A stretch of 64,000 bases of DNA. It comes from Candidatus Methylomirabilota bacterium. GTDB lineage: Bacteria; Methylomirabilota; Methylomirabilia; Rokubacteriales; CSP1-6. The notes beneath the pieces are model-generated. The model made no database searches, was not told where the DNA came from, and was given only the letters and a program-made list of their open reading frames with translations. The stretch spans positions 2,210 through 66,209 of the forward strand of contig DATBIM010000156.1 of NCBI GenBank assembly GCA_036556905.1, written 5' to 3'. Shown one piece after another: positions 1 through 64,000 of this stretch (positions within the stretch are counted from its first letter, which is position 1; each line of letters starts with the position of its first letter). The position numbers and the translations under genes are program-made.

Positions 1-444
1 CTGGAGGTGCTGGCCGATGCGCTGGCCTCGGTCGGGGTCCTGATCGCCGCGCTGGTGGTGATCCTCAGCGGCTGGACGCTGGTGGATCCTCTCACCAGCG
101 CGGCGATTGCCGTGTTCATCGTGCCCCGCACCTGGCACCTGCTCGCGCAGGCCGTCAACGTCCTGCTCGAAGGCACCCCGGCCCACCTGCAGCTTGGCGA
201 GATCGCCGCCGCCATGGCGCGAGTGGCCGGGGTGCGGCGCATCCACGACCTGCACGTCTGGACGTTGACCTCGGGGCGCGACGCCATGAGCGCGCACGTG
301 GTGGTGGACGATCTCGCCGAGAGTTCCCGCTTGCTCGACGAGCTGCACGCGCTGCTCCACGTCCGCTTCGGCATCGATCACACCACGATCCAGCTCGAGA
401 AAGCGCCGCCGGCGGTGCTGCAGATCAAGACGCCGAGCCCCTGA
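1..444 (+). CDS. cation diffusion facilitator (CzcD/ZitB-like) metal transporter, C-terminal part; 5' end lies outside the window
   Basis: Reading frame is open from base 1. A TM helix is followed by the cytoplasmic CDF C-terminal domain pattern (…HDLHVWTLTSG…AHVVV…). Confidence 0.75.
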   Translation: MEVLADALASVGVLIAALVVILSGWTLVDPLTSAAIAVFIVPRTWHLLAQAVNVLLEGTPAHLQLGEIAAAMARVAGVRRIHDLHVWTLTSGRDAMSAHVVVDDLAESSRLLDELHALLHVRFGIDHTTIQLEKAPPAVLQIKTPSP

Positions 445-746
445 GGCCGGGCCGCGGCGGCCCCCGCCGAGCGAGCCTCAGCGGTGTCCCGGCGCCCGGC
501 CGAGGGAGCGCCGGGGCAGCCGGTCGGCGATGAACCGACGAAGCCGGCCGCGCCCGGCGGTAGCGACGCCCCCAGCGCAGCGCGAGGAAGCGGTAGCCAC
601 AGGCCTGGCAGCGGAACGGGTAGACATAGCCGAGGCTCAGGAGGCGCTCGGACTCCCGCTCCGCTGGGACCGGCGCACGACGCGTCCCCGGCACTTCGGG
701 CAGCTCAGGTCCTCGCCGCCCTCGGTTCCCTCCGACCGCGGCGAGC

Positions 747-1034
747 TCAGGACTGGACCACGGTGACCACGAGCCCGATCGCGGCCAGGACGTTGCCCAC
801 CCGGACACACTCCGTCTCGGGTCCGATCTTGACGACGGCCTTGCCGCTGTTGTGCACGCGCCAGGCGATGTCCCAGCCTTCCGCCTCGGTGCAGCCGATG
901 GCCTTTTGCAGTTGCTTGACCACCTGTTCGAACGTGTGACAGTTGCAGTTGTGAAGGATCGTCATCCAGGGTGGCGCCGCCGCCCCCTCGACGGTTTCCT
1001 CGACGTCCTCGGCCGGGAGTGTGTGCTCGGCCAT
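747..1034 (-). CDS. clpS: ATP-dependent Clp protease adaptor ClpS
   Basis: Motifs …WMTILHNCNCHTFEQVV…VHNSGKAVV… match the ClpS core. Start taken at the second Met (1034), giving ~95 aa typical of ClpS and leaving promoter space to the divergent neighbour. Confidence 0.7.
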   Translation of the reverse strand: MAEHTLPAEDVEETVEGAAAPPWMTILHNCNCHTFEQVVKQLQKAIGCTEAEGWDIAWRVHNSGKAVVKIGPETECVRVGNVLAAIGLVVTVVQS

Positions 1035-1091
1035 GGTCGTGCGACCCCCTGACCTCGCGAACGAGGCCATTTGCTTCCTGGGGAGTTTACA

Positions 1092-2726
1092 ATGGATGCG
1101 ATGTCGCTGGACGAGCCAGTCCTACAGTTGCAGCAACTGGTCGATCGTCTGGCTCGGCGCTTGCGGCTCGGTTCTGCGCCCGAGGCCGGTCCTCGCCGGC
1201 GCTTCCTCATCGTGCAGATCGACGGGTTGTCCCGATCCGTGCTCGAGCAGGCCCTGGCCGAGGGCCGCATGCCCTTCCTGAGAAGGCTGCTGGAACGCCA
1301 CCGTCACCGGCTCCGTCCCATGTGCGTGGGGCTGCCCAGCTCTACGCCGGCGTTTCAGATGGCCCTGATGTACGGCGTGAGGCCTGATATCCCCGGCTTT
1401 CACTACCACGACAAGCGCCAGCGGAGAGACATCTACTTTCCCCGCGGCGGCGACGCCGCGATGGTCGAGGCCACCCATGCCCGCGGCCGACTGGGCATCC
1501 TGGCCGGTGGCAGCGCCTATGGCTGCGTCTTCACGGGTGGCGCCGTCAACAATCTGTTCAGCTTTGCCATGATGAAGCGACCCAGCGGCGCCGGCCTCCT
1601 GCGGGCGGTCTCGGCCTTCGTCGTCCTCATCTGGGTGGTCATCAAGTGTCTGGCCCTGACCATTGTGGAGATCGTGCGGGCGCTGCTGCGCCTGGTGGCC
1701 GACCCCGTGGGGGAGGGCGCGCGAGGCTGGAAGTGGCTCGGTCTGAAGATCACGATGTCCGTCTGGTTACGGGAGCTCTTCACGCTGGTGACCTCGCGGG
1801 ACCTCTACGCCGGTGTCCCGGCCATCTACGTCAACTACCTGGACTACGACGTGTTCGCCCACTCCTTCGGGCCGCGGCACCGGCGGTCGCTGCACGCGCT
1901 CCGGCGGGTGGACCGCTCGATCCATCAGCTGTGGCGGGTGGCTCGCCGCGTCCCCGGGCATCGCTACGACCTGTACGTGCTCTCCGACCATGGGCAGACC
2001 CCCTCGGTGCCCTACCAGAAGATCTCCGGGGGTCGCCCCTTCGAGCGGGTGTTCTTCGAGGATCTCCTGCCTGCCGGCGTCGTGGAGATCAGCCCGGCCC
2101 ATCCCGACCACCGCCGCCTGGCCAGCGGCATCAAGGCCTTGCGGCAGGGGCGGGCGCCCGGAATGTTCCAACGGTTCGTGAACTACCTCGAGAAGGATTT
2201 TCCCTGGATGCTGAGGCAGACTCCCGAAGTGCGCGAGCAAGCGGGCGTGCGCGTCATCGCCGCCGGTCCCAACGCCTTCGTCTACTTTCTCGACGACGAT
2301 CAGCCGCTCGGCCTGGAGCAGATCGAGCAGCGGTTCCCGGGGCTGGCCGACGAGCTGTCCCGCGGCCGCGGCATCGGGTTCGTGCTGGCCCGGTCGTCGG
2401 CGGGCCCAGTCTGCCTGTGGCGGGGCAAGCGCTACGTCGTGGCCGACGAGGCCACGGGTCCCCTCCTCGGCCGGGAGGACGGAGCTCTCGTGACCCAGGG
2501 GATCCGGGACCTGATGGCCATGCCCAGCGCCGGTGACCTCGTGATCTACGGCAACGACTCGCCCGACGGGACCATCTCCTACGTGCCGGAGGTGGGGGCC
2601 CATGCCGGGCCATCCGCTGACGAGCTCCACACCTTCATCGTCAGTCCGCCCGACCGGTCGCCGTCGCTGCCCATCACGCATCCCCGAGAGCTCTACTCCC
2701 ACTTCGTGATGTACCGCGAGGGCTGA
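1092..2726 (+). CDS. alkaline-phosphatase superfamily protein (type I phosphodiesterase / nucleotide pyrophosphatase-like) with one TM segment
   Basis: FLIVQIDGLS metal-ligand motif near the N-terminus and YVLSDHGQT motif later. Start uncertain (ATGs at 1071, 1092, 1101). Confidence 0.55.
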   Translation: MDAMSLDEPVLQLQQLVDRLARRLRLGSAPEAGPRRRFLIVQIDGLSRSVLEQALAEGRMPFLRRLLERHRHRLRPMCVGLPSSTPAFQMALMYGVRPDIPGFHYHDKRQRRDIYFPRGGDAAMVEATHARGRLGILAGGSAYGCVFTGGAVNNLFSFAMMKRPSGAGLLRAVSAFVVLIWVVIKCLALTIVEIVRALLRLVADPVGEGARGWKWLGLKITMSVWLRELFTLVTSRDLYAGVPAIYVNYLDYDVFAHSFGPRHRRSLHALRRVDRSIHQLWRVARRVPGHRYDLYVLSDHGQTPSVPYQKISGGRPFERVFFEDLLPAGVVEISPAHPDHRRLASGIKALRQGRAPGMFQRFVNYLEKDFPWMLRQTPEVREQAGVRVIAAGPNAFVYFLDDDQPLGLEQIEQRFPGLADELSRGRGIGFVLARSSAGPVCLWRGKRYVVADEATGPLLGREDGALVTQGIRDLMAMPSAGDLVIYGNDSPDGTISYVPEVGAHAGPSADELHTFIVSPPDRSPSLPITHPRELYSHFVMYREG

Positions 2727-2729
2727 CGC

Positions 2730-3488
2730 GTGCAACTCGTCGTGGCCAGCTACAACATTCACCGCGGCGTCGGACTCGATCGCCGCCTGGACATCGATCG
2801 CATCGCCGACGTCATCCACGAGATCTCGCCGGATCTGATCGGCCTGCAGGAGGTCATCCGGCAGCCCGGGATGGGCTGGGCCGACCAGGCCGCCCATCTG
2901 GCCGAGCGCCTGGGGCTGACGCTGGTGATGGGAGTGACGCGACCGTACGAGGACGGGACCTTCGGCAACGCGGTCCTCACCCGGCTGCCGGTGCTCGGGT
3001 GGGCCGGCTGCGATTTGTCGTGCAACGCGCGGGAGCCCCGGGCCTGCCTGCGCGTGGACCTGGGCGCCAACGGTCGCACGCTCCACGTCTTCAACTGCCA
3101 CTTCGGCCTGAGCCTGCGCGAGCGCCGAGATCAACTCACGCTCCTGGCCGACTTCATCCGAGCTTCCTCCCGGCTGGAGGGGCCGCGCATCCTGCTGGGC
3201 GACTTCAACGAGTGGCACCGGGGGCCGGTGACCCGGGGCCTGCGCCGCGAGTTCTCCTCGCCCATGCGGCGGATGCGGCGAACCCATCCGGCGTTCTTTC
3301 CGCTCTTCAGGCTCGACCGGATCTACTGGGACGTGGAGCTCGAGGGGGAAACGTTCCAGGTGCATCGCAGCCGCCGGGCCCGGGTGGCTTCCGACCATCT
3401 GCCGGTGGTGGCGCGGCTGAGGGTTCGACCGAAGCCCTACACGGAGTATGGATACGTCGGACCCGAGGAGCTTCCGCCCCCGGAGTAA
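2730..3488 (+). CDS. endonuclease/exonuclease/phosphatase (EEP) family protein
   Basis: ASYNIH…DLIGLQEV…LGDFNE…SDHLPVV motifs. GTG start 4 nt after the upstream stop. Confidence 0.65.
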   Translation: MQLVVASYNIHRGVGLDRRLDIDRIADVIHEISPDLIGLQEVIRQPGMGWADQAAHLAERLGLTLVMGVTRPYEDGTFGNAVLTRLPVLGWAGCDLSCNAREPRACLRVDLGANGRTLHVFNCHFGLSLRERRDQLTLLADFIRASSRLEGPRILLGDFNEWHRGPVTRGLRREFSSPMRRMRRTHPAFFPLFRLDRIYWDVELEGETFQVHRSRRARVASDHLPVVARLRVRPKPYTEYGYVGPEELPPPE

Positions 3489-3490
3489 AT

Positions 3491-4702
3491 CTAGCCGCGG
3501 GTGGCGCCGATCGCCGCGACGTAGAAGCCGGGGAACTCGTCGCGGATGTGGATGAGGTCGGGCAGGAGCCGCACGTCCACGAAGCCGCTCGCCTCGATGG
3601 CCCCCGTCCACTGCTCCGGCGTGAGGAACCCGCCGTTCGGGCGGTGGGGCGGGCGGAGCCGGGAAGTCCGAAATGTCTCCATGAGATTGAACACGAACTC
3701 GGGGTAGATCGGCTGCCCGGCGCGTGGCCGCACGCACTCCGAGACGATGAGACGTCCGCCGGGTGCGAGCGCATCCCGGACCTCGGACAGAGTCGCCTCG
3801 AGGTCGTGGGCGACGTGCAGAGTGTTCACGGCGTACACGGCGATGAGGCTCCCGGGCGCCACGCCCTGCCCGGCCAGGGGCTGGTCCATATCGAGCCGAC
3901 CAAACGTCAGAAACGCGGCGTCCGGGAATCGGGACTGTAGCGCGCGCTGGCCACGCCGGAGGAAATGCGGCACCGGCTCGGTGAAGCGATACTCGCGGAT
4001 CTCGTTCAGGCGGCTGGCGCCTTGCAGCCGCTCGAGGAGCGCAATGGTGCCGCTGGCGAGGCCCCCGCCGAGCTCGAGGATCGCTCCGCCGCCCGCCGGC
4101 AGCCACGCTTCCACCGCCACGGCGCCGACGCGGTTGTTGATGGCGTAGAGGCCGTTGTCGTTCGAGAAATACGCCAGCCAGAGGGGGAATCGGGCGGGTG
4201 AGAACAGGATCTCCTCGCCGCTACGCTCGCCGCGCAGGAAGAGGGGATAATCGCGGGCGACGGCCTCGGCCAGGACGTAGGAGGGGAGCCACGAGGCGTC
4301 GTGGGCCCGCTGCTCCCGGCTCACCTCGGCGGGATCGAGATCGGGCAGGGCTTGCCGGAGCTGAAACCGTTCCTGGCCGTCGACGACCTTCGACTCGACG
4401 AGCCCTCGGGCGGCGAGGTGCCGGAGTAGCCAGTCCACGGCTGTCAGGGACCCTCCCGTAGTGAAGCCGGCCCGGGCGGCGATCTCGGATGCGCCGCCGG
4501 ACTCTCCGGCCGCCTGCGCCAGACCGGCGTTGCGCGCGACCTGGATCGTCAGCCGGTGGACGTATTCCTCGTAGAGGCTCGCCGAGCGGCAGAAGGAAGC
4601 GTCGAACAGTGGCACCAGCTCGGCGGGCAGGACGCGGCCGAGCGCGGTAGCCGTGCCAGCGGCGTCCGCCGCACTGCTCAGAGCCCGATCCACCATGCTC
4701 AT
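3491..4702 (-). CDS. class I SAM-dependent O-methyltransferase-like protein with an N-terminal dimerisation-like domain
   Basis: Motif I ILELGGGLASGT. Start placed at the Met at 4702. The upstream 108 codons of the long ORF are low-complexity and overlap the next gene. Confidence 0.55.
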   Translation of the reverse strand: MSMVDRALSSAADAAGTATALGRVLPAELVPLFDASFCRSASLYEEYVHRLTIQVARNAGLAQAAGESGGASEIAARAGFTTGGSLTAVDWLLRHLAARGLVESKVVDGQERFQLRQALPDLDPAEVSREQRAHDASWLPSYVLAEAVARDYPLFLRGERSGEEILFSPARFPLWLAYFSNDNGLYAINNRVGAVAVEAWLPAGGGAILELGGGLASGTIALLERLQGASRLNEIREYRFTEPVPHFLRRGQRALQSRFPDAAFLTFGRLDMDQPLAGQGVAPGSLIAVYAVNTLHVAHDLEATLSEVRDALAPGGRLIVSECVRPRAGQPIYPEFVFNLMETFRTSRLRPPHRPNGGFLTPEQWTGAIEASGFVDVRLLPDLIHIRDEFPGFYVAAIGATRG

Positions 4703-4706
4703 GGGT

Positions 4707-5618
4707 CTATTCACCGAACGGGTTCCACATATTGAAGAAATTGAACCAATGAGTCGGATGCTCACGGACGACCTCCTCGAGGTGAGCCACCCAACCGACC
4801 AGGGCATCGCGCTCGTCACCCGGGCGGATGCGGAGGGGCTCCGGCACGATGACGTGGTATCGATAATCGTCGCCGAGGATGCAAAAGGCCGGCGCGACGG
4901 GCACCCCGACGGCGGCGGCGAGCAGGAAGGGGCCCAGGGGAAAGGGGGCGGGCTGCCCGAAGAACGGCACGAGCGCATCGCCCCGAGTGCCGAGCGCCCG
5001 GTCGCCTTGCAGGGCCACGACCTCACCGCGGCGGAGGGCGGCCACCAGCGTCAGCGAGACCGTCGGTCGGGAGCGGGTGACGAAGTGAACGCCGTCGCCA
5101 TTGCGCCGCAGCCAGCGCTCCAGCTCCTGGCCTTCCTCCGGGGCCACCACTACGTGGGTGGCTCGCGCGGCGCGGCGCGCCAGCAGTCGACCGGCGAGCT
5201 CCCAGTTGCCCACGTGCGCGGTCAGCGAGATCAACCCGCCGCTGAGGGCGACGACGCGGTCGGCCCCGCTCACCGAGCCCACCAGCGCCGCCAGCCGGTC
5301 CGGGGGCTGGCGATTTGTGGAGACGAGGTCGCTGAAGCACATGGCGAACTCGCGAAAGACCCCGCGCGTAAGCGTGTCGAGCCGGGGCCCGGTCGCCCCC
5401 GTCACTCTGCCCAGCGTGGCGCGCACCACGCCCCGCTCGACGACGAGCAGTCGCGAGGCGAGCGAGCCCAGCCCCCGGGCCAGACGCAGGCGCAGGGGGC
5501 GTGGCAGGCGGCCCAGCGCCGCCGCCAGGCGGTACAGCTCGGCGCGATTGTACGGATGCGAGTACCAGCGGGGCCCCGCGGCGGTGGCAGCCGCCCGCTC
5601 ACCGGGAGGGGCAATCAC
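4707..5618 (-). CDS. lysophospholipid/lipid A acyltransferase (LpxL/HtrB family)
   Basis: HVGNWE acyltransferase motif. Size and layout fit the LPLAT family. Confidence 0.6.
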   Translation of the reverse strand: MIAPPGERAAATAAGPRWYSHPYNRAELYRLAAALGRLPRPLRLRLARGLGSLASRLLVVERGVVRATLGRVTGATGPRLDTLTRGVFREFAMCFSDLVSTNRQPPDRLAALVGSVSGADRVVALSGGLISLTAHVGNWELAGRLLARRAARATHVVVAPEEGQELERWLRRNGDGVHFVTRSRPTVSLTLVAALRRGEVVALQGDRALGTRGDALVPFFGQPAPFPLGPFLLAAAVGVPVAPAFCILGDDYRYHVIVPEPLRIRPGDERDALVGWVAHLEEVVREHPTHWFNFFNMWNPFGE

Positions 5619-6370
5619 GGTCCTCCGACACCCCCCGCAGGCAGCCGCTTGCGGCCGACGTATTCGCTGAGCAGTCCGAAGCGGACGGTCGTGTTCACGA
5701 CCTGGAATCCGGCATCGGCCATCGCCGTGACGATCGTGTCGGCGGGCACCAGATGCTCGACGGTGTCCCAGCAGTACCGCATGAGGGTCTGCGCTTCGCG
5801 GCGGTTGGACAGCAGGCGGGCGACCAGGGGCCCCAGGTGGTTCACGTGAAACCGCCCCAATCCGCGGCCGAGCCGGGAACGGGGACGGGCGAAGTCCAGA
5901 ATCAGCAGGGTGCCGCCGGGCCGCAGGACCCGGAAGTATTCGCCGAAGGTGTGCTTGAGATCGGAGACGTGGCGCAGCGCATAGCCCATGCTGACGAAGT
6001 CGAACTCGCCCTCCCGGAACGGCAGCTGTTCGGCGATGCCCTGGACCAGGGGGATCCGCAGCTTCCGTCTCGCCTCGGCCAGCATCCCGGAGCTGGGGTC
6101 GAGGCCGACCACGCGACCCGACGGGCCCACGATGCTGGCCGCCGCGCCGGCCACGGCCCCGGTCCCCACGGCGACGTCGAGCAGGCGGGCTCCCGCGCGG
6201 AGCCCGGTGCGGTGCAGGATCCAGCGCCGGTACCAGACGCCCCAGCCGAAGGCCATGATTCCGTTGATGCGGTCGTAGTGCTTCGCGGTTCCGTCGAACA
6301 TCACGGTGAGGAACCGGCGGCGCTGGGCCTCGTCTTCGTAGTAGCCGGGCAGGATAGGATGGGGCTTCAT
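5615..6370 (-). CDS. class I SAM-dependent methyltransferase (UbiE/MenG/COQ5-like)
   Basis: LDVAVGTG motif I and …LRPGGTLLILDF… post-motif. Overlaps the downstream gene by 4 nt. Confidence 0.6.
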   Translation of the reverse strand: MKPHPILPGYYEDEAQRRRFLTVMFDGTAKHYDRINGIMAFGWGVWYRRWILHRTGLRAGARLLDVAVGTGAVAGAAASIVGPSGRVVGLDPSSGMLAEARRKLRIPLVQGIAEQLPFREGEFDFVSMGYALRHVSDLKHTFGEYFRVLRPGGTLLILDFARPRSRLGRGLGRFHVNHLGPLVARLLSNRREAQTLMRYCWDTVEHLVPADTIVTAMADAGFQVVNTTVRFGLLSEYVGRKRLPAGGVGGP

Positions 6371-6382
6371 TCGGGGAGCGGC

Positions 6383-7615
6383 TCAGTCCTTCCCGATCGC
6401 CCCGGCCAGGTCGAGGACGGCGCCCAACAGCGTGTTGGCGCCGTGCTCGATGTCGTCCATCGGCGTGAACTCCTCCTCACAGTGGCTGCGGCCGTCGCGG
6501 GAGGGCACGAAGATCATTCCGGCCGGCCCGATGGTGGCCATGTACTGGGCGTCGTGGCCGGCGCCGGAACGGATCCGCCGGTAGCGGGCGCCGGCGGCCC
6601 TGGCCGCCCGCTCCACCGCATCGACCACGCCGGGGTCGAACGGCGTATAGGGCACTCGCCAGTAGTGCTCGAGCTCCCCGCGCACGCCTTCACGGTCGCA
6701 GGCGTCCTGCACCACGCGCTCGAGCATGGGCCGCGCGCGGTCCAGCGTGGCGTCACGGGGATCGCGAATGTCGATCGAGAGCACCACGCGCCCGGGGATG
6801 GCGTTGACGATGTTGGGTTGCACGACGAGGTTGCCCACGGTCGTCACGGTGTCGCCGCCCAGCTCTCGGGCGATGCGGCGGACGCCACCGATCACCTCCG
6901 CGGCGGCCACCAGGGCGTCGTGACGAATCCGCATCGGCGTGGGTCCGGCGTGGTCCTGGACACCGTGGATCGTCAGGCGCGACCACGAGATGGCCACGAT
7001 GCCTTCCACCACTCCCACCGAGAGGCCCTCCTCCTCGAGCAACGGGCCCTGTTCGATGTGGAGCTCGAGATAGGCTCGCAACGGCCGGGCCACGCAGGGC
7101 TCCGATCCCAGGTAGCCGATCCGCTCCAGCTCGTCCACGAGGCGGAGGCCGTCCTTGTCCCGCGCGTTATAGGCGTCCTCCAGCGGGATCTTGCCCGCCA
7201 TCACGCCGCTGGCGATCATGGCCGGCTGGAAGCGCGCGCCCTCCTCGTTGGTGAAAATGCTCAGCATGAGCGGATGGCGCGTCCGCACGCCGTGGTCGTC
7301 GAGGGCCCGGATCACCTCCAGCCCGCACAGCACGCCCAGCTGGCCGTCGTACTTGCCGCCGGTGGGCACGGAGTCCACGTGCGAGCCCACCATCACGGCC
7401 GGCAGGGCGTCGGTGCCGGGACGCTCGCCGAAGATGTTGCCCATCTGGTCGACGCGGACGCGCAGCCGGGCCTCCCGCATCCAGGTGACCATCTGGTCGC
7501 GGGCCCGCTTGTCATCGTCGCTGAGCGCCAGACGGCTGAGACCACCGCGGGGGGTCTCGCCGATCCGCCCCAACGCTTGAAAGGATTGCTCAAGGCGGCT
7601 CCGATCGATCTTCAT
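6383..7615 (-). CDS. M20 family Zn-dependent amidohydrolase (N-carbamoyl-amino-acid / allantoate amidohydrolase type)
   Basis: GSHVDSVPTGGKYDG…, …NEEGARF…, GAGHDA motifs. Confidence 0.65.
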   Translation of the reverse strand: MKIDRSRLEQSFQALGRIGETPRGGLSRLALSDDDKRARDQMVTWMREARLRVRVDQMGNIFGERPGTDALPAVMVGSHVDSVPTGGKYDGQLGVLCGLEVIRALDDHGVRTRHPLMLSIFTNEEGARFQPAMIASGVMAGKIPLEDAYNARDKDGLRLVDELERIGYLGSEPCVARPLRAYLELHIEQGPLLEEEGLSVGVVEGIVAISWSRLTIHGVQDHAGPTPMRIRHDALVAAAEVIGGVRRIARELGGDTVTTVGNLVVQPNIVNAIPGRVVLSIDIRDPRDATLDRARPMLERVVQDACDREGVRGELEHYWRVPYTPFDPGVVDAVERAARAAGARYRRIRSGAGHDAQYMATIGPAGMIFVPSRDGRSHCEEEFTPMDDIEHGANTLLGAVLDLAGAIGKD

Positions 7616-7624
7616 CAGACAGTC

Positions 7625-8239
7625 CTATAGCGCAACCGGGCCCCGGCGTCCAGAATGGCCCTTGGGCACCACGAGGTCACCGAAGCGCTCGGTCAGGTGC
7701 TGGTCGTGCTCGCGGGCGGTCAGGGCCGCGGCGATCGCATCGCGCTCGTCCTGGTCGAGGCGGACGGGCACGCCGGTCAGGGGCAGGCGCCGCAGCGCGG
7801 CCCGGGACCAGGCCGTTCGCGGTGCCCAGCGCCGGGGGCCGTACCAGCGCGTCCAGGAGGCGGTGGGGAAGCACTCGATCGCCGTCAGCCCCGCCGCCCC
7901 CAGGCCGCGATACAGGGCGAAGCCGTTGAGGATCCACTCGTAGTACCGGCTCGACCTCAAGGCCAGCCGGTCCGGCGTGAAGCGCAGTCCGCAAATCCTG
8001 GCGCGGGCGAACTCCCGCTCGCAGGGACGCGACCGTTCGCCATCGGGGGCCGGACGCAGCGGACTATCGACGGCGACGAGGCGTGGCTGCCACGATGCCA
8101 ACAGACGCACCGCCTCGGCCGCGCGGCGGCAGCGCTCGGGCCCGCCGACCAGGCCGCGCGAGTCGATCACCGCCACGTGAAAGCCCTTGGCGGCTGCCCC
8201 CACGTCCACGCCGGCCCACCGTCGCCGGCCCGTGGTCAT
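7625..8239 (-). CDS. DUF429-like protein (predicted RNase-H-fold nuclease)
   Basis: N-terminal WAGVDVGAAAKGFHVAV pattern resembles DUF429. Weak call. Confidence 0.35.
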   Translation of the reverse strand: MTTGRRRWAGVDVGAAAKGFHVAVIDSRGLVGGPERCRRAAEAVRLLASWQPRLVAVDSPLRPAPDGERSRPCEREFARARICGLRFTPDRLALRSSRYYEWILNGFALYRGLGAAGLTAIECFPTASWTRWYGPRRWAPRTAWSRAALRRLPLTGVPVRLDQDERDAIAAALTAREHDQHLTERFGDLVVPKGHSGRRGPVAL

Positions 8240-8946
8240 AGCCCCAGGTACGCCCGCTTGAGGCGCTCGTCACCGAGCAGGTCCCGGGCCGGGCCATCGA
8301 GCACCAGGCGTCCGCTCTCCAGCACGCAGGCACGGTGGGCGACGGTGAGAGCCTGGCGCACATTCTGTTCTACCAGGAGCACGGTCACCCCGTCGGCGTT
8401 GATCGTGCGGACCGTCTCGAAGATCTGCCGGACCAGCAGGGGCGCCAGGCCGAGCGTCGGCTCGTCGAGCATGAGGAGGCGGGGTCGGGCCATCAGGGCC
8501 CGGCCGATGGCGCACATCTGCTGCTCGCCACCGGAGAGTGAGCCGGCCAGTTGATCACGCCGCTCGGCCAGGATGGGGAACAGGCCGAAGACATACTCCA
8601 GCGCGCGGCCGCGCTCGGCCCGGGCCCGTTCCGGGTGAGCACCGAGCAGGAGATTCTCCATCACTGTCATGAAGGGGAACAGCCGGCGGCCTTCCGGGAC
8701 CTGCACGATACCGAGGTCGACCCGGCGATGAGCGGCCACCTGGGCCAGATCGTCCCCGGCGAAGAGCACGCGGCCTCGCTGGGGGGACAGCAGCCCCGAG
8801 ATCACCCGGATCGTGGTCGTCTTGCCGGCCGCGTTGGCACCTACCAGCGCGACGATCTCCCGATCGCGCACTTCCAGCGACACGCCGAAGAGGGCCTGCA
8901 GGTCATCGTAGAACGCGTCGATGGCGTCAAGCTTGAGCAAGCACAA
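8236..8946 (-). CDS. livF: branched-chain amino acid ABC transporter ATP-binding protein LivF
   Basis: Walker A GANAAGKTT, signature LSGGEQQM, Walker B LLMLDEP. Last gene of the livJHMGF run. Confidence 0.8.
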   Translation of the reverse strand: MCLLKLDAIDAFYDDLQALFGVSLEVRDREIVALVGANAAGKTTTIRVISGLLSPQRGRVLFAGDDLAQVAAHRRVDLGIVQVPEGRRLFPFMTVMENLLLGAHPERARAERGRALEYVFGLFPILAERRDQLAGSLSGGEQQMCAIGRALMARPRLLMLDEPTLGLAPLLVRQIFETVRTINADGVTVLLVEQNVRQALTVAHRACVLESGRLVLDGPARDLLGDERLKRAYLGL

Positions 8947-9652
8947 ACTCCTCGCCGAGATAGGCGTCGATCACCCGGCGGTCGCTGGCCACCTGCGCCG
9001 GCGGCCCTTCGGCGATCAGCTCGCCATGGTGCAGCACGGCGATGCGGTGGGCCAGGCGCATCATGGCCGCCATGATGTGCTCGATGACGACCAGGGTGAG
9101 CCCCTCGGCGTGGAGGTTCCGAATGAGATCGACCATGGCCGCGAGCTCCACCGGGTTGAGGCCGGCCATCACTTCGTCCAGGAGGAGCAGGCGGGGCCGG
9201 GTGGCCAGGGCCCGGGCCACCTCCAGCCGCTTGCGCAGCCCGATGGGCAGCGCCCTGGCCCGGGCCGGCGCATAGGCGGCGAGGCCGCAGGTCTCGACGA
9301 CCCGCTCGGCGTCGGCCCGGGCAGCCCGCAGGCTGGTCACCTTGGTGAGGGAGCCGATCATCACGTTGTCGAGGACGGACAGGTTGCCGAACGGCTTGAC
9401 GATCTGGAACGTGCGAGTCAGTCCGTTCTGGCAGATGGCGTGGGGGGGCAGGCCCGTGATGTCATGCTCGTCGAACATGACGCGCCCGGCCTCAGGCCGA
9501 TAGTAGCCGGCGATGACGTTGAAGAGCGTCGTCTTGCCGGCCCCGTTGGGCCCGATGATGCCGAGGAGATCGCCGGCATTCACATTCAGCGTCACCTCCC
9601 GCACGGCGGTCAGGCCCCCGAAGCGCTTGGTAACGGCCTCCAGGCGCAGCAT
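8927..9652 (-). CDS. livG: branched-chain amino acid ABC transporter ATP-binding protein LivG
   Basis: GPNGAGKTT, LLLLDE motifs; LivG-type C-terminus. Confidence 0.8.
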   Translation of the reverse strand: MLRLEAVTKRFGGLTAVREVTLNVNAGDLLGIIGPNGAGKTTLFNVIAGYYRPEAGRVMFDEHDITGLPPHAICQNGLTRTFQIVKPFGNLSVLDNVMIGSLTKVTSLRAARADAERVVETCGLAAYAPARARALPIGLRKRLEVARALATRPRLLLLDEVMAGLNPVELAAMVDLIRNLHAEGLTLVVIEHIMAAMMRLAHRIAVLHHGELIAEGPPAQVASDRRVIDAYLGEEFVLAQA

Positions 9653-9658
9653 GACGGG

Positions 9659-10636
9659 TCAGGCGAGCGCGCGCGCGGTTCTGGCGCGCAGGCGGGCAGC
9701 CACGCCGGCCAGGCCCTCGGGGACGAAGCGAACGACCAGAATGAGGACGCAGCCGTAGACGACCAGATAGATTCCCGTCAGGCCTGCCTGGACACCGGAG
9801 AAGGTGGCACGCAAGTACGTCTCGACGGAGGTGATGAGGATCGAGCCGAGGTAGGGGCCCAGGGCCGTCCCCATGCCGCCGATGATCGTGTGCAGCGCGA
9901 AGCGGACGGACAGGTCCACCGAGAAGACGTAGAACGGATCGACGAAACCGACGTATTGAGCCCACAGCGTTCCGCCCACCGAGGTGAGGGCGGCGCTCAG
10001 CGTGACCGCGAGGACCTTCAACCGGCGGCTGGGGATGCCGAGGGCCTCGGCGGCGTCCTCGTCCTCGCGCACGCCGGCGAGCCGGTAGCCAAGCCGGGAG
10101 CGCTCGAAGTAGAGCTGCACGAAGTAGTAGAGGATGGCCAGGGTCAGGGCCAGGTACACCCAGGCTACGTGGCTGAGCCCGAGCGTCCACAACCCCGGGC
10201 GGAAGGGCACGGGAATGCCCTCCGAGCCGGCCGTGAACCCTCGCCAGCGGCTGGCCACGATCAGGAGCACCTGGGAGAAGGCGATCGTCGACAGGGCGAA
10301 GTACGGGCCGCGGAGACGGTTGGAGAGATAGCCGATGACGGCGCCGGCCGCGAGCGAGACGGCGATCCCGACCAGCATCCCCAGCCAGGGGCTCTGCTGC
10401 CAGCGCGTGGACAGGAGCGCCGCCGAATAGGCGCCGAGGCCGAAGAAGGCCGAGTGACCGAGCGAGACCTGACCGGCATAGCCGCTGGCCACGTTCCAGG
10501 CGGCAGAGATGGCCCCCCACAAGAGGATCAGGATGACCGCGTCGAGGAAGAAGGCATCACGGACGACCAGCGGGATGAGCGCGGCGGTAGTGAAGAGGAG
10601 CCCGGCGCCCCACCGCCATCCGAGCAGGACCCGCAT
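9659..10636 (-). CDS. livM: branched-chain amino acid ABC transporter permease LivM
   Basis: Multi-TM LivM-like sequence. Start at ATG 10636, overlapping the livH stop (ATGA). Upstream part of the long ORF is low-complexity. Confidence 0.7.
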   Translation of the reverse strand: MRVLLGWRWGAGLLFTTAALIPLVVRDAFFLDAVILILLWGAISAAWNVASGYAGQVSLGHSAFFGLGAYSAALLSTRWQQSPWLGMLVGIAVSLAAGAVIGYLSNRLRGPYFALSTIAFSQVLLIVASRWRGFTAGSEGIPVPFRPGLWTLGLSHVAWVYLALTLAILYYFVQLYFERSRLGYRLAGVREDEDAAEALGIPSRRLKVLAVTLSAALTSVGGTLWAQYVGFVDPFYVFSVDLSVRFALHTIIGGMGTALGPYLGSILITSVETYLRATFSGVQAGLTGIYLVVYGCVLILVVRFVPEGLAGVAARLRARTARALA

Positions 10637-11550
10637 CAGGCGCCCAGCGTCTCGGCGCCCCGCTGGCCGAAGAGCCCGGCCGGCCGGAGCAAGAGGACCG
10701 CGATGAAGAGGATGAAATACAGCACTTCCTTCCACGCGGTGCCGATGAAATAGGAGCCGACGACTTCGACGAGGGCCACGATCAGGCTCCCGAAGAGCGC
10801 GCCCACCATGTCGCCGAGCCCGCCGAGGACCACCACCACGTAGGCGAGCAAGACGAACTGCAGGCCGGCGGTGGGGTACACCGCGTACAGCGGGGCCACC
10901 AGGACGCCGGCCACGCCCACGGCGGCGATGCCGATGGTCCAGGTGAGGCGATAGACGCGATCGGCATCGATGCCCATGAGTGTGGCCGCTTCCCGGTCCT
11001 GAGCCGTGGCCCGCATGACCCGCCCGGTGTGGGTCCACCGCATGAAGGCGAACAGGCCGATGGTCAGGGCCAGGGCGACCAGGAAAGCGACCACCTGAGA
11101 AAGGTTGAAGGCGACGTCGCCGACCCGGAGCACGACGAAGGAATGCCAGGGCCGCACCACGCGGTAGTCGCCCGTCCACAGCACCAGGGCCGCGTTCTGC
11201 AACGCGATGCTCAGCCCGACGGTGGTGAAGATCTGGACGTTGTGCGAGGCATGAATGACCCCCCGCATGATGAGGCCGTAACTGGCTAGCCCCACGACGA
11301 AGAAGACGGGGAGGGACAGAAACAGAGTGACATAGGGGTCGAGGGACGAGAAGGTGAACGCCCAGAAGGCCAGGTACATGCCGAGCATGAGGAACTCACC
11401 GTGGGCGAAATTCACCACGCGCATGATGCCGAAGATCAGGGTGAGGCCCACGGCGATCAGGGCATAGATGCCCCCTAACAGGACGGTGGCGACGCCGAGC
11501 TGGGCGAGGACGTCTATTTGCGCTGGTCCCAGGGCCCGAGCGGAATCCAC
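10636..11550 (-). CDS. livH: branched-chain amino acid ABC transporter permease LivH
   Basis: LivH-like N-terminus …LAQLGVATVLLGGIYALIAVGLTLIFG… Start tentatively GTG 11550, overlapping the livJ stop. Confidence 0.65.
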   Translation of the reverse strand: MDSARALGPAQIDVLAQLGVATVLLGGIYALIAVGLTLIFGIMRVVNFAHGEFLMLGMYLAFWAFTFSSLDPYVTLFLSLPVFFVVGLASYGLIMRGVIHASHNVQIFTTVGLSIALQNAALVLWTGDYRVVRPWHSFVVLRVGDVAFNLSQVVAFLVALALTIGLFAFMRWTHTGRVMRATAQDREAATLMGIDADRVYRLTWTIGIAAVGVAGVLVAPLYAVYPTAGLQFVLLAYVVVVLGGLGDMVGALFGSLIVALVEVVGSYFIGTAWKEVLYFILFIAVLLLRPAGLFGQRGAETLGA

Positions 11551-12788
11551 TTGGCCCGGAGGGTCGTGAACTCCTCGGGCCACACCGTGACCAGCTGGCC
11601 GCCCTGCCACTGCAGCATGTAGTGCTGGACGCGTTCGTTGGCGTTCTGGCCGTTCTCGGCGAATTTCATGCCCCAGCCGTTGATCCCCGAGCCCACCGGC
11701 AAATCCAGGGACATGACCGCGCTGCGAAACTTCTCGAGGTCGTCGCTGCCGGCCCGGTCGAGCACGAGCTTGAGGACCCACAGACCGCCGCCGGCCAGCT
11801 GGTGGCCGCCCAGCGGGTAGGAGCCCGTGCGCTTCTGCACGGCGTCACGGAACTCGCGCTCGATCTTCTGGCCCTCGGGTCGGAGCGCCTCCATCCGGAA
11901 GCCCGGCCCCGGCTCCAGCAGGGCGAAGACCCCGTTGGCGTCGGCGCCCAACGCCTTGCCGAAATCGGGCGAGCCGTAGCCGGTGGCGCCGGCATGGACC
12001 AGCGCTTTGAAGAGGAAGTTCTGCTCGCGGGCCTGTCGCCAGAAGAGCGGGGCGTCGTTAGTGTAGCCGATATGGTGGACGACGTCGGGATTGGCTTGCT
12101 TGTACTTCACGATGACGGGCGTGAAGTCGTTGATGGCCGTGAACGAGTAGTACTCAGTGCCCACCTCCTGCATGCCGAACTCTTGCTTGGCCCGCAGCCG
12201 CGCCGACTCGGTGACGCCCTGCCCATAGGACGAGTCTTCGGACAAGAAGGCGATCTTGAGCTGATTGGGGCGCAGGTTGAAGCGCGGGGCCAGGTGCTTG
12301 GCGATGAACTCGATGTTGTACCAGCCGAAGCCGGTGGCATCGATCTCGGTGCGGAAGACGGTCTTGAGGCCTCGCTTGTTGAAGCGGGGATCGACGCAGG
12401 AGGTCTCCCAGTAGATCACGTTGTGGCGGGCCGCCGCCTCGCTGGCCGCTCCGCACAGCCGCGAGGAGAACGTGCCGGTGATGATCTTGACACCCTCGCG
12501 CGTGATCAGCCGGTTGGCCTCGGTGGCGGCGGCGGTGGGATCGGGGGCGTCGGCGACGGTGAAGACGAGCCGCTTGCCCATCACGCCGCCCCGCTCGTTG
12601 ATCATGTCCCGCACGATCTCGTAGCCCTCGAGGTGGCGCTTGCCCTCGGAGGCCAGGGGCCCGGTCAGCGGCTCCAGGACGCCGATCTTGTATTCCCCCG
12701 AGAGGGGCTGGGCCTGGATGCCGCTCGACAGCGCGGCCACGGCGATGAGAAGGACGCTGGCAACGGAACCGACGGCACGCTGGCGCAT
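11514..12788 (-). CDS. livJ: ABC transporter substrate-binding protein (LivJ/LivK-like, PBP type I) with signal peptide
   Basis: N-terminal signal peptide and PBP1 pattern …YKIGVLEPLTGPLASEGK…. Confidence 0.7.
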   Translation of the reverse strand: MRQRAVGSVASVLLIAVAALSSGIQAQPLSGEYKIGVLEPLTGPLASEGKRHLEGYEIVRDMINERGGVMGKRLVFTVADAPDPTAAATEANRLITREGVKIITGTFSSRLCGAASEAAARHNVIYWETSCVDPRFNKRGLKTVFRTEIDATGFGWYNIEFIAKHLAPRFNLRPNQLKIAFLSEDSSYGQGVTESARLRAKQEFGMQEVGTEYYSFTAINDFTPVIVKYKQANPDVVHHIGYTNDAPLFWRQAREQNFLFKALVHAGATGYGSPDFGKALGADANGVFALLEPGPGFRMEALRPEGQKIEREFRDAVQKRTGSYPLGGHQLAGGGLWVLKLVLDRAGSDDLEKFRSAVMSLDLPVGSGINGWGMKFAENGQNANERVQHYMLQWQGGQLVTVWPEEFTTLRAKWIPLGPWDQRK

Positions 12789-12888
12789 ACGTGACCTCCC
12801 CGATGGCGAGAGAGAGCGCAGGATGTCGCCTGCCTTCTAACACCGCGTCACCGAAGGTGTCAAGGGACCGCGTGCTAGACTCGTTGAC

Positions 12889-13434
12889 GTGAGCGACGAT
12901 CCCGGTCCACGGTTCTTGGCGCCACACACCATCCACTTCTGCCCGCTGTGCGGCGGGCCCCTGGGCCGGGAGGCCGTACCGCCCGATCAGCGCGAACAGG
13001 CCGTGTGCTCGGCGTGCGATTTCGTCTTCTATCTCAATCCCAAAGTCGTCGCGGGCGCCATCCTCGAGCAGGACGGACGCGTGCTCCTCACCCGCCGCGC
13101 CATCAACCCCGGACGCGGCTTGTGGACCTTTCCGGGAGGCTTCGTCGATTTCGGTGAGACGGTGACAGATGCCGCGCTGCGCGAGACCTTCGAAGAGACG
13201 GGCCTTCACGTGGAGCTGACCGGCCTGCTGAACGTGTACTCCTACCCCGGCGCGCCGGTGATCATCGTCTACCGGGCGCGGGTGACGGGTGGGACCTTGA
13301 CGCCCTGCGACGAGAACGACGCCCTGGAGTGGATGAAGCTGTCGGAGATCCCCTGGGAGGCCCTGGCCTTCCCGTCCACGCGGGAAGCGCTGCGGGAGTG
13401 GGTGGGGCTCCGCGGCGAGCTGCCGGCCGGCTAG
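12889..13434 (+). CDS. NUDIX hydrolase with N-terminal zinc ribbon
   Basis: Nudix box GGFVDFGETVTDAALRETFEETG; CxxC…CxxC at the N-terminus; GTG start. Confidence 0.75.
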   Translation: MSDDPGPRFLAPHTIHFCPLCGGPLGREAVPPDQREQAVCSACDFVFYLNPKVVAGAILEQDGRVLLTRRAINPGRGLWTFPGGFVDFGETVTDAALRETFEETGLHVELTGLLNVYSYPGAPVIIVYRARVTGGTLTPCDENDALEWMKLSEIPWEALAFPSTREALREWVGLRGELPAG

Positions 13435-13877
13435 GCGACGGAGGAAAGCCGGGTCGGCAGCTGCAGCGTGGCCCGGCCGGTGACGACTTTCTCGCCCCGC
13501 TGGTTCTCGGCCCACACCTCCACCTCGACGACGTGCAGATCCCCCGTGGCCGTCTTGGCCAGCACGCGGGCCCGACACGTCACCGTGTCCTTGAGCCGCA
13601 CGAGCGCGGCGAAGCGGACGCTCAGCGTGCGCACCGTCCCGGGGCCGGCCCAATCGGTGAGGGCCTGGGCCACGAAGCCCATCGAGAGCATCCCGTGGGC
13701 GAACACCCCGCCCATCCCGGCGGCGCGGGCAAACTCCTCGTCCTGGTGGATGGGGTTGAAGTCCCCGGAGGCCCCGGCGTAGCGGGTGAGCTGGATCTGC
13801 TGGAGCGGCCCCTTGACGAGGGGCGGACCCTCGGCGCCCACCGCCACGTCTTCGTAGTAAAGCTTGCCGTACTTCAC
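13431..13877 (-). CDS. MaoC-like (R)-specific enoyl-CoA hydratase/dehydratase (hot-dog fold)
   Basis: …GDFNPIHQDEEFA…GGVFAHGM… MaoC motif. Confidence 0.7.
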   Translation of the reverse strand: MKYGKLYYEDVAVGAEGPPLVKGPLQQIQLTRYAGASGDFNPIHQDEEFARAAGMGGVFAHGMLSMGFVAQALTDWAGPGTVRTLSVRFAALVRLKDTVTCRARVLAKTATGDLHVVEVEVWAENQRGEKVVTGRATLQLPTRLSSVA

Positions 13878-14329
13878 AGCCGCACCACCGTCACCTGGCG
13901 CATGGTGGCCACGATGTCGTTGTCCCGATCGGTCACCGTCATCTCCCGCACCACGAAGCCCAGGGGGCCGGTGCGCCCGGGCTTCTCGTAGACATCGACC
14001 ACCCGCGTCCGGCAGAGCAGGGTCTCGCCCGGCGTGAGGGGACGGAACGACGCGAACTCCTGCTCGCCATGGAGCACACGGGAGATGTCCACGTCGAGAT
14101 CGCGGAGCAGCGCCGCCGAGTCGGAGGCCTCGTCGCGAAAGGTGACGGGAAAGGTGGGGGGCGCGATGATGTCGCCCCAGGGCGAGGCCCGCCCCACCGC
14201 GTCGTCGAGGTAGTGCGCGTTGAGATCGCCGATGGCCTGGGCGAACTCCTTGATCTTCACCCGCTCCAGGGTGACCGCGAAGGGCGGGTACTCCTTGCCG
14301 ACGATCTCCTTGTTGAGAGCGATGGGCAT
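13874..14329 (-). CDS. MaoC N-terminal-like hot-dog domain protein (HadA-like partner)
   Basis: 151 aa from Met 14329 (ATGA overlap with the upstream stop). Resembles the N-terminal pseudo-hot-dog half of two-part dehydratases. Confidence 0.5.
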   Translation of the reverse strand: MPIALNKEIVGKEYPPFAVTLERVKIKEFAQAIGDLNAHYLDDAVGRASPWGDIIAPPTFPVTFRDEASDSAALLRDLDVDISRVLHGEQEFASFRPLTPGETLLCRTRVVDVYEKPGRTGPLGFVVREMTVTDRDNDIVATMRQVTVVRL

Positions 14330-14724
14330 CAAGTCTGGCCCTTCTTCATGGCCCGCTCCAGGAATGTCTGGATGTCGGAGACCACGAAGCGCTCGTGGCG
14401 TCCCTCCGCGATCTTCTCCTTGTCGTCCCAGGCCTCCACCGCGAAGAGGTAGCGCCGACCGTCGGCCTGCAGGAGCGTGGCCCGGGCCCGCACTCGCATG
14501 CCGACCGGGGTGGCGGCCAGGTGCCGCATCTCCACCATCGTGCCCACGGTGCCCGCGCCCGGCGGCAGGTGGGGGTGGAGCACCGCTCCGGCGGCGTTCT
14601 CCAACAATCCCACCACGAACGGCGTGGCGAAGACGTGGACGCCCCGGTTGCCCATCGCGTCCGCAGTGTGGTCTGGCGTGACCGTGAGGGCGACCTCGGC
14701 GCTGGCTCCCGGGTCGAGATGCAT
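14329..14724 (-). CDS. hot-dog fold thioesterase-superfamily protein
   Basis: …VHVFATPFVVGLLENAA… pattern typical of small acyl-CoA thioesterase-like proteins. Confidence 0.5.
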   Translation of the reverse strand: MHLDPGASAEVALTVTPDHTADAMGNRGVHVFATPFVVGLLENAAGAVLHPHLPPGAGTVGTMVEMRHLAATPVGMRVRARATLLQADGRRYLFAVEAWDDKEKIAEGRHERFVVSDIQTFLERAMKKGQT

Positions 14725-14736
14725 GGCGCGCCACTA

Positions 14737-15468
14737 TTACCGCGAGATGAGGAGGAACTGCAAGCCCATGAGCACGAGAAAGACCTCCACCACGGCCAGG
14801 AACGCGCGATCGCTCATGCGGTCGAGGAGGCCACGGCCCAGCCAGGCCCCGACGAACATGACGGCGCCCAGTACCAGGCCGACGGCGACTGTCTCCCAGG
14901 TCATCAGGGCGAAGCCGGCGAAGGCCAGGCCCCGGGCCACGTGCATGCCCAGGGCGCACACGGACTCGGTTCCGATGTAGGCGCCGCGCCGCAGGCCGTA
15001 GGCGAGAAAGAACGGAGAGGCCACGGGGCCGGTGGCCACGACGATGCCGGACAGCACCCCGACGAGCGCGCCTACCACCGGGAAGTGGCGAAGCCGTACG
15101 GTGACGTTCCGGGTGAGCAGCAAGCGCCGCAGCGGCACCGAGGCGATGAGGAAGGCGCCCATGACCCAGCGCAGCGATTCTCCCGGGGCTCCGGCATAGA
15201 AGACGACGCCGAGGGCGGTCGCGGGGACGGCGCCGGCCAGGAAGCGGAGGGCCACGCCGGGGTGCACGTCACGTCGGCTCCACCAGATCCGCGACAGGTT
15301 GCCGATGAGCATGGTGACGGTGAGCACCGGCGCGGCGGCGCGGACGCCGACGGCCCAGACGAGCAGGGGCAGCAGGATCAGTCCGGCGCCGAAGCCGGCG
15401 ACGCCCCCGACGACCGAGCCGAGCACCGCACCGCCGAGCAGAAGAGCCCAGCCGAGGGGGTCAGGCAT
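14737..15468 (-). CDS. TSUP family sulfite/anion exporter (TauE/SafE)
   Basis: Two-repeat membrane protein with Gly-rich TM helices typical of TauE/SafE. Confidence 0.7.
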   Translation of the reverse strand: MPDPLGWALLLGGAVLGSVVGGVAGFGAGLILLPLLVWAVGVRAAAPVLTVTMLIGNLSRIWWSRRDVHPGVALRFLAGAVPATALGVVFYAGAPGESLRWVMGAFLIASVPLRRLLLTRNVTVRLRHFPVVGALVGVLSGIVVATGPVASPFFLAYGLRRGAYIGTESVCALGMHVARGLAFAGFALMTWETVAVGLVLGAVMFVGAWLGRGLLDRMSDRAFLAVVEVFLVLMGLQFLLISR

Positions 15469-15483
15469 CGCGCGTCCGCACTC

Positions 15484-16680
15484 GTGCCATCATACGCGAT
15501 CGTGGGCAGGGGGCTGGCGGGAGCGGGCGCCTTCGTGGTCTCGCTCGACTCCACCGTGAACATCGCCTTCCCGGCGATGGCGGCGGCCTTCGCCGTCCCG
15601 GCCGAACGGGTCCGCTGGGTCGTCATCAGTTACGTGCTCACGTACGCGCTGGTATCGTTCATCGGCGGCGCGGCGGGCGACCGTGTGGGCCACCGTCCGG
15701 TGTTCCTGGCCGGGATCGGGTTGAGCGCGCTGGGCTTTCTCGTCTGCGGCACGGCCACGAGCTTCACCATGCTGCTGGCCGGGCGCGTGCTGCAGGGGCT
15801 GGCGGGTGGGCTGGTCTACGGCACCGCGCCGGCGCTGGCGACGCTGGCCGCGGGGCCGGAGGCGCGGGGTCAGGCGCTCGGCTTCCTCAATGGAGCCATC
15901 GGCCTGGGCTTCGCCATCGGCCCCCTGATTGCGGGTGGAGTCGTGGACCGCGGAGGCTGGGAAGCGGTGTTCCTCCTGCGCGTGCCCCTGGCGGTGACCG
16001 TGCTGGCCTGGGCGATCGCGGCCGCTCCCCCAGTCCGGGGGCGTGTGGGCTCGCCGGTCTTGTTCCTGCGCGACGTCGCTCGCGCCAGCGTACTTGGCGC
16101 AGGCGCTCTCGCCTTCCTGGCCCAGGCCGGTATCTTCGCCATCTGGCTGCTCGGACCGTTCTATCTGATCGAGCGCCGGGGCCTGGACACGTTCTCGGGA
16201 GGCATGCTCTTCATGCTGACCCCATTGGGCACGGCCCTCGCCGCGACTCCGGCGGGCTGGCTCGCGGATCGGCTGGGGCCGTGGGCTCCCATGGCCGCCG
16301 GGCTCGGCCTGGAGGCGGCCGGACTGGGCGTGCTCTCCACCGCCGGCCCGGTAACGTCACCTGTCGTTCTGGGACTTGCCCTCGGCGCGGCCGGGCTGGG
16401 GCTGGGTCTCTTCCAGGTGCCCAACATGACGGCGTTGATGGCGCAGTTCCCGGCCGGCCAGCAAGGGGTCGCCGGAGGCTTTGCGTTTCTGGCCCGAACA
16501 CTGGGAACGGTCGCCGGCGTAGCGGTCCTCGCCCAGGTCTTCGCCGCGGTGCGGGTGGCCGCCGGCTTCGACGCCGCCTTCGCGCGGGCTTGTCTGGCGG
16601 CCGCCACCGCCGTCGGCCTGGCCGCGCTGGCAGCGCTCATCGTCGGGGTGGCCAGGCCACGGCGGGACCCGAGCGCGTGA
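15484..16680 (+). CDS. MFS transporter
   Basis: 12-TM MFS pattern. In-frame GTG start at 15484; no ATG available. Confidence 0.6.
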   Translation: MPSYAIVGRGLAGAGAFVVSLDSTVNIAFPAMAAAFAVPAERVRWVVISYVLTYALVSFIGGAAGDRVGHRPVFLAGIGLSALGFLVCGTATSFTMLLAGRVLQGLAGGLVYGTAPALATLAAGPEARGQALGFLNGAIGLGFAIGPLIAGGVVDRGGWEAVFLLRVPLAVTVLAWAIAAAPPVRGRVGSPVLFLRDVARASVLGAGALAFLAQAGIFAIWLLGPFYLIERRGLDTFSGGMLFMLTPLGTALAATPAGWLADRLGPWAPMAAGLGLEAAGLGVLSTAGPVTSPVVLGLALGAAGLGLGLFQVPNMTALMAQFPAGQQGVAGGFAFLARTLGTVAGVAVLAQVFAAVRVAAGFDAAFARACLAAATAVGLAALAALIVGVARPRRDPSA

Positions 16681-16691
16681 GCGGGGGCGCG

Positions 16692-17687
16692 ATGCCGGCG
16701 GGGGGCGTCGTCGTCTGGTTGCTTCTGGCGGTGGCCTTCGTGGCGCTTGATCTGAGCGGGATCGCGGAAGGTCTGGCGCTCCCGGTTCCCCTGGTCGTCG
16801 CGGCGGTGGTCGCTCGCGTTCTGGAGCACACACGCTGGGCCCGAGATCACGTAACGGGGCTGGCCCTCTCCGTGGCCGCGGTCTGCGCGGCGCTCGCTGC
16901 CATCACCTGGGCGTTCGAGCTAGAGCCCTTGGGGCTGGGCCCGGCCGAGATTGCCCTGGCCGCTCTCCTGGTGGCCGTGTTCGCCTCCCTGCTGGCGCCG
17001 ACGCGGCTCCGCGCCGCGCTGCTCCGCCCGTTGGGACTCGACCCCGCGTCGCCCGTCCACGCCGTGGCCGTCGTGGCCATGCTGCTGACCGTGCTGTCCT
17101 CGATCGCGCTGTTCGCGCAGCTGCAGGAGGAGCCCTCGGCGAGCGTGCCGTTTCACGCCACCGACTCGCTGGTCGCGGTGGCCTCCGACCTGGCCCTGGC
17201 CCTGGCCGGCATCGGCTTTCTCCTCACGCGCGACGCGCGAGCGGCTCTGGGCCGGCTCGATGTGCGGCCTCTCCGGCCGCGGCAGGTGGGATGGGCGCTG
17301 GCCACGGGCCTCCTGCTCAACGTCGCGGTGGCCGCTATGGAGTGGGTCGAGAGCCTGGTGCTCCCCGGGGTTCACGCGCTCGAGGACAGGTTCGACTACG
17401 AGTTCATCGGCATTCCCCCCGTGGTGGGTGCGGCCCTGGTGTCGCTGGCCGCCGGGGTGGGCGAGGAGGTCCTGTTTCGCGGGGCGCTCCAGCCCCGACT
17501 GGGCATCGGGTTGAGCGCCGCCCTATTCGCGATCCTCCACGTCCAGTACCAGATTCCCGGTATCCTCATGATCTTCGTCGTGGGCGTGGCTCTCGGCCTC
17601 GTGAAGCGGCGGACCTCGACGACGTTTACGATCGTCGTGCACGTGGTCTACGATCTGGTAGCGTTCCTGGCCGACATCTCGACCTAG
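16692..17687 (+). CDS. CPBP family intramembrane metalloprotease (CAAX protease / Abi-like)
   Basis: EEVLFRG and HVQYQ motifs in a multi-TM protein. Confidence 0.7.
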   Translation: MPAGGVVVWLLLAVAFVALDLSGIAEGLALPVPLVVAAVVARVLEHTRWARDHVTGLALSVAAVCAALAAITWAFELEPLGLGPAEIALAALLVAVFASLLAPTRLRAALLRPLGLDPASPVHAVAVVAMLLTVLSSIALFAQLQEEPSASVPFHATDSLVAVASDLALALAGIGFLLTRDARAALGRLDVRPLRPRQVGWALATGLLLNVAVAAMEWVESLVLPGVHALEDRFDYEFIGIPPVVGAALVSLAAGVGEEVLFRGALQPRLGIGLSAALFAILHVQYQIPGILMIFVVGVALGLVKRRTSTTFTIVVHVVYDLVAFLADIST

Positions 17688-17698
17688 GAGGAGCCGCG

Positions 17699-19309
17699 AT
17701 GGAGGTGCTGAGCCCGCTGGGGGTGGCTGACACCCGGCCCCGGCCACTGGCCAAGCGTCCGGCCCGCCTCGCCGGCTGCCGGGTCGCCGTCCTCGACAAC
17801 TCCAAGCCCAACGCCGACGTGCTGCTGGAACGGCTGGCCGAGCTGCTCGTAGCCCGGGCCGGTGTGGCCGAGGTCCGCCGCTGGCGCAAGCCGGGCAGCT
17901 CCCGAGCGGCCGAGGAGATCGACGCGATCGTCGCGGCCGCCGACGTCGTCCTCACCGGCTCGGCGGACTGAGGCTCCTGCACGTCGTGGAGTATCCACGA
18001 CGCGGCGCAGATCGAGGGGCGGGGAGTCCCCACCGTTGTCCTCGGCACCGACCTGTTCGCCTCGCTGGGCCACAGTGCCGCCGCGGCGCTGGGCCTGCCC
18101 GACCTGCCCCTCGTGACCGTCGCCCACCCGATCGGGGGCGTCGATCCCCATGCCGTGGCGGCCCGCGCTGACGGCGTCCTCGACGCCGTCGTGGCGGCGC
18201 TGACCCGAGCGCCGGCGCACTCGCCCGCCGCGGCGCCCGGTGCGGTGGCCCTGCTGGCCGCCCCCGATGACATCGACGCCTTTCAGGAATTTGCTCTGGC
18301 CGAGGGCTGGGGCGACGGGCTTCCCGTGCTCCCGCCCACTCCTGAGCGAGTCGCGCGTGTGCTGGCCGGCCAGCGTGGCGACCAGGTCGTGGCCACCTTG
18401 CCGCCTCGGCGGGGCGTGGCGACGCTCGAGGCCATTGCGGTCAACGCCGCGCTGGCCGGCGCCGGGCCCGAGCAACTGCCCCTGATCGTGGCCGCCGTGC
18501 GCGCCGTCGCCGACCCCCGCTTCAACCTGGACGCGATCCAGGCCACCACCCACCCCTGCACGCCGCTGGTGATCGTCAACGGCCCCCTCGCTCGGCGCCT
18601 GGGCGTGCACAGCGGAGCCAACGCGCTGGGCCAGGGTCACCGGGCCAATGCGGTCGTGGGCCGCGGGCTGCGGCTCACGCTGCAGAACGTGGGCGGGGCC
18701 CGGGCCGGGCAGGGCGACCGCGCCACGCTCGGGCACCCCGGCAAGTTCACGTACTGCGTCGCCGAGAACGAGGCGGAGTCGCCCTGGGAGCCGCTGCACG
18801 TGGAGCGCGGCTTCGATGCCGCGGCGAGCTGCGTGACGGTGTGCGGTGCCGAGGCGCCCCACAACGTGAATGACCACGGCTCGACGTCCGCCGAGGCTTT
18901 GCTGCTGGCCCTGGCCGGCACCGCGGCGACCACCGGCAACAACAACATCTATCTGGGCGGCGAGCCGCTGATCCTCCTCGGTCCCGAGCACGCGCGGACG
19001 ATCGCCGGATCGGGCTGGTCCAAGCGCGATCTCAAGCGAGCATTGTTCGACCGCGCGCGGGTGCGCCTGGGGGCCTTCAGCGCGGAGAACCTGGCCCGCT
19101 TCGCCACGATCGATCCCGCGCGCTTCCGCGGCCGCTCGCCCGACGACACCGTCACCGTGGCCGTCACGCCGGACGACGTGATGGTGGTGGTGGCGGGGGG
19201 GCCCGGCAAGCACTCCGCCATCGTCCCCACGTTCGGCGCGACGCGCGCGGTGACCGTGCCCGTCGAGGCCCCGGGCGACGCGCCGGTTGCGGGGCCCCGC
19301 TCGCGGTGA
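17699..19309 (+). CDS. UGSC-motif selenoprotein fused to a ~400 aa domain of unknown function (in-frame UGA = Sec at 17969-17971)
   Basis: Same frame continues through TGA 17969-71 (…DVVLTGSAD-U-GSCTSW…). Both flanks are homologous to the stand-alone UGSC protein at 20429-20959. A hairpin follows the UGA. RBS AGGAGG before ATG 17699. Confidence 0.6.
17978..18010 (+). promoter_or_regulatory. candidate bacterial SECIS hairpin for UGA 17969
   Basis: GTCGTGG-AGTAT-CCACGAC (extendable), starting about 11 nt after the UGA. Confidence 0.5.
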
Positions 19310-19340
19310 TAGCGTGGCCGGCGCGAAAGGGAGGAGCCTC

Positions 19341-20432
19341 ATGGCGATCACGTTGACCTCACCGCGCCACGCCGTGGCGAACCTGGATGACGCTATCGAG
19401 TTCTGCTTCCAGCAGGGCTGGAGCGACGGGCTGCCCGTGGTGCCCCCCACCGAGGCCAAGGTGCAGGCCATGCTGGACGCCGCCAAGCTCGATCCCCAGC
19501 ACCAGGTGGCCTACGTGGAGCACCGGGCGGTATCCATCACCGCCGAGAAGGTGGCGATCAACGCGGTGATGGCCGGTTGCCTGCCCGCGTACATGCCGGT
19601 GGTGGTGGCTGCCGTCGAGGCCATCGGGGATCCTCGGTGGTCGTATCATGGCCCGGGCACCTCCACCGCCGGCGCCGGCGTGCTCATGATCGTGAACGGT
19701 CCCATTCGCCGTGAGCTCGACATCAACTGCGGCGACAACCTCTTCGGCCCGGGCTGGCGGTCGAATCTGACCATCGGCCGCGCCGTCCGCCTGATCATGC
19801 GCAACGTGTGCGGCTCGTGGCCGGGACGGCTCGACCGGGGGACGCTGGGCCATCCCGGCAAGCTCTCCTACGTCATCGGGGAAAACGAGGAGGAGAGCCC
19901 GTGGCCGCCGCTCCACGTCGAGCGGGGGCTGCGCCGCGAGCAGAGCGCGGTGACGGTGATGGCGGCGGAGGCGCCGCACCAGATCTACAACCAGCTCTCC
20001 AGCACCGCCGAGGGCGTCCTCACCACGCTCAGCGACGCCATGCGGATCTCCGGCAACGTGATGGGGCAGCCGCACTATGCCCTGATCCTCGCCGGCGAGC
20101 ACATGCGGACGATCGCCGGGAGCGGGTGGGGCAAGGACCAGATCCGGCGCTTCGTGTGGGAGCACACGCAGAACTCCCACGCCCACCTGCGGCGGACCGG
20201 TCGTATGGCGGGTCCCGTGCAGCCCGGCGACGAGGACAGGCTGCGACCGCTGGTGGAGAGCCCGGATGATATCCTGGTTGTGGCCGCCGGAGGCCGGGCC
20301 GGAAGCTTCTCGGCCTACATCCCCGGCTGGGGCAGCAAACGTTCCTCGCAGGCGGTGACAGTGGTGGTCGGAGGTGAGGTGAGCCGCTCGCCGAGCCGAC
20401 CCTTCAACGAGGCAAAGGAGGTCAGGCAATGA
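19341..20432 (+). CDS. conserved protein of unknown function, paralog of the C-terminal domain of the 17699-19309 gene
   Basis: Shared blocks with the upstream gene: GW(S/G)DGLPV(V/L)PPT, TLGHPGK..Y…ENE.ESPW.PLHVERG, TIAGSGW. RBS AGGGAGG before ATG 19341. Confidence 0.55.
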   Translation: MAITLTSPRHAVANLDDAIEFCFQQGWSDGLPVVPPTEAKVQAMLDAAKLDPQHQVAYVEHRAVSITAEKVAINAVMAGCLPAYMPVVVAAVEAIGDPRWSYHGPGTSTAGAGVLMIVNGPIRRELDINCGDNLFGPGWRSNLTIGRAVRLIMRNVCGSWPGRLDRGTLGHPGKLSYVIGENEEESPWPPLHVERGLRREQSAVTVMAAEAPHQIYNQLSSTAEGVLTTLSDAMRISGNVMGQPHYALILAGEHMRTIAGSGWGKDQIRRFVWEHTQNSHAHLRRTGRMAGPVQPGDEDRLRPLVESPDDILVVAAGGRAGSFSAYIPGWGSKRSSQAVTVVVGGEVSRSPSRPFNEAKEVRQ

Positions 20433-20959
20433 TCGAGATCCTCGACCCTACCACCCCGGCCGCCCGCCAGGCCATCGCCTATGCGCCGCGGCCCGGATCA
20501 CTCACGGGCAAGCGTGTCGCGTTGATCGAGAACACCAAGTTCAACTCCGATCGGCTGCTCCAGAAGATCGGCGACATCATGGTCAGGGAGTATGGGGCCG
20601 CCTCCACCCGGATGTGGCGCAAGAAGAACGCCAGCGTGCCGGCGCACGAGGAGATCATCGCCGAGGTGCGCCGAACCTGCGACGTGGTCGTCGCCGGCAT
20701 CGGTGATTGAGGGTCCTGCTCGTCGGGCAGTGTGCTCGACGGAATCGTGCTCGAGAAGGCCGGCGTTCCCTCGGCGTCGATCGTGACCGACGTGTTCGAG
20801 CGGACGGCCCGGGCCATGGCCGAGCAGTGGGGCCTCCCGACCTACCGGTTCCTCATGATGCCGCACCCCATCGCCAACCTCAGCGAGGCCGAGCTGGACC
20901 AGCGAGCTCGCGCGATCGTCTCGGAGGTGGCCAAGCTCCTCCTCCAGGGTCAGGAGTGA
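20429..20959 (+). CDS. UGSC family selenoprotein, stand-alone (in-frame UGA = Sec at 20708-20710)
   Basis: …DVVVAGIGD-U-GSCSSGS… Reading frame continues to 20959. Homologous to both flanks of the UGSC region of the 17699 gene. ATGA overlap with the upstream gene; RBS AGGAGG. Confidence 0.6.
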
Positions 20960-20969
20960 GGCCGGCGCG

Positions 20970-21947
20970 CTGACGCGCACCCGGGATTTTCGGCCGGCCT
21001 GGTGGTGCCGGCATCGGCATCTGCAGACCCTCTGGGGGCCGCTCTTTCGCCGGGGCCGGACCCCCCTGCGGCGCGAGCGCCTGGAGATGGTCGATGGCGA
21101 TTTCGTCGACCTCGACTGGCTCGAGGGTCGGCCAGGGGCTCCCCTGGTGGTGGTGCTTCACGGTCTGGAAGGCTCGATCCGCTCCCACTATGTGGTCGGC
21201 CTGCTCCGGGAGGCGGCGGCTCGGGGCTGGCGTGGGGTCGTGCTGAACTTCCGATCGTGCAGCGGCGAGTTGAACCGCCTGCCCCGGTTCTATCACTCGG
21301 GCGAGACCTCGGATCTGGACGCGGTGATCGCTCGACTGCTGGAGCGGGAGCCCGCGCTCCGCATCGGCGCCATCGGGGTGTCGCTGGGCGGCAACGTGCT
21401 GCTCAAGTGGCTGGGCGAGAGAGAGCTGGACGCGCCCAAGCAGGTCGCGGGCGCCGCGGTGATCTCCGTCCCGTTCGACCTCGCGGCCAGCGCCCGGGCG
21501 CTGGACCGCGGCCTGTCCCGTGCCGTCTACACCAAGAGCTTCCTGAGGACCATGAAACGCAAGGTCGAGGCGAAGGCCGAGCGCTTTCCGGGGTTCGTCG
21601 ACGTGGCGGCGGCCCGCCGGGCCCGCACCTTTGCCGAGTATGACCGCGCCGTCACCGCCCCCCTGAACGGGTTCGCCGACGAGGTGGACTACTGGATGCG
21701 GGCCAGCAGCGGCCCCTACCTGCCGAAGATCCGTCGCCCCACGCTCCTGATCAGCGCCATTGACGACCCCCTGGTGCCGGCGGCGTCATTGCCGGATGTC
21801 AGCGGCCTGCCCGACGGCGTGATTGCGGAGTTCGTGGACCGGGGCGGTCACGTGGGCTTCATCGAGGGCCGGTGGCCGTGGCGGGCGCGCTCCTGGGCGG
21901 AGCGTCGGGCCATGGAGTTCCTGGAAACGGTGTTGGCTGAGGGCTAG
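20970..21947 (+). CDS. YheT-type alpha/beta hydrolase
   Basis: Matches YheT (…CRHRHLQTLWGPLFRR…LEMVDGDFVDLDW…VVVLHGLEGS). Similarity extends upstream of the first ATG (21087), where there is no in-frame ATG/GTG/TTG. CTG 20970 with an upstream GGAGTGAGG is a tentative start. Confidence 0.5.
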   Translation: MTRTRDFRPAWWCRHRHLQTLWGPLFRRGRTPLRRERLEMVDGDFVDLDWLEGRPGAPLVVVLHGLEGSIRSHYVVGLLREAAARGWRGVVLNFRSCSGELNRLPRFYHSGETSDLDAVIARLLEREPALRIGAIGVSLGGNVLLKWLGERELDAPKQVAGAAVISVPFDLAASARALDRGLSRAVYTKSFLRTMKRKVEAKAERFPGFVDVAAARRARTFAEYDRAVTAPLNGFADEVDYWMRASSGPYLPKIRRPTLLISAIDDPLVPAASLPDVSGLPDGVIAEFVDRGGHVGFIEGRWPWRARSWAERRAMEFLETVLAEG

Positions 21948-22888
21948 TGGGTGAGAACGCGCCGAGGGTCCAGCGCGTCCCGGAGCCCGTCACCGATGTA
22001 GTTGATCGACAGCACGGTCAAGAAGATGGCCGTGCCGGGGAACAGCGCCCAGTGTGGGGCGAAGTCGAGATTGTCCTTGGCGTCGAAGAGGATCCGCCCC
22101 CAGGTGGGAATGTCAGGTGGAAAGCCCAGCCCGAGGAACGACAGCGTGGACTCGGCGATGATCGCCGTGGCCACGTCCAGCGAGCCGGCCACGATCACCG
22201 GGCCCATGGCGTTGGGCAGGATGTGACGCACGACCTCGCGAAGGGGTGGGGCGCCCAGGCCTCGGGCCGCTTCCACGAATTCCTTCTCGCGGAGCGACAG
22301 GAACTGGGCGCGGACCAGCCGGGCCACCGGCATCCAGCGGAGCCCGCCGATCACGGCCACGATGAGCACGAACACACCGGCCTCCTGGCCCAGGGTGTTC
22401 TTCAGCATGTCGCGGAAGAGGTAGACGATGAGCAGCAGCAGGGGGAGCTGGGGCAACGACAAGAACAGGTCGGTGAGCCGCATCAACAGGTGATCGATCA
22501 CGCCGCCGAGATAGCCGGAGGCGGCGCCGATGAGCGTGCCGACGGTGATGGCGATGAGCATGGCGGCCACGCCCACGGCCAGCGAGATGCGCCCGCCGTA
22601 GAGCATCCGGGCCAGCAGGTCCTGACCCAGATCGTCGGTGCCGAGCGGGTGCGCCCGCGAGGGGCCCTGCAGCTTGGCCCGGAAGTCGATCTCGTCGATC
22701 GGCACGCGGTAGAGGAGCGGCCCCACCACCACGGCCATGACCATCACGGCCAGCACCAGCGTTCCCCCCATGGCCAGCCGATGCCGCCGGAAGCGGCGCT
22801 GCAAATCGCTCCACAGCGTCTGGCCCGGCGCCGGCCGGGGGAGCGGGGGAGCCCGGACGGTGGCGGGCGACGCCGCGTCGTCGGCCAT
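21944..22888 (-). CDS. peptide/nickel ABC transporter permease (DppC/OppC-like)
   Basis: Typical OppC/DppC TM layout. Start ATG 22888, overlapping the upstream stop. Confidence 0.75.
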   Translation of the reverse strand: MADDAASPATVRAPPLPRPAPGQTLWSDLQRRFRRHRLAMGGTLVLAVMVMAVVVGPLLYRVPIDEIDFRAKLQGPSRAHPLGTDDLGQDLLARMLYGGRISLAVGVAAMLIAITVGTLIGAASGYLGGVIDHLLMRLTDLFLSLPQLPLLLLIVYLFRDMLKNTLGQEAGVFVLIVAVIGGLRWMPVARLVRAQFLSLREKEFVEAARGLGAPPLREVVRHILPNAMGPVIVAGSLDVATAIIAESTLSFLGLGFPPDIPTWGRILFDAKDNLDFAPHWALFPGTAIFLTVLSINYIGDGLRDALDPRRVLTH

Positions 22889-23847
22889 CAGCGGAACGAG
22901 ATCCGGGGGTCGAGCCACCCGTAGGCGAGGTCGGCCACCAGGTTGAACAGCACGACCAGGCACGAGAAGACGAAGGTGATGGCCATGATCACCGGCGTGT
23001 CATTGGCCAGGATGGCCGAGATCAGCAGGGAGCCGATGCCGGGGACCCGGAAGATCTGCTCCGTCACCACCGCCCCGGTGAAGATCTGGGGCAGCTGCAG
23101 CGCCAGCAGCGTGACGACCGGGATGAGGGCGTTGCGGGTGACGTGCTTGAGGATGGTGACGCGCTCGGAGAGCCCTTTGGCCCGCGCGGTGGTGACGTAG
23201 TCCAGTCGGATCACATCGAGCACCGCCGAGCGAGTGAAGCGCGTCAGCGAGGCCGCCTGGAAGAGGCCGAGCACGGTCACGGGCATGATCGCTTGCTTGA
23301 GGTGCTCCCAGTACCATCGCCACCCGGTCGCCGCGATGTCGGCGTGGTAGATGAAGGGCAGCCAGTCGAGATAGATGCTGAAGAACAGGATGAAGAGCAG
23401 GCCGGTGAAGAAGGTCGGCAGGGAGAAGCCGATGAAGGCCAGCGTCGTCGCGATCTGGTCGAAGAAGGAGTAGGGGCGCATGGCCGAGAGCGTCCCCACC
23501 GGCAGCGCGATGAGCAACCCTAGCAGCTGGGCCGAGCCCAGGACCACCAGGGTCGTCGGTAGCCTTTGCCAGATCAGGGTGTCGACGTCCACCCGGCTCA
23601 TGAACGAGAAGCCCCACTCGCCCCGCAGCATCGCCGTGAGCCAGCGCACGTAGCGCAGCGGCAGGGGGTCGTCCAGGCCGAACTTCGCGCGCAGGTTCAA
23701 CCGGACCTCGGCGGGGACGTTGGGGTTGGTGGCCAGCTCTTCGAAGGGGTCGCCGGGGGCCAGGGCCAGGACCGTGAACAGCACGACGCTGATCCCCAGG
23801 AGGGCGGGAATCGCGATCAGGAGCCGGCGGACGAGGTACCTGGACAT
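22888..23847 (-). CDS. peptide/nickel ABC transporter permease (DppB/OppB-like)
   Basis: DppB-like N-terminus MSRYLVRRLL… and EAA-loop region. Confidence 0.75.
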   Translation of the reverse strand: MSRYLVRRLLIAIPALLGISVVLFTVLALAPGDPFEELATNPNVPAEVRLNLRAKFGLDDPLPLRYVRWLTAMLRGEWGFSFMSRVDVDTLIWQRLPTTLVVLGSAQLLGLLIALPVGTLSAMRPYSFFDQIATTLAFIGFSLPTFFTGLLFILFFSIYLDWLPFIYHADIAATGWRWYWEHLKQAIMPVTVLGLFQAASLTRFTRSAVLDVIRLDYVTTARAKGLSERVTILKHVTRNALIPVVTLLALQLPQIFTGAVVTEQIFRVPGIGSLLISAILANDTPVIMAITFVFSCLVVLFNLVADLAYGWLDPRISFR

Positions 23848-23895
23848 CTCGCTTGAGCGGGGCCGGGGCGAGCGCCCCGGCCCGGGCCCGTGGCG

Positions 23896-25692
23896 CTACG
23901 CGCGTGACCAGTAGGGCAGATTCCAGACGTCCACGTCCCAGCCGCTCTGGACGACGTCCCGCATACGGTTGGAGATCCCGGCCACGCGCGGACGATAGAC
24001 GACCGGGATGACCACCACGTGTTGGATGACCAGGTCGTTCATTTTGATGAACAGGGCCGCCCGCTTGACCGGATCCATCTCGGCCTCGGCGGCTTTCCAG
24101 AGCTTGTCGTACTCCTCGTTGCGCCAGCGAGTCTTGTTGCGCCCCTGCCACTTGTTGGCCCGGGACGCCACCTCCCAGGAGGTGAACTGGTCCATGAAGC
24201 GCTGGGGATCGGGCTCGGTCATCGTGGTCGTGTACATCTGGATGTCGGTGGCGAAGTGATTGTAGGTATCCCAGTTCGCCGCGTCCGACGAGAAGTACAC
24301 GGAGGCGGTGACAGTCTTGAGCTCCACGTCGATGCCGGCCTTGGCGCAGGCCTGCTTGACGATCTGCTGGTTCTTCTGGCGGGGGGCGTTGATGGAGGTC
24401 TGGTACACGAGCTTGAGCCTCTTGCCGTCCTTGGCCCGCATGCCGTCGCCGCCCCGCTTCCAGCCGGCCTGGTCCAGGATCTGGTTGGCCTTGTCGATGC
24501 TGAACTCGAAGCGGGTGTTCTTCGAGCGGACCTTCTCGGGGGCGTTGAGGAAGTTGGCCGTGGCCAGCCCGGTGCGCCCATAGATCTGCTCTTGCACCGA
24601 GGCCCGGTCCACGAGGAGATTGAGGGCCTGGCGCACCGCGGGGTCGGTGAGGAAGGGATGCTTGCTCTTGGCCGAGGAGCGCTCGCCCTCGACCTCGGTC
24701 CACGGGTCGGTATTGTTGAGCTGGATGTGCTCGATGTTGCCGGTGGCGGCGATGTCCACCCGCCCCTTGCCGCCCTGCTCCAGGCGCTTGAGGATGTCGT
24801 CCTCCACCTGCAGGTTCCAGGCATAGTCGTATTCCCCGGTCTGGATGACCGCGCGCGCCGCCGAGACAGCGTCGCCACCTCCCTTGATCTCGATCTGGTC
24901 GAAGAACGGCCGGTTGGCCACGTGATAATTGGGGTTGATCTCGCCCCGCACGATGTCGCCGGGCTTGAAGTCCACGAACCGGAAGGCCCCGGTGCCGATG
25001 GGCTTGAGGTTGGTGGGGGCCTCGCGCGACTTGTCACCCTTGAACGCCGCGAAGAGATGCTTGGGGATGATCATCCCGGTCGCCCCGCAGAAGGGGGCCG
25101 ACCAGAACGGGCTAGGGTTCTTGAAGACGATCTTGACGGTGTGGCTGTCGAGCTTGTCGATGCGCGCGATGTCCCGGTAGGGGCCGGCCGTGAGCGCGGC
25201 CGTCCCCGGATCCATCACGTACTCCCAGTTGAAGACGACGTCGTCGGCGGTGAAGGGCTTGCCGTCGTGCCAGGCGACGTTCTTCCTGAGCCGCCAGGTC
25301 ACCGACAACCCGTCCTTGGCGACCATCCCGTTCTGGAGGCTGGGCACCTCGGCGGCCAGGGTCGGGACGATGTTGCCGTCCGGGTCATAGGAGCCCAACG
25401 GCTCGTAGAATACTCGCGAGGCGATCTGGTCCTTGGTGCCCGTCGCGAAGTGCGGATTGAGCAGCGTGGGCGCCTGCCACAGCAAGATCTTGACCGGCCC
25501 CCCGCCGCCCCGCTTGCTCGGGGTGAACCCCGGGGTTTTGGGCTGGGCCTGAGCGATGCCGGCCGAGGCCAGCATCTGGCTCACCATGGGCGCGGTCAAC
25601 CCCAGCGCCAGCATCGACGTCGTGAAGGCGCGGCGCGAGAGGCGTCCGGCCTTGACCTGTCGCAGCAACTCCTGCAGCGCGTGCTCATCCAT
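23896..25692 (-). CDS. ABC transporter substrate-binding protein, family 5 (peptide/nickel), Tat signal
   Basis: RRAFTTSMLALGL twin-arginine signal; ~600 aa SBP-5 architecture. Confidence 0.7.
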   Translation of the reverse strand: MDEHALQELLRQVKAGRLSRRAFTTSMLALGLTAPMVSQMLASAGIAQAQPKTPGFTPSKRGGGGPVKILLWQAPTLLNPHFATGTKDQIASRVFYEPLGSYDPDGNIVPTLAAEVPSLQNGMVAKDGLSVTWRLRKNVAWHDGKPFTADDVVFNWEYVMDPGTAALTAGPYRDIARIDKLDSHTVKIVFKNPSPFWSAPFCGATGMIIPKHLFAAFKGDKSREAPTNLKPIGTGAFRFVDFKPGDIVRGEINPNYHVANRPFFDQIEIKGGGDAVSAARAVIQTGEYDYAWNLQVEDDILKRLEQGGKGRVDIAATGNIEHIQLNNTDPWTEVEGERSSAKSKHPFLTDPAVRQALNLLVDRASVQEQIYGRTGLATANFLNAPEKVRSKNTRFEFSIDKANQILDQAGWKRGGDGMRAKDGKRLKLVYQTSINAPRQKNQQIVKQACAKAGIDVELKTVTASVYFSSDAANWDTYNHFATDIQMYTTTMTEPDPQRFMDQFTSWEVASRANKWQGRNKTRWRNEEYDKLWKAAEAEMDPVKRAALFIKMNDLVIQHVVVIPVVYRPRVAGISNRMRDVVQSGWDVDVWNLPYWSRA

Positions 25693-25747
25693 GTCCGACC
25701 TCCTCGCTTGAGGCAGGCATCATCTCGAGGCGGGCATAATATAGAGG

Positions 25748-26446
25748 GTGCTCCGATCCATGTCGAGAGTACCGATCTCGCTTGCGCTGGCCACCGTGCT
25801 GATCACCGTCGCCACGGGCGTGGCGTATCTCGCCCTGCGCTGGGAGCCGGGGGACGAGACGGCAACCCCGATCGCCGCTCAGCCGCCGCGCGCCGAGCCG
25901 ACGGCGCCTTCAGCGTCGGCCCCGCCGCCGGCGGACACTCCGTCCCCCCGCCCGGCCAAGCCGCGGCCCGGCCGCCAGCTCGCTCTCGACGCCGCCATGC
26001 GCGAGCTCGACCTGATCCAGCCGTCGCGGACGCGCGCCGTGCAGGATTTCACGCTGCCGCTGGTGGGCGGCAAGTCGTTCCGCCTGACCGGCCATCGGGG
26101 GCAGATCCTGCTCATCAATTTCTGGGCGACCTGGTGCCCGCCCTGCCTCGAGGAGATGCCGGCGCTGGAGCGCCTGTGGCGTCAGCATCGGGACCACGGC
26201 TTCGTCCTGCTCGCCGTGTCGCTGGACACCGATTCCGGGCTCGTGGGTCCCTTCCTGGCCCGGCATCGCCTCACCTTCCCGGTCGCGCTCGACCCCAAGT
26301 ACGAGGTGGCCAATCTCTACGGCGTGCGGGCGCTGCCCGCGACCTTCGTCGTCGATCGGCTCGGGAACCTGGCCGCGCTGGCGCTGGGACCGCGAACCTG
26401 GGACAATGACGCGGCGCATTCCCTGGTGGAGGCTCTGGCGAAATAG
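25748..26446 (+). CDS. TlpA/ResA-like thiol:disulfide oxidoreductase (membrane-anchored thioredoxin fold)
   Basis: WATWCPPC active site with an N-terminal TM anchor. Confidence 0.7.
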   Translation: MLRSMSRVPISLALATVLITVATGVAYLALRWEPGDETATPIAAQPPRAEPTAPSASAPPPADTPSPRPAKPRPGRQLALDAAMRELDLIQPSRTRAVQDFTLPLVGGKSFRLTGHRGQILLINFWATWCPPCLEEMPALERLWRQHRDHGFVLLAVSLDTDSGLVGPFLARHRLTFPVALDPKYEVANLYGVRALPATFVVDRLGNLAALALGPRTWDNDAAHSLVEALAK

Positions 26447-26448
26447 GG

Positions 26449-27186
26449 ATGGGACAGTCGGTCGGCGTGGCAGTGGCGTTCAGCGCGGGCCTCTTCTCGT
26501 TCTTGTCGCCCTGCGTGCTGCCGCTGTTCCCCTCGTACCTGTCCTTTATCACTGGCATGTCGGTGGCCGACCTCACGGGCGACATCGCCCCCGCTGCGCG
26601 CCGGCGCGTGCTCCTGCACGCCCTGACCTTCGTGGCCGGCTTCTCGATGGTCTTCATCTCGCTGGGAGCGACCTTCAGCGCGGCCGGGCAGTTCCTGCTC
26701 GAGCATCGTGAGTCGATCCGCCGCCTGGGCGGCGCGCTGATCGTGCTCTTCGGCCTCTACATCGCCGGGGTGTTTCGCCTGGGCCTCTTCGGCCGCACCG
26801 CACAGCTCCAGTTCCGTGAGAAGCCGGCGGGTTATGCTGGCTCGCTCCTGGTGGGCATCACCTTCGCGATTGGGTGGACGCCCTGCGTGGGTCCCATCCT
26901 GGGGGCGATCCTGTCGTTGGCCGGTACCGCGGAGACGGTGCAGCGGGGTGTGGGCCTCCTCATCGCCTATTCGGCGGGCCTGGGTGTGCCCTTCCTGCTC
27001 TCCGCGCTGGCGCTCGGCTCGTTCCTGCGCTTCTTCAAGCGCTACCGCCCGTTCATCCCCGTCGTCGAGCGCGCCGCCGGGGTCCTGCTCGTCGTGGTGG
27101 GCGTGCTCGTCTTCACGAATTACTACACGGTCCTCAACGCCTGGGCCATCTCCCTGACGCCCGAGTGGCTGCTCAAGCGGCTCTAG
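26449..27186 (+). CDS. ccdA: cytochrome c-type biogenesis protein CcdA (DsbD-like thiol-disulfide transporter)
   Basis: FLSPCVLPLFP and …TPCVGPILG… Cys pair. Confidence 0.75.
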   Translation: MGQSVGVAVAFSAGLFSFLSPCVLPLFPSYLSFITGMSVADLTGDIAPAARRRVLLHALTFVAGFSMVFISLGATFSAAGQFLLEHRESIRRLGGALIVLFGLYIAGVFRLGLFGRTAQLQFREKPAGYAGSLLVGITFAIGWTPCVGPILGAILSLAGTAETVQRGVGLLIAYSAGLGVPFLLSALALGSFLRFFKRYRPFIPVVERAAGVLLVVVGVLVFTNYYTVLNAWAISLTPEWLLKRL

Positions 27187-28091
27187 CGCCGCACGTCCGG
27201 GTCCGGGTCCCGGCCAGCACGGCCAACCTGGGCCCCGGCTTCGATGCGCTCGGTCTGGCGCTCGCACTCTACAACGAGGTCACCGCGCGGGAGACCGACA
27301 CCATCAGCGTGACGGTGGAGGGCGAGGGCGCCGGCAAGGTGCCGACCGGTGAAGACAACGTCGTCGCCCGCGCCGTGCGCGCGGTCTACGAGGCGACCGG
27401 CCGACGCTTCCCCGGGTGCGCGCTGACCTGCCTGAACCGGATCCCGCTGGCCCGGGGGCTCGGCTCCAGCGCGGCGGCCTGGGTCGGCGGGCTGCTGGCC
27501 GGCAACGCCCTGCTGGGCTCGCCGCTCGACCGCGGGGCGGTGCTCACGCTGGCCGCCGGCGCCGAAGGGCATCCCGACAACGTGGCGGCCGCGCTCTACG
27601 GGGGGCTGACCGTGGCCTGCCCCGGGCCGGGTGGCACCACCGCCGTGTCCCTCCCGGTGCCCGCGCATCTCCGCTGGGTGGTGCTCATCCCCGAGATGAC
27701 GAGCGCGACGGCCGAAGCCCGGGCGGTGTTGCCCCCGACGGTGCCCAGGGCCGATGCGGTCTTCAACGTCCAGCGGGTGGCCCTGCTGCTGGCCAGCCTG
27801 CAGGCGGATCGCCCGGAAGGTCTTCGCCTCGCGCTGCACGACCGGCTCCACGAGCCCTATCGCCTGTCGCTGTTTTCGTGGATGTCGGATGTGGCCGCCG
27901 CGGCCCGCGAGGCCGGCGCGCTGGGATGCGTGCTCAGCGGGGCCGGTCCCTCGCTACTGGCCGTCGTCTCCGGTGACGCGCAGGCCGTCAGCGTGGCGAT
28001 GGAAACGGCGCTCCGCCGCGCCGGGATCGCTGGCAGGGCCCGCACCCTGGGCGTCGATGGGCAGGGCGCCGTCGTCCACGCCGTCGCGTGA
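27165..28091 (+). CDS. thrB: homoserine kinase
   Basis: VRVPASTANLGPGFD GHMP-kinase N-terminus and …LPHDRLHEPYR… region. GTG 27165 as start; no ATG available. Confidence 0.7.
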   Translation: MAAQAALAPHVRVRVPASTANLGPGFDALGLALALYNEVTARETDTISVTVEGEGAGKVPTGEDNVVARAVRAVYEATGRRFPGCALTCLNRIPLARGLGSSAAAWVGGLLAGNALLGSPLDRGAVLTLAAGAEGHPDNVAAALYGGLTVACPGPGGTTAVSLPVPAHLRWVVLIPEMTSATAEARAVLPPTVPRADAVFNVQRVALLLASLQADRPEGLRLALHDRLHEPYRLSLFSWMSDVAAAAREAGALGCVLSGAGPSLLAVVSGDAQAVSVAMETALRRAGIAGRARTLGVDGQGAVVHAVA

Positions 28092-29362
28092 CGGCGGCGC
28101 GTTCGTCGGGCGCCGGCCTTCCGCCGGAGCCCCGACGGCAGTTCCAGGTCGTCGCGACGGTCTGGCTCATCCTGGCCGCGGCCTACGGCGTCGCCTTCGC
28201 CTTCCCGATCTTCTTCGTCGCGCTGCTCGACGAGTTCCGCTGGTCGCGCGCGCTGACGGCCGGGGCCATGTCGATGTCCACGCTGTTGCAGGGCCTCCTG
28301 GCTCCCGTCACCGGCATCGTGGTGGACCGCATCGGCCCGCGTCGCGTCATTCTCGCCGGCGTGGGGCTGCTGGGCGCTTCGTCCATCCTCGCCGCCACGA
28401 TCCGCACGCCCTGGGAGCTCTACCTCTATACCGGCCTGGTGGGCGCCATGGGGATCGTGGCGCTGGGCTGGGTGCCCATGGGTGTGCTGCTCTCTCACTG
28501 GGTGACGGAGCGGCGCGGCCGCATGGTCGGTCTGGCGTTTTCCGGCATGGGCGCTGGTATCTTCGTCCTCGGTCCGCTCAGCCAGTGGCTCATCGATCGC
28601 CTGGGCTGGCGCGCCGCCAGTCTGGCGCTTGGCGTGGCGGTGCTGATCGTGTTGCTGCCGAGCGCCTGGTGGGGCTGTCGTGTCCCCGAGCGACGGCGGG
28701 GCGGGCCGGGCGGATTCCGCCGCGACGAACGGGATGGGGGGCAGGGCGGTGGCGCCGGCCCGCCGCGGCGCGACGGCGAAGCGACGCTGGCGGATGCGTT
28801 GCGCACCCGCGCCTTCTGGGCGCTCTTTGCCGCCTACCTGCTGACGCCGCTTGCCGTCTTTCCCGTCTTCACGCATCAGGTTGCGTTCGCCGTGGACGTG
28901 GGCTTCCCCCGGCTGCTCGTGGCCTCGATCTTCGGGCTGATGGGTTTGATGTCGAGCCTGGGCCGCCCGCTCTTCGGGGTGGTGGCCGACCGGTTCGGAG
29001 GTGCGGTGTCGGCCACGATCTCGTTCGGCTGTACGGCCGGCGGCGCCGTGGCGCTGGTGGCGGCGGAGGTTTGGCCCCACACGGTGTGGCTCGGGATCTA
29101 CGCGGTGCTCTTCGGACTCGGCTTCGGGGCCCGGGGCCCGATCATCACCGCGATCGCCACCGAGCTGTTCGCAGGCCGGCGCTTCGGGGTGATCTATGGC
29201 GTGCTGAACATGGGCAACGGTGTGGGCGCGGCCATCGGGCCCTGGTTCGGCGGGGCGGTGCATGACGCGCTGGGGTCGTACCGGATGGTGTTCCTCTCGT
29301 CCATCGTTTTCAGCGCGCTGGCCTCGGCCTGCTTCTGGCTGGCCCGCCGGCGGACACCTTGA
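28088..29362 (+). CDS. MFS transporter (oxalate/formate antiporter-like)
   Basis: 12-TM MFS pattern with a central cytoplasmic loop. GTG start overlapping the thrB stop. Confidence 0.6.
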   Translation: MTAARSSGAGLPPEPRRQFQVVATVWLILAAAYGVAFAFPIFFVALLDEFRWSRALTAGAMSMSTLLQGLLAPVTGIVVDRIGPRRVILAGVGLLGASSILAATIRTPWELYLYTGLVGAMGIVALGWVPMGVLLSHWVTERRGRMVGLAFSGMGAGIFVLGPLSQWLIDRLGWRAASLALGVAVLIVLLPSAWWGCRVPERRRGGPGGFRRDERDGGQGGGAGPPRRDGEATLADALRTRAFWALFAAYLLTPLAVFPVFTHQVAFAVDVGFPRLLVASIFGLMGLMSSLGRPLFGVVADRFGGAVSATISFGCTAGGAVALVAAEVWPHTVWLGIYAVLFGLGFGARGPIITAIATELFAGRRFGVIYGVLNMGNGVGAAIGPWFGGAVHDALGSYRMVFLSSIVFSALASACFWLARRRTP

Positions 29363-29395
29363 CGGTCGCGCAGGCGCGATGCTAAGTGAAGCGCG

Positions 29396-30556
29396 ATGAG
29401 GCGGCGCCCTGCGCCCCGGCCTGGCCTCCGTCCCGGCGTGCTTCCCTATCAGGCGCTGCGGGCCGGCGTCGCCGCGGGCTGGATCCGCGCCGCCGCTCCG
29501 CTCGAGGACCAGCAATTCCAGCCGGCCAGTCTCGACCTGCGTCTGGGCGCCGTGGCCTATCAGCTCCGCGCCAGCTTCCTGCCCTACCGGGAGTCCGTCG
29601 AAGCCCGGCTGCGCCAGGAGACTCCGGCAGACAGTGACCTCGTCATCGATCGACTGTCGCTGGAGGCGGGGGCGACGCTCCAGCGGGGCTCGGTCTACCT
29701 GGTACCCCTCCTGGAATCGCTGGTGCTGCCGCCGTCCGTGCGCGGACGGTGCAATCCCAAGAGCACCACGGGCCGCCTCGACATCTTTACCCGCGTCATC
29801 ACCGACGCCGCTCCGCGCTTCGACGAGATTCGCGCCGGCTACGCCGGCCCGCTCTATCTCGAAGTCTCCCCCCAGTCCTTCCCGGTGCGCGTGCAGCGCG
29901 GCCAGTCGCTGAACCAGCTGCGGTTGCTGAGCGGCCAGGCGCTGATCTCCGATCCGGGACTGGCCGACGTGTACCGCGCGACGCCGCTCCTCTACGACGA
30001 TGACGACTGTCCGATTCCGCTCGCGCGGGTTGTCTTCAACGACGGGCTGTGCATGGGGGTGGATCTCTCGGGCCGCCACACCGGGGGCATCATCGGCTAC
30101 CGGGCGCACCCCAACCCTCCCGCCGTGGATTTGAGCCGGGTTGATTTCTACGATCCGGCCGAGTTCTGGGAACCCATCAAGCGGTCCGGTCGCGACGCCT
30201 ACATCCTGGAAGCGAACCGGTTCTACATCCTGGTCTCGCGCGAGCGCATCCGGGTGCCCCCCGACTTCGCCGCCGAGATGGTGGTCTACGACGCCGGGGC
30301 CGGGGAGATCCGGACCCACTACGCGGGTTTCTTCGATCCCGGCTTCGGCTACGGGGACGGTCGAGTCCTGGGCACCAAGGTGGTGATGGAGGTGCGGGCC
30401 CGGGAGGTCCCCTTCCTCCTCTACGACGGCCAGATCTCCTTCAAGGTGCTCTTCGAGCGGCTGGCCAGCCGGCCCGAGCGCGTGTACGGGGTGGGCCTGA
30501 ACTCCTCCTACCAGCACCAGACCCTGACCCTGAGCAAGCACTTCCGCCGGGCCTGA
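29396..30556 (+). CDS. dcd: 2'-deoxycytidine 5'-triphosphate deaminase, long (~380 aa) form
   Basis: …LPYQALRA…FQPASLDLRLG…YQLRASFLP… matches the long-form dCTP deaminase family. Confidence 0.55.
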   Translation: MRRRPAPRPGLRPGVLPYQALRAGVAAGWIRAAAPLEDQQFQPASLDLRLGAVAYQLRASFLPYRESVEARLRQETPADSDLVIDRLSLEAGATLQRGSVYLVPLLESLVLPPSVRGRCNPKSTTGRLDIFTRVITDAAPRFDEIRAGYAGPLYLEVSPQSFPVRVQRGQSLNQLRLLSGQALISDPGLADVYRATPLLYDDDDCPIPLARVVFNDGLCMGVDLSGRHTGGIIGYRAHPNPPAVDLSRVDFYDPAEFWEPIKRSGRDAYILEANRFYILVSRERIRVPPDFAAEMVVYDAGAGEIRTHYAGFFDPGFGYGDGRVLGTKVVMEVRAREVPFLLYDGQISFKVLFERLASRPERVYGVGLNSSYQHQTLTLSKHFRRA

Positions 30557-30640
30557 AAAGAACCGCTGGCCTTCCGCATCTGTTAGAATTGAGCGGGGAC
30601 GGTGGTATGGGCGTTAGCCACCGACCGACGGAGAGCGCCT

Positions 30641-30844
30641 ATGGCAGAGCAGAAGAAGAAAGAGACGAGGCCCACCAAGCCCTCCGAGGGCGGCGACGGG
30701 GCGGCGGCAGGCAGCCCGGAGCTGGCCAAGAAGGGCAAGAAGATCAAGGAAGACATCGACAAGCTCCTCGACGAGATCGATGAGATTCTCGAAGAGAATG
30801 CCGAGGAGTTCGTGAAGAGCTACGTGCAGCGGGGAGGCCAGTAG
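30641..30844 (+). CDS. pup: prokaryotic ubiquitin-like protein Pup (C-terminal GGQ)
   Basis: …IKEDIDKLLDEIDEILEENAEEFVKSYVQRGGQ* is near-identical in pattern to the actinobacterial Pup C-terminus. RBS GGAGAG before ATG 30641. Confidence 0.75.
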   Translation: MAEQKKKETRPTKPSEGGDGAAAGSPELAKKGKKIKEDIDKLLDEIDEILEENAEEFVKSYVQRGGQ

Positions 30845-30847
30845 CCG

Positions 30848-31060
30848 GTGCCCCTGTACGAGTACCGCTGTGCCGGCTGCAATCAGGAGTTCGAACGCTA
30901 TGTGGCCACGCCGACCGCCGCGGTAACGTGCCCGGCCTGCACAAGCGGGAACGTCAAGCGCAAGCTCTCGCTGTTCGCCTTCAAGGCGGAAGGGGGAGCG
31001 ATGTCGACCGCCATGCCCTCGGGCGGCTCCTGCTGCGGGGGCGGTTGCTCCTGCCACTGA
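30848..31060 (+). CDS. FmdB family zinc-ribbon protein
   Basis: MPLYEYRCAGCNQEFE…CPAC…; Cys/Gly-rich tail. Confidence 0.65.
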   Translation: MPLYEYRCAGCNQEFERYVATPTAAVTCPACTSGNVKRKLSLFAFKAEGGAMSTAMPSGGSCCGGGCSCH

Positions 31061-31089
31061 CCGCCCGGCCCTGACGGGCCGACGACCCG

Positions 31090-32004
31090 ATGGATCTTCG
31101 CCGGCTCGAGGTCTTCGTGAAAGTCGCCGAGCTGGGGAGCTTCTCGCGCGCCGCCGAGGCGCTCTTTCTCACCCAGCCGACGGTGTCCGAGCATGTGCGC
31201 GCTCTCGAGGAGGACCTGGGTGTGCAACTGCTCGATCGCCTGGGCCGGGGAGCCGCCCCCACTCCGGCGGGACAGCTCCTGCTGGGCTACGCCCACCGCA
31301 TCCTGGCACTCATGCGCGAGGCGCGTCAGGCTGTCGATCGATTCCAGGGCCGTTTGCTCGGAGAGCTCATCGTGGGCGGCAGCACCATCCCCGGCGAGTA
31401 CATCCTTCCCGCCCTCATCGGCCAGTTCAAGGCCAAGTATCCCGATATCTCCATCAGCCTGCGCGTCGGTTCCAGCCAGCAGATCAGCGAGTGGGTGGAA
31501 GAGGGTCGGGTGGAGATCGGTGTCGTCGGGGCTCGTCCGGGCAGCCGGGCGCTGGTCGCCCGCGAGTTGATGGCCGACGAGATGGTGATCGTGGTGCCTC
31601 CCGAGCACCCCTGGACCCGACGGCCGAGCGTCGGGCTGGCCGACATCCGCGCGGAACCGCTCCTGCTGCGGGAACGCGGCTCGGGGACGCGGCAAGCGCT
31701 GGAGCGCGCGTTGGCCGAGGCGGGGACGGACCTGAGCGCCTTCCGGGTGGCTGGCGAGATGGGGTCCACCCAGGCGGTGAAGCAGGCGGTGCGAGCCGGG
31801 ATCGGCGTGACATTGCTGTCCAGGCTGGCCGTCGAGGACGAGTGCCGGGCCCGGCTCCTCGTGTGCGTGCGCGTGGAGGGTCTCGACGTTCGCCGGTCGT
31901 TCCACCTGGTGACCCATCGCGAACGCAGTCGCTCGCCGCTGGCGCAGGCCTTCCTGGAGTTCATAGAATCCCAGGCCGCCTCGGGGGCATCGCAAGAGCC
32001 GTGA
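31090..32004 (+). CDS. LysR family transcriptional regulator
   Basis: N-terminal HTH …FSRAAEALFLTQPTVSEHVRALE… and a LysR substrate-binding domain. Confidence 0.8.
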   Translation: MDLRRLEVFVKVAELGSFSRAAEALFLTQPTVSEHVRALEEDLGVQLLDRLGRGAAPTPAGQLLLGYAHRILALMREARQAVDRFQGRLLGELIVGGSTIPGEYILPALIGQFKAKYPDISISLRVGSSQQISEWVEEGRVEIGVVGARPGSRALVARELMADEMVIVVPPEHPWTRRPSVGLADIRAEPLLLRERGSGTRQALERALAEAGTDLSAFRVAGEMGSTQAVKQAVRAGIGVTLLSRLAVEDECRARLLVCVRVEGLDVRRSFHLVTHRERSRSPLAQAFLEFIESQAASGASQEP

Positions 32005-33062
32005 CGGGCAAAGAGATCCGTCTCACCGCCTACGCCTCCTGCGCGGGCTGAGCGTCCAAGATGGCTCCTGGAGATCTCCAGGAGGTGCTGGCCGTGCTCA
32101 GATCCGATCGCCCGACGGCCGCCCACGAGAACCTGCTGGTGGGCCTGGGACGCGCGGACGATGCGGCCGTCTACCGGTTGGCTCCCGATCTGGCTATCGT
32201 CGAGACGCTCGACTTCTTTCCGCCGGTCGTCGATGACCCTTATGTGTGGGGTGCCGTCGCCGCGGCCAATGCCATGTCCGACGTCTATGCGATGGGGGGC
32301 GAGGTGATGTTCGCCCTGGCCATCGCCGGCTTTCCCCGCGACATGCCCAAGTCGATCATCGCCGATGTCTTCCGGGGCGCCGCGGACAAGGTGGCCGAGG
32401 CGGGAGGCGTCGTGGCCGGGGGCCATACCGTCATCGACAACGAGCCCAAGTATGGGCTCTGTGTTACCGGCCGAATCCATCCCGATCGCGTCCTCCTCAA
32501 GGGCGGCCTCCGCCCGGGTGACCGTCTGTTCCTGTCCAAGCCCCTGGGCACCGGCGTCATCACCACGGCGGGCAAGGACGATGCGGCTCCGAGCGATATT
32601 CTGGCCGGCGCCGTCGCCAGCATGCTGAGGCTCAACCGGGTGGCGGCCCAGGTGGCCATTGCCGGCGGCGCCCGGGGCGCGACCGATGTCACGGGGTTCG
32701 GCCTGCTCGGTCACGCCGGCGAGATGGTGGAGGCGTCGGGGGCTGGGATCGAGGTGTCCTCCCGCCGCCTTCCGCTGCTGCCCGGCGCCCTGGCCCTCGC
32801 CGAGAAGGGACACTTCAGCGGGGGGATGAAGCGCAACCGCCGCTACGTCGAGGGCGTGTTCGGGCCCCGGCTCACGATCGACGCCGCGGTGGCTCCCGCG
32901 CTCGCTTCCCTCATGTTCGAGGCAGAGACCTCCGGGGGGCTGCTCTTCTCCGTCACGCCTGACCGGGCCCAGCGCGTGCTGGCCGACTTTGCCACTCGGG
33001 GGGAAACGGGCGTCGAGATCGGCGTCGTCCTCAGCGAGCCGCTGATTCGCGTCGTCCCCTGA
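32001..33062 (+). CDS. selD: selenide, water dikinase (selenophosphate synthetase) SelD with active-site selenocysteine (UGA 32049-32051)
   Basis: GTG 32001 overlaps the LysR stop (GTGA). N-terminus MTGKEIRLTAYASCAG-U-ASK… matches the SelD Sec/Cys loop. Downstream AIR-synthase-like fold. Hairpin after the UGA. Confidence 0.75.
32066..32085 (+). promoter_or_regulatory. candidate SECIS hairpin for selD UGA
   Basis: Perfect inverted repeat CTCCTGGAGA/TCTCCAGGAG, 15 nt downstream of the UGA. Confidence 0.5.
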
Positions 33063-33074
33063 CCGCCGAGGCGT

Positions 33075-33620
33075 CTAGGGCAGAAGCCCTCTCACGCGAG
33101 CCAGAACGTCATCGGTCGCCCAGTCCAGCTCGCCAACGACAGAGTAGCGGACAAGACCATCCGGACCGACCAGGAAGGTGGCTGGCAGCGTACGCACCCG
33201 CCAGGCCTCGATGGCCTCGTGGCGAGGATCGCGCAGCATCGGAAAGTCAACGGGCACGTGCCCCAGAAAGCTATTGATACGGGAGGCCGACTCGCCGTAG
33301 TTGACGCCCAGCACCGCGAAGGGCTGGCCGGCCAGCCGCTCGCGGAGCCGTTGGATCGAAGGCATCTCATCGCGGCAGGGCGGGCACCACGTCGCCCAGA
33401 AGTTGATCAAGACCACGCGGCCCTGGTACCGGGCGAGCGTATGGGTGGTTCCGCCGAGATCCTTGAGCTCCAGCGGTGGCGTTGGTCCGCGCCAGGGCCG
33501 AAACCGATCGACGTTTTCCGCGTCGGCCTGGACCCACAGCGCCAGCACGAGGAGCAGCGCGGCCGTGACGAGGCGCGGGCAGCTCCACCCGGGCGGAAGG
33601 CCGGCCGAGGGGTCAGGCAC
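33075..33620 (-). CDS. TlpA family thiol-disulfide oxidoreductase, secreted
   Basis: FWATWCPPC motif with an N-terminal signal/anchor. Confidence 0.7.
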   Translation of the reverse strand: MPDPSAGLPPGWSCPRLVTAALLLVLALWVQADAENVDRFRPWRGPTPPLELKDLGGTTHTLARYQGRVVLINFWATWCPPCRDEMPSIQRLRERLAGQPFAVLGVNYGESASRINSFLGHVPVDFPMLRDPRHEAIEAWRVRTLPATFLVGPDGLVRYSVVGELDWATDDVLARVRGLLP

Positions 33621-34728
33621 GGACCTCGCGCGCCGCGATCGTGTATTTGAAGTTGTCCGGATCGAGGCTGTCGAGCCGCCCTTCGTCCGTCTCGGCCTGG
33701 GGATACATCAGGAAGCCCAGCCTGCTCTTCACGGTCGCGTGCGGCAACGCCAGGTCGTGGGCCATGTTGTACGCCAGCCAGTTGCTCTCCCAGCTCCCGA
33801 AGAGCCGCGGGCGCACGGTCTTCAGGAGCGGGTGATCGACCTTGACCCACTCGCTGGTCTCTTCTCGGGCCACCTTGGCGACGTCGGCCGGGTCCATCGC
33901 CACCCAGCCGTAGTCGCGGAGGAACACGTCAGCCCGGCAGTGCTGGGCTCGAGTGATGTTGGGGCTATTGGCGCCCAGAGCCTTGTACCCGAACGCCGAA
34001 GGGGCGACCCGAATGCCGTAGATGTCCCGGGCCGGCAGCCCCGCGGCTCGGGACAGGGCCACGAACAGGCCGTTGAGATCGGCACATTTGCCTCCGAAGC
34101 TCTTCGTCTCCAGCATGGTCTTGACATCGCCGATGCCACAGCCGCGAACCTTGGGCTCACGGTAGGTGTTGCTGACCACCCAGTCATAGATGGCCCGCGC
34201 CTTATCGACATCCCCCGACGCGCTCTTGGTGATCGTCAACGCCGTGTCGCGGACGATGCCATCTGTGGGCAGGAGCTCGGTGGGCTGCGTCCAGAACGTC
34301 AGTGCTGCCGGGTCCTCTTTAGGGGCGCTCTTGCGGGACCAGTCGACGGCGCGGTCTTGAGTCTTGAACCGACTCACCAGCTCCACCACGGGATGCGGCT
34401 CAGCCTGGGCGAACTCGGCATAGAGCATGACGGCGCGGTACTTCGGCTCGGTCAGGAGCTGCGCCGTCCCGGCGTTGCCCGACCACCGGTTGTCGAGGAC
34501 CTGCTGGTGTTCGTCATTGACCGCCGGCACGGGAAGCCAGACGCGTGTGATGCCCTTGGGCCACTGGATCTCCACGCGGGTGGTGACCTCGAACGTGCGC
34601 CACGTACCAGGGCGGGGGTCGAACATTTTCTCGTCGGCGAGGACCCGGGTTCGGGCGCCCGGCAGATCGGAGAACGCCGCGAGGCTTGCGCAAGCCGTCG
34701 TTGTCTTGAGGAAGGTTCGTCGATTCAC
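33613..34728 (-). CDS. transglutaminase-like cysteine protease superfamily protein, Tat signal
   Basis: GTG start gives MNRRTFLKTTTACASLAA (Tat motif). Core GGKCADLNGLFVALSRAAGLPAR. RBS AGGAG 7 nt upstream. Confidence 0.65.
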   Translation of the reverse strand: MNRRTFLKTTTACASLAAFSDLPGARTRVLADEKMFDPRPGTWRTFEVTTRVEIQWPKGITRVWLPVPAVNDEHQQVLDNRWSGNAGTAQLLTEPKYRAVMLYAEFAQAEPHPVVELVSRFKTQDRAVDWSRKSAPKEDPAALTFWTQPTELLPTDGIVRDTALTITKSASGDVDKARAIYDWVVSNTYREPKVRGCGIGDVKTMLETKSFGGKCADLNGLFVALSRAAGLPARDIYGIRVAPSAFGYKALGANSPNITRAQHCRADVFLRDYGWVAMDPADVAKVAREETSEWVKVDHPLLKTVRPRLFGSWESNWLAYNMAHDLALPHATVKSRLGFLMYPQAETDEGRLDSLDPDNFKYTIAAREVRA

Positions 34729-34877
34729 GCGTGAGCTCCTTTTGGTTGGTGGCGGTCGCGTGAGCGGAATGATGCGTCGATTTCGGTGACTTACAAATCG
34801 GAAATATAGATAGTTCTTGCCTGATGTTATCGTCGAGCTCGATCCGAGAGAGGGGGAGGGTCCGGGGTCGGCGTCGA

Positions 34878-35162
34878 TTACGGCGAAGGGGGCTGAGTCC
34901 GAAGGACTGTCAGCACTCGCTGCTTGAGCTCGGGGGGGATCGAGACATCGCGCAGGCTGCGCGTGGCGCGGATGGTGCCCCGATAGGTGTTCAGAAAGGC
35001 TACGCAGGGAGCGCAGCCGTCGATGTGCCACTCCAGCAGCTCAGCGGTCCGGCGGGGCAGGGAGCCGTCGAGATAGTCCGCCAGCAGCTCCGCGATCTGT
35101 CGACACTCGATCTCGGAGGGTGCGGCGCCGGCCGGATCTGAAGACCCCCGGGTATCTGACAT
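34878..35162 (-). CDS. anti-sigma factor, zf-HC2 type
   Basis: HxxxCxxC motif (EWHIDGCAPC) in a 94 aa protein. No sigma gene adjacent. Confidence 0.5.
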   Translation of the reverse strand: MSDTRGSSDPAGAAPSEIECRQIAELLADYLDGSLPRRTAELLEWHIDGCAPCVAFLNTYRGTIRATRSLRDVSIPPELKQRVLTVLRTQPPSP

Positions 35163-35262
35163 CTGACCTCATTATAAGGAGATGCCGGACCCCACAGCGG
35201 GGATTCTTTGGGCGGCCCCGCGTCTGGACGCGCGCGCGCGATCCACGTATCCTCGGGTGACC

Positions 35263-36309
35263 ATGGCGTCGAGAATCGCCGTACTGACGCCCTTCGCCCT
35301 CCCCTCGGTCCGCGGCAATGCCGTGACCGTCGAGCGCATTGTCCGCGGTCTGCGTGAGCACGGCCTGGAGCTCGCGGTATGGGACCTGTCGGTCACCCCC
35401 GAGGCCACGATCGAGGGGGCGGTGGAGGCGTTCCGGCCCTGCGTCATCCACGCCTTCCACGCCTTCCGGGCCGGACCGCTGGGACTGCGGCTGGCCCGCC
35501 GCATGGAGCTGCCCCTGGTCGTGACGCTGACGGGAACCGACGCCAACCATGACCTGTTCGATCCCCAGCGGGCCTCGATGGTACGGCGCGTGTTGGAGGG
35601 GGCCGCCGCCATCGTGGTCTTTCACGGCTCGATCGGCGAACGCATCGCCGCCGCGCTGCCCGATCTGCGGGCACGGCTGGTCATCGTACCGCAGGCAGCG
35701 GCGCTGCCGGCGGGTGAGCCCTTCGACCTCGCCGCCCGCTGGCCATTGCCCGCCGGGCGAGTTCTGTTCTTGTTCCCCGCCGGGATCCGCCCGGTGAAGC
35801 GTCCGCGCCTGCCGTTGACCCCCCTGGGACGATTGGCGGCGCGCCGTCCGGAGCTGCGGCTTCTCTACGCAGGCCCGGTCCTCGACGCCGAGGAGGGCGA
35901 GGCCCTGCGCTCGGCGCTCGTGGGCCGGCCGTGGGCGCGCCACGAGGGCGCCGTGCCGCACGCCCAGATGGCCTCGCTGCTCGCGCAGAGCGATGTCGTG
36001 CTGAACTGTTCGATCTCGGAAGGCGGCATGGCGAACTCGGTCCTGGAAGCTCTCGGGGCCGGCCGAGCAGTGCTGGCGGCCGATATCGAAGGCAACCGCT
36101 CGCTGATCGAGGACGGCGTGACCGGTCTTCTCTTCCAGGGGGAGGGGGAGCTGGAGGCGCAAGCCGAGCGGCTCGTGGCCGACCCTGCGCTGCGGGCGCG
36201 GCTGGGTGCGGTCGGGCGCGCCCGGGTGGCCGCGCTCTATCCACCGGAGCGTGAGATCAGCGGTTACCTCGATATCTATCGGCGCCTTTTGCCGGTCCCG
36301 CAGACGTGA
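35263..36309 (+). CDS. glycosyltransferase family 4 (GT-B, group 1)
   Basis: C-terminal …ISEGGMANSVLEALGAGRAVLAADIEGN… EX7E-type motif. Confidence 0.65.
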   Translation: MASRIAVLTPFALPSVRGNAVTVERIVRGLREHGLELAVWDLSVTPEATIEGAVEAFRPCVIHAFHAFRAGPLGLRLARRMELPLVVTLTGTDANHDLFDPQRASMVRRVLEGAAAIVVFHGSIGERIAAALPDLRARLVIVPQAAALPAGEPFDLAARWPLPAGRVLFLFPAGIRPVKRPRLPLTPLGRLAARRPELRLLYAGPVLDAEEGEALRSALVGRPWARHEGAVPHAQMASLLAQSDVVLNCSISEGGMANSVLEALGAGRAVLAADIEGNRSLIEDGVTGLLFQGEGELEAQAERLVADPALRARLGAVGRARVAALYPPEREISGYLDIYRRLLPVPQT

Positions 36310-36493
36310 GCGATCGGCCGAAGGCCCTTCGCGCCTCGCCGGCATCGGGGCGGTGAGCGCGGCGGCCGGGGGCGAGGCCGGCCCCACCGCTTCTTTTGAG
36401 CAGCCACCTTGCCTGAGACGATAGAATCAGGTCAGATCAAAAGGCCGGGGGCGCGGGGCCGCAACCTCCGCGCCCGGAGCGGGGAGGGGTTCG

Positions 36494-37507
36494 ATGACGC
36501 AGGAGGCCAGGGTCCAGGAGTTCGTCGCCGGCTTCGGCGCGCTGCGGAGCGAGGTGGAGAAGATCATCGTCGGGCAGCGCGAGATCATCGATCACGTCCT
36601 CATCGGGATGTTCGCCGGTGGCCATCTGCTCCTGGAGGGCGTGCCGGGCCTGGGCAAGACGCTCCTCATCAAGACGCTAGCCGAAGGGCTGGAGCTGTCC
36701 TTCTCGCGCATCCAGTTCACGCCGGATCTCATGCCGGCCGACATCATCGGCACGAACATCATCGTGGAGGACGCCTCGGGCCGGAAGCACTTCGAGTTCC
36801 AGCACGGGCCCATCTTCGCCCATATTCTGTTAGCCGACGAGATCAATCGGGCCACGCCCAAGACGCAGTCGGCCCTGCTGGAGGGGATGCAGGAAGGCTA
36901 CGTCACCGTGGGCGGGGCCTCCCGGCCGCTGCCGGTCCCGTTCTTCGTCCTGGCCACACAGAATCCCATCGAGATGGAGGGCACCTACCCCTTGCCGGAG
37001 GCCCAGCTGGACCGCTTCATGTTCAAGCTGCGCGTGCGCTATCCCGCCATCGACGAGCTCAACGCGATCATCGATCGCACCACCCAGATCCGTCAGGTGG
37101 CGGTCCAGCGCGTGATGAGCGGGCCCGGTGTGATCGGTTATAGAGAGCTGATCCGCGAGGTGCCCATCGCCTCTCATGTCCGCGACTTCGCGTCGGCGGT
37201 GGTCATGGCTACGCACCCGGAGTGGGAGCACGCCCCCGACATCACCCGGCGCTTCGTCCGCTACGGAGCCAGCCCCCGGGGGGCTCAGGCGCTGGTGCTG
37301 GGGGCCAAGGTGCGGGCCTTGTGTCAGGGGCGATTCAATGTGAGCGTGGAGGATCTCAAGGCGCTGGCCGCGCCGGCGCTCCGGCACCGCGTGATCCTGA
37401 ACTTCGAAGGTGAGGCCGAGGCCGTGGACACCGACACGCTCATCGGCGATATCGTCGCCGGCGTCGAGCAACACGCGACGCAGGGCAAGGAGCTCTTTCT
37501 CCGCTGA
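36494..37507 (+). CDS. MoxR family AAA+ ATPase
   Basis: GVPGLGKT Walker A, …LLADEINRATPKTQSALLEGMQE…. Confidence 0.85.
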   Translation: MTQEARVQEFVAGFGALRSEVEKIIVGQREIIDHVLIGMFAGGHLLLEGVPGLGKTLLIKTLAEGLELSFSRIQFTPDLMPADIIGTNIIVEDASGRKHFEFQHGPIFAHILLADEINRATPKTQSALLEGMQEGYVTVGGASRPLPVPFFVLATQNPIEMEGTYPLPEAQLDRFMFKLRVRYPAIDELNAIIDRTTQIRQVAVQRVMSGPGVIGYRELIREVPIASHVRDFASAVVMATHPEWEHAPDITRRFVRYGASPRGAQALVLGAKVRALCQGRFNVSVEDLKALAAPALRHRVILNFEGEAEAVDTDTLIGDIVAGVEQHATQGKELFLR

Positions 37508-37525
37508 TCGCACCTGGAGGGCCTG

Positions 37526-38986
37526 ATGGCCGATAGGGACGAGCCTCTCCCCGAGCTCGACGCGCTGGTACGCCGCATCGTCAGCCAGGTGCGCTGGCGT
37601 CGGGCCGAGCACTTCGCGCTGCGCGGCGTGTTCTGGGGCGCCGTCGCTGGGGTCATCGTCCTGCTCCTGAAAGTTGTGGTCGGCGCCTACTGGGCGTCCG
37701 TCCTGGCCGGCGCCTTCGTCGTGGCTGGCCTCCTGGGGGGCGGCTGTTGGGGCCTGGCCCGCCGGGTGGCCCCGCTCGCGGCCGCCCGGCTCGGTGACCG
37801 GGCCTTCGGGCTGGAGGACCGTGTGGCCACCGCCCTGGAGTGGGCGGGCCGGGCCGACCGGACACCGCTGGTGGATTCGCTCATCGCCGACGCTCGCACG
37901 CGGGCGTCCCGGTTGACCCCACGTCAGATCGTGCCACGGGTACTGCCCCGCGAGGTGAAGTGGCTGCCGGCACCGGCGCTGGCGGCCCTCGTCCTGGTGC
38001 TGAGCCCTCCGGTGCCGCTCCCGGCCGGCCGGCTGTTCGACCTGCCGACCGGGGCCGAGGAGGCCGAGTCAACGGACCGATCGGCTGGTGACCTGCTTCA
38101 GGAAGACAAGCGGCCGGCGGCGAAGGATCCCCTCCGCCGCCCCGCTCTGGAGGAGCGCGACTACATGCCGCGGACGGCCGGGGGCGGAGCCCCGACCGCG
38201 GGAGATCTGAGCGCGATCTTCAAGGACACCTCGCTCGGCAACCAGCGGCCCGACTTCAACAGCTTCCTCAAGAAGGGCGACGAGCGCCTCAAGCTGCTCG
38301 AGCAGGTGGACCGCCTGCCCGATCTGCAGTCGGACTTCACGAACAATCAGTACAAGATGGTGTTCCGTAAGTCCAAGGCCCTGCGGGGCGGCCTGCGCCC
38401 GGATCAGATCTCGCCGCAGAAGCTGCGCGAGCTGCTCGAGGAGATGGAGCGCCTGGGCCGCAAGGGCGGCAACTGGAGTTCCGACGTGGGCGAGGGCATG
38501 GAGGCCCTGGAGTACGGCGACCAGGATCGCGCCATGGACGCCATGGAGAAGGCCCTCAACAAGCTCCGGGCCATGGAGGAAGGAAAGCGCTCGGGCCGGG
38601 GGCTTCGCGGTGGTCGCGAGACCGATCGCGACCGGGAGCGTGGCCGGGGCGGATCGAGCGCGGGTGGCGAGGATCCGGATTTCGGTGAGAGCGAAGGGCT
38701 GTTGCCCGGCAAGGGCAAGAGCCCTTCGCCGAAGGGCGAGGCCTCCAAGCGCTTGCGCGCCAACCCTTATGACGTGGGCGTGGAGGGCGAGTCCCGGCCG
38801 GGCCGCAAAGACGGCTATGACACGAACCTCACCGGGCGCGCCGGCCACACACCCTCCCGCCTCACTTACCTGGGGGTCATCGGCCAGTACCGCAAGGCGA
38901 TGGAGGATGCGCTGGTCCGCGAACAGGTGCCCCGTGACTACCACGAGCAGATTCGCGACTACTTCCAGTCCCTCGACGAGCGCTGA
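37526..38986 (+). CDS. hypothetical membrane protein with a long charged low-complexity region (Bat-cluster associated)
   Basis: Two N-terminal TM helices, RDRERGRGG-rich centre, conserved-looking C-terminus. Lies between MoxR and DUF58. Confidence 0.4.
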   Translation: MADRDEPLPELDALVRRIVSQVRWRRAEHFALRGVFWGAVAGVIVLLLKVVVGAYWASVLAGAFVVAGLLGGGCWGLARRVAPLAAARLGDRAFGLEDRVATALEWAGRADRTPLVDSLIADARTRASRLTPRQIVPRVLPREVKWLPAPALAALVLVLSPPVPLPAGRLFDLPTGAEEAESTDRSAGDLLQEDKRPAAKDPLRRPALEERDYMPRTAGGGAPTAGDLSAIFKDTSLGNQRPDFNSFLKKGDERLKLLEQVDRLPDLQSDFTNNQYKMVFRKSKALRGGLRPDQISPQKLRELLEEMERLGRKGGNWSSDVGEGMEALEYGDQDRAMDAMEKALNKLRAMEEGKRSGRGLRGGRETDRDRERGRGGSSAGGEDPDFGESEGLLPGKGKSPSPKGEASKRLRANPYDVGVEGESRPGRKDGYDTNLTGRAGHTPSRLTYLGVIGQYRKAMEDALVREQVPRDYHEQIRDYFQSLDER

Positions 38987-38989
38987 GCG

Positions 38990-39880
38990 GTGCCGGCGGC
39001 CACCCACCACGGCTTTTTCAGCTCGGAGTTCCTGGCCCAGCTCGAGCGCTTGACCCTGGCCTCCCGCCGCACCTTCCGGGGACGGGTGAAGGGCGAGCGG
39101 CGGAGCCCCCGCAGGGGGCAGAGCGTCGAGTTCGCCGACTACCGGCCCTACGGGATCGGAGACGACCTCCGGTACGTCGACTGGAACATCTACGGGCGGC
39201 TGGAGCGTCTGCACGTGAAGCTGTTCGTCGACGAAGAGGATCTCTGCGTGCATCTGCTCGTGGACGGGTCGAGCTCTATGGCCTTCGGCCAGCCGACCAA
39301 GCTGCGCTACGCGGCCCGGGTGGCGGCGGCGCTCGGCTTCGTGGGGCTGGTGAGCCTGGAGCGCGTGGGCATCGGTGTGCTTCGCGAGAAGGTGAGCGAA
39401 GGGTGGGCGCCCACTCGCGGGCGTAACCAGTTCGTGACGCTGGTGGACTTCCTCTCGCGACTCGAGGCCGGGGGGGCCACCAGCCTCAACCGCGGCCTGA
39501 GCGACTACGCCGTGCGCGCCCGCGAGCCGGGGCTGGCCATTCTGATCTCCGACCTGCTAGACCCTGCCGGCTTCGAGAGCGGGGTCCGGGCGCTGCTCGA
39601 GCGCCGGTTCGAGGTGCACGTGATCCACGTGCTGGCCGCGGAGGAGCTGCACCCCACCCTGGCCGGAGACCTCCGCCTGCACGACAGCGAGACCGACGCG
39701 ACGCTCGAGATCACCATCGACGGCGAGGCGCTGAGTGGTTATCGGCAGCGGCTCGGGCAGTTCCTGCAGCGGGTGGAGGAGTTCTGCCGTTCTCAGGAGA
39801 TCGGCTACCGGCGGGTGAGCACCGAGATCCCGGTGGAGGAGTTCGTCCTGTCCCACCTGCGGGGTCTGGTGCTGGGGTGA
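38990..39880 (+). CDS. DUF58 domain protein (MoxR-associated, VWA-like)
   Basis: …EFADYRPYGIGDDLRYVDWNIYGR… DUF58 signature. Confidence 0.75.
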   Translation: MPAATHHGFFSSEFLAQLERLTLASRRTFRGRVKGERRSPRRGQSVEFADYRPYGIGDDLRYVDWNIYGRLERLHVKLFVDEEDLCVHLLVDGSSSMAFGQPTKLRYAARVAAALGFVGLVSLERVGIGVLREKVSEGWAPTRGRNQFVTLVDFLSRLEAGGATSLNRGLSDYAVRAREPGLAILISDLLDPAGFESGVRALLERRFEVHVIHVLAAEELHPTLAGDLRLHDSETDATLEITIDGEALSGYRQRLGQFLQRVEEFCRSQEIGYRRVSTEIPVEEFVLSHLRGLVLG

Positions 39881-39890
39881 GGGAGGACCG

Positions 39891-42800
39891 GTGAGCTTCC
39901 TGACCCCTCTGGCCTTTGCCCTGCTCGGGCTGACCCTGCCCCTGGTATTGCTCTACTTCCTCAAGGTGCGACGGCGTCAACAACGGGTACCCAGCCTCCT
40001 CTTCTGGGAGGCGACGCTGCACGACCGTCAGGCCTCGGCATTCTTCCAGCGGTTGCAGCGCGATCCCCTCCTCATCCTCCAGATCCTGGCCCTGCTGGCG
40101 CTGACGCTGGCCCTGGCCCGGCCGGCCCTCACGGTGACCGGTGACGGTGCTCGCAAGGTGGCGGTGGTTCTGGACGGTTCCGCCTCGATGAAAACGCGCG
40201 ATGGCGGTGGGTCCCGGTTCGCCGCGGCCAGATCCGAAGCGGCGGCCATGGTGAGTCGGCTGGGTGAGGGGGCCGAGGTGCTGGTGGTGGAGACCGGCGC
40301 GCACCCCCGCGTACTGGCGCCGCTCTCGCGGGACCGCGATCGGGCTCTGGCCGCCATCCGTTCGGCACAGGCGCGCGACCTTCCCAATCGCCTGCCCGAG
40401 GCGCTGCGGACGGCGCGCGCGCTCGTGGGGGCCGACCCGACGGCCGAGATCTACGTGTACACGGACGGCGCGTTTACGCTGCCGCGGGCGCCGGAGACCA
40501 CCGACGGCCGGCTCCGCTGGATCGCGGTGGGAGGCGGAGGCCGCAACGTCGGCCTCACCAACCTGGCGGTGCGCAAGAGTTACCAGGGGTCCCCGGAGTA
40601 CCAGGCCTTCGCCTCCCTGGTGAACTATTCGTCGGACACCCAGACCTTCACGCTCAGGCTGGAGCTCGACGGCACGCTCATCGCCGAGAAGTCCTTGAGC
40701 CTGGAGCCCAACATCCGCCGTTCGGTGGTCCTGCCCTTCAGCCACACGGGCGGGGGCACCCTGAAGGCCGGCATCGACGTGCGCGACGACCTGGCTTCGG
40801 ACAACGTCGCCTACGCCGTGCTGCCGCCGCCCCGCAAGATCCAGGTCTTGCTGGTGAGTCGCGGCAATCTGTTCCTGGAAAAAGTCCTCCGCACCGATCC
40901 TCAGGTCGCGCTGGAGGTCCGCACGCCCGATCTGTACCAGGGCGGTATGGCCGAGGCCGACATCGTGATGCTGGATTCGACCGCGCCCGCCCGGGTGGGG
41001 CCGGGGCGGTTCTTCTTCGTCAACGTGGTGCCGCCCGACGTGCCGCTGGAGGCGTTGGGCCGTATTGAGCGGCCGACCATCATGGACTGGGACCGGGCCC
41101 ATCCGATCATGCGGCACGTCGAGCTGGCCAAGGTGGTCATCGAGGACGCGCTGCGCATCCGGCCTCTGGCTCCGGGGCGGCCGCTGGTGGAGGCGATCGG
41201 TGGTCCGCTCGTCTACGCCCTCGAGGAGGCGGAGCGCAAGGCCGTCTTCATCGGCTTCGACCTGTTCAAGACCGACTTCCCGCTGCGGGTGGCCTTCCCG
41301 CTGATCCTGTCCAACAGCCTGCGCTGGCTCCACCCGGCGGCCCTGGACCAGTCCAGCCTGCAGCTGGCTTCCGGGCAGCCGATCCTGCTGCCGGTCGAGC
41401 ACGGCGTGAGCTCGGTCACCGTCACCACGCCAGGCGGGCGCAGCACGAAGGCGCAGATCACCCGGGGCGTGGTGAGCTACGCCGAGACCGACGAGGTGGG
41501 GATCTATCGCTTCACGACCTCGCGGGGTGAGATGCGAGTGGCCGTCAACCTCGCTGACGCCGAAGAGTCCCACGTGCAGCCCCGGCCGCTGCCGGCGTCC
41601 GCGGGCCCGCCCCCGGAGGCCACGGTGCCGGTACCGGTGCAGCGGGAGCTGTGGCAGCTGTTCGTCCTGCTGGCGGTGATCCTGCTCGCCCTGGAAGGCG
41701 TGCTCTACTGGCGGCGTCAGAGCGGGCACTGGCCGATGCTGCCCCGGGTTTCCGGTGATCGCTGGGCGCTGGGGCTCCGAGCCGCCCTGCTCGTCGTGCT
41801 GTGCTCCACGCTGTTGAAGCCCACGCTGCCGCGGCTCGTCGACCGCCAGAACGTCATCTTCCTTTTCGATCACTCGGACAGCGTGAGCCTGGCCGCGCGA
41901 GAGCGCGCCTGGCGGTTCGCCGCGGAATCGATGAAGTCCATGCGTCCCGGTGATCGTGCCGGTGCGGTGGTGTTCGGCGAGGACGCAGTGGTCGATCAGC
42001 CGCTGGCCTCGCGGCCCACCCTGGAGCGTCCCCGGAGCCCGGTGGCCCCCCGCGGGACCAACCTGTTCCAGGCGGTCCAGCTGGCCCTGGCCACGCTGCC
42101 TCCCGGACACGCCAACCGCATCGTCATGCTGACCGACGGTCGCCAGACGAGCGGCAACGCGCTGGCGGCGGCCCAGGCGGCCAAGGACGCCGGCGCTGAC
42201 ATCTACTACGTGCCGGCGCCGCTCACCTTCGAGCAGGAGGTGGTGGCCGAATCCCTCGTGCTTCCACAGGAGGTGAAGTTCGGCGAGCCGTTCCAGGCCA
42301 AAGTGGTGGCGTGGAGCCTCAAGGACACCCAGGGGCGGCTCTCGCTCTTCCGCAACGGAGAGTTCCTGGGCTCCCAGGTAATCCGGCTCAACACGGGCAA
42401 GAACGTGTTCAGCTACCGCCAGTCGCTGGACTCCAGCGGGATCCACGTCTACCAGGCGGCCATCGAGGTCGACGGGGACACGATCGAAGACAACAACCGG
42501 GCGGTCGGTACGGTGGTCGTGCGAGGTCGGCCGCAGGTGCTGCTGGCCGAGAAGGACCGGAGCCACGCCCAGTCTCTGGTGGCCGCCCTGCGCTCGCAGA
42601 ACATCGAGGTGACCGTCGTCGAGGCCAACGGGATCCCCAAAGACGTGGCCGGCCTGCAGAAGTACGACGGTCTCATCCTCTCCAACATCTCGTCGCTCAA
42701 GCTCACCCGGGTCCAGATGGCGAACATTCGGGACTACGTCCGCGACTACGGGGGCGGCTTGATCATGGTGGGCGGTGAGGAGAGCTTCGGCCTCGGCGGC

Positions 42801-44300
42801 TACTACCGTACGCCGGTCGAGGAGGCGCTGCCCGTCACCATGGAGGTCAAGCAGAAGGTCGAGATCCCCAGCCTGGCCGTCGTCCTCTCGATCGACCGAT
42901 CGGGCTCGATGGCCATGTCGACCGGCGACGAGAAGGTCACCAAGCTGGACGTGGCCAAGGAAGCGGCCCACCTCGTCGTCGATCTCCTCGACGAACGCAA
43001 CGAGGTCGGGGTGCAAAGCTGGGACACCGAGTTCATCTGGGATGCCGCAATCCGGCCCGCTCGCGATCGGTCCGCCGTCCACCATGCCATCGCCACGATC
43101 AAGGCGGGTGGGGGAACGGACGGCTATCCGGCGCTCAAGGATACCTACTCGGTGCTCTTCGAGCGCCCGGCGCTCCTCAAGCACGTCATCTTCCTGTCCG
43201 ACGGCCAGATGACGCGTGGTGACTTCACGGGCCTGCTCCGCCGCATGGCCAAGGACAAGATCACGGTGTCGACGGTGGCCATCGGCAAGGACGCCGATCT
43301 GCAGCTCATGGTCGACATCGCCAAGTGGGGGCGAGGTCGCTTCTACTACACCGAGGACTCCCAGACCATCCCCAGGATCTTCACCCTGGAAACCCAGCTG
43401 GCCTCCAAGGCCTCGCTGATCGAGCAGCCCTTCCGGCCCCAGCTCACGGCACCTGGCCACGAGGCGATGCAGGACATCGAATGGCGCACGGCCCCGCCGC
43501 TGGGAGGCTATGTGGCCACGACGGTCAAAGGGACCGCCGAGCTCGTGCTCATGAGCCATCAGGAAGATCCGGTCCTGGCCACGTGGCGTTACGGGCTCGG
43601 GCGAACGGCGGCGTTCACCTCCGACGCCAAAGCCAAGTGGGGCGTCCTCTGGCTGCGCTGGCAGAATTTCAACAAGTTCTGGGCGCAGCTCACTCGCTGG
43701 ACCCTGCGCAGCTCGACGCGCTCGGATACGGTGGTTCTGGTGGAACGTCGCGATGGCATGGGGGAGGTCGTCGTCGATGCCGTGGACGTCAAAGGGGAGT
43801 TCATCAACTTCCTGGACTCCCAGGTCGGGGTGGTGGCGCCCAACCGGGAACGATCGGTCATCGATCTCGAGCAGGTGGCGCCGGGACGGTACCGGGGTCG
43901 CTTCCCGGCCTCCCAGGAGGGCGTCTACCTGATCGGCACGGCGCAGCGTCGGAACGAGCGGGTGATCGGCTCTCAATTGGCAGGACTAGTGATACCGTAT
44001 GCTCAGGAGTTCCGGGACCTCGGGGTGGATGAGACAGCGCTGCGGGAGCTGGCCGAGCTGTCCAACGGTGGCCCGCTGACTCAGCCCGGGGAGATATTCC
44101 TGAAGGCGCGCCGCGAGTCCCGGATCCCCGTGGACATGTGGCCCTGGCTTGTTGGCGCTGTGGCGGTCCTTTTGATTCCAGAGATTGCGCTCCGGCGGCT
44201 CGGCCCCGGGGCCCTGCGGTGGGGCCGGGCGCTCTTGTCCCGGCGCCCCGCAGGTGAGGGCGATGCACGGCCGGCGCGAGGAGGACATGATGGTGCGTGA
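39891..44300 (+). CDS. BatA-like aerotolerance/VWA giant fusion protein (1469 aa)
   Basis: N-terminal MSFLTPLAFALLGLTLPLVLLYFLK (BatA N-terminal domain). Three VWA-like segments (VAVVLDGSASM, VIFLFDHSDSVSL, AVVLSIDRSGSMA). Mid-protein TM helices and a GATase1-like segment. Confidence 0.7.
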   Translation: MSFLTPLAFALLGLTLPLVLLYFLKVRRRQQRVPSLLFWEATLHDRQASAFFQRLQRDPLLILQILALLALTLALARPALTVTGDGARKVAVVLDGSASMKTRDGGGSRFAAARSEAAAMVSRLGEGAEVLVVETGAHPRVLAPLSRDRDRALAAIRSAQARDLPNRLPEALRTARALVGADPTAEIYVYTDGAFTLPRAPETTDGRLRWIAVGGGGRNVGLTNLAVRKSYQGSPEYQAFASLVNYSSDTQTFTLRLELDGTLIAEKSLSLEPNIRRSVVLPFSHTGGGTLKAGIDVRDDLASDNVAYAVLPPPRKIQVLLVSRGNLFLEKVLRTDPQVALEVRTPDLYQGGMAEADIVMLDSTAPARVGPGRFFFVNVVPPDVPLEALGRIERPTIMDWDRAHPIMRHVELAKVVIEDALRIRPLAPGRPLVEAIGGPLVYALEEAERKAVFIGFDLFKTDFPLRVAFPLILSNSLRWLHPAALDQSSLQLASGQPILLPVEHGVSSVTVTTPGGRSTKAQITRGVVSYAETDEVGIYRFTTSRGEMRVAVNLADAEESHVQPRPLPASAGPPPEATVPVPVQRELWQLFVLLAVILLALEGVLYWRRQSGHWPMLPRVSGDRWALGLRAALLVVLCSTLLKPTLPRLVDRQNVIFLFDHSDSVSLAARERAWRFAAESMKSMRPGDRAGAVVFGEDAVVDQPLASRPTLERPRSPVAPRGTNLFQAVQLALATLPPGHANRIVMLTDGRQTSGNALAAAQAAKDAGADIYYVPAPLTFEQEVVAESLVLPQEVKFGEPFQAKVVAWSLKDTQGRLSLFRNGEFLGSQVIRLNTGKNVFSYRQSLDSSGIHVYQAAIEVDGDTIEDNNRAVGTVVVRGRPQVLLAEKDRSHAQSLVAALRSQNIEVTVVEANGIPKDVAGLQKYDGLILSNISSLKLTRVQMANIRDYVRDYGGGLIMVGGEESFGLGGYYRTPVEEALPVTMEVKQKVEIPSLAVVLSIDRSGSMAMSTGDEKVTKLDVAKEAAHLVVDLLDERNEVGVQSWDTEFIWDAAIRPARDRSAVHHAIATIKAGGGTDGYPALKDTYSVLFERPALLKHVIFLSDGQMTRGDFTGLLRRMAKDKITVSTVAIGKDADLQLMVDIAKWGRGRFYYTEDSQTIPRIFTLETQLASKASLIEQPFRPQLTAPGHEAMQDIEWRTAPPLGGYVATTVKGTAELVLMSHQEDPVLATWRYGLGRTAAFTSDAKAKWGVLWLRWQNFNKFWAQLTRWTLRSSTRSDTVVLVERRDGMGEVVVDAVDVKGEFINFLDSQVGVVAPNRERSVIDLEQVAPGRYRGRFPASQEGVYLIGTAQRRNERVIGSQLAGLVIPYAQEFRDLGVDETALRELAELSNGGPLTQPGEIFLKARRESRIPVDMWPWLVGAVAVLLIPEIALRRLGPGALRWGRALLSRRPAGEGDARPARGGHDGA

Positions 44301-45645
44301 CCTCCGACGAGGATTGACTCTGTCGCTGACCATCCTGGTCGCGGTCCTGGGGCCGCCGGGCCTGGCCGGTGCCGCCCCTGCCGCTAAACCCCAGGTGGTG
44401 CTGGTCATGCCGTTCGACGCCAGCGGGACCGGGGCCGATTGGGCGTGGGTGGGCCAGGCAGTGGCCGAGGTGCTGACCCTGGGCTTGAGCCAGCATCCGG
44501 CGTTCGTCCAGATCGACCCGGCTCGGCTTCGGGCCTTCGGACAGCCGGAGGCCTGGGGCGAGAGCGCCGTTGTCCAGGCCGCCCGCTCGTTACGCGCCGA
44601 CACGGCGCTGTTCGGAACGGTAACCCGCGCCGGCTCCGACTTCACCATTCGGGCCCGGCTGCTCGAGGTCAAGGGCACGGGAGCCGATGTCATCGGGCTC
44701 GAGCCGCTGACGTTCCCCGGGGACGAGCTGCTGGCTCAGCTGCCCGGCCTGGTCAGCACCTACGCGCGGACGATGAAAGTCCCGCTGACCGACGCGGAAA
44801 CCGCCCGCATCGAGAAGGCGGCGCGGCCGACCAACACGCTGAGGGCCTTCGAGCTCTACGCGCGCAGTCAGCAGGCGGCCTACCGCGGCGGCCAGGAGGG
44901 CAACGAGAGCGCGGCTGACCTGCTGGCCCGGGCCATCGAGGCCGACCCGAGCTTTGTGGTCGCTCAATACTCCCTAGGCCGGGTGCATCAGGCGCTGGGC
45001 AACCGCTGGAAGGCGGCGGCGCAGTATCGGGCCGCCACTCAGCTCGATCCCCTCTACCCCGAGCCCTACAAGGCCCTGGGCGACTTGCTGCTGTTGGCGC
45101 CGCGCCGGCTCTTTGACCAAGCCGTGGAAGCCTACCAGAAGGCCATCGAGCGACGCCCGTTCTACGCCGACGCCCACGTGGGACTGGGTGACGCTCTGGC
45201 CGCCAAGGGAGATGTGGACGGGGCCATCAACGCCTACCAGCGGGCCCTGACCTTCCACACCGCCAACCCGCGGGTCCATGTGAGCCTCGGCAAGATTTAT
45301 TACAGCGAGAAGGGGCTCTATTACGAGTCCGTGAATGCTTACAAACGCGCGATCGATCTGGACGCGCGGTCGATCGAGGCCCGGATGGGCCTGGGCGAAG
45401 TCTACGAGGAAAAGGGTCTGTACAAGGAAGCGATCGACGAGTACCGGCGGGTGATCGAGACCGAGCCGTTGCACGCGGAGGCCCTCTACAATCTGGCCCT
45501 GGTCTACGAGAAGGTGGACCCGCGTGAGGCGATCACCCACTGGGAGCGCTACATCGCGCTGGCCTCGCAGATTCCCGCGCAGAAGGATTGGGTCGACGTC
45601 GCCCGCCAGCACCTGCGCAAGCTGCGGAACCAGGTCAAGGACTAG
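44287..45645 (+). CDS. TPR-repeat protein with signal peptide (BatC-like)
   Basis: N-terminal signal peptide and multiple 34-aa TPR repeats (…AYQKAIE…P.YA.AH..LG…). ATG overlaps the upstream stop. Confidence 0.7.
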   Translation: MMVRDLRRGLTLSLTILVAVLGPPGLAGAAPAAKPQVVLVMPFDASGTGADWAWVGQAVAEVLTLGLSQHPAFVQIDPARLRAFGQPEAWGESAVVQAARSLRADTALFGTVTRAGSDFTIRARLLEVKGTGADVIGLEPLTFPGDELLAQLPGLVSTYARTMKVPLTDAETARIEKAARPTNTLRAFELYARSQQAAYRGGQEGNESAADLLARAIEADPSFVVAQYSLGRVHQALGNRWKAAAQYRAATQLDPLYPEPYKALGDLLLLAPRRLFDQAVEAYQKAIERRPFYADAHVGLGDALAAKGDVDGAINAYQRALTFHTANPRVHVSLGKIYYSEKGLYYESVNAYKRAIDLDARSIEARMGLGEVYEEKGLYKEAIDEYRRVIETEPLHAEALYNLALVYEKVDPREAITHWERYIALASQIPAQKDWVDVARQHLRKLRNQVKD

Positions 45646-45874
45646 CCAGGAGCTCCTGCAGTCGGGCCTTGTCGAACCCGACGACGACCTGACCGTCCAC
45701 CACGATCACCGGGATGGACATGCGTCCGGTGAGCCGGATGAGCTCCTCTCGGGCTTCAGCGCTCTCGACCACGTTGACATCCTGGTAGGCGACGTTCTGA
45801 GACGAAAGAAACTCTTTCGCCGCGCGGCATGGGCCTCAGGTGGGACTCGAATACACGACGACGACGCGCGCCAT
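45635..45874 (-). CDS. glutaredoxin-like (NrdH/YruB-type) selenoprotein, active site U-G-P-C (UGA at 45836-45838)
   Basis: Minus-strand ATG 45874: MARVVVVYSSPT-U-GPCRAAKEFL…IPVIVVDGQVVVGFDKARLQELL. The frame is continuous through the UGA. Classic small Grx fold with Sec in place of the first Cys. Confidence 0.6.
45803..45819 (-). promoter_or_regulatory. candidate SECIS hairpin for the Grx-like UGA
   Basis: mRNA CGAAAGA-GUU-UCUUUCG, about 16 nt after the UGA. Confidence 0.4.
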
Positions 45875-45910
45875 GGCCTCCTCCGATTTGTGTCGTCCTG
45901 CCGGCCGGCC

Positions 45911-45925
45911 CCCGTATGATCCTAT
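45911..45925. promoter_or_regulatory. palindrome ATCCTA-TCT-TAGGAT in a divergent promoter region
   Basis: Perfect 6-3-6 inverted repeat between the divergently transcribed Grx-like selenoprotein and galT-like genes. Confidence 0.35.
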
Positions 45926-45986
45926 CTTAGGATGCGCGGGCCGGGTGAGCCGGTTCTCGGCCCCGACCGGGTGAGCGGGAGGCCAT

Positions 45987-46970
45987 GTGGACGAGCTGAG
46001 GAAGGATCCGACACGGGGCCGCTGGGTCCTGGTCCGGCCCAAGCCGAGACCAGAGTCGGACGGCGAGTGTCCGTACTGTCCGGGGACGGAAAACCTGACC
46101 ACGGAGATCGCCGCCTACCGTGAGAACGGCTCGCCACCGGGGGGACCGGGCTGGACCGTGAGGGTGGTGCCGGCCGGCGACCCATACTTCCGCATCGAGC
46201 GGGAATTGATTCGAGAGGGCGTCGGCATGTTCGACATGATCACGCCTCGGGGTGCGGGCGAGCTCATCCTGGACTCCCCCCGCCACGACGCCACGCTGGC
46301 CACCATGGAGCCGACCCAGATCGAGGCGGTCCTCTGGATGTATCGAGATCGGATCCTCGATCTCAAGCGGGACAGCCAGATCCGCGACATCCTGGTTCTG
46401 CGCCACCACAAGAAGCCGGGTGTCCCTCCTCACCATCCCTACTCCCGGGTGACCGCGATTCCCATCGTCTTCGACGAGACCCGGCGCGAGCTGCGAGAGG
46501 CGCGCGAATACTATCAGTACAAGCGGCGTTGCCTGTACTGCGACATGGTACGTCAGGAGATCGCCGCCGAGGAGCGCGTGATCAAGTTGACGCCTGCCTT
46601 CGTGGCCCTGGTGCCGTACGCCGCCCGGGCTCCGCTGGAGACCTGGATCCTTCCGCGCCAGCACGGCTGCACCTACGAGGAGGCCATGACCCCGCAAACG
46701 GTGGGCGATCTGGCCCGCCTGCTCTCCCAGTATTTCCGCACGCTGGCCAAGGGCTTTGCGGACCCTGGGTACGAGATGGTTCTGCACAACGCCCCGAATC
46801 TGAAGTCCCGTATCCTCCAGGGGGATTGGGCTACCATCCGGGACGACTACCACTGGCATATCGAGGTGGTGGGCAACCCGGAGCGGACCAATCGGGTGGG
46901 CGGGATCTTCGTGAACGAGAAACCCCCGGAGACGACCGCCGCCGAGCTGCGCCAGGTCTGGGAAGGCTAG
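45987..46970 (+). CDS. galactose-1-phosphate uridylyltransferase-like (GalT/HIT-superfamily nucleotidyltransferase)
   Basis: N-terminal CPYCPG zinc motif and GalT-like two-half-site layout. GTG start. Confidence 0.55.
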   Translation: MDELRKDPTRGRWVLVRPKPRPESDGECPYCPGTENLTTEIAAYRENGSPPGGPGWTVRVVPAGDPYFRIERELIREGVGMFDMITPRGAGELILDSPRHDATLATMEPTQIEAVLWMYRDRILDLKRDSQIRDILVLRHHKKPGVPPHHPYSRVTAIPIVFDETRRELREAREYYQYKRRCLYCDMVRQEIAAEERVIKLTPAFVALVPYAARAPLETWILPRQHGCTYEEAMTPQTVGDLARLLSQYFRTLAKGFADPGYEMVLHNAPNLKSRILQGDWATIRDDYHWHIEVVGNPERTNRVGGIFVNEKPPETTAAELRQVWEG

Positions 46971-46987
46971 TCCCGACGAGCTTTTGC

Positions 46988-46993
46988 TTGACA
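46988..46993 (+). promoter_or_regulatory. -35-like TTGACA upstream of iscR
   Basis: TTGACA, then 17 nt, then CAGACT (weak -10), about 80 nt before the iscR ATG. Confidence 0.25.
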
Positions 46994-47071
46994 CCAGTCC
47001 CGACCGGTGGCAGACTCCGACAGAAATAGTCGCCGATCAAATGAGTCGGTGTTACAGGGGGCGGCGCCGGA

Positions 47072-47503
47072 ATGCTGCGATTCACCAAGCGCGCTGACTA
47101 CGGACTGATGGCGATCTACTACATCGCCGTGCACGAGGACGGCGGGGCTGTCAGCGCCAAGCGGATCGCGGAAGAATTCGGGATTCCGCCCGAGCTTCTG
47201 GCCAAGATCCTCCAGCGGCTGGCCCGCGAGCGACTGATCGTGAGTCAGAACGGCCCCAAGGGGGGGTACGTGCTGAGCCGGCGGCCCAGTGAGGTCACGG
47301 TGGGGGAAGTGCTCCGCGCCATCGAAGGCCCGATCAACATCGTGAGTTGTCTCGAGGACTCCGAGTGTCCCCAGATCGAGCGGTGCAACCTGCGGCGTCC
47401 GGTTCAGAAGATCCAGGCCGCCATCACGCAACTGCTGGACACGATGAGCCTGGCCGAGCTGGGGGGCCAAGACGTGCCCCTGCTGCTGGCCATCAAGGGA
47501 TGA
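47072..47503 (+). CDS. iscR: Rrf2-family Fe-S cluster regulator IscR
   Basis: MLRFTKRADYGLMAIYY… wHTH and C-terminal C…C…C ligands. First gene of the isc operon. Confidence 0.8.
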   Translation: MLRFTKRADYGLMAIYYIAVHEDGGAVSAKRIAEEFGIPPELLAKILQRLARERLIVSQNGPKGGYVLSRRPSEVTVGEVLRAIEGPINIVSCLEDSECPQIERCNLRRPVQKIQAAITQLLDTMSLAELGGQDVPLLLAIKG

Positions 47504-47522
47504 GGGTGAGGGGAGCGCATCG

Positions 47523-48749
47523 ATGACCGTGAAGTTTCCCATTTTCCTGGACGCGCAATCGACGACCCCCTGTGATCCCCGGGTGGTCGAGGCCATGTTG
47601 CCGTACTTCACCGAGAAATTCGGGCACCCGGCCAGTCGCAACCACCCCTTCGGCTGGGAGGCCGAGGGGGCCTGCGACGCGGCTCGGGCCAGCATCGCGC
47701 GACTGATCGGCGCGCGCGATCCCAAGGAAGTGGTGTTCACCTCGGGGGGCACAGAGGCGATCAACCTCGCCCTCAAGGGTGCCGCCGAGATGTACCGGGA
47801 GAAGGGGACACACATCGTCACCACCGTCATCGAGCAGCGGGCGGGGATCGACACCTGCAAGCGTCTGGAGCGGCAGGGGTTCCAGGTGACGTATGTGCCG
47901 GTGCAGTCCAACGGGCTCGTCGACGTCGAGGAGATCGGCCGGGCCGTCACCAACGCGACGATTCTCATCTCGGTGATGTTCGCCAACAACGAGATCGGGA
48001 CGATCCAGGACGTCGCCGCCATCGGAAGGCTGGCCAAGGACAGGGGCATCATCTTCCACACCGATGCCACCCAGGCCGTAGGCAAGATCCCGGTCGACGT
48101 GGAGGCCATGGGCATCGACCTCCTGTCCTGCACGGCCCACCTCATGTACGGGCCCAAAGGGGTCGGTGCGCTCTACGTCCGCCGCAAGGCGCCGCGGGTC
48201 CGCCTGGCCGCGCTCCTCGATGGGGGCGGTCATGAGCGCGGCCTCCGCTCGGGGACGTTGCCGGTTCCCCTCTGCGTCGGCTTCGGCCGGGCGGCCGAGA
48301 TCTGTCGGGAGGTCATGCCGGAGGAGAGCCAGCGCCTGGGCAAGCTCCGGGACCAGCTTCAAGATTTCATCCTGGCCAACGTGGAGGATGCTTACCTCAA
48401 CGGTGATCCCGATCGGCGGCTGCCCCACAACCTCAACGTGTCGTTCGCCTACGTGGAGGGAGAGTCGGTGCTGATGGGGCTGAACAAGGAGACCGCGCTC
48501 AGCTCGGGCTCGGCCTGCACCTCGTCGACCCTGGAGCCCTCGTACGTGATCGCGGCCCTGGGGGCCAGCGCGGAGCTGGCCCACTCGTCGATCCGGTTCA
48601 GCCTGCACCGGTTCACCACCCAGGCTGAGATCGACTGGGTCGGCCGGCGGACGGTGGAGGTTGTCAAACGGCTACGGGACATGTCGCCGCTCTACGAGCT
48701 GGCGAAAGAAGGTGTGGATCTGAAGTCCATCCAGTGGAAGGCCGAGTAG
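47523..48749 (+). CDS. iscS: cysteine desulfurase IscS
   Basis: PLP-dependent class V motifs and the SSGSACTS active-site Cys loop. Confidence 0.9.
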   Translation: MTVKFPIFLDAQSTTPCDPRVVEAMLPYFTEKFGHPASRNHPFGWEAEGACDAARASIARLIGARDPKEVVFTSGGTEAINLALKGAAEMYREKGTHIVTTVIEQRAGIDTCKRLERQGFQVTYVPVQSNGLVDVEEIGRAVTNATILISVMFANNEIGTIQDVAAIGRLAKDRGIIFHTDATQAVGKIPVDVEAMGIDLLSCTAHLMYGPKGVGALYVRRKAPRVRLAALLDGGGHERGLRSGTLPVPLCVGFGRAAEICREVMPEESQRLGKLRDQLQDFILANVEDAYLNGDPDRRLPHNLNVSFAYVEGESVLMGLNKETALSSGSACTSSTLEPSYVIAALGASAELAHSSIRFSLHRFTTQAEIDWVGRRTVEVVKRLRDMSPLYELAKEGVDLKSIQWKAE

Positions 48750-48760
48750 GGGGACGGGCC

Positions 48761-49153
48761 ATGGCCTACAGCGAGAAGGTCGTCGACCACTACAACAACC
48801 CCCGCAACGTGGGGTCCTTCGGCAAGGACCTGCCGAACGTGGGCACCGGTCTGGTGGGGGCGCCGGAGTGCGGCGATGTCATGAAGCTCCAGATCAAGGT
48901 GAACCCCTCCACCGGCGTGATCGAGGACGCGAAGTTCAAGACCTTCGGGTGCGGGAGCGCCATCGCTTCGTCGAGCCTGGCGACCGAGTGGCTCAAGGGC
49001 AAGACCCTGGACGAAGCGGCCAAGATCCGTAACACCGAGATCGTGAACGAGCTCAAGCTACCGCCCGTCAAGATCCACTGCTCGGTCCTGGCCGAGGATG
49101 CCATCAAGGCGGCCCTGGCCGACTATCAGGCCAAGCACGGCGCGGGGCGGTAA
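48761..49153 (+). CDS. iscU: Fe-S cluster scaffold IscU
   Basis: MAYSEKVVDHYNNPRNVG…GAPECGDVMKLQ…LPPVKIHCS. Confidence 0.9.
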   Translation: MAYSEKVVDHYNNPRNVGSFGKDLPNVGTGLVGAPECGDVMKLQIKVNPSTGVIEDAKFKTFGCGSAIASSSLATEWLKGKTLDEAAKIRNTEIVNELKLPPVKIHCSVLAEDAIKAALADYQAKHGAGR

Positions 49154-49178
49154 AGTAAGGATTGGGAGGTCGCGTCCG

Positions 49179-49508
49179 ATGGCAGTGGCACTGACCGAAA
49201 CGGCCGTGAAGCAGGTGAAGGAGCTCAAACAGGCCCAGAACCTGGGCGACGAGGTCTTTCTCCGGATGGGTGTCCGGGGTGGCGGGTGCTCGGGCATGTC
49301 ATACGCCCTGGAGTTCGACACCGAGAAGACGGCGCATGACCGGGAGTTCGAGATCGACGGCATCAAGGTGATCGTCGACAAGAAGAGCTACCTGTATCTG
49401 ACTGGCACGACGCTCGACTATGTCCGGGAGGGCCTTACCGGCGGATTTACGTTCGTCAACCCGAACGCCAAGTCGTCCTGTGGGTGCGGGACGTCGTTTT
49501 CGGCGTAG
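49179..49508 (+). CDS. iscA: iron-sulfur cluster insertion protein IscA/ErpA
   Basis: …GGGCSGMSY…CGCGTSF C-terminus. Confidence 0.85.
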   Translation: MAVALTETAVKQVKELKQAQNLGDEVFLRMGVRGGGCSGMSYALEFDTEKTAHDREFEIDGIKVIVDKKSYLYLTGTTLDYVREGLTGGFTFVNPNAKSSCGCGTSFSA

Positions 49509-49530
49509 CCGGGGCCCGGCGAACGGCGGC

Positions 49531-49560
49531 AAACGGGCCCCTGGGGGCCCGTTTTATTTT
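49531..49560 (+). terminator. rho-independent terminator between iscA and hscB
   Basis: AAACGGGCCCC-TGG-GGGCCCGTTT followed by TATTTT. Confidence 0.7.
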
Positions 49561-49573
49561 GGCAGCCTGAAGG

Positions 49574-50164
49574 ATGGGGGCCCTGGCGACGATCATGGAC
49601 TACTTCGAGGTGTTCGGATTGCCCCGCCGTCTGGGGATCGATGCCCAGACGCTGCAGCGCCGGTTCTACGAGCTGTCGCGACGCTACCACCCTGACTTTC
49701 ACGCGGGCGCGCCGCGCGAGGAGCAGGCGCGGACCCTGGAGGCCTCGGCCCGATTGAACGCGGCCTACCGGGCGTTGCGCGATCCCATCGCCCGGATCGA
49801 GTATCTCGTGCAGCTGGAAGAGGGTCGGCAAACCAGGGAAGGCGCGACGGTCAAGCCCCAGGCGCCTGCCGAGCTGCTGGCCGAGATGTTCGAGATCCAG
49901 GAGGCGCTGGACGAGACCCGGGCGGGTGACCTGGCCGAGACGGCCCGGGAGACCCTCCGCGCCCAGCGCGAGCGGCTGATGGCGCGGCGGCGGGAGGAGG
50001 GCGTGCGCCTCACCGGTCCGCTGGCCGCGGCCTGGGATGCCGCCGGCCCGGGCGAGCGTTCCGCCCTGCTCGAGGAGCTCAAGCGGGCACTGGCCGCCCG
50101 CGCCTACCTCCAGACCGTCATCGATGACCTCGCCCAGGCGCTGGGCGACGACGAGGCCCCCTAG
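49574..50164 (+). CDS. hscB: Fe-S co-chaperone HscB (J-domain)
   Basis: J-domain …YHPD… and HscB helical C-terminal domain. Confidence 0.75.
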   Translation: MGALATIMDYFEVFGLPRRLGIDAQTLQRRFYELSRRYHPDFHAGAPREEQARTLEASARLNAAYRALRDPIARIEYLVQLEEGRQTREGATVKPQAPAELLAEMFEIQEALDETRAGDLAETARETLRAQRERLMARRREEGVRLTGPLAAAWDAAGPGERSALLEELKRALAARAYLQTVIDDLAQALGDDEAP

Positions 50165-50167
50165 CCC

Positions 50168-52021
50168 ATGGGACGGATCGTGGGCATCGATCTGGGCACG
50201 ACCAACAGCCTGGTCGCTTACGTGGACGAACGCACGGGACTGCCCGAGGCCATTGCCGACGCCGAGGGGCACCGGCTGCTGCCCTCGGTCGTGGCCTTCA
50301 CGCCGCAGGGGATCCTGGTGGGCGAGGCGGCCCGGCGCTACCTGGTTCGACGGCCGGAGGCGACCGTGTACTCGGTGAAGCGATTCATGGGGCGTAGCTA
50401 CGAGGACGTCAAGGAGGAGCTACGCTACTTCCCGTTCGCGGTCCGGCCGGCCGACGGGATCGTGCGTCTGCAGGTGGGGGACCGCGAGGTCACTCCGCCC
50501 GAAGTGTCGGCGGTCATCCTCAAGACGTTGAAGGAGCGGGCGGAGGGGCATTTCGGCGAGCCGGTCGAGAAGGCGGTCATCACCGTGCCCGCCTACTTCA
50601 ACGACAGCCAGCGGCAAGCCACCCGCGACGCCGGGCGCATCGCCGGGCTGGAGGTCGCCCGCATCCTGAATGAGCCGACGGCGGCTTCGCTCGCCTATGG
50701 CCTCCACCGGCTACGTGAGGGCGTCATCGCCGTCTACGACCTGGGCGGGGGCACCTTCGACATCTCGATTCTGCGCGTCAAGGGCGGCATCTTCGAGGTC
50801 CTGGCCACGAACGGCAACACGCACCTCGGCGGCGACGACTTCGATCGCGTGCTCATGCTGTGGCTGCTCGAGGACATCCAGGCCCGTCACCATCGGGACC
50901 TGGCCTGCCGGCCAGTCGACCTCGCCCGCGACAACGAGGCCATGCAGGAGCTCAGGCTGGCCGCGGAGGCCGCGAAGATCCGTCTCTCCAGCGAGGAGCG
51001 GACCACGCTCATCCTCCCCTTCGAGGACTTCATCTACCGGCGAGAGATCACTCGGGCGGAGCTGGAGCGGCTCCTGGAGCCACTGGCCCAGAAGACCCTG
51101 GGGCCCTGCCGTCAGGCGCTGGCCGATGCCGGGCTGGGGCCGGACGGCATCGACGACGTGGTGCTGGTGGGGGGCTCCACCCGGGTCCCTCTGGTGCGGC
51201 AGCGGGTGCAGCAGTTGTTCGGCAAGACCCCCCACAGCCAGCTCAATGCCGACGAGGTGGTGGCCCTGGGGGCGGCGGTGCAGGCGCACATCCTGGCGGG
51301 CGGCATCAGCGACATGCTGCTGCTCGATGTGACCCCCCTGTCGCTGGGGATCGAGACGCTGGGGGGCATCGTGAGCGTTCTCATCCCCCGCAACACCACC
51401 ATTCCGACCAGCGCCCGAGAGATGTTCACGACGTCCGCCGATGGCCAGACGGTGGTCGACCTGCACGTGGTGCAGGGCGAGCGGGAGCTGGCCCGAGACT
51501 GCCGGTCGCTGGCTCGCTTCGAGCTGCGGGGGATCGATCCGATGCCGGCGGGGATGCCCAAGATCGAGGTGACGTTCCTGATCGACGCCGATGGCATTCT
51601 CAAGGTCACGGCCCGCGAGCTCCGCACGGGGAAGGTGGCCGCGATCGACGTCACCCCGACCTACGGCCTGACCGAGGGTGAGATCGAACGCATGGTGGAG
51701 GACTCTTTCCAGTATGCCGAGGCCGACGTGGAGGCCCGGATGCTGATCGAGGTCCGCAACGAGGCCGACACGGTGATGACCCATGTTCGTCGCGCCCTCA
51801 AGCAGGGTGGGCATCTGGTGACGGAGGCGGAGGGGGCCCACATCACGGCGGTCCTGGAGGAGCTGGCGCGGGTCCGCGAGACGGACGAGCGCGAGCTCAT
51901 CCGCAGCAAGACGGTGGAGCTCAATCGCGTGACCGAGCGCCTGGCCCAGGTGTTGATGGACGCGGCCCTGCAGGGAGCCCTGGGGACGCGCCGCGCCGCC
52001 GAGCTCATGGAGTCGGAGTGA
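50168..52021 (+). CDS. hscA: Fe-S chaperone HscA (Hsp70 family)
   Basis: [21 protein letters not shown] Hsp70 motifs; 617 aa. Confidence 0.85.
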
Positions 52022-52344
52022 TGGCGGTGCACCGGGTGACGTTCCTGCCTCTCAACGCCACCGTGGAGGTCGACGACGAGAAGTACCCCCTGGCCGATCA
52101 CGGCAAGCCCGGCTCGCTGCTGGATATCGCGCTGGCCCATCACATCCACCTCGACCACAACTGTGGGGGGAGCTGCGCCTGCACCACCTGCCACGTGATC
52201 GTGAAGGAAGGCGAGGCGAATCTCTCCCCGATGCAGACCGACGAGGAGGATCGTCTCGACACGGCCGAGGGACTGACCATTCATTCCCGCCTGGGCTGCC
52301 AGGCGGTGGTGCGAGGCGACGTGGTTGTGGAGATCCCGAAATGA
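52018..52344 (+). CDS. fdx: ISC-system [2Fe-2S] ferredoxin
   Basis: C…CGGSCACTTCH…C adrenodoxin-type motif. Confidence 0.8.
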   Translation: MMAVHRVTFLPLNATVEVDDEKYPLADHGKPGSLLDIALAHHIHLDHNCGGSCACTTCHVIVKEGEANLSPMQTDEEDRLDTAEGLTIHSRLGCQAVVRGDVVVEIPK

Positions 52345-52553
52345 CGGCGAAGATGACGTGGCGGGACGCCGAGGACATTGGCATCGCTCTGGCCGAGCGC
52401 TTCCCGGACACCGATCCCCTGACGGTACGGTTCACGGACCTGCACCGCTGGGTGACGGAGTTGCCCGGATTCGCCGACGACCCCAAGGGATCCACCGAGG
52501 GTGCCCTCGAGAAAATCCAGATGGCATGGTTGGAGGAGTACCGGAACCGATGA
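52341..52553 (+). CDS. iscX: Fe-S assembly protein IscX
   Basis: MKWTD-like start, …FTDLHRWV…LPGF.DDP…. Confidence 0.7.
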   Translation: MTAKMTWRDAEDIGIALAERFPDTDPLTVRFTDLHRWVTELPGFADDPKGSTEGALEKIQMAWLEEYRNR

Positions 52554-52759
52554 TCGGTCCGGCTCGGGGGTGGCGGGGGCTATTCGACCACGGGCGCGAC
52601 GGCGACGGTTGCGGCGCGCTCGCCCATCGACCCGCCAGGGCTGCCTACGCCAGGGAAACGGGTCTCACAGCCCCCACCACCCCCGAGCCGGGCGACCGTC
52701 AGCGCGGTGCGCTCGAGCACGGCCGGCAGGCCGGATCGAACATGCCGGGTTCGGAGCTT

Positions 52760-52987
52760 CTACCAGGTGAGGACGTGGTCGGCGGCGAAGATCAGCTCGA
52801 GCAGCCCGTCGTAGGAGAGATCGTCGGGGACCCGGAGGGCGCGGACCCCGGCGGGCAGGGACGGCCCGGGGGCGCCGTGGAGCAGGGCGACCGTGACCGC
52901 ATTCCCGTCGGCGAGCTGCTGGCCGATGGTGGCCAGGATCAGCTCGTCCTGGGCGCTGCTCTTCACGAGGTGGAGCTGAGCCGCCAT
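52760..52987 (-). CDS. TusB/DsrH-like sulfur relay protein
   Basis: ~75 aa; C-terminal …ADHVLTW resembles TusB/DsrH. Confidence 0.45.
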   Translation of the reverse strand: MAAQLHLVKSSAQDELILATIGQQLADGNAVTVALLHGAPGPSLPAGVRALRVPDDLSYDGLLELIFAADHVLTW

Positions 52988-53343
52988 CAGAAGATGAGGG
53001 CCCGTTCGGCGCCCCGCACCAGCGCGGCGATGCCCTCGCGACTGACGGCGAGCACCGGGTGCTTGTCGGCATTCCAGGCCGGGTCCGCTGGCACCGCGTC
53101 CGCCTCCACGTGGAAGGCCACGCCCAGGGCCCGGAGGGTGGCGCGGAACTTGGCGATCTCGTCACCGTCCACGAGCCCGTCGGTGTCCTCGTCGAGGAGA
53201 TGGACGGCGGCACCGGTGAGCACGAAGGTCACCGCGTTCTCGCCGGCCACCACACCAGTTCCGATGCGCATGGCTTCGAAGGCCCGGTGGCTGACGCGGG
53301 GATCGGCCGAGATGAGAACGACGACCGACTCGTGGCTGGCCAC
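52987..53343 (-). CDS. TusC/DsrF-like sulfur relay protein
   Basis: 118 aa DsrE/DsrF-fold; C-terminal …ALIF. Confidence 0.5.
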   Translation of the reverse strand: MASHESVVVLISADPRVSHRAFEAMRIGTGVVAGENAVTFVLTGAAVHLLDEDTDGLVDGDEIAKFRATLRALGVAFHVEADAVPADPAWNADKHPVLAVSREGIAALVRGAERALIF

Positions 53344-53350
53344 GCCGCGA

Positions 53351-53674
53351 TCAGTTCAGCGCGATGAAGCGATCGGTCGCGTTGATGATGTCGGTCAGGA
53401 CGACCAGGCCGCAGTAGGTCAGCTCAGGGGAGTCTTCGAGGGGAATGCGGCGCTTCTGGCAGCCGTACGCGCACAGGAAGAGCTTGGCCCCGCGCGCCGG
53501 CAGGGCGCGGAGGCGGGGATCGCGCACGGCCCGCACCCCGTCGTCGATCAGGTACAGGTAGAGATCGGTGCCGTGATCGAGCGCGGCGGTCGCCAGCCCC
53601 AGCGCGGTCTCGATGTTCGGATGCTCGGGGCCGGTGGAAAGCAGCAGGCCGAACTTTTTTCTGCCCGGGGCCAT
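53351..53674 (-). CDS. TusD/DsrE-like sulfur relay protein
   Basis: 107 aa with LFLCAYGCQ active-Cys region typical of DsrE/TusD. Confidence 0.55.
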   Translation of the reverse strand: MAPGRKKFGLLLSTGPEHPNIETALGLATAALDHGTDLYLYLIDDGVRAVRDPRLRALPARGAKLFLCAYGCQKRRIPLEDSPELTYCGLVVLTDIINATDRFIALN

Positions 53675-53715
53675 CGCCGCCCGAGCCTAACATCGGGGCG
53701 GCGAGAGGGCAACCG

Positions 53716-54873
53716 ATGAGCCGGCGGGTCTATCTCGATCACAACGCCTCCACGCCCGTTCATCCCGACGTCGTTGACGCGATGCTGCCGTACCTGGGTG
53801 AACGGTTCGGGAACCCATCCAGCGTTCATGGCTTCGGCCGGGAGGCCCGCGACGGCGTGGAGCAGGCCCGCGAGCGGGTCGCGAGCCTGCTGGGTGTCTC
53901 GCCCGAGGAGATCGTGTTCACCTCGGGCGGTACGGAGTCCGACAACCTCGGGATCAAGGGCCTGGCCGGGGCCGGCCCCCGCGGTCACCTCATCACCTCG
54001 CAGATCGAGCATCCCGCCGTGCTCCGCACGTGCCAGGCGCTGGAAGCCGAGGGCTTTGCCGTCACCTACCTGCCGGTGGACGAGCACGGCGTGGTCGATC
54101 CTGGCGACGTCAAGCGGGCCATCCGCCCCGACACCCGCGCCATCAGCGTCATGCACGCCAACAGCGAGATCGGCACCGTGCAGCCGGTGGCCGCCATCGG
54201 CGCCATCGCCCGCGAGCACGGCATCGCCTTGCACGTGGACGCCGTGCAGACCTTCGGGAAGATTCCCCTGGATCTGACCGCGCTGGCCATCGACGCCATG
54301 TCGGTATCCGCCCACAAGATTTATGGCCCCAAAGGGGTGGGTGCCCTCTTCGTCCGCCGGGGGACGCGGATGGTGGGGATCCAGCATGGTGGTGAGCACG
54401 AGCGACGGCGGCGGGCCGGCACCGAGAACGTCCCGGGCATCGTGGGCTTCGGCCGGGCCGTGGAGATCCGGTCCCGCGAGATGGGGCCGGAGGCCGAGCG
54501 CCTGCGTGCGCTGCGCGACCGGTTAACGGATGGTGTGCGGGCCCGTCTGGACGAGGTCCGGCTCATCGGGCATCCCGGGGAGCGGCTCCCCGGGACGGCG
54601 AATCTCGCCTTCCGCCACGTGGAGTCGGAGTCCATCGTCCTCGGGCTGGATCTCAAGGGCGTGGCCGTGTCGGCCGGCACAGCGTGCACCGCCGGCCATG
54701 TGGAGCCCTCCCACGTGCTGACGGCGCTGGGGCTGCCGCCGGCGTGGGCGATGGGCGCGGTGCGGTGCTCCCTGGGCCGCTCCACCACGGCCCAGGACAT
54801 CGACTACGTCATCGAGTGCCTGGAGGCGGTGGTGGGGAAGCTGCGCCGCCTGCTCCCGACAGGGCCCGCATGA
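53716..54873 (+). CDS. NifS/IscS-type cysteine desulfurase (second copy)
   Basis: Class V aminotransferase fold motifs; active loop SAGTACTAG. Confidence 0.8.
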   Translation: MSRRVYLDHNASTPVHPDVVDAMLPYLGERFGNPSSVHGFGREARDGVEQARERVASLLGVSPEEIVFTSGGTESDNLGIKGLAGAGPRGHLITSQIEHPAVLRTCQALEAEGFAVTYLPVDEHGVVDPGDVKRAIRPDTRAISVMHANSEIGTVQPVAAIGAIAREHGIALHVDAVQTFGKIPLDLTALAIDAMSVSAHKIYGPKGVGALFVRRGTRMVGIQHGGEHERRRRAGTENVPGIVGFGRAVEIRSREMGPEAERLRALRDRLTDGVRARLDEVRLIGHPGERLPGTANLAFRHVESESIVLGLDLKGVAVSAGTACTAGHVEPSHVLTALGLPPAWAMGAVRCSLGRSTTAQDIDYVIECLEAVVGKLRRLLPTGPA

Positions 54874-55250
54874 GGTACAGTGCGACCGTGATCGACCATT
54901 TCCTGAACCCGCGCAATGCCGGGCTCATGCGTGAGCCGGACGCCGTGGGTCAGGGGGAGTACGAGGGTTGCGGTGACCTGGCCCGGTTCTTTCTGCGGGT
55001 GCGGGGTGGTCAGGCCACCGAGGTGCGTTTCCAGGCGTACGGTTGTGGCCCCACCATCGCCGCGGCCAGCCTGGCCAGCGAGCTGGTGACGGGGCGCGCC
55101 GTCGGTGACCTGCTCCACGTCAAGCCCGAGGAGATCGAGAGGGCGCTGGACGGCCTGCCCGCCGACCGCCGGCATGCCGCCGACGTGGTGACCGAGGCGC
55201 TGCGGGCCGCGGCCCGGGACTGGCACCAGCGGGAGGATCAGCGTGTTTGA
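54870..55250 (+). CDS. NifU N-terminal-domain-like Fe-S scaffold
   Basis: [18 protein letters not shown]…GCGD…YGCGP… IscU/NifU-N pattern. ATGA overlap with nifS. Confidence 0.7.
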
Positions 55251-55908
55251 GGCGATCCGGCAAGACGTGCGAGCGGTACAGGAGCGCGACCCGGCCGCGC
55301 GGTCCACGCTGGAGGTCGTGCTCTGCTACCCGGGCGTTCACGTGCTGATGTTCCACCGCCTCGCCCACCGGTTGTGGAACCGCGGGTGGCCGACCACGGC
55401 GCGGTGCCTCATGCAGCTGGCGCGATTCCTGACGGGGATCGAGATCCATCCCGCGGCCCGGCTGGGGCCCGGCCTGTTCATCGATCACGGCATGGGCGTG
55501 GTCATCGGGGAGACGGCCGAGCTGGGTGAGAACGTCACCCTGCTCCAGGGGGTGACGCTGGGCGGCACCAGCCTCAAGCGGGAGAAACGGCATCCGACCC
55601 TCGGCAACAACGTGGTGGTGGGAGCGGGGGCCAAGATCATCGGCGCCTTCAAGATCGGCGATGGCAGCCGCATCGGGGCCGGCTCGGTGGTCGTGCGCGA
55701 GGTGCCGCCGAACTCCGTTGTCGTCGGAGTGCCTGGCCGCGTAACATACCGCGACGGCCAGCGGGTCACCGGGGAGATCGATTTGAACCAGACGGACCTT
55801 CCCGATCCCGTGGCCAAGGCCATCGAGCAACTCATGGAACGCCTGCGGCTCCTGGAGGCTGAGGTCGAGACCCTGCGCCGGGCCGCGGAGTCGGAGAGGA
55901 TCAAGTGA
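55243..55908 (+). CDS. cysE: serine O-acetyltransferase CysE
   Basis: Hexapeptide-repeat LbH core …[27 protein letters not shown]…. Confidence 0.8.
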
Positions 55909-56120
55909 GCCAAGGAGGGGACAGACCGGTGACGCCCAAGGACGTCATGACGATGCAAGAGGCTTCTGCGTATCTGGCGATGGACGAGGCCGCGCTGACG
56001 CTCCTGGCGAGCCAGCGGCGGATCCCGTGCCTCGAGATGAACGGAACCTGGGTGTTCTCGAAGAAATCGATCGACAAGTGGCGGAGCCAGTCGCCGCGCG
56101 CCGGAGGGACAGGAAGATGA
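55905..56120 (+). CDS. small helix-turn-helix (excisionase/MerR-like) DNA-binding protein
   Basis: …[45 protein letters not shown]… Xis-type HTH. Confidence 0.45.
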
Positions 56121-57313
56121 CAACCCCCCTTGCTGCCATCCTGGTCGCGGTGCTCCTCGGGATCGCGACGCCCGTGCTGGCCCAGACGCCGGGAGTGACC
56201 GACACCGAGATCGCCGTGGGCCTGACCACGCCGCTCTCCGGCCCGGCCGCCGCCTGGGGCAATACGGCGGTGGCCATGGAAGCCTGGGCCAGGCATCTGA
56301 ATGCCCAGGGCGGCATCAACGGCCGCAAGCTGCGCGTGGAGATCAAGGACGACGGGTACAACCCCGGCCGGGCTATGGCCAACCTCAAAGAGATTCACCA
56401 GAAAGTCTTCATGAACGTGGGTCTCCTCGGCTCGGCGATCCTCAATGCGGGCAAGGAGTTCCCCCACGAGAACAAGTTTCCTGTCATCTATCCCTACGGC
56501 AACCCGATGATCTGGGCCAAGCAACCCCGCGATCGGCTCCGCTACGTCTTCGTGGCCTACACCGATTATGTGGACGAGGGCGACTTCCTGGTGACGCAGG
56601 CGGCCACCCGTCTCGGCGCCAAGAAGGTCGCGGTCTTCTACCAGAACGACGAGTACGGCAAGGGCGGGCTGGAAGGCGTCAACCGGGGGCTCAAGGGGCT
56701 GGCCGGCAAGGCGACGCTGGCCACGGCGGTGTCCTACGAGATCAGCGATCGCGAGCTGGGGACGCACGCCCTGAAGCTCAAGGACTCGGGTGCCGACACC
56801 GTCATCCTCTATCCCACCATCACCCACGGCGCCAACGTGATCAAGGAGATGGCCAAGGCCGGGTACCGACCCAAGCTCGTGGCCTCCTTCCCGCTCGGCG
56901 ACTACGTGATCATGTACCGACTCCTCGGCGAGCTGTGGGAAGGCGCCCACTTCAATGCCCTCAACGGCGCGGCCCTGGCCGGCGATCCGGCCGGCAAGGC
57001 GATCGTCGACATCGTGACCAAGCAGGAGCCCAAGCTCGTCGGCAAGGAGAGCACGGCGCTGGCCGGAGCCCTGGCGATGATCGTGGCCAGCGAGGGGCTC
57101 AAGCGCGCGGGTCGGAACCTCACCCGCGAGTCGTTCGTAGAGGCCATGGAGACGGTCAAAAACTTCAACGCCATGGGCGCCAGCCCCGGGATCACCTTCG
57201 GGCCCAACCGCCGTCACGGCTTGAACGCGACCCGGATGCTGCGGGCCGTGAAGGCGGCCGACAACTCGTATGTCGAAGTCGTGCCGCCGCAGATCTTCCA
57301 GCCGCATTTTTGA
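56117..57313 (+). CDS. ABC transporter substrate-binding protein (Liv-like, PBP type I) with signal peptide
   Basis: Signal peptide then …TEIAVGLTTPLSGPAAAWG… PBP1 pattern. Confidence 0.7.
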   Translation: MTTPLAAILVAVLLGIATPVLAQTPGVTDTEIAVGLTTPLSGPAAAWGNTAVAMEAWARHLNAQGGINGRKLRVEIKDDGYNPGRAMANLKEIHQKVFMNVGLLGSAILNAGKEFPHENKFPVIYPYGNPMIWAKQPRDRLRYVFVAYTDYVDEGDFLVTQAATRLGAKKVAVFYQNDEYGKGGLEGVNRGLKGLAGKATLATAVSYEISDRELGTHALKLKDSGADTVILYPTITHGANVIKEMAKAGYRPKLVASFPLGDYVIMYRLLGELWEGAHFNALNGAALAGDPAGKAIVDIVTKQEPKLVGKESTALAGALAMIVASEGLKRAGRNLTRESFVEAMETVKNFNAMGASPGITFGPNRRHGLNATRMLRAVKAADNSYVEVVPPQIFQPHF

Positions 57314-57359
57314 CGACACGTTTACGGTGAGGTCCGCTGCGCGGGGCCCCACCACCGAC

Positions 57360-58154
57360 ATGAGTGGGCCTGGGAGGGTGGAGACCACCCCCCCAGGCCC
57401 TCCCCGTCACCTGCTGGAGATCCGCGACCTCAGCCTCTCCTTTGGGGGGATCACCGCCCTGCAGGGTGTCGGGCTGTCATTGGACGAGGGCGAGACGCTC
57501 GCCGTCATCGGACCCAACGGCTCCGGCAAGACATCGCTGTTCAACTGCATCAGCGGGATCTATCGGCCCGAGGCCGGGACGATCCGCTTCCGGGGCGAGT
57601 CGCTGCGCGAGCTGGCCCCCGACGCCATTGCCCGCCAGGGCATCGCCCGCACGTTTCAGAATCTGCGACTGTTCCCCACGATGAACGTGCTGGACAACCT
57701 GATGGTCGGCCGGCACCTGCACTTTCGAAAGAGCTTCCTCGCCGCCCTGCTTCGTCGTCGCACCGAAGAGACGCGCCACCGCCGCCGCTGCGAGGAGCTC
57801 ATCGAGTTCCTGAATCTGGAGATGGTGCGCAAGGCCCGGGTGGCGGACTGCCCGTACGGGATCCAGAAACGTGTGGAGCTGGCGCGAGCGCTGGCCACGG
57901 AACCGACGCTGCTGTTGCTGGACGAGCCGGTATCGGGACTCACCCAGGAGGAGAAGGAAGAGTTCGCCTACTGGGTCCACGAGATCCGGGGGCGCTTCGG
58001 GATCACGGTGCTCCTGGTCGAACACGACCTCCGGGTGGCCTCGCGCCTGGCCGGGCGCATGGTGGCGCTCGACCACGGCGTCAAGATCGCCGAGGGCGCG
58101 CCGGGCGAGGTCCAGCGCCACCCCGAGGTCGTCAAGGCCTACCTCGGTGAGTGA
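57360..58154 (+). CDS. ABC transporter ATP-binding protein (LivG-like)
   Basis: GPNGSGKTS, LLLLDEP, LivG-type insert. Confidence 0.75.
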   Translation: MSGPGRVETTPPGPPRHLLEIRDLSLSFGGITALQGVGLSLDEGETLAVIGPNGSGKTSLFNCISGIYRPEAGTIRFRGESLRELAPDAIARQGIARTFQNLRLFPTMNVLDNLMVGRHLHFRKSFLAALLRRRTEETRHRRRCEELIEFLNLEMVRKARVADCPYGIQKRVELARALATEPTLLLLDEPVSGLTQEEKEEFAYWVHEIRGRFGITVLLVEHDLRVASRLAGRMVALDHGVKIAEGAPGEVQRHPEVVKAYLGE

Positions 58155-58184
58155 GCCGGGCGGGATCGGCGGTGGTGCGGCCCC

Positions 58185-58242
58185 GCGCGAACAGGGGGGT
58201 ATGGGGGGAGCGGGTCGTGACACCTGGCGCGAACAGGGGGGT

Positions 58243-58269
<27 letters not shown>
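58185..58269 (+). repeat. 26-nt tandem direct repeat (58185-58210, 58227-58252) ending in an 11-bp-stem hairpin (58245-58269)
   Basis: GCGCGAACAGGGGGGTATGGGGGGAG twice. GGGGGGAGTTG-TCT-CAACTCCCCCC hairpin overlaps the second RBS+ATG. Confidence 0.6.
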
Positions 58270-59039
<770 letters not shown>

Positions 59040-59040
<1 letters not shown>

Positions 59041-60842
59041 TGCAGACGCAAGCCCGGACTCTTCCCGAGCTGTTCTTCCGCCAGGTCGAGCGCCTGGGCG
59101 ACCGGCTGGCCATCCGCTACAAGGCCTACGGGATCTGGCACCGCGTGAGCTGGCGCCAGTACGGCGAGGAGGTTCGCCGGGTAGCCGCTGCCCTCATCGC
59201 GTTCGGACTGCGGCCAGGCGAGCACGTGGCCATCCTCGCCGACAACCGCCCCGAATGGCTGTACTGCCATCTCGGCGTCCAGAGCACGGGCGGCGCCACC
59301 TGCGGCGTCTACCCGACGTCGTCGCCGGAGCAGGTGCAGTACGTGCTCCGGCATTCCGAGGCCAGGCTCATCTTCGTGGACAACGACGAACAACTCGACA
59401 AGGTGCTGGCCCTGGTGGGGGCCACCGCGGTCGAGCGTATCGTGGTCTGGGATGCCAAGGGGCTGTGGGGTTTCGCCGACGATCGGGTCGTCTTCTTCGA
59501 GGACTTCATCAAGCAAGGCCTGAGCTTCGCCCAGGCCCACCCGGGAGCCGTGGCCGACCGGCTGGCGGCCATCGGGCCCGACGACACCGCGATGATCATC
59601 TACACCTCAGGGACCACCGGACCCCCCAAGGGGGCGATGCTGGGCCATCGCTCGATCGTCTGGGTCACCGGGGCCTTCGGGGAGGTCAACCCGCTCGGCC
59701 CCGACGACGAGGTGGTGTCCTATCTGCCATTCGCGCACGTCTACGAAAACCTCGTCAGCGTGTTCGGAGGGGTCTACAACGGCTATGCGGTCAGCTTCGT
59801 GGAGAGCATGGCCACCCTGTTCCAGAATCTCCGCGAGGTCTCGCCGACGTATTTTGCCAGCGTGCCGCGCATCTGGGAGAAGCTCGCCTCCACGATCGAG
59901 CTGCGCATGGCCGATTCGACGCCCCTCAAGCGAGCCCTCTACCGAGCGGCGGTCAGCGTGGGGCGCCGGCACGCGCGGGCTCGCCTGGCCGGGCGCGTGC
60001 CCCTGGCCCTGGCCCTGCTCTACCGCCTGGCCGCCTGGGGAGCCCTGCTGCCGCTGCGGCGACGCCTCGGGCTCGACCGGATCCGGCTGGCCATCTGCGG
60101 GGCGGCCCCCGCGTCCCCGGAGCTGTTCGAGTACTTCCACGCGCTGGGGGTCCCGCTCGTCGAAGGCTACGGCCTGACCGAGTCCACCGGCGTGATCGCC
60201 GTGAACCCGGTGGCCCGGCCCCGCGTGGGGACGGTGGGCCAGCCGATTCCCGGGATCGAGGTGGTCCTGGCCGAGGACGGCGAGATCCTCACCCGGGGCC
60301 CCCATGTCTTCAAGGGTTACTTCAAAGACCCTGAGCTGACCGCGCGAACCATCGACGCCGAGGGCTGGCTCCACACCGGGGACATCGGCGCCTGGGAGGA
60401 CGGGTATCTCAAGATCCTCGATCGGAAGAAGGACATCATCATCACCGGGGGAGGCAAGAACATCACCCCGGCCTGGATCGAGAACAAGCTGAAGTTCAGC
60501 CCGTACGTCCAGGACGCCGTGGTGATCGGTGACCGGCGAAAGTATCTGGTGGCGTTGATCCTCATCGACGAGGACACCGTGACCAAGTTCGCCCAGGACC
60601 ACCGCATCCCCTTCACGACGTTCCAGGACCTCACCCAGCACCCCGACATCGTCCGGCTGATCGAGGCCGAGGTCGCCAAGGTGAACGGCACCCTGTCGCA
60701 GGTCGAGGCGATCAAGCGGATCGCGCTGCTCCCGCGCCGCTTCTATGAGGAGGAAGGCGACGTGACGCCGACCAAGAAGGTCAAGCGCCGGGCGGTGGAG
60801 ACCCGCTACGCCCCGCTCATCGAGTCCCTGTACCGGGACTGA
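59040..60842 (+). CDS. long-chain-fatty-acid--CoA ligase (AMP-dependent synthetase)
   Basis: IIYTSGTTGPPKG AMP-binding motif, …GYGLTE…, …TGDIG… motifs. Confidence 0.8.
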
Positions 60843-60920
60843 CGTGGCCGTGCCCGCCGCCGCCCACAGTAGGAGCCGCAGCCGTCAGGCGAGGCGACCG
60901 ATGGGGATCGAGGCGAGCCC

Positions 60921-61901
60921 GTGGACCTGATCGAGTCGTATCGCCAGGAGCTGGCCTTGGCCCGGACGCCGGTGGCCCGCGGGCTGCTGGCGCTGCTGGT
61001 CCTGGCTCTCGTGGTCTGGCCATGGGTGGCGCCCGAGCATCTGGTGTTCCTGTCCACGCTGGTGGCCCTCTATGCCATCGGCGTGATCGGCCAGAACTTG
61101 CTGATCGGGTACACGGGCCAGGTGTCCTTCGGGCAGGCCGGGTTCCTGGCCATCGGGGCCTTCGCCTTCGGGCATCTCCGCGGCGGCGGCGCACCCTTCC
61201 TGCTGGCCCTGACGGGGGCGGGGATCGCCGCGGCCGTCGCCGGCGTCATCGTCGGGTTTCCCTCGCTCCGGCTCAAGGGCCCCTATCTGGCCATCGCCAC
61301 CCTGGGCTTCGGAGTCGCCGTCTACCAGATGTTCGTGAACTGGGAGGTGCTGTCCGGCGGACGCTCGGGCCTGGCCATCCCGAAGCTCATTCCCCTGTTC
61401 GGCCTGCACCCCTACCGGTTCGAATACTACGTCTACGTCACGCTCCTGGCCGGCTTCACCCTGGTCAGCTACAACCTGGTCTCCTCGTACGTGGGGCGGG
61501 CCTGGATGGCGATCCGCGACTCCGACATCGCCGCCGAGGTCAACGGAGTGAACACCACGCGCTACAAGCTCCTGGCCTTCGCCGTTTCCTCGTTCTATAC
61601 GGGCGTCCACGGCGCCCTCTATGCCCAGGTCTTGGGCCACATCGAGCCGCAGATCTTCAACATTCTGGAGTCCATCACGCTGTTCGTGGCCGTGATCGTG
61701 GGGGGCGTGGCCTCGATCGAGGGCTCCATCCTGGGCGCCCTCTTCGTTCTCCTGGTGCCCAAGGTCATGGCCGACTTCCGCGAACTGGTCCCCGTGGTGT
61801 ACGGGGTGGCCATTCTGCTGGTGATGATGGTCGAACCGCTCGGCCTGTACGGCCGCTGGCTGAAGACGCGGCTGTATTTCCAGCTCTGGCCGTTCCGGTG
61901 A
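60921..61901 (+). CDS. ABC transporter permease (LivM-like)
   Basis: LivM-type TM pattern, …LIGYTGQVSFGQAGF…. Confidence 0.7.
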   Translation: MDLIESYRQELALARTPVARGLLALLVLALVVWPWVAPEHLVFLSTLVALYAIGVIGQNLLIGYTGQVSFGQAGFLAIGAFAFGHLRGGGAPFLLALTGAGIAAAVAGVIVGFPSLRLKGPYLAIATLGFGVAVYQMFVNWEVLSGGRSGLAIPKLIPLFGLHPYRFEYYVYVTLLAGFTLVSYNLVSSYVGRAWMAIRDSDIAAEVNGVNTTRYKLLAFAVSSFYTGVHGALYAQVLGHIEPQIFNILESITLFVAVIVGGVASIEGSILGALFVLLVPKVMADFRELVPVVYGVAILLVMMVEPLGLYGRWLKTRLYFQLWPFR

Positions 61902-61926
61902 ACCGGTTTCCAACGTCGAGCAGGGC

Positions 61927-62808
61927 ATGGAACGGCTCGCCCAGTACGCGCTGACCGGGCTCTCGGCCGGGAGCCTCTACGCCCTGGTGGCCCTCGGCAT
62001 CGTGCTGATCTACCGATCGACGCGTGTGCTCAACTTCGCCCACGGCGACATCGCCACGCTCGCGACCTTCGTGACCTTCTCACTCCTGTCGCATCGCTAC
62101 TCCTTCCTGCTGGCGGCCGGAGCGAGCCTGGCCGTGGGGGCGGCCGTCGGCGTCGTGTTCTACTTCACGGTGCTGCTCCGCGCCCAGCGGGAGGGCGTCA
62201 ATCTCCTGGGGATGGTGATCCTCACCCTGGGCCTGGCCCTCATCATCCAGGGTCTGGTCGTGTACGTCTGGGGCGCCGAGCCGGTGTCGCTGCCCTTCCC
62301 GATCTCGGAAACCGCGACCTACCGTGTCGGCGGGGTGGTGGTCAGCCACCTGGCGCTCGCCACCATCGCCGCCGGTGTCGTGGGCAGCACGCTCCTCTAT
62401 CTGCTCGTTCAGCGCACCCGCCTGGGGCTGGCCATGCGGGCCACGTCCGAGAACCTCATGGCGGCGCAGACCCTGGGGATCCCGACCCGGGTGGTCCTGG
62501 GCGTCGCGTGGGCCGTGGCCTCGGGGCTGGGCGTGGTCGCCGGCATCTTTCTGGCTCCGGCCCTGCTGCTCGATCCCTTCTTCATGCTCGACCCGTTTCT
62601 CAAGGGCTTCGCCGCCGCCGTTCTGGGCGGGCTCAACAGTCTGCCGGGCGCCATCGTGGGTGGCCTGGTGCTCGGTGTCGCCGAAAGCCTCGTGGGCGCC
62701 TACCTCACGATCCAGTTCAAGAACACGCTCGCCTTCCTGGTCATCATTCTCGTGCTGCTGCTCCGCCCCGAGGGGCTGCTGGGGAGGGAGTTCAAGGAGC
62801 GCGTATAA
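61927..62808 (+). CDS. ABC transporter permease (LivH-like)
   Basis: …GSLYALVALGIVLIYRSTRVLNFAHGD…. Confidence 0.75.
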   Translation: MERLAQYALTGLSAGSLYALVALGIVLIYRSTRVLNFAHGDIATLATFVTFSLLSHRYSFLLAAGASLAVGAAVGVVFYFTVLLRAQREGVNLLGMVILTLGLALIIQGLVVYVWGAEPVSLPFPISETATYRVGGVVVSHLALATIAAGVVGSTLLYLLVQRTRLGLAMRATSENLMAAQTLGIPTRVVLGVAWAVASGLGVVAGIFLAPALLLDPFFMLDPFLKGFAAAVLGGLNSLPGAIVGGLVLGVAESLVGAYLTIQFKNTLAFLVIILVLLLRPEGLLGREFKERV

Positions 62809-62817
62809 TACTGGGCC

Positions 62818-63573
62818 ATGGAGCGACCGATCGCGTACGACAGGCTGGCGCGCGAGGAGCGATTCGTACGCGCTCGGGCCCGCGACGTCGGCGCGCTGCG
62901 TTTGGCCCAGGGGCTGTCGCCCATGGCCGACCTGGCCAGCCGTGACTCCATCCGGGAGCGGGTGCACGGCATCCTGGTCGGCGAGCTGCAGGCCATGGAG
63001 GGCGCGGGGCGCACGGTGTGTGATTTTCCCGACGCGCCGTGGGAGTTCACCATGGACATGGCGCGCCAGGTCTGGGATGAATCGCGCCACGTGGAGATCT
63101 ACCTGGATCTGCTCGATCACCTGGACGGCTATGTCGGGGAGTTTCCGGAGTCGACCATTCTCTGGCGATGCGCCAGCGCCGAAGACGCCGCCGCCCGGGT
63201 GGCGGGAGTCAACCGCGGGCTCGAGGGCCTGGCCTGCGACGTGTTCAACCAGCTGGTGCACATCGCCCGCAAGATCGGCGACCCCATCATCGAGCGCGCG
63301 GTGGACTACGTGCTCGCCGATGAGATCACCCACGTCCGCATGGGCTCGAAGTGGCTCAACGAGCTGACCCAGGGCGATCCCGAGCGTCGTCGCCGCGCCG
63401 TCGAGTTCCAGGAGTCCATCGACGAGCGCTTCAACCTGGGCGGCGTGCGGCAGGACGGGCGCCACGAGGACGTGGCCATCTCCATCGCCAGAGAGGCGCG
63501 CCGGCTCGCCGGCTTCACCGACGAGGAGATCGATCGCCTCATCCGCAGCACGCAGCGCTCGCCCGTCTACTGA
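62818..63573 (+). CDS. ferritin-like di-iron domain protein (DUF455-like)
   Basis: Two ExxH motifs (DESRHVE, DEITHVR) in a helical protein. Confidence 0.45.
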   Translation: MERPIAYDRLAREERFVRARARDVGALRLAQGLSPMADLASRDSIRERVHGILVGELQAMEGAGRTVCDFPDAPWEFTMDMARQVWDESRHVEIYLDLLDHLDGYVGEFPESTILWRCASAEDAAARVAGVNRGLEGLACDVFNQLVHIARKIGDPIIERAVDYVLADEITHVRMGSKWLNELTQGDPERRRRAVEFQESIDERFNLGGVRQDGRHEDVAISIAREARRLAGFTDEEIDRLIRSTQRSPVY

Positions 63574-63595
63574 CCGCCGGCCCGATGGTCTATTC

Positions 63596-64000
63596 GTGAC
63601 CGCCCATCCGCTGGCCGGCGCCTTCTCCGTGGAGGCTTCGGCGCGGCGGGTTCGCCACTACCGCTACGTCGAGGAGCGGATGATGCGGGCGCTCGCCGGC
63701 TGGATCGCGCTGACCCCGGAGCTGCCGGTGAAGTTGCTGTTCGGTCGTCACGTGTGGGACTGCGCGCAGCATGCCGACCTCTGGGGTCGTCGCTTGCCCG
63801 AGCTGCGGGCTCCCGCGCAGCAGTCCGAGCCGGCCAACGCGGGGATCGTGCGCTTCCTGGATCGGCTGGACGCCCGCGAGGCTCGGGGGGAATCGCTGGA
63901 ACGGGTGGTCGGCGTGTACCGGGTGCTCAAGCCGCACCTGCTCGCCACCTACCAGGCGCATCTCGCTGCCGCCAACCCGGTGTACGAGCCGCCGACCCGG
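63596..64000 (+). CDS. hypothetical protein, 3' end lies outside the window
   Basis: GTG-initiated ORF open to the window edge; no family recognised. Confidence 0.3.
   Translation, partial: MTAHPLAGAFSVEASARRVRHYRYVEERMMRALAGWIALTPELPVKLLFGRHVWDCAQHADLWGRRLPELRAPAQQSEPANAGIVRFLDRLDAREARGESLERVVGVYRVLKPHLLATYQAHLAAANPVYEPPTR

What the first reader, a model, noticed from the sequence alone, without database searches (positions are those of the whole stretch)
16692..20959. Undescribed candidate system: CPBP protease followed by a duplicated, rearranged two-part module [UGSC selenoprotein ~ unknown 400-aa domain] [paralog of that domain] [UGSC selenoprotein]
Four genes sit back-to-back (gaps of 12 nt, then ATGA overlaps). 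Gene 1 (17699-19309) reads through an in-frame UGA and fuses a ~175 aa UGSC-motif domain to a ~400 aa domain 'X'. Gene 2 (19341-20432) is a clear paralog of X alone. Gene 3 (20429-20959) is a stand-alone UGSC domain, again with in-frame UGA at the identical motif position. The N-terminal halves align, and so do the post-U regions. I cannot assign X to any known family, but it is Gly-rich with conserved Cys/His. The arrangement looks like a duplicated Sec-dependent redox pair (small UxxC thiol-redox partner plus unknown partner or substrate enzyme), with one copy fused. A membrane CPBP protease is immediately upstream.
Basis: partly seen in the sequence, partly recalled or inferred. Interest (0 to 1): 0.88.

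Follow-up and report, generated by a model that had tools for sequence, protein, structure and literature searches.

The report
Selenoprotein UGSC paired with unknown enzyme
Two copies of a known but functionally mysterious selenium-containing protein (UGSC) each sit next to, or are fused with, a large uncharacterised protein family of apparently new fold, and this pairing recurs across many phyla, which gives the first concrete lead to what UGSC does.

Summary
Gene 1 (17699-19309) and gene 3 (20429-20959) each carry an in-frame UGA in a D-U-G-S-C motif, score above the curated cut-offs of the known UGSC selenoprotein family, and have a covarying SECIS-like hairpin 13 nt after the UGA. Gene 1 fuses UGSC to a ~360-aa domain X1. 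Gene 2 is its paralog X2 (41% identity). X matches no Pfam, NCBIfam or PDB entry, and its confident AlphaFold model has no significant structural neighbour.

In 80 species-level loci from many phyla, 66 of 88 X domains have a UGSC gene adjacent or fused. Of 74 UGSC hits across all loci held (window included), 69 have TGA at the motif. Other X relatives are fused to thioredoxin-like, ferredoxin-thioredoxin-reductase-like or small CxxC domains.

Most likely X is a thiol-dependent enzyme, probably a reductase, and UGSC is its dedicated selenothiol redox partner. The substrate is unknown.

The CPBP protease is not part of the system (0 of 80 loci). UGSC is a described family, and a UGSC/"Unknown_1" fusion was noted in 2008. 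X1 and X2 have partitioned the family's two conserved cysteines, which hints at a heteromer.

The parts
17699..19309 (+). Gene 1: UGSC~X1 fusion selenoprotein (536 aa with Sec at residue 91). SD AGGAGG lies upstream and the gene ends in a tandem stop TGA-TAG.
   Evidence: Continuous frame except one TGA. UGSC HMM covers residues 2-169. More than 100 ortholog clusters are 411-424 aa ORFs that begin just after the UGA and run through the UGSC C-half into X1.
17969..17971 (+). UGA read as selenocysteine (U of D-U-G-S-C) in gene 1
   Evidence: TGA is at this motif position in 69 of 74 UGSC hits across all loci held, window included.
17982..18002 (+). SECIS-like hairpin 1: CGUCGUGGA-GUA-UCCACGACG, 9 bp, starting 13 nt after the UGA
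   Evidence: Fold. Conserved position with compensatory changes across 66 genes; loop G-U invariant.
18233..19306 (+). X1 domain of gene 1 (unannotated family X; the divergent copy with A80, C112, C178, C207 in X2 numbering)
   Evidence: 41% identity to X2. Cys pattern is fixed in 41 of 41 orthologs for A80, C112 and C178, with C207 in over 70%.
19341..20432 (+). Gene 2: X2, stand-alone member of family X (363 aa; C22, C80, C157; V178). SD GGGAGGAG.
   Evidence: AlphaFold model has pLDDT 88 and pTM 0.89. No Pfam, NCBIfam or PDB match.
20429..20959 (+). Gene 3: stand-alone UGSC selenoprotein (176 aa, Sec at residue 94). Its start overlaps the gene 2 stop (ATGA). SD AAGGAGG.
20708..20710 (+). 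UGA read as selenocysteine in gene 3
20721..20741 (+). SECIS-like hairpin 2: CGUCGGGCA-GUG-UGCUCGACG, 9 bp, starting 13 nt after the UGA
   Evidence: The hairpin is degraded in Cys-form genes.

Best explanation
The window carries two copies of a conserved two-component module made of X plus UGSC. One copy is fused (UGSC1~X1, gene 1). The other is an operon pair (X2 then UGSC2, genes 2 and 3). UGSC is a small flavodoxin/Rossmann-like domain. Its Sec-x-x-Cys motif sits at the N-terminus of a helix and would cycle between a selenol/thiol state and a selenenyl-sulfide state. X is the catalytic or substrate-binding component. It is a thiol-dependent enzyme, most likely a reductase, and its near-universal Cys80 (often with Cys178) would be re-reduced by UGSC in each turnover. 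UGSC itself would be recharged by a thioredoxin-reductase-like flavoprotein or another cellular reductant. SHOWN: the genes are selenoprotein genes by sequence criteria; X and UGSC are linked across phyla; X is fused to four unrelated disulfide-reductase modules. INFERRED: the direction of electron flow, the roles of the Cys residues, and an X1/X2 heteromer suggested by the partitioned Cys. SPECULATIVE: the substrate is a small carboxylic acid or acyl-CoA-related compound.
For: SEC DECODING. The UGSC HMMs match across the UGA. A 9-bp hairpin lies at +13 nt with an invariant loop G-U. Compensatory changes occur at pairs 19-29 (UA 45, GU 16, AU 3), 21-27 (CG 55, GC 11) and 18-30. The covariation score is 0.206 against 0.059 in shuffles (0 of 500 reach it). 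The hairpin and loop GU are lost in the four Cys-form genes. LINKAGE. Of 88 X domains in 80 species-level loci, 55 have UGSC immediately downstream (median gap 78 nt), 11 have it upstream or fused, 14 have none, and 8 lie at contig ends. No other neighbour family occurs in more than 14 of 82 loci. FUSIONS. Among 150 diverse X representatives there are 21 Sec-type UGSC~X, 6 X~UGSC, 7 full UGSC~X, 5 with the CxxC domain Z in various arrangements, and 8 with other N-terminal extensions; several of these extensions are Redoxin/thioredoxin-like (CPTC, CATC, CPTT) and one is a ferredoxin-thioredoxin-reductase beta chain (76 bits). CONSERVED RESIDUES. C80 is 95% conserved and C178 is 84% conserved across 145 X domains. 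UGSC FOLD. The model has pLDDT 90, with the motif at a helix N-terminus. REDUCTANT. A thioredoxin-reductase-like Pyr_redox_2 gene is divergently adjacent in two of the three Cys-form Burkholderiales contexts examined (Advenella L083 and Paraburkholderia L086; not in L084).
Confidence: 0.6

Rival explanations
1. Sec (or Cys) of UGSC is itself the catalytic nucleophile acting on a substrate held by X, as in glycine or D-proline reductase protein B. Alternatively it acts as a Michael-type nucleophile in an isomerase or lyase acting on unsaturated carboxylates. In this view UGSC is a catalytic subunit and not merely a reductant.
For: UxxC is also the motif of GrdB and PrdB (Table 2 of PMC2398784). 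Sec strongly predominates over Cys in this family: 69 versus 2 in the loci here and 255 versus 21 in the GOS data, which suggests chemistry that really benefits from selenium. Contexts in Burkholderiales and Natrialba are rich in CoA-transferases, acyl-CoA dehydrogenases, hydratases and lyases. X has weak subdomain resemblance to class-I fumarate hydratase and PrpD/IRG1, and it has conserved Arg residues.
Against: There is no detectable sequence similarity to Pfam GRDB, even at E<=10, in 56 members. The interchangeability of UGSC with thioredoxin-like and FTR-like modules fits a generic reductant role better. The genomic contexts are not conserved overall.
Confidence: 0.2
2. X and UGSC together bind a metal or cofactor, with Sec, its partner Cys, and the Cys/His residues of X as ligands. 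This would be a metalloenzyme, or a metal or selenium/sulfur trafficking pair.
Confidence: 0.12
3. The CPBP intramembrane protease, UGSC and X form one functional system. For example, the protease might process or mature one of the partners.
For: The CPBP gene ends 11 nt before gene 1 on the same strand. The same order is seen in the closest relative L001.
Against: A CPBP homolog is present in 0 of the 80 species-level X loci. Other Rokubacteria loci (L003, L005, L007) keep the neighbouring MFS gene but not CPBP. No neighbour cluster corresponds to CPBP.
Confidence: 0.03
4. The UGAs are ordinary stops, and the arrangement is split or decayed genes and not selenoproteins or a fusion.
For: Gene callers in public data split every ortholog at the UGA. 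No Sec machinery is visible in the window.
Against: The protein sequence downstream of the UGA is conserved and matched by the family HMMs. TGA sits at exactly this codon in 69 UGSC hits from many phyla. The hairpin covaries. Cys-form homologs are full-length. Coding GC3 is 0.92 on both sides of each UGA.
Confidence: 0.03

Closest known systems
UGSC-containing selenoprotein family (Pfam PF24696, NCBIfam NF041046), including the 'UGSC/Unknown_1 fusion' of Zhang & Gladyshev 2008 (PMC2398784)
   Same: Genes 1 and 3 are members by HMM score, motif, in-frame UGA and SECIS. The literature reports a fusion of UGSC to a conserved unknown domain that has a conserved Cys, which is very likely X.
   Different: The literature treats UGSC as an orphan of unknown function with a 'likely Trx-like fold'. 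Here the model is flavodoxin/Rossmann-like and not a Trx fold. The near-obligate operon pairing with X, the alternative redox partners of X, and the paired modules with partitioned Cys are not described in the library I could search. The identity of Unknown_1 with X could not be verified because Figure S1A is stored only as an image.
Thioredoxin-dependent terminal reductases with dedicated or fused redoxin modules (for example Trx-MsrA/MsrB fusions, peroxiredoxin-glutaredoxin hybrids, ArsC); from my own knowledge
   Same: The logic is the same. A catalytic Cys enzyme appears in different lineages stand-alone, next to, or fused with a small dithiol reductant. Here the modules are UGSC, Redoxin-like, FTR-B-like or Z fused to X.
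   Different: X has no sequence or fold relationship to Msr, Prx or ArsC. The usual partner is a non-Trx-fold selenoprotein, and the substrate is unknown.
Glycine, sarcosine, betaine and D-proline reductase protein B (GrdB and PrdB selenoproteins with their GrdE and PrdA partner subunits); from my own knowledge plus Table 2 of PMC2398784
   Same: A UxxC selenoprotein works with a larger non-seleno partner encoded next to it. Reducing power comes from the thioredoxin system.
   Different: There is no detectable similarity of UGSC to Pfam GRDB, and X has no similarity to any solved structure. The hosts are mostly aerobic or facultative heterotrophs, not Stickland fermenters. There is no evidence for a pyruvoyl group.
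Ferredoxin:thioredoxin reductase catalytic subunit (Pfam FeThRed_B)
   Same: In one X relative (P0288) it occupies the same N-terminal position as UGSC, which implies an equivalent electron-donor role.
   Different: It is not present in this window, and it is an Fe-S protein unrelated to UGSC.

Membership tests
UGSC family (PF24696 / NF041046) | Whole-domain HMM score above the curated cut-off | tested here: met
   Gene 1 scores 169.8 bits (Pfam) and 137.5 bits (NCBIfam). Gene 3 scores 207 and 144.7 bits. The cut-offs are 25 and 125.
UGSC family (PF24696 / NF041046) | U/C-G-S-C motif at the conserved position, at the end of a beta-strand and the start of a helix | tested here: met
   The motifs are SAD-U-GSC and IGD-U-GSC. 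The motif position is seen in the model of a 66%-identical homolog.
Bacterial selenoprotein gene (Sec-decoding UGA) | In-frame UGA followed within about 11-37 nt by a stem-loop with G in the apical loop (the bacterial SECIS criteria as I recall them from Zhang & Gladyshev 2005) | tested here: met
   A 9-bp stem starts 13 nt after the UGA, with loops GUA and GUG. Covariation is seen across 66 genes. The stem is lost in Cys forms.
Bacterial selenoprotein gene (Sec-decoding UGA) | Host encodes selA, selB, selC (tRNA-Sec) and selD | not testable with these tools
   There is no tRNA in the 64-kb window. The rest of the genome is not available.
Bacterial selenoprotein gene (Sec-decoding UGA) | Selenium actually incorporated into the protein | not testable with these tools
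   This needs 75Se labelling or mass spectrometry.
Thioredoxin-fold oxidoreductases (the fold suggested for UGSC in PMC2398784) | Trx fold (beta-alpha-beta-alpha-beta-beta-alpha) with CxxC at the N-terminus of helix 1 | tested here: not met
   [not shown]
GrdB/PrdB selenoprotein B (Pfam GRDB, PF07355) | Sequence similarity to the GRDB model | tested here: not met
   No GRDB hit at E<=10 in any of 56 UGSC sequences. No PDB sequence hit with the profile.
Any described family for domain X (Pfam-A, NCBIfam, PDB) | Significant HMM, sequence or structure match | tested here: not met
   [not shown]
[4Fe-4S] hydro-lyases (class-I fumarate hydratase, serine dehydratase; the best weak fold hits for X) | Three conserved Cys ligands and overall fold match | tested here: not met
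   [not shown]
CPBP/Rce1-like protease as a component of the module | Conserved co-location with X and UGSC | tested here: not met
   The gene at 16692-17687 is a CPBP protease (PF02517, 50 bits), but homologs occur near X only in L001 and in 0 of 80 survey loci.

The most novel reading that the evidence does not exclude
X plus UGSC is a previously unrecognised, widespread class of two-component selenoenzyme. Its catalytic subunit has a new fold (more than 5,000 clusters at 50% identity). It is served by a dedicated non-thioredoxin-fold selenothiol carrier and performs a reduction, or a Sec-nucleophile reaction, on an as yet unknown small-molecule substrate. In Methylomirabilota it has evolved into an X1/X2 heteromer with one composite active site, as suggested by the partitioned Cys80 and Cys178.
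Probability: 0.4. Interest if true: 0.8.

Novelty: new variant of a known kind. Interest (0 to 1): 0.62.

Why it matters
UGSC has been listed since 2007-2008 among the most abundant selenoprotein families of aquatic microbes (255 Sec forms against 21 Cys forms in the GOS data). It was still called functionally uncharacterised in a 2026 review.

This work shows that UGSC is almost always encoded with, or fused to, one specific unannotated protein family. The same family is served elsewhere by thioredoxin-like or FTR-like modules. That turns an orphan selenoprotein into a testable enzyme-plus-reductant system.

Cultured organisms carry the Cys-form operon: Advenella kashmirensis, Paraburkholderia sediminicola, Janthinobacterium lividum and Natrialba asiatica. 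They are practical entry points for genetics and biochemistry.

The result also flags a large family (at least 5,282 clusters at 50% identity) that deserves a Pfam entry. Gene callers systematically mis-annotate it, because they split the fusions at the Sec codon.

Tried and rejected
1. Reading Figure S1A of PMC2398784 to prove that Unknown_1 is X. The figure is stored as an image, and motif searches of the sequence supplements found no X motif. Dataset S1 was cut when stored.
2. Foldseek against AFDB50. The library is not on the machine.
3. Structure prediction of gene 3 itself. I used the 66%-identical Cys-form homolog P0391 as the target instead.
4. Co-folding of UGSC with X, or of the full gene 1.
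5. A third conserved component. The small CxxC protein Z follows UGSC in Cys-form Burkholderiales and is fused to X in some relatives, but it is absent from the window and from all 80 survey loci. It was rejected as a core part.
6. CPBP as a system member. Rejected.
7. A GrdB/PrdB relationship for UGSC. No signal.
8. P0132 as a Cys-form full-length ortholog of gene 1. It is in fact a deletion variant that lacks the motif.
9. Rfam has no model that hits here, so the SECIS was assessed by folding and covariation instead.
10. A conserved functional neighbourhood that would name a substrate. Only weak, lineage-specific themes emerged: CoA-transferases, acyl-CoA dehydrogenases, luciferase-like oxidoreductases and TctC.


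Full report
OBSERVATION

The four genes exist as described, with small corrections. Gene 1 (17699-19309, + strand) is a single open frame interrupted only by TGA at 17969-17971, within …VVLTGSAD-U-GSCTSWS…. Gene 3 (20429-20959) has one TGA at 20708-20710, within …VVAGIGD-U-GSCSSGS…. Gene 2 (19341-20432) is uninterrupted.

With U replaced by C, both UGSC parts match the curated models end to end, including the roughly 80 residues after the U. The scores are Pfam PF24696 at 169.8 and 207 bits, and NCBIfam NF041046 'UGSC family (seleno)protein' at 137.5 and 144.7 bits against a cut-off of 125. The C-terminal ~360 residues of gene 1 (X1) and gene 2 (X2) are 41% identical (E 4e-77). The two UGSC copies are 35% identical across the U.

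The upstream gene 16692-17687 is an Rce1-like CPBP protease (PF02517, 50 bits). The junctions are an 11-nt spacer, a 31-nt spacer after a tandem TGA-TAG stop, and an ATGA overlap. Each start is preceded by a strong Shine-Dalgarno sequence. The window has 69% G+C. In a window-wide scan, only these two in-frame TGAs combine coding signal on both sides with a redox motif and a hairpin.

ARE THE UGAs SEC CODONS?

Thirteen nucleotides after each UGA there is a 9-bp hairpin with a three-base loop that begins with G-U. The two paralogs use different stem sequences, CGUCGUGGA/UCCACGACG and CGUCGGGCA/UGCUCGACG, and both pair.

I collected 66 distinct Sec-type UGSC genes from many phyla and aligned the 54 nt that start at the TGA. 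The hairpin is at the same place in essentially all of them, and the loop G23-U24 is invariant. The upper six pairs are almost always formed. Compensatory double changes occur at pair 19-29 (UA 45, GU 16, AU 3, CG 1), pair 21-27 (CG 55, GC 11) and pair 18-30. The covariation score is 0.206 against 0.059 ± 0.010 in shuffles (0 of 500 reach it), and it is far above all slid registers. The stem lies in coding sequence, so part of its conservation is protein-driven. However, in the four Cys-form genes I could inspect at the DNA level, the same peptide region has lost the loop GU and one or two of the upper pairs.

Full-length Cys-form homologs that are 55-66% identical to gene 3 exist in cultured Burkholderiales, where NCBI names them 'UGSC family (seleno)protein'. 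Together these results make Sec decoding very probable. What is missing is the Sec machinery. No tRNA and no Rfam hit occur in the window, and the rest of the genome could not be examined.

IS GENE 1 A FUSION?

Yes. There is no stop between the UGSC C-half and X1. Among the 120 best database relatives of gene 1, nearly all are 411-424 aa ORFs that start a few residues after the UGA, carry a partial UGSC Pfam hit and continue through X1. This is the signature left by gene callers that split a conserved Sec-containing fusion.

The syntenic Methylomirabilota genome GCA_035709005.1 (L001) has the same layout. In other lineages the fusion exists without a UGA, either with CGSC or with a degenerate motif: P0293, P0331, P0371, P0273 and P0292. 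The reverse order, X~UGSC truncated at its UGA, also exists (P0246, P0249).

WHAT IS X?

X is a very large unannotated family. There are more than 7,900 hits among clusters at 90% identity. Among representatives at 50% identity there are 5,282 at E≤1e-3 and 1,239 at E≤1e-30. Every hit that carries a name is called 'hypothetical protein'.

X has no Pfam or NCBIfam match, even when all 80 alignment members are scanned at E≤10. It has no PDB sequence match with a single sequence or with a profile.

Across 145 diverse X domains, the residues conserved at 90% or more include D29, C80 (in A-G-C), R140, N142, R147, N155, E181 and W188. C178 is at 84%, and H192 and H254 are at about 80%.

THE CONSERVED UNIT IS X + UGSC

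A scan of one genome per species returned more than 590 loci. The 80 best span Methylomirabilota, Burkholderiales, Chloroflexota/SAR202, Binatia, Poribacteria, Vicinamibacterales, SAR324, Myxococcota and the haloarchaeon Natrialba asiatica.

Of 88 X domains in these loci, 55 have a UGSC gene immediately downstream on the same strand (median gap 78 nt). Another 11 have it upstream or fused, 14 have none despite room on the contig, and 8 lie at contig ends. Of the 74 UGSC hits across all loci held (the 80 survey loci plus the window and L001/L002), 69 have TGA at the motif (58 UGSC, 7 UGAC, 4 UGGC), 2 have Cys (one is Natrialba, as expected for an archaeon without Sec) and 3 are partial.

After clustering all other neighbours, no family occurs in more than 14 of 82 loci. 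A homolog of the window's CPBP protease occurs only in L001. It is found in none of the 80 survey loci, although the adjacent MFS gene is kept in three other Rokubacteria loci. The protease is therefore a local neighbour and not a component.

WHAT X'S OTHER PARTNERS SAY

Among the 150 diverse representatives:
- 91 are stand-alone X.
- 21 are Sec-type UGSC~X.
- 6 are X~UGSC.
- 7 are full UGSC~X.
- 7 are X~X tandems.
- 5 carry a small CxxC domain, which I call Z (motif A-C-x-x-C-L-V-P-K), at either end.
- 8 have other N-terminal extensions.

Pfam identifies several of those extensions. P0303, P0316, P0355 and P0305 carry AhpC-TSA/Redoxin/thioredoxin-like domains with CATC, CPTC, CPTS and CPTT motifs. 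P0288 carries a ferredoxin-thioredoxin-reductase catalytic beta chain (76 bits). Locus L047 likewise has a CPTC thioredoxin-like domain fused to X.

Four structurally unrelated disulfide-reductase modules thus occupy the same position relative to X. That is the strongest available evidence that X takes reducing equivalents by thiol or selenol exchange, and that UGSC is the usual donor.

THE TWO MODULES IN THIS WINDOW

They are old paralogs and not a fresh duplicate. In other phyla, UGSC copies closer to gene 3 lie downstream of X in 48 of 52 placed cases, while copies closer to gene 1 lie upstream or fused in 7 of 12 placed cases.

The two X copies have partitioned the family's cysteines. All 39 X2-type orthologs have C22, C80 and C157, with A112 and V178 in place of Cys. 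All 41 X1-type orthologs have A80, C112 and C178, 40 of 41 have G157, and over 70% have C207. Family-wide, the pattern at positions 80 and 178 is C+C in 196 domains and C+V in 31 (X2, the single-copy Burkholderiales X and the X~X tandems). A+C occurs only in the 9 X1-type domains.

This complementary pattern, together with the existence of X~X tandem fusions, suggests that X works as a dimer and that X1/X2 form a heteromer. This is inference only.

MECHANISM, WITH LEVELS OF SUPPORT

SHOWN: genes 1 and 3 are selenoprotein genes by sequence criteria; X and UGSC are linked across phyla; X is fused to several kinds of redox module.

INFERRED (confidence about 0.6): X is a thiol-dependent enzyme, most likely a reductase. 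Its Cys80, with or without Cys178, is recycled by the U-x-x-C of UGSC through a selenenyl-sulfide. UGSC is recharged by a thioredoxin-reductase-like enzyme or another reductant.

SPECULATIVE: the substrate is a small carboxylate or an acyl-CoA-related compound. The support is the neighbours in Burkholderiales and Natrialba (CoA-transferase III, acyl-CoA dehydrogenases, hydratases, HMGL-like and fumarase-type lyases, TctC), the conserved Arg residues, and the weak resemblance to dicarboxylate-handling folds. The window's own neighbours (MaoC dehydratase, FlK-like thioesterase, MFS, alpha/beta hydrolase, Opp transporter, Redoxin plus DsbD) give no clear pointer.

The rivals are a Sec-nucleophile catalytic role as in GrdB/PrdB, a metal or cofactor site, a CPBP-linked system, and plain stop codons. 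They are weighed in their own section.

COMPARISON WITH WHAT IS KNOWN, AND NOVELTY

UGSC is a described family. It was first noted in 2007 (PMC1976440), found abundant in GOS in 2008 (PMC2398784), and still listed as uncharacterised in 2022 and 2026 reviews. The 2008 paper mentions a UGSC/'Unknown_1' fusion with a conserved Cys. This is probably X, but I could not verify it.

I found no description of the following in the searchable literature: the near-obligate X-UGSC operon, the alternative redox partners of X, the non-Trx fold of UGSC, the apparently new fold of X, or the paired modules with partitioned Cys. I therefore rate the finding as a new variant of a known kind. It contains known selenoprotein members embedded in an uncharacterised two-component system. 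Interest is moderate to high (0.62), because the result makes the long-open question of UGSC function directly testable.

Noticed in passing
window 25748-27186 (+): A Redoxin/AhpC-TSA thiol-disulfide oxidoreductase (232 aa) is followed by a DsbD_TM membrane electron transporter. The same pair is in the syntenic locus L001. It lies about 5 kb downstream of the module, beyond a divergent Opp transporter. A functional link to X/UGSC is possible but untested.
   Followed up: partly
window 13431-14724 (-): A MaoC-like dehydratase and a FlK-type (fluoroacetyl-CoA-like) thioesterase sit next to a TauE/SafE exporter (14737-15468) and an MFS transporter (about 15496-16680). The 761-aa ORF 14395-16680 listed mechanically is mostly an artefact; only its C-terminal MFS part is a real gene.
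   Followed up: partly
L083 8569-8826; L084 8531-8779; L086 8552-8827: A small 82-91 aa protein (Z) with an A-C-x-x-C-L-V-P-K motif and no Pfam family follows Cys-form UGSC in Burkholderiales. It occurs as an N- or C-terminal domain of X in other lineages (P0245, P0371, P0294, P0315, P0381). One member gives a weak NifU-like hit.
   Followed up: partly
P0132 (metagenomic ortholog of gene 1, 482 aa): This full-length UGSC~X1 ortholog has a ~54-residue deletion that removes exactly the U-G-S-C region. It could be a decayed copy, an assembly error or a Sec-less variant.
   Followed up: no
L009 1111-2661: A Burkholderiales locus carries, upstream of its normal X then UGSC pair, a second and very weakly scoring UGSC~X-like copy (61 and 198 bits). 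It has G80/V178 and an atypical UGAC context without the standard hairpin. It is possibly a degenerating module.
   Followed up: no
L027 5299-5949 and upstream: In one Dehalococcoidia locus without UGSC, X is directly preceded by a protein with a V-C-T-L-C-S-C motif, which is typical of the nitrile hydratase alpha subunit, plus two small ORFs. This was recognised by eye only.
   Followed up: no
P0303, P0305, P0329, P0332 (N-terminal linkers): Thioredoxin-like~X fusions share a short P-G-C-G motif in the linker just before the X domain. This is an extra conserved Cys that is not present in UGSC-type modules.
   Followed up: no
[not shown]
   Followed up: no
public annotations of orthologs (for example L001 6371-6643, 6767-7969, 9035-9316, 9338-9565): Gene callers split every Sec-type UGSC and UGSC~X gene at the UGA into two 'hypothetical proteins'. 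Database lengths and architectures for both families are therefore systematically wrong.
   Followed up: yes

What the first reader, a model, noticed from the sequence alone, without database searches (positions are those of the whole stretch)
17699..19309. In-frame UGA (17969-71) in a 'TGSAD-U-GSC' motif, with a hairpin 11 nt downstream: selenocysteine readthrough, not a stop
The ORF track ends a 226-aa ORF at this TGA and starts a new ORF at GTG 18113 in the same frame. There are no stops between them. The 48 codons between the TGA and 18113 are homologous to the region after the U in the second UGSC gene (GSC…GVP…TD.F…GLP…HPI). The hairpin GTCGTGG-AGTAT-CCACGAC sits where bacterial SECIS elements lie.
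Basis: seen in the sequence. Interest (0 to 1): 0.8.

Follow-up and report, generated by a model that had tools for sequence, protein, structure and literature searches.

The report
Known UGSC selenoprotein gene, correctly spotted
The in-frame UGA at 17969-71 almost certainly encodes selenocysteine in a member of the already described but functionally uncharacterised "UGSC" selenoprotein family, so what gene callers split in two is one 536-residue protein.

Summary
Gene A (17699-19309) is a single gene. Read through UGA 17969-71, it scores above the curated cut-offs of NCBIfam NF041046 "UGSC family (seleno)protein" and Pfam PF24696.

A conserved 8-bp hairpin (9 bp in this window) starts 11 nt after the UGA and has a G-U-N loop. 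It meets all four published bacterial SECIS constraints. Four of its eight conserved pairs show compensatory changes. It is intact at all 85 TGA sites examined and degraded at the six Cys-codon sites.

Homologues carry Cys exactly at the U position. The window also encodes SelD (32001-33062), itself interrupted by a UGA with its own hairpin, so the organism (Methylomirabilota/Rokubacteria-like) uses selenium. selA, selB and selC are not in the window.

The family was described in 2007-2008, along with a "UGSC/Unknown_1" fusion that is probably this architecture, so this is not new.

What I add:
- The UGSC domain models as a flavodoxin-like α/β fold, not thioredoxin-like.
- The C-terminal ~350-residue domain has no Pfam, NCBIfam or PDB relative. 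It always pairs 1:1 with UGSC.
- Elsewhere that domain is fused to AhpC/TSA-type or ferredoxin:thioredoxin-reductase domains. This points to a thiol/selenol-fed enzyme of unknown substrate.

The parts
17699..19309 (+). Gene A: a single 536-codon gene for a UGSC(Sec)-'Unknown_1' fusion selenoprotein, including the stop codon
   Evidence: One open frame apart from TGA 17969-71. NF041046 scores 137.5 bits against a cut-off of 125; PF24696 has E 8e-50 over residues 2-169, spanning the U. The syntenic locus L001 has the same split gene calls.
17969..17971 (+). In-frame UGA read as selenocysteine (residue 91) in the motif D-U-G-S-C
   Evidence: TGA occurs at this column in 65 distinct fusion-type sites, against 2 with TGC/TGT. 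Cys occupies this column in stand-alone homologues.
17982..18002 (+). SECIS hairpin CGUCGUGGA-GUA-UCCACGACG. The conserved 8-bp core is 17983-18001, and the loop G-U falls at +23/+24 from the U of UGA
   Evidence: Folding. Alignment of 46 sites: 93% of cells paired, 4 of 8 conserved pairs with compensatory changes, slid controls 18-52%. The hairpin is lost at Cys-codon sites.
17699..18205 (+). UGSC domain (residues 1-169)
   Evidence: Pfam and NCBIfam matches. The AlphaFold model of the Cys homologue P0121 is a (beta-alpha)5 flavodoxin-like fold with the U-equivalent Cys94 at the N-cap of helix 3.
18254..19306 (+). C-terminal 'Unknown_1'-type domain (residues 186-536). This copy has Ala where the family has a near-invariant Cys (NAxxAG-C-xP)
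19341..20432 (+). Gene B: stand-alone paralogue of the Unknown_1 domain (363 aa), which retains the AGC cysteine
   Evidence: About 40% identical to the gene A C-domain. 5,282 clusters of relatives. Motif check.
20429..20959 (+). Gene C: stand-alone UGSC selenoprotein (176 codons). Its start overlaps the gene B stop (ATGA)
   Evidence: NF041046 144.7 bits; PF24696 E 3e-61.
20708..20710 (+). Second in-frame UGA (Sec) in D-U-G-S-C
   Evidence: 10 distinct homologous sites, all TGA.
20721..20741 (+). SECIS hairpin of gene C: CGUCGGGCA-GUG-UGCUCGACG
   Evidence: -14.1 kcal/mol. Same register as gene A, with two pairs changed on both sides.
32001..33062 (+). selD (selenide, water dikinase), itself with an in-frame UGA at 32049-51 and a hairpin at 32065-32084. 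This supports selenium use by the organism
   Evidence: TIGR00476 scores 324.6 bits for the ORF after the UGA. It rises to 347.6 bits with full profile coverage once the N-terminus is read through the UGA.

Best explanation
**Recoding.** UGA 17969-71 is recoded to selenocysteine. A SelB-type elongation factor carrying Sec-tRNA(Sec) would bind the hairpin that starts 11 nt downstream. That hairpin presents G-U at loop positions +23/+24, the same geometry as the E. coli fdhF minimal SECIS. The ribosome then continues and makes one 536-residue protein.

**Redox motif.** The Sec sits in a U-G-S-C (UxxC) motif at the N-terminal cap of a helix in a flavodoxin-like alpha/beta domain. There it can form a selenenylsulfide with the Cys three residues on.

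**Partner domain.** This redox domain is tethered to an uncharacterised ~350-residue domain, probably the 'Unknown_1' of Zhang & Gladyshev 2008.

**Inferred function.**
- I infer that this domain is the substrate-binding or catalytic module that the selenol/thiol pair serves.
- I infer that the oxidised pair is re-reduced by a thioredoxin-type system.
- The window carries two such pairs: one fused (gene A) and one split into adjacent genes (B then C).
- The fused copy lacks the family's near-invariant Cys. It may work as a heteromer with gene B.

**Shown versus inferred.**
- Shown: the in-frame conserved UGA, the SECIS structure and its covariation, family membership, Cys homologues, selD in the window, and the domain architectures.
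- Inferred: SelB binding, the selenenylsulfide chemistry, the role of the C-domain, the electron donor, and the heteromer.
For: **Family membership.** NF041046 and PF24696 both score above their cut-offs.

**Conserved UGA.** Nearly all database homologues are called from just after the TGA, at 411-424 aa and about 77% coverage. Of the fusions retrieved from 80 loci in several phyla, 65 distinct sites have TGA and 2 have Cys.

**SECIS.**
- The hairpin meets the published model: a 3-nt loop matching N1-G-[G|U]-N-N2, an 8-9 bp stem, 19 nt spacing, and -14.6 kcal/mol (model from PMC13188914).
- Four of eight pairs have compensatory changes, some through synonymous third-position changes (ACG/GAC to ACA/GAT; TCG/CAC to TCA/CAT).
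- All 85 TGA sites keep 7-8 of 8 pairs and a GTN loop built on the rare Ser codon AGT. The six Cys-codon sites keep only 5-7 of 8 pairs and no GU loop, although four of the six encode a near-identical peptide.

**Genetic code and selenium use.** TGA is the ordinary stop of most genes in the window, so this is not a reassigned code. SelD with its own UGA and hairpin lies in the window.

**Function of the C-domain.**
- UGSC and Unknown_1 pair 1:1 in all but two of the 86 loci, fused in either order or as adjacent genes. The two exceptions show Unknown_1 alone, and some loci are cut short by contig ends.
- Unknown_1 is alternatively fused to AhpC/TSA-Redoxin domains or to the ferredoxin:thioredoxin reductase beta domain.
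- A thioredoxin-reductase-like gene lies beside the Cys-type pair in two of the three Burkholderiales loci examined.
Against: - No tRNA-Sec, selA or selB lies in the 64 kb, so the decoding machinery is inferred rather than seen.
- The hairpin lacks the bulged U17 of the E. coli element (PMC8659212).
- The hairpin overlaps conserved codons (T-S-W-S-x-H-D), so part of its conservation reflects protein constraint.
- Rfam has no matching family.
- Nothing here shows the chemistry of the protein. The C-domain has no known relative, and I could not model the two domains together.
- The gene A copy of the C-domain lacks the family's conserved Cys.
Confidence: 0.92

Rival explanations
1. The UGA is a true stop. 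The locus would hold two genes: a 90-residue N-terminal fragment and a 398-residue protein starting at GTG 18113, as automated callers annotate it.
For: Public gene calls split the homologues this way. TGA is the commonest stop codon in the window.
Against: - The 47 codons between the TGA and 18113 are open, have GC3 of 0.90, and match the UGSC profile continuously across the U.
- The callers' start sites differ from homologue to homologue.
- Cys-codon homologues are uninterrupted single proteins.
Confidence: 0.02
2. The UGA is decoded through the SECIS element, but as cysteine by a tRNA(ReC)/SelC*-type tRNA, or is read through by a near-cognate tRNA rather than by tRNA(Sec).
For: SECIS-dependent UGA-to-Cys recoding tRNAs are reported in some bacteria (discussed in PMC13582414). 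I could not inspect the tRNA set of this genome.
Against: - A Sec-type selD in the same window implies genuine selenophosphate and Sec metabolism.
- The family has been documented as a selenoprotein family since 2007-2008 (PMC1976440, PMC2398784).
- The strong preference for TGA over Cys codons across phyla is hard to explain if the product were simply Cys.
Confidence: 0.04
3. The TGA is a sequencing or assembly error, or a recent nonsense mutation, making this a pseudogene.
For: The window is probably a metagenome assembly. One search includes a homologue (P0012) with a deletion of this region.
Against: The same TGA occurs at the same column in 75 distinct sequences from independent assemblies and several phyla. 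It occurs twice in this window in paralogues. Protein-level conservation is intact on both sides.
Confidence: 0.01

Closest known systems
UGSC family (seleno)protein (NCBIfam NF041046; Pfam PF24696), the 'UGSC-containing protein' of Zhang & Gladyshev (PMC1976440, PMC2398784)
   Same: Genes A and C both score above the curated cut-offs. They have the U-G-S-C motif with Sec at the family's position, Cys homologues, and a SECIS directly downstream. As in the GOS data (255 Sec against 21 Cys), Sec forms predominate.
'UGSC/Unknown_1' fusion reported from the Global Ocean Sampling data (PMC2398784, Fig. S1A)
   Same: [quoted passage not shown] This is the architecture of gene A plus gene B.
   Different: I could not confirm that the paper's Unknown_1 is the same domain, because the figure is held only as an image. 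In this window the fused copy has lost the domain's near-invariant Cys, and a second, split pair sits next to it.
E. coli fdhF-type bacterial SECIS and the bSECIS consensus model
   Same: The upper stem-loop starts 11 nt after the UGA and has G23-U24 in the apical loop. All four consensus constraints are met.
   Different: There is no bulged U17. The stem is a perfect 8-9 bp helix with a 3-nt (or A-U-closed 5-nt) loop. The element is written entirely in the codons T-S-W-S-x-H-D.
UxxC selenoprotein reductase subunits GrdB/PrdB (Pfam PF07355), a functional analogy only
   Same: A UxxC motif in a non-thioredoxin alpha/beta protein that works with a separate substrate-binding partner and, for Grd/Prd, is recycled by the thioredoxin system.
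   Different: No sequence relationship was detected: no Pfam hit other than UGSC even at E up to 10. There are no Grd/Prd partner genes nearby. Membership is not claimed.

Membership tests
UGSC family (seleno)protein (NF041046 / PF24696) | Score above the curated HMM cut-off over the whole domain | tested here: met
   Gene A: 137.5 bits against 125 (NCBIfam) and 169.8 against 25 (Pfam). Gene C: 144.7 and 207 bits. U was replaced by C in the query.
UGSC family (seleno)protein (NF041046 / PF24696) | U/C-G-S-C motif with Sec or Cys at the aligned column | tested here: met
   D-U-G-S-C in both genes. Cys at that column in P0121, P0127, P0154, P0157, P0180, P0183 and others and in full-length fusions P0413, P0451, P0455 and P0499.
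Bacterial SECIS (bSECIS consensus, PMC13188914 Fig. 2) | Apical loop of 3-9 nt on an upper stem of 4-16 bp | tested here: met
   A 3-nt loop on a 9-bp stem here; an 8-bp stem is conserved across loci.
Bacterial SECIS (bSECIS consensus, PMC13188914 Fig. 2) | G in the first or second loop position, usually followed by G or U | tested here: met
   The loop is GUA (A-GUA-U). 85 of 85 TGA sites have a GUN loop, against 0 of 6 Cys-codon sites.
Bacterial SECIS (bSECIS consensus, PMC13188914 Fig. 2) | 16-37 nt between the UGA and the apical loop; MFE at or below -7.5 kcal/mol | tested here: met
   19 nt spacing; -14.6 kcal/mol for the hairpin alone.
Bacterial SECIS (bSECIS consensus, PMC13188914 Fig. 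2) | Structure maintained by compensatory change | tested here: met
   4 of 8 pairs changed on both sides. 93% of cells are paired, against 18-52% when the partner is slid. 0 of 500 shuffles reach the covariation score. Caveat: the stem lies in conserved codons.
Bacterial SECIS (bSECIS consensus, PMC13188914 Fig. 2) | Binds SelB and directs Sec insertion | not testable with these tools
   Needs experiment.
Sec-decoding trait of the host | selD present | tested here: met
   TIGR00476 scores 347.6 bits at full length when read through UGA 32049-51.
Sec-decoding trait of the host | selA, selB and tRNA-Sec (selC) present | not testable with these tools
   None in the 64-kb window, and the rest of the genome is not available. 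Indirect support: a Sec-type SelD requires them, and Methylomirabilota MAGs are reported with up to 63 selenoprotein genes (PMC13188914).
Thioredoxin-fold redox proteins (fold proposed for UGSC in 2008) | Thioredoxin fold (mixed beta-sheet, beta-alpha-beta-alpha-beta-beta-alpha) carrying the CxxC/UxxC | tested here: not met
GrdB/PrdB selenoprotein B (PF07355) | Sequence match to the family profile | tested here: not met
   Only PF24696 was found for 25 UGSC proteins at E up to 10.

The most novel reading that the evidence does not exclude
UGSC plus the ~350-residue partner domain may be a widespread two-module selenoenzyme (Cys-dependent in some lineages) of a fold class with no solved relative. 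In this reading, a dedicated selenol/thiol carrier delivers reducing equivalents, ultimately from thioredoxin reductase or a ferredoxin:thioredoxin-reductase-like module, to a conserved Cys (NAxxAG-C) in the partner. The partner would act on a small carboxylate or acyl-CoA-related substrate. In Rokubacteria the fused copy, which has lost that Cys, would act as a non-catalytic partner of the adjacent split pair.
Probability: 0.3. Interest if true: 0.6.

Novelty: already known. Interest (0 to 1): 0.3.

Why it matters
**Annotation.** The locus should be one 536-residue selenoprotein plus a 176-residue one. Public gene calls truncate almost all of its relatives, and selD in the same window needs the same correction.

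**Biology.** UGSC is among the most abundant selenoprotein families in aquatic metagenomes, yet its function is still unknown. Three results here make it more approachable:
- Its strict 1:1 pairing with an unclassified domain that has more than 5,000 sequence clusters.
- The alternative fusions of that domain to thioredoxin-type and FTR-type modules.
- Cys-type versions in cultivable Paraburkholderia and Advenella, next to acyl-CoA metabolism genes.

None of this changes what is known about selenocysteine decoding.

Tried and rejected
- **Rfam.** Scanning the window gave no hit. This is uninformative, because no matching SECIS family reached threshold.
- **tRNA search.** The window and 60 related loci contain no tRNA-Sec.
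- **AlphaFold database.** Foldseek against afdb50 was unavailable.
- **GrdB/PrdB.** A relationship of UGSC to this family was looked for and not found.
- **Hairpin statistics.** The hairpin alone is not significant.
- **Other selenoprotein genes.** A scan for in-frame TGA with coding potential on both sides found only the two UGSC sites. It missed selD because that gene's N-terminal exon is short.
- **Identity of 'Unknown_1'.** The 2008 supplement could not settle this, because the figure is an image and the sequence file is cut.
- **Small downstream ORF.** The 82-91 aa ORF after Cys-type UGSC in Burkholderiales has no Pfam match and no counterpart in the window.

Full report
**What is in the sequence**

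The window is 69% G+C with strong third-position GC bias. Its closest database relatives are named Methylomirabilota/Rokubacteria.

The ORF listing ends a 226-aa ORF at TGA 17969-71 and opens a 398-aa ORF at GTG 18113 in the same frame. Translating 17699-19309 gives one open frame with a single stop, in ...VVLTGSAD*GSCTSWSIHD....

ATG 17699 follows a GGAGGAG ribosome-binding site, 12 nt after the stop of the upstream CPBP/Rce1-like gene.

A second gene, 20429-20959, has the same D-*-G-S-C arrangement at TGA 20708-10. Between the two lies gene B (19341-20432), about 40% identical to the C-terminal two-thirds of gene A.

**Family**

With the stop replaced by Cys, both genes pass curated thresholds.
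- Gene A scores 137.5 bits and gene C 144.7 bits against NCBIfam NF041046 "UGSC family (seleno)protein" (cut-off 125).
- Against Pfam PF24696, gene A has E 8e-50 and gene C E 3e-61.
- The gene A match runs from residue 2 to 169, straight across the U.

Residues ~186-536 of gene A, and all of gene B, match nothing in Pfam or NCBIfam.

**Is the UGA conserved, and is Cys found there?**
- Of 2,553 database relatives of the read-through protein, the best 120 are almost all 411-424 aa and cover about 77% of the query. Gene callers started them just after the TGA, at varying positions.
- A syntenic 356-kb Methylomirabilota contig shows the same layout, called as five fragments.
- A scan of one genome per species returned 80 loci from Rokubacteria, Beta- and Deltaproteobacteria, Acidimicrobiales, Dehalococcoidia, unclassified bacterial MAGs and a haloarchaeon.
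- Reading upstream of each match, every fusion but two has TGA immediately before G-[SGA]-C. The exceptions, a Sphingomonas MAG and Natronomonas gomsonensis, have TGC and TGT.
- Stand-alone homologues from Burkholderiales are uninterrupted and read ...GDCGSCSSGSVLDG..., with Cys in the U column. Some are already named "UGSC family (seleno)protein" by NCBI.
- Full-length Cys-type fusions also exist.

**The SECIS element**

*Structure.* Both UGAs are followed, after 10-11 nt, by a perfect 9-bp hairpin with a 3-nt loop.
- Gene A: CGUCGUGGA-GUA-UCCACGACG (17982-18002, -14.6 kcal/mol).
- Gene C: CGUCGGGCA-GUG-UGCUCGACG (20721-20741, -14.1 kcal/mol).

*Fit to the published consensus (PMC13188914).*

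| Constraint | Required | Observed |
|---|---|---|
| Apical loop | 3-9 nt | 3 nt |
| Upper stem | 4-16 bp | 8-9 bp |
| Loop pattern | N1-G-[G/U]-N-N2 | A-G-U-A-U |
| UGA-to-loop spacing | 16-37 nt | 19 nt |
| MFE | at or below -7.5 kcal/mol | -14.6 kcal/mol |

Counting from the U of UGA, the loop G and U are nucleotides 23 and 24, and the stem starts 11 nt after the codon. This is the geometry of the E. coli minimal element, without its bulged U17 (PMC8659212).

*Covariation.* On 46 distinct sites, 93% of cells are paired, against 18-52% when the 3' partner is slid. Four of the eight conserved pairs show changes on both sides. These include synonymous third-position pairs (ACG...GAC to ACA...GAT; TCG...CAC to TCA...CAT) in unrelated lineages.

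*Sec versus Cys comparison.* This is the most telling control.
- All 85 TGA sites keep 7-8 of 8 pairs and a GUN loop written with the Ser codon AGT. That codon is unusual in genomes with GC3 near 0.9.
- The six Cys-codon sites keep 5-7 of 8 pairs and never have the GU loop.
- Four of those six encode a near-identical peptide but use TCG or ACC instead.

*Caveats.* A hairpin after a TGA trinucleotide is not rare in itself: about 17 in the window against 8.4 in shuffles. The stem also lies in conserved codons, so conservation alone would be weak evidence. The Sec/Cys contrast and the compensatory changes carry the argument.

**Does the organism use selenocysteine?**
- There is no tRNA gene in the window. 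Pfam annotation of 46 other predicted proteins across the window found no selA or selB.
- ORF 32061-33062 is SelD (TIGR00476, 324.6 bits).
- Its N-terminus is cut by an in-frame TGA at 32049-51 in ...YASCAG*ASKMAP.... Extending the protein through it from GTG 32001 makes the profile match full-length (positions 1-310) and raises the score to 347.6 bits.
- Thirteen nt after that UGA lies an 8-bp hairpin, CUCCUGGA-GAUC-UCCAGGAG, with G first in the loop.
- A Sec-type SelD cannot be made without SelA, SelB and tRNA-Sec.
- The phylum is reported to include a MAG with 63 predicted selenoprotein genes (PMC13188914).
- TGA also terminates most ordinary genes here, so a reassigned genetic code is excluded.

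**What the protein looks like**

*UGSC domain.* AlphaFold2 on a Cys homologue 66% identical to gene C (P0121; pLDDT 86.7) gives five beta-alpha units.
- The U-equivalent Cys94 sits at the N-cap of helix 3, and Cys97 in its first turn.
- The "Trx-like fold" suggested in 2008 is therefore not supported by this model.

*C-domain of gene A.* The model has pLDDT 83.2 and pTM 0.86.
- Its most conserved motif, PG..DR.T.GHPGK, falls in the only internal low-confidence loop.

**The partner domain and likely function**

*Family size.* A full HMMER scan with gene B finds 5,282 clusters at 50% identity.

*Architectures.*
- Stand-alone (~345 aa).
- UGSC-X and X-UGSC fusions, many truncated at the Sec codon.
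- Tandem X-X (~715 aa).
- AhpC/TSA-Redoxin-X.
- FeThRed_B-X and UGSC-X-FeThRed_B.

*Pairing.* In the 86 loci held here, UGSC and X occur 1:1 in all but two, which show X alone (some loci are cut short by contig ends).
- 58 loci have one fusion.
- At least 11 have the window's four-domain layout, UGSC-X | X | UGSC.
- The Cys-type Burkholderiales loci have X then UGSC with overlapping stop and start.

*Conserved cysteine.* A Cys in N-x-x-x-A-G-C-x-P is present in 125 of 130 occurrences. Gene B has it. Gene A and its Rokubacteria orthologues have Ala, and in most of the loci where both were scored they are accompanied by a Cys-bearing copy.

*Neighbours.* These vary by lineage.
- Rokubacteria: MFS transporter and CPBP protease upstream.
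- Betaproteobacteria: TctC/Bug-type binding proteins.
- Several lineages: acyl-CoA dehydrogenases, family III CoA-transferases, acyl-CoA ligases, MaoC hydratases and, in two of the three Cys-type Burkholderiales loci, a thioredoxin-reductase-like flavoprotein.

*Inference.* I take this to mean that X is the working module and UGSC (or a Trx-type or FTR-type domain in its place) is its dedicated redox partner, probably within organic-acid or acyl-CoA metabolism. This is inference; no chemistry is shown.

**Comparison with what is known**
- The "UGSC-containing protein" was reported as a selenoprotein of unknown function in 2007 (PMC1976440).
- In 2008 it was reported as one of the most abundant selenoprotein families in the Global Ocean Sampling data (255 Sec, 21 Cys). 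The same paper noted a "UGSC/Unknown_1" fusion in which Unknown_1 also occurs alone (PMC2398784).
- The family has NCBIfam and Pfam models and is listed in 2022 and 2026 reviews.
- I could not verify from the supplement that Unknown_1 is the domain seen here, but the description fits.

**Verdict**

The remaining value has two parts. The first is corrected annotation: gene A, gene C and selD. The second is three side observations that make the family's unknown function more testable:
- the non-thioredoxin fold of the UGSC domain;
- the orphan partner domain and its alternative redox fusions;
- the loss of that domain's conserved Cys in the fused copy.

Noticed in passing
window 32001-33062 (+); UGA 32049-32051; hairpin 32065-32084: selD is itself a selenoprotein gene. 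An in-frame UGA sits in ...CAG-U-ASK..., near the N-terminus where the TIGR00476 match resumes once the UGA is read through. An 8-bp hairpin with loop GAUC lies 13 nt downstream. A LysR-type regulator (31090-32004) lies directly upstream, and its stop overlaps the likely selD start GTG 32001.
   Followed up: yes
window 18254-19306 versus 19341-20432: The partner domain fused in gene A has Ala where the family has a near-invariant Cys (NAxxAG-C-xP; 125 of 130 occurrences). Gene B keeps the Cys. The Rokubacteria orthologues of gene A that were scored share the loss, and most are accompanied by a Cys-bearing copy.
   Followed up: partly
P0423, P0425, P0436, P0475; P0408, P0462 (database proteins): The same partner domain is fused in other organisms to an AhpC/TSA-Redoxin (CxxC) domain or to the ferredoxin:thioredoxin reductase catalytic domain instead of, or in addition to, UGSC. 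Three of the four Redoxin fusions (those whose sequences were read) carry a conserved G-C-[GA]-S-[RK] motif in the linker.
   Followed up: partly
P0412, P0497, P0393: Some full-length fusions have a degenerate UGSC domain with neither Sec nor Cys at the motif (AEIGGS, AADIGAA) or with only the first Cys (HCGASS).
   Followed up: no
L046:4673-7290 (Natronomonas gomsonensis): A haloarchaeon carries a Cys-type fusion plus a stand-alone partner domain. The DNA after its TGT codon still keeps 7 of the 8 stem pairs but not the GU loop. This looks like a transfer from bacteria followed by Sec-to-Cys conversion.
   Followed up: no
P0012: One close homologue (482 aa) is continuous because about 55 residues around the Sec motif are deleted. 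This could be a real deletion variant or an assembly artefact.
   Followed up: no
L082:6552-6827, L083:6531-6779, L085:6569-6826: In Burkholderiales the Cys-type pair is followed by a conserved small ORF (82-91 aa) with no Pfam match. It has no counterpart after gene C in the window, where an alpha/beta hydrolase (21087-21947) follows instead.
   Followed up: partly
window 25748-27186 and 33075-33620: There are two TlpA/ResA-like thioredoxin-fold genes, one followed by a CcdA/DsbD_TM gene. Both score only weakly against the NCBIfam model for a ResA-like WAxxUGC selenoprotein, and both are uninterrupted ORFs, so presumably Cys forms. The first pair is syntenic in L001.
   Followed up: no
window 36494-45645 (+): A MoxR AAA ATPase, a 486-aa protein with no Pfam or NCBIfam hit (37526-38986), DUF58, a 1,469-aa ORF and a TPR protein form a tightly packed same-strand cluster. 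Consecutive genes are separated only by TGA plus a few bases.
   Followed up: no
window 47523-54873 (+): Two class-V aminotransferase (cysteine desulfurase-like) genes flank a DnaJ-domain protein and an Hsp70. This resembles an ISC-type Fe-S assembly locus. ORF 52325-53719 has no Pfam hit and may not be a real gene.
   Followed up: no
L060: 5998 (+) and 11571 (-): One betaproteobacterial contig carries two Sec-type fusions on opposite strands within 6 kb.
   Followed up: no

Follow-up and report, generated by a model that had tools for sequence, protein, structure and literature searches.

Four selenocysteine genes, one of them a UGSC-X fusion, in a genome fragment from a Methylomirabilota soil bacterium

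Four genes in a single stretch of bacterial DNA are each interrupted by an in-frame TGA, and the question is whether these codons specify selenocysteine (Sec) when the genes for Sec insertion do not lie beside them. The stretch analysed here, referred to as the window, is 64,000 nucleotides of a 69% GC fragment from a soil bacterium of the Methylomirabilota ("Ca. Rokubacteria"). The initial annotation had proposed four UGA-Sec genes with the motifs UGSC (twice), CAGU and UGPC, and all four motifs were found where it had placed them. Exactly four genes with an in-frame TGA are present in the window: UGSC1, UGSC2, selD and a YruB-type glutaredoxin-like (Grx-like) gene. The noted region begins at the UGSC1 ATG (17699) and ends at the ATG of the Grx-like gene (45874), both of which are preceded by GGAGGAG ribosome-binding sites. 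The features of the locus are as follows.

17699..19309, plus strand: UGSC1-X1 fusion selenoprotein gene, 536 aa; Sec TGA at 17969-17971, stop TGA at 19307-19309
17969-17980, plus strand: UGSC motif of UGSC1
19341..20432, plus strand: X2, a stand-alone X-family member, 363 aa; its stop overlaps the UGSC2 start
20429..20959, plus strand: UGSC2 selenoprotein gene, 176 aa; Sec TGA at 20708-20710, stop at 20957-20959
20708-20719, plus strand: UGSC motif of UGSC2
31090..32004, plus strand: selenium-metabolism-associated LysR regulator (NF040786, 305.6 bits; cut-off 250)
32001..33062, plus strand: selD (selenide, water dikinase), 353 aa, GTG start; Sec17 TGA at 32049-32051
32040-32051, plus strand: CAGU motif of selD
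45635..45874, minus strand: Grx-like (YruB-type) selenoprotein gene, 79 aa, UGPC; Sec TGA at 45838-45836
45838-45827, minus strand: UGPC motif of the Grx-like gene

With Sec read as Cys, each of the four products passed the cut-off of a curated family. UGSC1 and UGSC2 scored 137.5 and 144.7 bits against NF041046 (cut-off 125) and 170 and 207 bits against PF24696. SelD reached 347.6 bits with TIGR00476 (cut-off 125) and carries the PurM-like AIRS and AIRS_C domains PF00586 and PF02769. The Grx-like protein passed TIGR02196 narrowly (90.6 bits; cut-off 88.55) and scored 73 bits with PF00462; its Sec, residue 13, opens an N-terminal CxxC-type motif, UGPC, that resembles the thioredoxin motif CGPC. 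Assignment of this gene to the Uxx-star glutaredoxin-like selenoproteins (NF041212) was rejected, as it scored 63.3 bits against a cut-off of 66 and members of that family have Sec three residues from the C-terminus. Three systematic scans of the window, for TGAs with coding-like flanks or a downstream hairpin, gave no fifth Sec candidate. Two same-frame ORFs of 67 and 70 aa at 30641-31060 were also rejected in this role; they are separated by a TAG and encode Pup and a Zn-ribbon protein.

The locus had been described as holding two UGSC proteins. Both do belong to the family, but UGSC1 is not confined to that one domain: it is a 536-aa fusion in which a UGSC domain (approximately residues 1-170) is joined through a linker to an X domain (approximately residues 190-536). 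The X domain, which spans ~345 aa and is unannotated, was absent from the initial annotation. We consider it improbable that UGSC1 and X1 are separate polypeptides that merely share a frame, with X1 starting at an internal GTG. In-frame GTGs do occur at 18113, 18191 and 18245, and X2 and many other X proteins stand alone, but no start codon in the linker, these GTGs included, follows a Shine-Dalgarno site. Further, the frame runs on without a stop between the UGSC and X parts in the window, in the metagenome-assembled genome (MAG) L009, which also carries the in-frame UGSC-X fusion, or in the ~100 X1-type ORFs that begin inside the C-terminal half of UGSC. Cys-type UGSC-X fusions are called as single full-length ORFs of 533-561 aa in other lineages. 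These observations favour one fused UGSC1-X1 protein.

Relatives of the Sec genes carry either TGA or a Cys codon at the matching position, and in all three families (UGSC, SelD and Grx) the Sec and Cys codons of orthologs occupy the identical alignment column. The Sec position reads CGSC in 71 full-length UGSC homologs, and more than 40 homolog stubs end in ...GIGD, directly before the TGA. Among related selD loci, TGA is found at 54 of 75, including all ~41 Methylomirabilota MAGs (selD identity 66-86%), and Cys at 21; the Gemmatimonadota genes have TGC or TGT (CAGC motif). Grx relatives divide into 46 with TGA and 23 with TGY, the latter having CGYC, CGWC or CPWC motifs. The same TGA recurs across independent assemblies and dozens of species. 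Comparison of UGSC1 and UGSC2 with their L009 relatives gave far more synonymous than non-synonymous changes on both sides of the TGA, a mark of purifying selection on both sides in these two genes, the ones measured. The proposal that Sec replaces Cys in a thiol-redox motif in every case thus stands insofar as Sec aligns with Cys in all three families. For SelD it needs correction, as the site is not a classical thiol-redox motif; the residue is the catalytic Cys/Sec in the glycine-rich loop near the N-terminus, which in E. coli SelD is Cys17.

At all four Sec sites a perfect hairpin of 8-10 bp with a G-first loop starts 9-14 nt past the TGA.

17982..18002, plus strand: UGSC1 SECIS-like hairpin, CGUCGUGGA-GUA-UCCACGACG, 10 nt past the UGA
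20720..20742, plus strand: UGSC2 SECIS-like hairpin, UCGUCGGGCA-GUG-UGCUCGACGG, 9 nt past the UGA
32065..32084, plus strand: selD SECIS-like hairpin, CUCCUGGA-GAUC-UCCAGGAG, 13 nt past the UGA
45801..45821, minus strand: Grx-like SECIS-like hairpin, GGCGAAAGA-GUU-UCUUUCGUC, 14 nt past the UGA

Whole-segment folding z-scores were uninformative for this 69% GC sequence, so the background of positioned hairpins was used instead. Such hairpins follow 0.8% of all positions in the window and 1.2% of all TGA trinucleotides, and their occurrence at four of four Sec sites has p ~2e-8 against this background. The terminator TGAs of the same four genes have no such hairpin. The UGSC1 and UGSC2 hairpins are invariant between the window and L009, the two genomes compared, and for UGSC1 the flanking synonymous sites differ; between UGSC2 and UGSC1 one pair changes from G-C to C-G and one from U-A to G-U. 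In selD, 99.4% of cells are paired across 42 Methylomirabilota sequences compared with at most 60% in slid controls, a C-G to G-C swap in eight sequences provides one compensatory pair, and the hairpin is absent from Cys-type orthologs. The Grx hairpin is paired in 89.3% of cells (29 distinct sequences; at most 70% in slid controls), with compensatory changes at two pairs. Covariation is thin, one pair in selD and two in Grx, because the stems are nearly invariant.

The machinery itself was sought in several ways, and the claim that selA, selB and tRNA-Sec are missing from the window was borne out. ARAGORN detected no tRNA, Rfam gave no match at the gathering threshold, no called gene contains a SelA or SelB domain, and E. 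coli SelA and SelB had no tblastn match in the window. A further 10 kb past the right edge of the window also contained no selA, selB or tRNA-Sec. We examined selD neighbourhoods in 80 genomes; none of the three genes lies within 10 kb of selD in the ~41 related Methylomirabilota MAGs, and the same approach recovered its positive controls, a tRNA-SeC beside selD in Gemmatimonadota and selA plus selB beside selD in one Bacillota MAG. Sec-type hydrogenases are present in Methylomirabilota, and ~90% of Sec-type genomes hold selABCD if the lack of one of the four genes is tolerated, a figure pooled over nine phyla and not specific to this one (PMC13582414). The expectation of a selenoprotein-rich organism fits the phylum, described in a 2026 review as very rich in selenoproteins with 63 selenoprotein genes predicted in one Methylomirabilota MAG (PMC13188914).

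We propose that one UGA per gene is recoded to Sec because the G-first stem-loop lies 9-14 nt downstream. This stem-loop has the form and placement standard for SECIS elements of bacteria and would recruit SelB together with its Sec-tRNA(Sec), and the second, hairpin-free UGA of each gene terminates translation; selA, selB and selC would have to sit elsewhere in the genome. Very probably, then, the fragment encodes four genuine selenoproteins (SelD, the YruB-type Grx-like protein, a stand-alone UGSC protein and a UGSC-X fusion), an explanation that includes machinery encoded elsewhere and the UGSC-X module discussed below. A different decoding is very unlikely, whether a tRNA-ReC (SelC*)-type tRNA inserts cysteine at the UGA by the SECIS/SelB route or UGA is generally reassigned. 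In some MAG lineages tRNA-ReC-like tRNAs decode a SECIS-dependent UGA as Cys, but they are mainly tied to UXXU motifs in other phyla (PMC13582414), and an intact selD with a selenium-metabolism regulator beside it points to the use of selenium. General reassignment is excluded by the window's own stops, since TGA truly ends 34 of 56 genes, more than any other stop codon, and terminates all four Sec genes. That the TGAs are real stops, in pseudogenes, assembly errors or genuinely split genes, is effectively refuted: gene callers do read them as stops and the Sec machinery is not seen locally, but the same TGA in independent assemblies and dozens of species, the equal purifying selection around it in UGSC1 and UGSC2 relative to L009, the positioned hairpins at four of four sites, the Cys codons in the same column of orthologs and the loss of the catalytic residue from a truncated SelD all speak against it. 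The four are confirmed as genuine Sec genes of already known (seleno)protein families; the phenomenon, too, is known, so that this part adds modest novelty.

Ordinary gene callers take Sec codons as stops, and all four genes are consequently split or truncated in public calls (IMG contigs and one NCBI MAG), as had been predicted for annotation pipelines. The stronger statement that all four are mis-split holds for UGSC1, annotated as two separate ORFs of 90 and 398 aa, and UGSC2, called as 93 plus 75 aa; selD (333 aa, N-terminus missing) and the Grx-like gene (a 45-aa stub) are N-terminally truncated instead. The UGSC pattern recurs in the NCBI MAG. Standard calling therefore breaks every selenoprotein gene here, in a phylum rich in them, and the truncated selD call leaves out the enzyme's catalytic residue. 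The SECIS hairpins described here, specific to their lineage, could be a starting point for re-annotating Methylomirabilota MAGs in a Sec-aware way.

SelD here resembles the known Sec-containing SelD (TIGR00476, Haemophilus influenzae type) in having Sec at the catalytic-Cys position, a SECIS hairpin just downstream and Cys orthologs in other phyla. The local motif is SCAGUASK, whereas E. coli SelD has GAGCGCK. In contrast to that known type, this selD is coupled to a LysR regulator and not to selA/selB; the regulator's stop overlaps the selD start (GTGA), and the two are translationally coupled. Chloroflexota selD has a different, more distal stem, and the hairpin described here is specific to its lineage. 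The Grx-like protein shares a small Grx fold and an N-terminal U-x-x-C in place of CxxC with YruB (TIGR02196) and the Clostridium oremlandii Sec-Grx, as the latter is cited in PMC13188914 (Kim et al. 2011); relative to that account it differs in its UGPC motif and its phylum.

UGSC2 agrees in motif, size and domain with the UGSC family described from Sargasso/GOS data by Zhang and Gladyshev (NF041046; PF24696), which is mostly of Sec type with Cys forms rarer (255 Sec and 21 Cys in GOS; PMC2398784). A thioredoxin-like fold was guessed in that literature, and the initial annotation likewise spoke of a thioredoxin fold. We modelled X2 and a Cys-type UGSC homolog, P0241 (66% identical), with AlphaFold2. 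The P0241 model (pLDDT 88.6) has five beta-alpha repeats forming a five-stranded flavodoxin-like sandwich, and its best PDB matches are flavodoxin-like domains (TM <=0.48). The mixed sheet of thioredoxin-like proteins (beta-alpha-beta-alpha-beta-beta-alpha, CxxC at the N-terminus of alpha1) is absent from the model, so that a flavodoxin-like fold is predicted for UGSC and the thioredoxin fold is not upheld. The U-G-S-C motif would lie at a strand-to-helix junction of this predicted domain.

The X domain had no match in Pfam, NCBIfam or the PDB by sequence and profile searches; Pfam and PDB searches with X and UGSC matched only UGSC's own family. Homolog searches gave more than 7,900 X matches, and the family comprises 5,282 clusters at 50% identity. 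The X2 model (pLDDT 84, pTM 0.87) had weak fold matches (TM <=0.28) over the structure libraries searched. X1 and X2 are paralogs (41% identical, E 1e-76), and X2 lies directly upstream of UGSC2. The two UGSC genes belong to a duplicated two-component module ordered fused UGSC1-X1, X2, UGSC2. Across phyla, X occurs paired with UGSC, fused to it, or fused to thioredoxin-fold domains. In Methylomirabilota, and in Burkholderiales with an X of 62% identity, the X and UGSC genes adjoin each other and the stop of one overlaps the start of the next; other architectures include AhpC/TSA-Redoxin-X fusions and one NifU-like-UGSC-X fusion. The GOS selenoproteome paper depicts a 'UGSC/Unknown_1' fusion (Fig. 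S1A, PMC2398784) which, from its description there, is similar to UGSC1-X1 in combining UGSC with a conserved unknown domain. That paper describes the fusion as limited to a few aquatic organisms, in contrast to the thousands of X clusters and several architectures found here.

From these gene fusions and gene orders, UGSC is most likely the selenol/thiol redox-active partner of an enzyme X. In Proteobacteria a small protein of ~85 aa that carries an AC-x-[DE]-C-LVPK motif may also belong to the X/UGSC system, and a TrxB-type flavoprotein gene lies divergently beside X-UGSC in two of the four Burkholderiales loci examined; neither the small CxxC ORF nor TrxB has a counterpart in the window. 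A tentative joint reading, which we hold to be possible but somewhat doubtful, is that X and UGSC, with the ~85-aa protein in Proteobacteria, constitute a widespread thiol/selenol-dependent enzyme system. X would be its catalytic subunit and represent a new fold family, and UGSC would be the U/CxxC redox subunit dedicated to it, a role that a thioredoxin-fold domain fused to X could take over. The TrxB-type flavoprotein might reduce UGSC, the substrate might be an organic acid or acyl-CoA, and Methylomirabilota would have duplicated the system and upgraded both copies to selenocysteine. A small selenol/thiol carrier serving a dedicated catalytic partner would match, as a functional analogy, the route from thioredoxin reductase through thioredoxin and selenoprotein A to glycine reductase; no sequence or fold relationship of X or UGSC to GrdA, GrdB or PrdB was detected.

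The UGSC-X link is a more useful biological lead than the annotation point. Since 2005 UGSC has ranked with the most abundant selenoprotein families in environmental data, and X, its apparently obligate partner, is a large family. The Cys form of X occurs in named genomes of the culturable genera Advenella, Paraburkholderia and Janthinobacterium, which makes its function experimentally approachable.

Six-frame translation of the window (69% GC) with TGA read as U recovered all four of the Sec motifs described in the initial annotation, at the same places, all of them inside open frames that have plausible starts. The span given for the group, 17699-45874, coincides exactly at its ends with the starts of the first and last genes.

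Sec genes of the window
17699-19309, + strand: UGSC1; ATG at 17699 with GGAGGAG upstream; UGSC motif at 17969-17980
20429-20959, + strand: UGSC2; ATG at 20429 with AAAGGAGG upstream; UGSC motif at 20708-20719
32001-33062, + strand: selD; GTG at 32001, in overlap with the preceding gene's stop codon (GTGA); CAGU motif at 32040-32051
45874-45635, - strand: Grx-like gene; ATG at 45874 with GGAGGAGG upstream; UGPC motif at 45838-45827

With Sec written as Cys, all four products scored above curated family cut-offs. UGSC1 and UGSC2 reached 137.5 and 144.7 bits against NF041046 (cut-off 125) and also matched PF24696. SelD scored 347.6 bits against TIGR00476 (cut-off 125), and the Grx-like protein scored 90.6 bits against the YruB-type glutaredoxin-like family TIGR02196 (cut-off 88.55), with a further match to PF00462. 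The gene that overlaps the selD start encodes a selenium metabolism-associated LysR regulator (NF040786, 305.6 bits against a cut-off of 250). Three systematic scans of the window, for in-frame TGA between stretches of coding-like GC3, for N-terminal TGA and for TGA with a hairpin, found no fifth Sec gene. The four-gene finding is correct and well supported, and for a specialist it is ordinary, the gene families being already known. Descriptions of Sec-SelD, UGSC-containing and Grx-like selenoproteins go back to the Sargasso/GOS selenoproteome studies (PMC2398784; PMC13188914). Methylomirabilota are already reported as selenoprotein-rich; one MAG has 63 predicted selenoprotein genes (PMC13188914), and the phylum includes Sec-type hydrogenases (PMC13582414).

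The expectation that annotation would break all four genes was borne out by the public calls on identical JGI metagenome contigs, which split or truncate each of them. UGSC1 is called as a 90-aa ORF and a separate 398-aa “hypothetical”, UGSC2 as 93 aa and 75 aa, and the Grx-like gene as a 45-aa stub. The called selD, a 333-aa ORF, lacks the catalytic residue because its start falls after the Sec codon. Recorded calls for the relative in NCBI MAG GCA_035709005.1 (locus L009) split UGSC1 and UGSC2 likewise. That annotation pipelines cut Sec genes short in this way is already well known.

A perfect hairpin of 8-10 bp begins 9-14 nt past the TGA in all four Sec genes, with loops of 3-4 nt that start with G: GUA in UGSC1, GUG in UGSC2, GAUC in selD and GUU in the Grx-like gene. 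Hairpins so positioned occur at 0.8% of all positions in the window and at 1.2% of all TGA trinucleotides, and four out of four thus gives p of about 2e-8. No hairpin of at least 6 bp follows the TGA that ends each of the four genes, and 34 of the window's 56 genes end in TGA, which makes it the most frequent true stop. The code is thus not reassigned, and recoding is specific to particular sites. The selD hairpin, CUCCUGGA-GAUC-UCCAGGAG, is 99.4% paired across 42 distinct Methylomirabilota sequences (slid controls, at most 60%) while neighbouring synonymous sites vary freely, and Cys-type selD orthologs are without it. In eight sequences its outermost pair changes from C-G to G-C, a swap that entails Ala-to-Gly and Glu-to-Asp substitutions. 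The Grx hairpin is 89.3% paired across 29 distinct sequences (slid controls, at most 70%), and two of its pairs show compensatory changes. With stems that hardly vary, covariation is thin, and conservation at synonymous sites is the stronger signal. The Sec-type selD genes of Chloroflexota (loci L058-L072) are without the Methylomirabilota hairpin, and many of them carry a more distal stem, GGCGCAG-GUG-CUGCGCC, about 30 nt past the TGA. From these sequences, the SECIS appears to have been replaced between the two phyla with the Sec codon retained.

Homologs of UGSC, SelD and Grx carry Cys codons at the Sec position, in agreement with the proposal that Sec stands in place of Cys. Full-length UGSC2 homologs read CGSC in 71 of 71 cases; those with a source name are from Burkholderiales and are labelled “UGSC family (seleno)protein”. 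More than 40 UGSC2 stubs stop exactly at ...GIGD ahead of the TGA, and the named ones are from Methylomirabilota. Among labelled genomes, the selD codon is TGA in 54 of 75 loci, including all ~41 Methylomirabilota MAGs (66-86% identity, CAGUASKM), and TGC or TGT in the other 21, mostly Gemmatimonadota (CAGCASKM). Metagenomic Grx relatives (n=69) have TGA in 46 and TGT or TGC in 23 (CGYC, CGWC, CPWC). Selection was assessed against the syntenic L009, about 84-92% identical in amino acids across the module. For UGSC1, synonymous/non-synonymous codon differences numbered 24/15 before the TGA and 24/14 after it; for UGSC2 the corresponding counts were 24/11 and 17/7. Neither gene differed in the roughly 30 nt that hold its hairpin. 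Sec use is selective, as two other thioredoxin-fold genes of the window (AhpC/TSA-like and ResA-like; 25748-27186, + strand, and 33075-33620, - strand) have ordinary WCPPC motifs in which Sec is not substituted for Cys. A DsbD_TM gene is the partner of one of these; the other lies directly after selD. Loci with selD 67-75% identical to that of the window and with the Methylomirabilota-specific hairpin also occur in MAGs labelled as Binatia (L025, L029), Acidoferrum (L043), the archaeon Nitrosotalea (L051) and Limnocylindria (L057), and are probably mis-binned Rokubacteria contigs.

The initial annotation had noted that selA, selB and tRNA-Sec are missing from the window, and this held in every search. 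The window contains no tRNA gene and no Rfam match at the gathering threshold, no called gene has a SelA or SelB domain, and tblastn with E. coli SelA and SelB gave no match in it. A further 10 kb past the right edge added none of the three, and none turned up within up to 10 kb on either side of selD in the ~41 Methylomirabilota MAGs. As positive controls, selA and selB adjoin selD in a Bacillota MAG (L084), and tRNA-SeC directly follows a Cys-type selD in two Gemmatimonadota loci.

tRNA-SeC genes directly downstream of selD
11019-11115: locus L074
7214-7310: locus L076

The selD of the window, intact, Sec-type and accompanied by the selenium regulator, lends indirect support to Sec machinery elsewhere in the genome, as does the literature. 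With one missing gene allowed and nine phyla pooled, selABCD is present in about 90% of Sec-type genomes (PMC13582414).

What deserves follow-up is the UGSC-X(-small CxxC) system, through which an abundant orphan family of selenoproteins is tied to a large, unannotated putative enzyme family that named genomes from culturable genera also carry. When its Sec codon is read through, UGSC1 continues for 536 aa without a stop. Its C-terminal ~345 aa (X1, 18230-19306) share 41% identity (E 1e-76) with the 363-aa product of the next gene (X2, 19341-20432, + strand), and the X2 stop overlaps the UGSC2 start, so that the locus reads [UGSC1-X1][X2][UGSC2]. The fusion appears real. UGSC1-X1 is also in frame in L009, the UGSC1-X1 linker holds no start codon with a Shine-Dalgarno site, and in Methylomirabilota metagenomes about 100 ORFs of the X1 type start, without exception, within the C-terminal half of UGSC, which indicates that a stop never divides the two. 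Other lineages have full-length Cys-type fusions of 533-561 aa with CGSC or CGNC. Some fusions have lost the motif: P0219 (482 aa) lacks the stretch that surrounds the Sec site, P0393 reads CGAS, and P0412 and P0497 are without any Cys. In these proteins the UGSC domain may be kept for a structural role. A “UGSC/Unknown_1” fusion is recorded in the 2008 GOS selenoproteome paper (PMC2398784), and “Unknown_1” is probably X.

Sequence and profile searches of Pfam, NCBIfam and PDB found no relatives of X, a family of 5,282 clusters at 50% identity (E <= 1e-3; 1,239 at E <= 1e-30). X occurs alone, as UGSC-X, AhpC/TSA-Redoxin(CxxC)-X, NifU-like-UGSC-X and tandem X-X. This repeated fusion, to UGSC or to a CxxC domain with a thioredoxin fold, points to UGSC as a thiol/selenol redox partner dedicated to the putative enzyme X. 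Burkholderiales, among them Advenella kashmirensis and Paraburkholderia sediminicola, have a unit made up of an X 62% identical to X2, UGSC(Cys) and an ORF of 82-91 aa, in which stops and starts overlap.

Burkholderiales X-UGSC(Cys)-small ORF units
4970-6826: locus L014
4940-6779: locus L015
5970-7827: locus L178
5958-7803: locus L179

The small ORF has the motif AC-x-[DE]-C-LVPK, which recurs at the N-terminus of a triple fusion (P0491). Acyl-CoA dehydrogenase, CoA-transferase, CoA ligase, ETF and TctC genes neighbour these units, and a divergent TrxB-type flavoprotein (CATC) adjoins two of the four (L014, L178). X2 keeps the Cys of NAVMAGC and has Val for Cys in Y-C-[IV]-A-E-N-E; X1 is the reverse (LAGA and YCVAENE). 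An H/E/R cluster is likewise conserved in X. The complementary cysteines, together with tandem X-X proteins of about 713 aa found elsewhere, hint at an X1/X2 heterodimer.

The AlphaFold2 model of X2 (pLDDT 84.4, pTM 0.87) gave only weak matches in the PDB, to class I fumarate hydratase and Toblerone-fold hydrolases (TM <= 0.28). The model of a Cys UGSC homolog 66% identical to UGSC2 (pLDDT 88.6) is a flavodoxin-like sandwich of five strands, not a thioredoxin fold, and places C-G-S-C where beta3 meets alpha3.

Further neighbours in the window
30641-30844, + strand: Pup gene, 67 aa, ending ...YVQRGGQ (PF05639 in the L009 ortholog)
30848-31060, + strand: Zn_ribbon_8 protein with a Cys-rich tail, SCCGGGCSCH; same frame, 3 nt after Pup
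36494-45645, + strand: MoxR-DUF58-BatA/VWA-TPR (‘Bat’-like aerotolerance) operon, including a 1,469-aa BatA/VWA protein
47072-52553, + strand: complete ISC operon (Rrf2/IscR, IscS, IscU, IscA, HscB, HscA, Fdx, IscX)

The same-frame pair at 30641-31060 was rejected as a Sec gene, as its separator is TAG and its products are Pup and the Zn-ribbon protein. A dCTP deaminase gene flanks it on one side and the LysR-selD pair on the other, and no Pup ligase or proteasome genes were found in the window. The ISC operon lies 1.2 kb from the Grx-like selenoprotein gene and is followed (52760-55083) by a second cysteine desulfurase and NifU_N pair, then by a divergent trio of DsrE, a weakly DsrE-like 118-aa ORF and a 75-aa ORF; this region may be linked to sulfur or selenium trafficking. 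The ‘Bat’-like operon is convergent with the Grx-like gene, and their 3' ends overlap by 11 nt.

Follow-up and report, generated by a model that had tools for sequence, protein, structure and literature searches.

The gene under study lies on the forward strand of the window, by which we mean the whole 64,000-nucleotide (64-kb) stretch of Candidatus Methylomirabilota DNA that was analysed (G+C content 69%). It is the last of three genes in the order UGSC–X fusion, X, UGSC, where X denotes the protein encoded next to UGSC (Table 1). Translated in a single frame, the gene reads as 93 amino acids, a TGA codon, a further 82 amino acids and a stop, which gives 176 residues with the context AGIGD*GSCSS around the internal TGA. 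The list of open reading frames (ORFs) on the forward strand contains it as two pieces in this same frame, one of 93 amino acids (20429–20710) and one of 75 amino acids (20732–20959). A preliminary description of this DNA had proposed that the two pieces form one gene of 176 codons, and translation bore this out. It had also pointed to the ribosome-binding motif AGGAGG and to an ATGA overlap with the preceding gene. Both were present: the ATG of the UGSC gene and the TGA that ends X (20430–20432) share the tetranucleotide at 20429–20432. Other neighbours in the window, among them a CPBP protease, an alpha/beta hydrolase and a Dpp-type ABC transporter, were uninformative on function. Scanning the window for more in-frame TGA candidates returned, besides those at 17969 and 20708, ordinary gene boundaries only.

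Table 1. Features of the UGSC locus and of the selenophosphate synthetase gene, in positions of the window.
Feature	Position	Strand	Remarks and basis
Paralogous UGSC–X fusion gene, 536 codons	17699–19309	+	Own predicted Sec codon 17969–17971; SECIS-type hairpin 17982–18002
Partner gene X, 363 amino acids	19341–20432	+	Immediately upstream of UGSC, translationally coupled; no named family
Shine–Dalgarno-like AGGAGG	20416–20421	+	7 nt before ATG 20429; direct reading of the sequence
UGSC-family selenoprotein gene (predicted)	20429–20959	+	176 codons, Sec codon 94, Cys codon 97; translation
In-frame UGA, predicted to be read as selenocysteine (D-U-G-S-C)	20708–20710	+	TGA in 70/70 sequences of the group
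Putative bacterial SECIS-type hairpin	20720–20742	+	9-bp stem; fold energy, covariation, codon entropy
SelD, selenophosphate synthetase	32001–33062	+	Pfam AIRS and AIRS_C; TIGR00476

With the U read as C, the 176-residue protein scored 144.7 bits against the NCBIfam model NF041046, "UGSC family (seleno)protein" (cut-off 125), and 207 bits against the Pfam model PF24696, "UGSC family" (cut-off 25). Both matches spanned the UGA and were close to full length, with residues 27–171 aligned to positions 2–146 of 147 in NF041046 and residues 3–172 to positions 1–171 of 172 in PF24696. In an alignment of the window protein, again with C for U, and 71 homologues (72 sequences in all), D93, G95, S96 and C97 were invariant and C94 was at least 90% conserved. 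Pfam searches relaxed to an E-value of 10, using single UGSC proteins and every member of the alignment, returned only PF24696, and a UGSC profile gave no significant match among PDB sequences.

The UGSC family has been described since 2007–2008. Under the name UGSC-containing protein (Zhang and Gladyshev), it was initially described from Hyphomonas neptunium, an Olavius symbiont and ocean metagenomes, and was listed among selenoproteins of unknown function (PMC1976440). In ocean and freshwater metagenomes it belongs to the most abundant selenoprotein families; the GOS counts were 255 Sec and 21 Cys members, and a fusion to a domain called Unknown_1 ("UGSC/Unknown_1") was noted in some members already in 2008 (PMC2398784). 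In 2026 the family was still called uncharacterised (PMC13188914). Judged by its sequence, the gene described here is a member of this catalogued selenoprotein family, an assignment of little surprise: it matches the family over its full length and above curated cut-offs, it has the same D-U/C-G-S-C motif, and Sec and Cys forms coexist among its relatives. No feature places it outside the family. Particular to this locus, compared with the UGSC proteins described before, are the Rokubacteria/Methylomirabilota host and the tandem layout, with the fused pair first and the split pair after it.

The fused member of that tandem lies 2.7 kb upstream and consists of a UGSC part and an X domain of approximately 360 residues, the latter 41% identical to the standalone X. 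It has an in-frame TGA of its own in the context GSAD*GSCTS, and the same TGA was found in all 16 such fusion genes from related loci. Its UGSC part scored 137.5 bits against NF041046 and 169.8 bits against PF24696 (on residues 2–169). The alignment of the target with this part, already proposed in the preliminary description, was confirmed over residues 1–168 with 35% identity (E = 5e-30).

Homologous loci were collected in a scan with one genome per species, which yielded 80 loci, mostly from Candidatus Rokubacteria/Methylomirabilota metagenome-assembled genomes (MAGs), the best of them 95% identical to the target. At the column of the UGA, the cysteine codon TGC was present in five main-group orthologues, four from Burkholderiales and one from Acidimicrobiales, and also in a more distant homologue from Xanthobacteraceae. 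A protein search likewise returned full-length homologues, 55–66% identical, with cysteine at this column (GDCGSCSS), some of which carry the NCBI name "UGSC family (seleno)protein". The same search returned dozens of "hypothetical proteins" of 96 amino acids, 68–85% identical, that end at AGIGD. By their sequence, these are truncated Sec forms.

Downstream of the UGA a hairpin was found with the sequence UCGUCGGGCA-GUG-UGCUCGACGG. Numbered with the U of the UGA as position 1, nucleotides 14–22 pair with nucleotides 26–34, and a U13·G35 wobble lengthens the stem in the target copy. The apical loop, G23-U24-G25 (20730–20732), lies 19 nt after the UGA. Folded alone, the hairpin had an energy of −14.1 kcal/mol, against −14.6 kcal/mol for that of the fusion gene. 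The preliminary description was thus right in placing a hairpin here, but not in calling it the weaker of the two. A recent model of bacterial SECIS elements (PMC13188914) specifies a loop of 3–9 nt with a stem of 4–16 bp, a G in the first two loop positions, a distance of 16–37 nt from the UGA to the loop and a minimum free energy of −7.5 kcal/mol or lower. The target hairpin agrees with it on four of four counts (3-nt loop and 9-bp stem, G23-U24, 19-nt spacing, −14.1 kcal/mol).

The folding energy of single sequences did not set the hairpin apart from its surroundings. In a context of 61–63 nt, the target hairpin folded no better than shuffled sequences (z = +0.2), as expected in G+C-rich DNA, and that of the fusion gene was marginal (z = −2.0). 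The support for the putative SECIS element is comparative rather than thermodynamic. Among 43 distinct Sec-form sequences, comprising standalone and fused forms and proteobacterial "U-G-A-C" variants, 99% of the cells of the stem formed standard pairs, against 23–52% when the pairing partners were slid. Changes on both sides of the stem were found at the pairs 15/33 (G-C to A-U), 19/29 (G·U, U-A, U·G) and 21/27 (C-G to G-C). This covariation came mainly from paralogues and distant homologues, and the compensating bases also alter residues (Gly to Trp, Leu to His); within the orthologue set, most hairpin positions were invariant. G23 and U24, the conserved loop bases of the Escherichia coli SECIS (PMC8659212), were invariant in all 43 sequences. 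The seven codons of the hairpin had a mean third-position entropy of 0.027 bits, compared with 0.80 bits in the rest of the gene, the lowest of any seven-codon window in the gene. In the Cys-form orthologues the same residues were encoded by other synonymous codons, and the stem was broken. As far as the aligned sequences go, freezing of the hairpin's synonymous sites is confined to the Sec forms.

Like the SECIS elements of the E. coli fdhF type, the hairpin lies within the coding region, starts 11–12 nt past the UGA and has G23 and U24 in the apical loop. It differs from them in that the loop has only 3 nt and the stem is uninterrupted over 9–10 bp. In addition, the bulged U17 of the fdhF type is replaced by a C paired with G31 in 43 of 43 sequences. 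Binding of SelB to a hairpin of this shape is a prediction.

A gene for selenophosphate synthetase, SelD, is located 11 kb from the UGSC gene. With U read as C, its product scored 347.6 bits against NCBIfam TIGR00476 (selD; cut-off 125), and it has an in-frame UGA of its own (32049–32051, YASCAG-U-ASK) at the position of the catalytic cysteine (Cys17-equivalent). To the extent that the sequence can tell, a Sec-containing SelD is evidence that the genome decodes selenocysteine. ARAGORN detected no tRNA gene, tRNA-Sec included, in the 64-kb window; searches of the same 64 kb gave no Rfam match and, among the ORFs scanned, no SelA or SelB domain. For one Methylomirabilota MAG, 63 selenoproteins have been predicted, according to a recent review (PMC13188914).

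Translation of the UGA as tryptophan, cysteine or glycine, by near-cognate read-through or in an altered genetic code, would also produce a full-length protein, and the comparative data speak for translation through the codon rather than for a particular residue. We consider this highly unlikely. UGA is the normal stop codon of 30 of the 45 genes in the window, the UGSC gene and its neighbour included, which argues that the code has not been reassigned. Homologues have cysteine, the usual counterpart of selenocysteine, at the column in question, and only the UGA forms have the SECIS-type hairpin with its frozen synonymous sites. The nearby selD gene with a UGA of its own and the standing of UGSC as a recognised selenoprotein family (PMC2398784, PMC13188914) likewise speak for selenocysteine and against a standard amino acid.

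Even less probable is that the TGA is a true stop, leaving either a pseudogene or a protein of 93 amino acids followed by another of 75 amino acids translated from GTG 20732. Gene callers do split the locus in this way, many public fragments of 96 amino acids end at the same place, and an in-frame GTG is indeed present. Against this, TGA was found at codon 94 in all 70 Rokubacteria/Methylomirabilota sequences (that of the window and 69 orthologues), and in all 70 it was followed by exactly 82 open codons, a combination beyond chance. A true stop would be expected to have changed to TAG or TAA in some sequences, like the terminal stop, which in the same 70 sequences was TAG in 53, TAA in 10 and TGA in 7; the internal TGA never varied. 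With the window sequence as the reference, dN/dS was 0.29 for 70 codons upstream of the UGA and approximately 0.19 for the 82 codons downstream. The comparison of Ka/Ks across the UGA that had been suggested earlier therefore indicates conserved coding on both sides. Entropy in the downstream part was 25.8, 18.9 and 64.7 at first, second and third codon positions, with the third approximately three times the first and second. By these values, the codons after the UGA are under purifying selection.

The preliminary description had named two observations that would count against a single gene, namely a lack of conservation in the 75 downstream codons and an independent start at 20732. The 75–82 codons concerned had a median amino acid identity of 82%. 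A start at 20732 is not credible: no purine-rich ribosome-binding site precedes it, and the GTG is located inside the hairpin, in its loop and 3' arm. The seven codons from the UGA to this GTG, encoding GSCSSGS, were conserved as amino acids and varied synonymously, and they form part of the invariant motif of the family in the uninterrupted Cys forms. Such variation began with the first two codons past the UGA (GGG/GGC/GGA and TCC/TCG/TCT/AGC), which points to selection on amino acids well before the sole possible restart. That the TGA is a misread or misassembled TGC or TGT is of negligible probability, as 69 other assemblies, independent and produced in different studies, have the same TGA, and so does the paralogous fusion gene in this window. 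Single-base variation or error can occur there, as illustrated by the related contig L081, in which the codon is CGA and lies 50 nt from the contig end.

Recoding of the UGA in the UGSC gene is thus well supported by the comparative data. The proposal in the preliminary description that the gene encodes a second UGSC selenoprotein, with U at 20708–20710, agrees with the family models, the Sec/Cys pairs among homologues, the truncated database entries and the SECIS-type hairpin.

For the fold we relied on the AlphaFold model of a Cys homologue that is 66% identical to the window protein (P0001, pLDDT 89). The model consists of alternating strand–helix units with five strands and five helices, and residues 94 and 97 are located between the strand formed by residues 86–89 and the helix formed by residues 95–110. 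In Foldseek searches with this model, generic flavodoxin-like domains were the best matches, with TM scores of 0.47 or less, and the top 50 matches contained no thioredoxin fold. UGSC is accordingly predicted to have a parallel-sheet alpha/beta/alpha fold that is flavodoxin-like and not thioredoxin-like. The 2008 literature had called the fold "likely" thioredoxin-like (PMC2398784); neither the P0001 model nor its 50 best matches agree with this guess.

The U-x-x-C motif at a strand–helix junction and the interchangeability of Sec and Cys are shared with UxxC/CxxC oxidoreductases, that is, the thioredoxin-fold selenoproteins and subunits of the PrdB/GrdB type. PrdB depends on a partner protein, PrdA, and reliance of UGSC on X may be likened to this, by analogy and from gene order. 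Yet UGSC has no sequence relation to these oxidoreductases in Pfam, even at an E-value of 10, and its partner has neither a Pfam family nor an invariant cysteine. The location of U94 and C97 at the N-terminus of a helix in the model would fit a selenenylsulfide redox centre or a nucleophilic centre. What suggests a redox role is the position of the motif, and what suggests a partnership with X is gene order.

In nearly every one of the 80 loci UGSC was accompanied by X, either fused to it or next to it on one side or the other, and this was true of Sec and Cys forms alike. Single X proteins and the members of an X alignment had no Pfam or NCBIfam match even at an E-value of 10, the alignment had no invariant cysteine, and of more than 7,900 homologues, the 120 that were listed all lacked an informative name. 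A profile of X gave nothing significant against PDB sequences. Its structure model (pLDDT 81) had no convincing relative among solved structures in Foldseek, where the top match was class I fumarate hydratase (E = 4e-5, TM score 0.26). Only UGSC and X were shared outside Rokubacteria when conserved neighbours were sought by ORF clustering, a comparison confounded by spurious overlapping ORFs in high-G+C DNA. Betaproteobacterial loci contained two or three UGSC and X pairs amid TctC-type solute receptors, a short-chain dehydrogenase and a CMD/AhpD-like gene, neighbourhoods that hint at small-acid metabolism. That UGSC and X also occur naturally fused speaks for a joint function as a single unit.

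The best explanation, to which we assign a probability of roughly 0.93, is that 20429–20959 is one UGSC selenoprotein gene in which UGA would be read as selenocysteine by means of a SECIS element, and whose product probably provides a redox or nucleophilic centre that acts together with X. On this account the UGA at 20708–20710 would not stop translation and would be recoded by the standard bacterial route. The hairpin starting 11–12 nt downstream would present G23 and U24 in its apical loop and bring SelB with Sec-tRNA(Sec) to the ribosome. The predicted product is an alpha/beta protein of 176 residues with U94-G-S-C97 at the end of a beta strand and the N-terminus of a helix, a position typical of redox-active CxxC/UxxC pairs. 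Its most likely function would be that of a selenol/thiol (selenenylsulfide) redox or nucleophilic centre, exerted jointly with the X protein. Such cooperation would be in keeping with the translational coupling of the two genes here and with their fusion in the paralogue 2.7 kb upstream.

Considerably more tentative is the idea that UGSC and X are two subunits or domains of a hitherto undescribed selenoenzyme with a small organic acid as its substrate, in which X might be the catalytic part, with a fold lacking a clear relative among solved structures, and UGSC might serve as a flavodoxin-like selenol/thiol subunit rather than as an antioxidant of the thioredoxin fold. The near-universal pairing of the two proteins, their fusions and the gene neighbours in Betaproteobacteria led us to this idea, which we regard as possible but doubtful.

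Standard gene calling breaks up or shortens all three genes, UGSC, the fused paralogue and selD, and fragments of this kind from the phylum number in the hundreds in public databases. Reading UGA as selenocysteine would restore three proteins in this window alone. With regard to recoding itself the locus adds nothing new, and the phylum has already been reported as rich in selenoproteins. It does sharpen the question of what role the abundant UGSC family plays with its constant partner X, which itself represents a large unnamed family lacking a Pfam model or a convincing structural relative, and it offers a concrete pair of proteins to express and assay.

Upstream of the gene under study, a second UGSC domain is fused to X, the partner protein that otherwise stands next to UGSC. 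Public databases hold this fusion only as fragments of approximately 400–415 aa, each beginning past the UGA; one of them, P0121, matched over 398 aa at 100% identity. In two betaproteobacterial contigs (L075 and L078), two or three UGSC+X pairs per contig carried the motifs U-G-A-C and U-G-S-C. They were interspersed with TctC/Bug-family solute receptors, a short-chain dehydrogenase and, immediately 3' of X, a CMD/AhpD-like gene of 145 aa.

A Rokubacteria orthologue (L081; GCA_016188015.1, JACPIP010000348.1) had CGA (Arg) at positions 49-51, versus the Sec TGA in all others. Its SECIS sequence was unbroken. A contig end lies 50 nt away, so this codon may reflect either an error or a T-to-C change of recent date.

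Additional features (window coordinates unless a contig is named)
Feature	Position	Strand	Details
UGSC-X fusion selenoprotein gene	17699-19309	+	TGA 17969-17971; hairpin 17982-18002
ResA/TlpA-like thiol-disulfide oxidoreductase (AhpC/TSA, Redoxin), then DsbD-type transmembrane protein	25748-27186	+	
SelD (selenophosphate synthetase)	32001-33062	+	in-frame TGA 32049-32051
Rrf2-family regulator and class-V aminotransferase (cysteine desulfurase-like)	47072-48746		
DsrE-like gene, adjoining second class-V aminotransferase	53354-53674	-	
Second class-V aminotransferase	53716-54870		
Betaproteobacterial UGSC+X pairs	L075 5842-13092; L078 4689-15782		

The in-frame UGA of SelD occupied the catalytic Cys position (YASCAG-U-ASKMAPGDL in the window translation), and a palindromic CUCCUGGAGAUCUCCAGGAG followed approximately 20 nt 3' of it. 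The gene starts with GTG, sharing a GTGA overlap with the stop of the LysR-type regulator gene upstream. No in-frame TGA was seen at the ResA/TlpA-like and DsbD-type genes; the ResA/TlpA-like protein scored 50 bits against the 'WAxxUGC' selenoprotein model NF041054, below its cut-off of 300. The Rrf2, class-V aminotransferase and DsrE-like genes (47072-54870) possibly function in sulfur or selenium trafficking.
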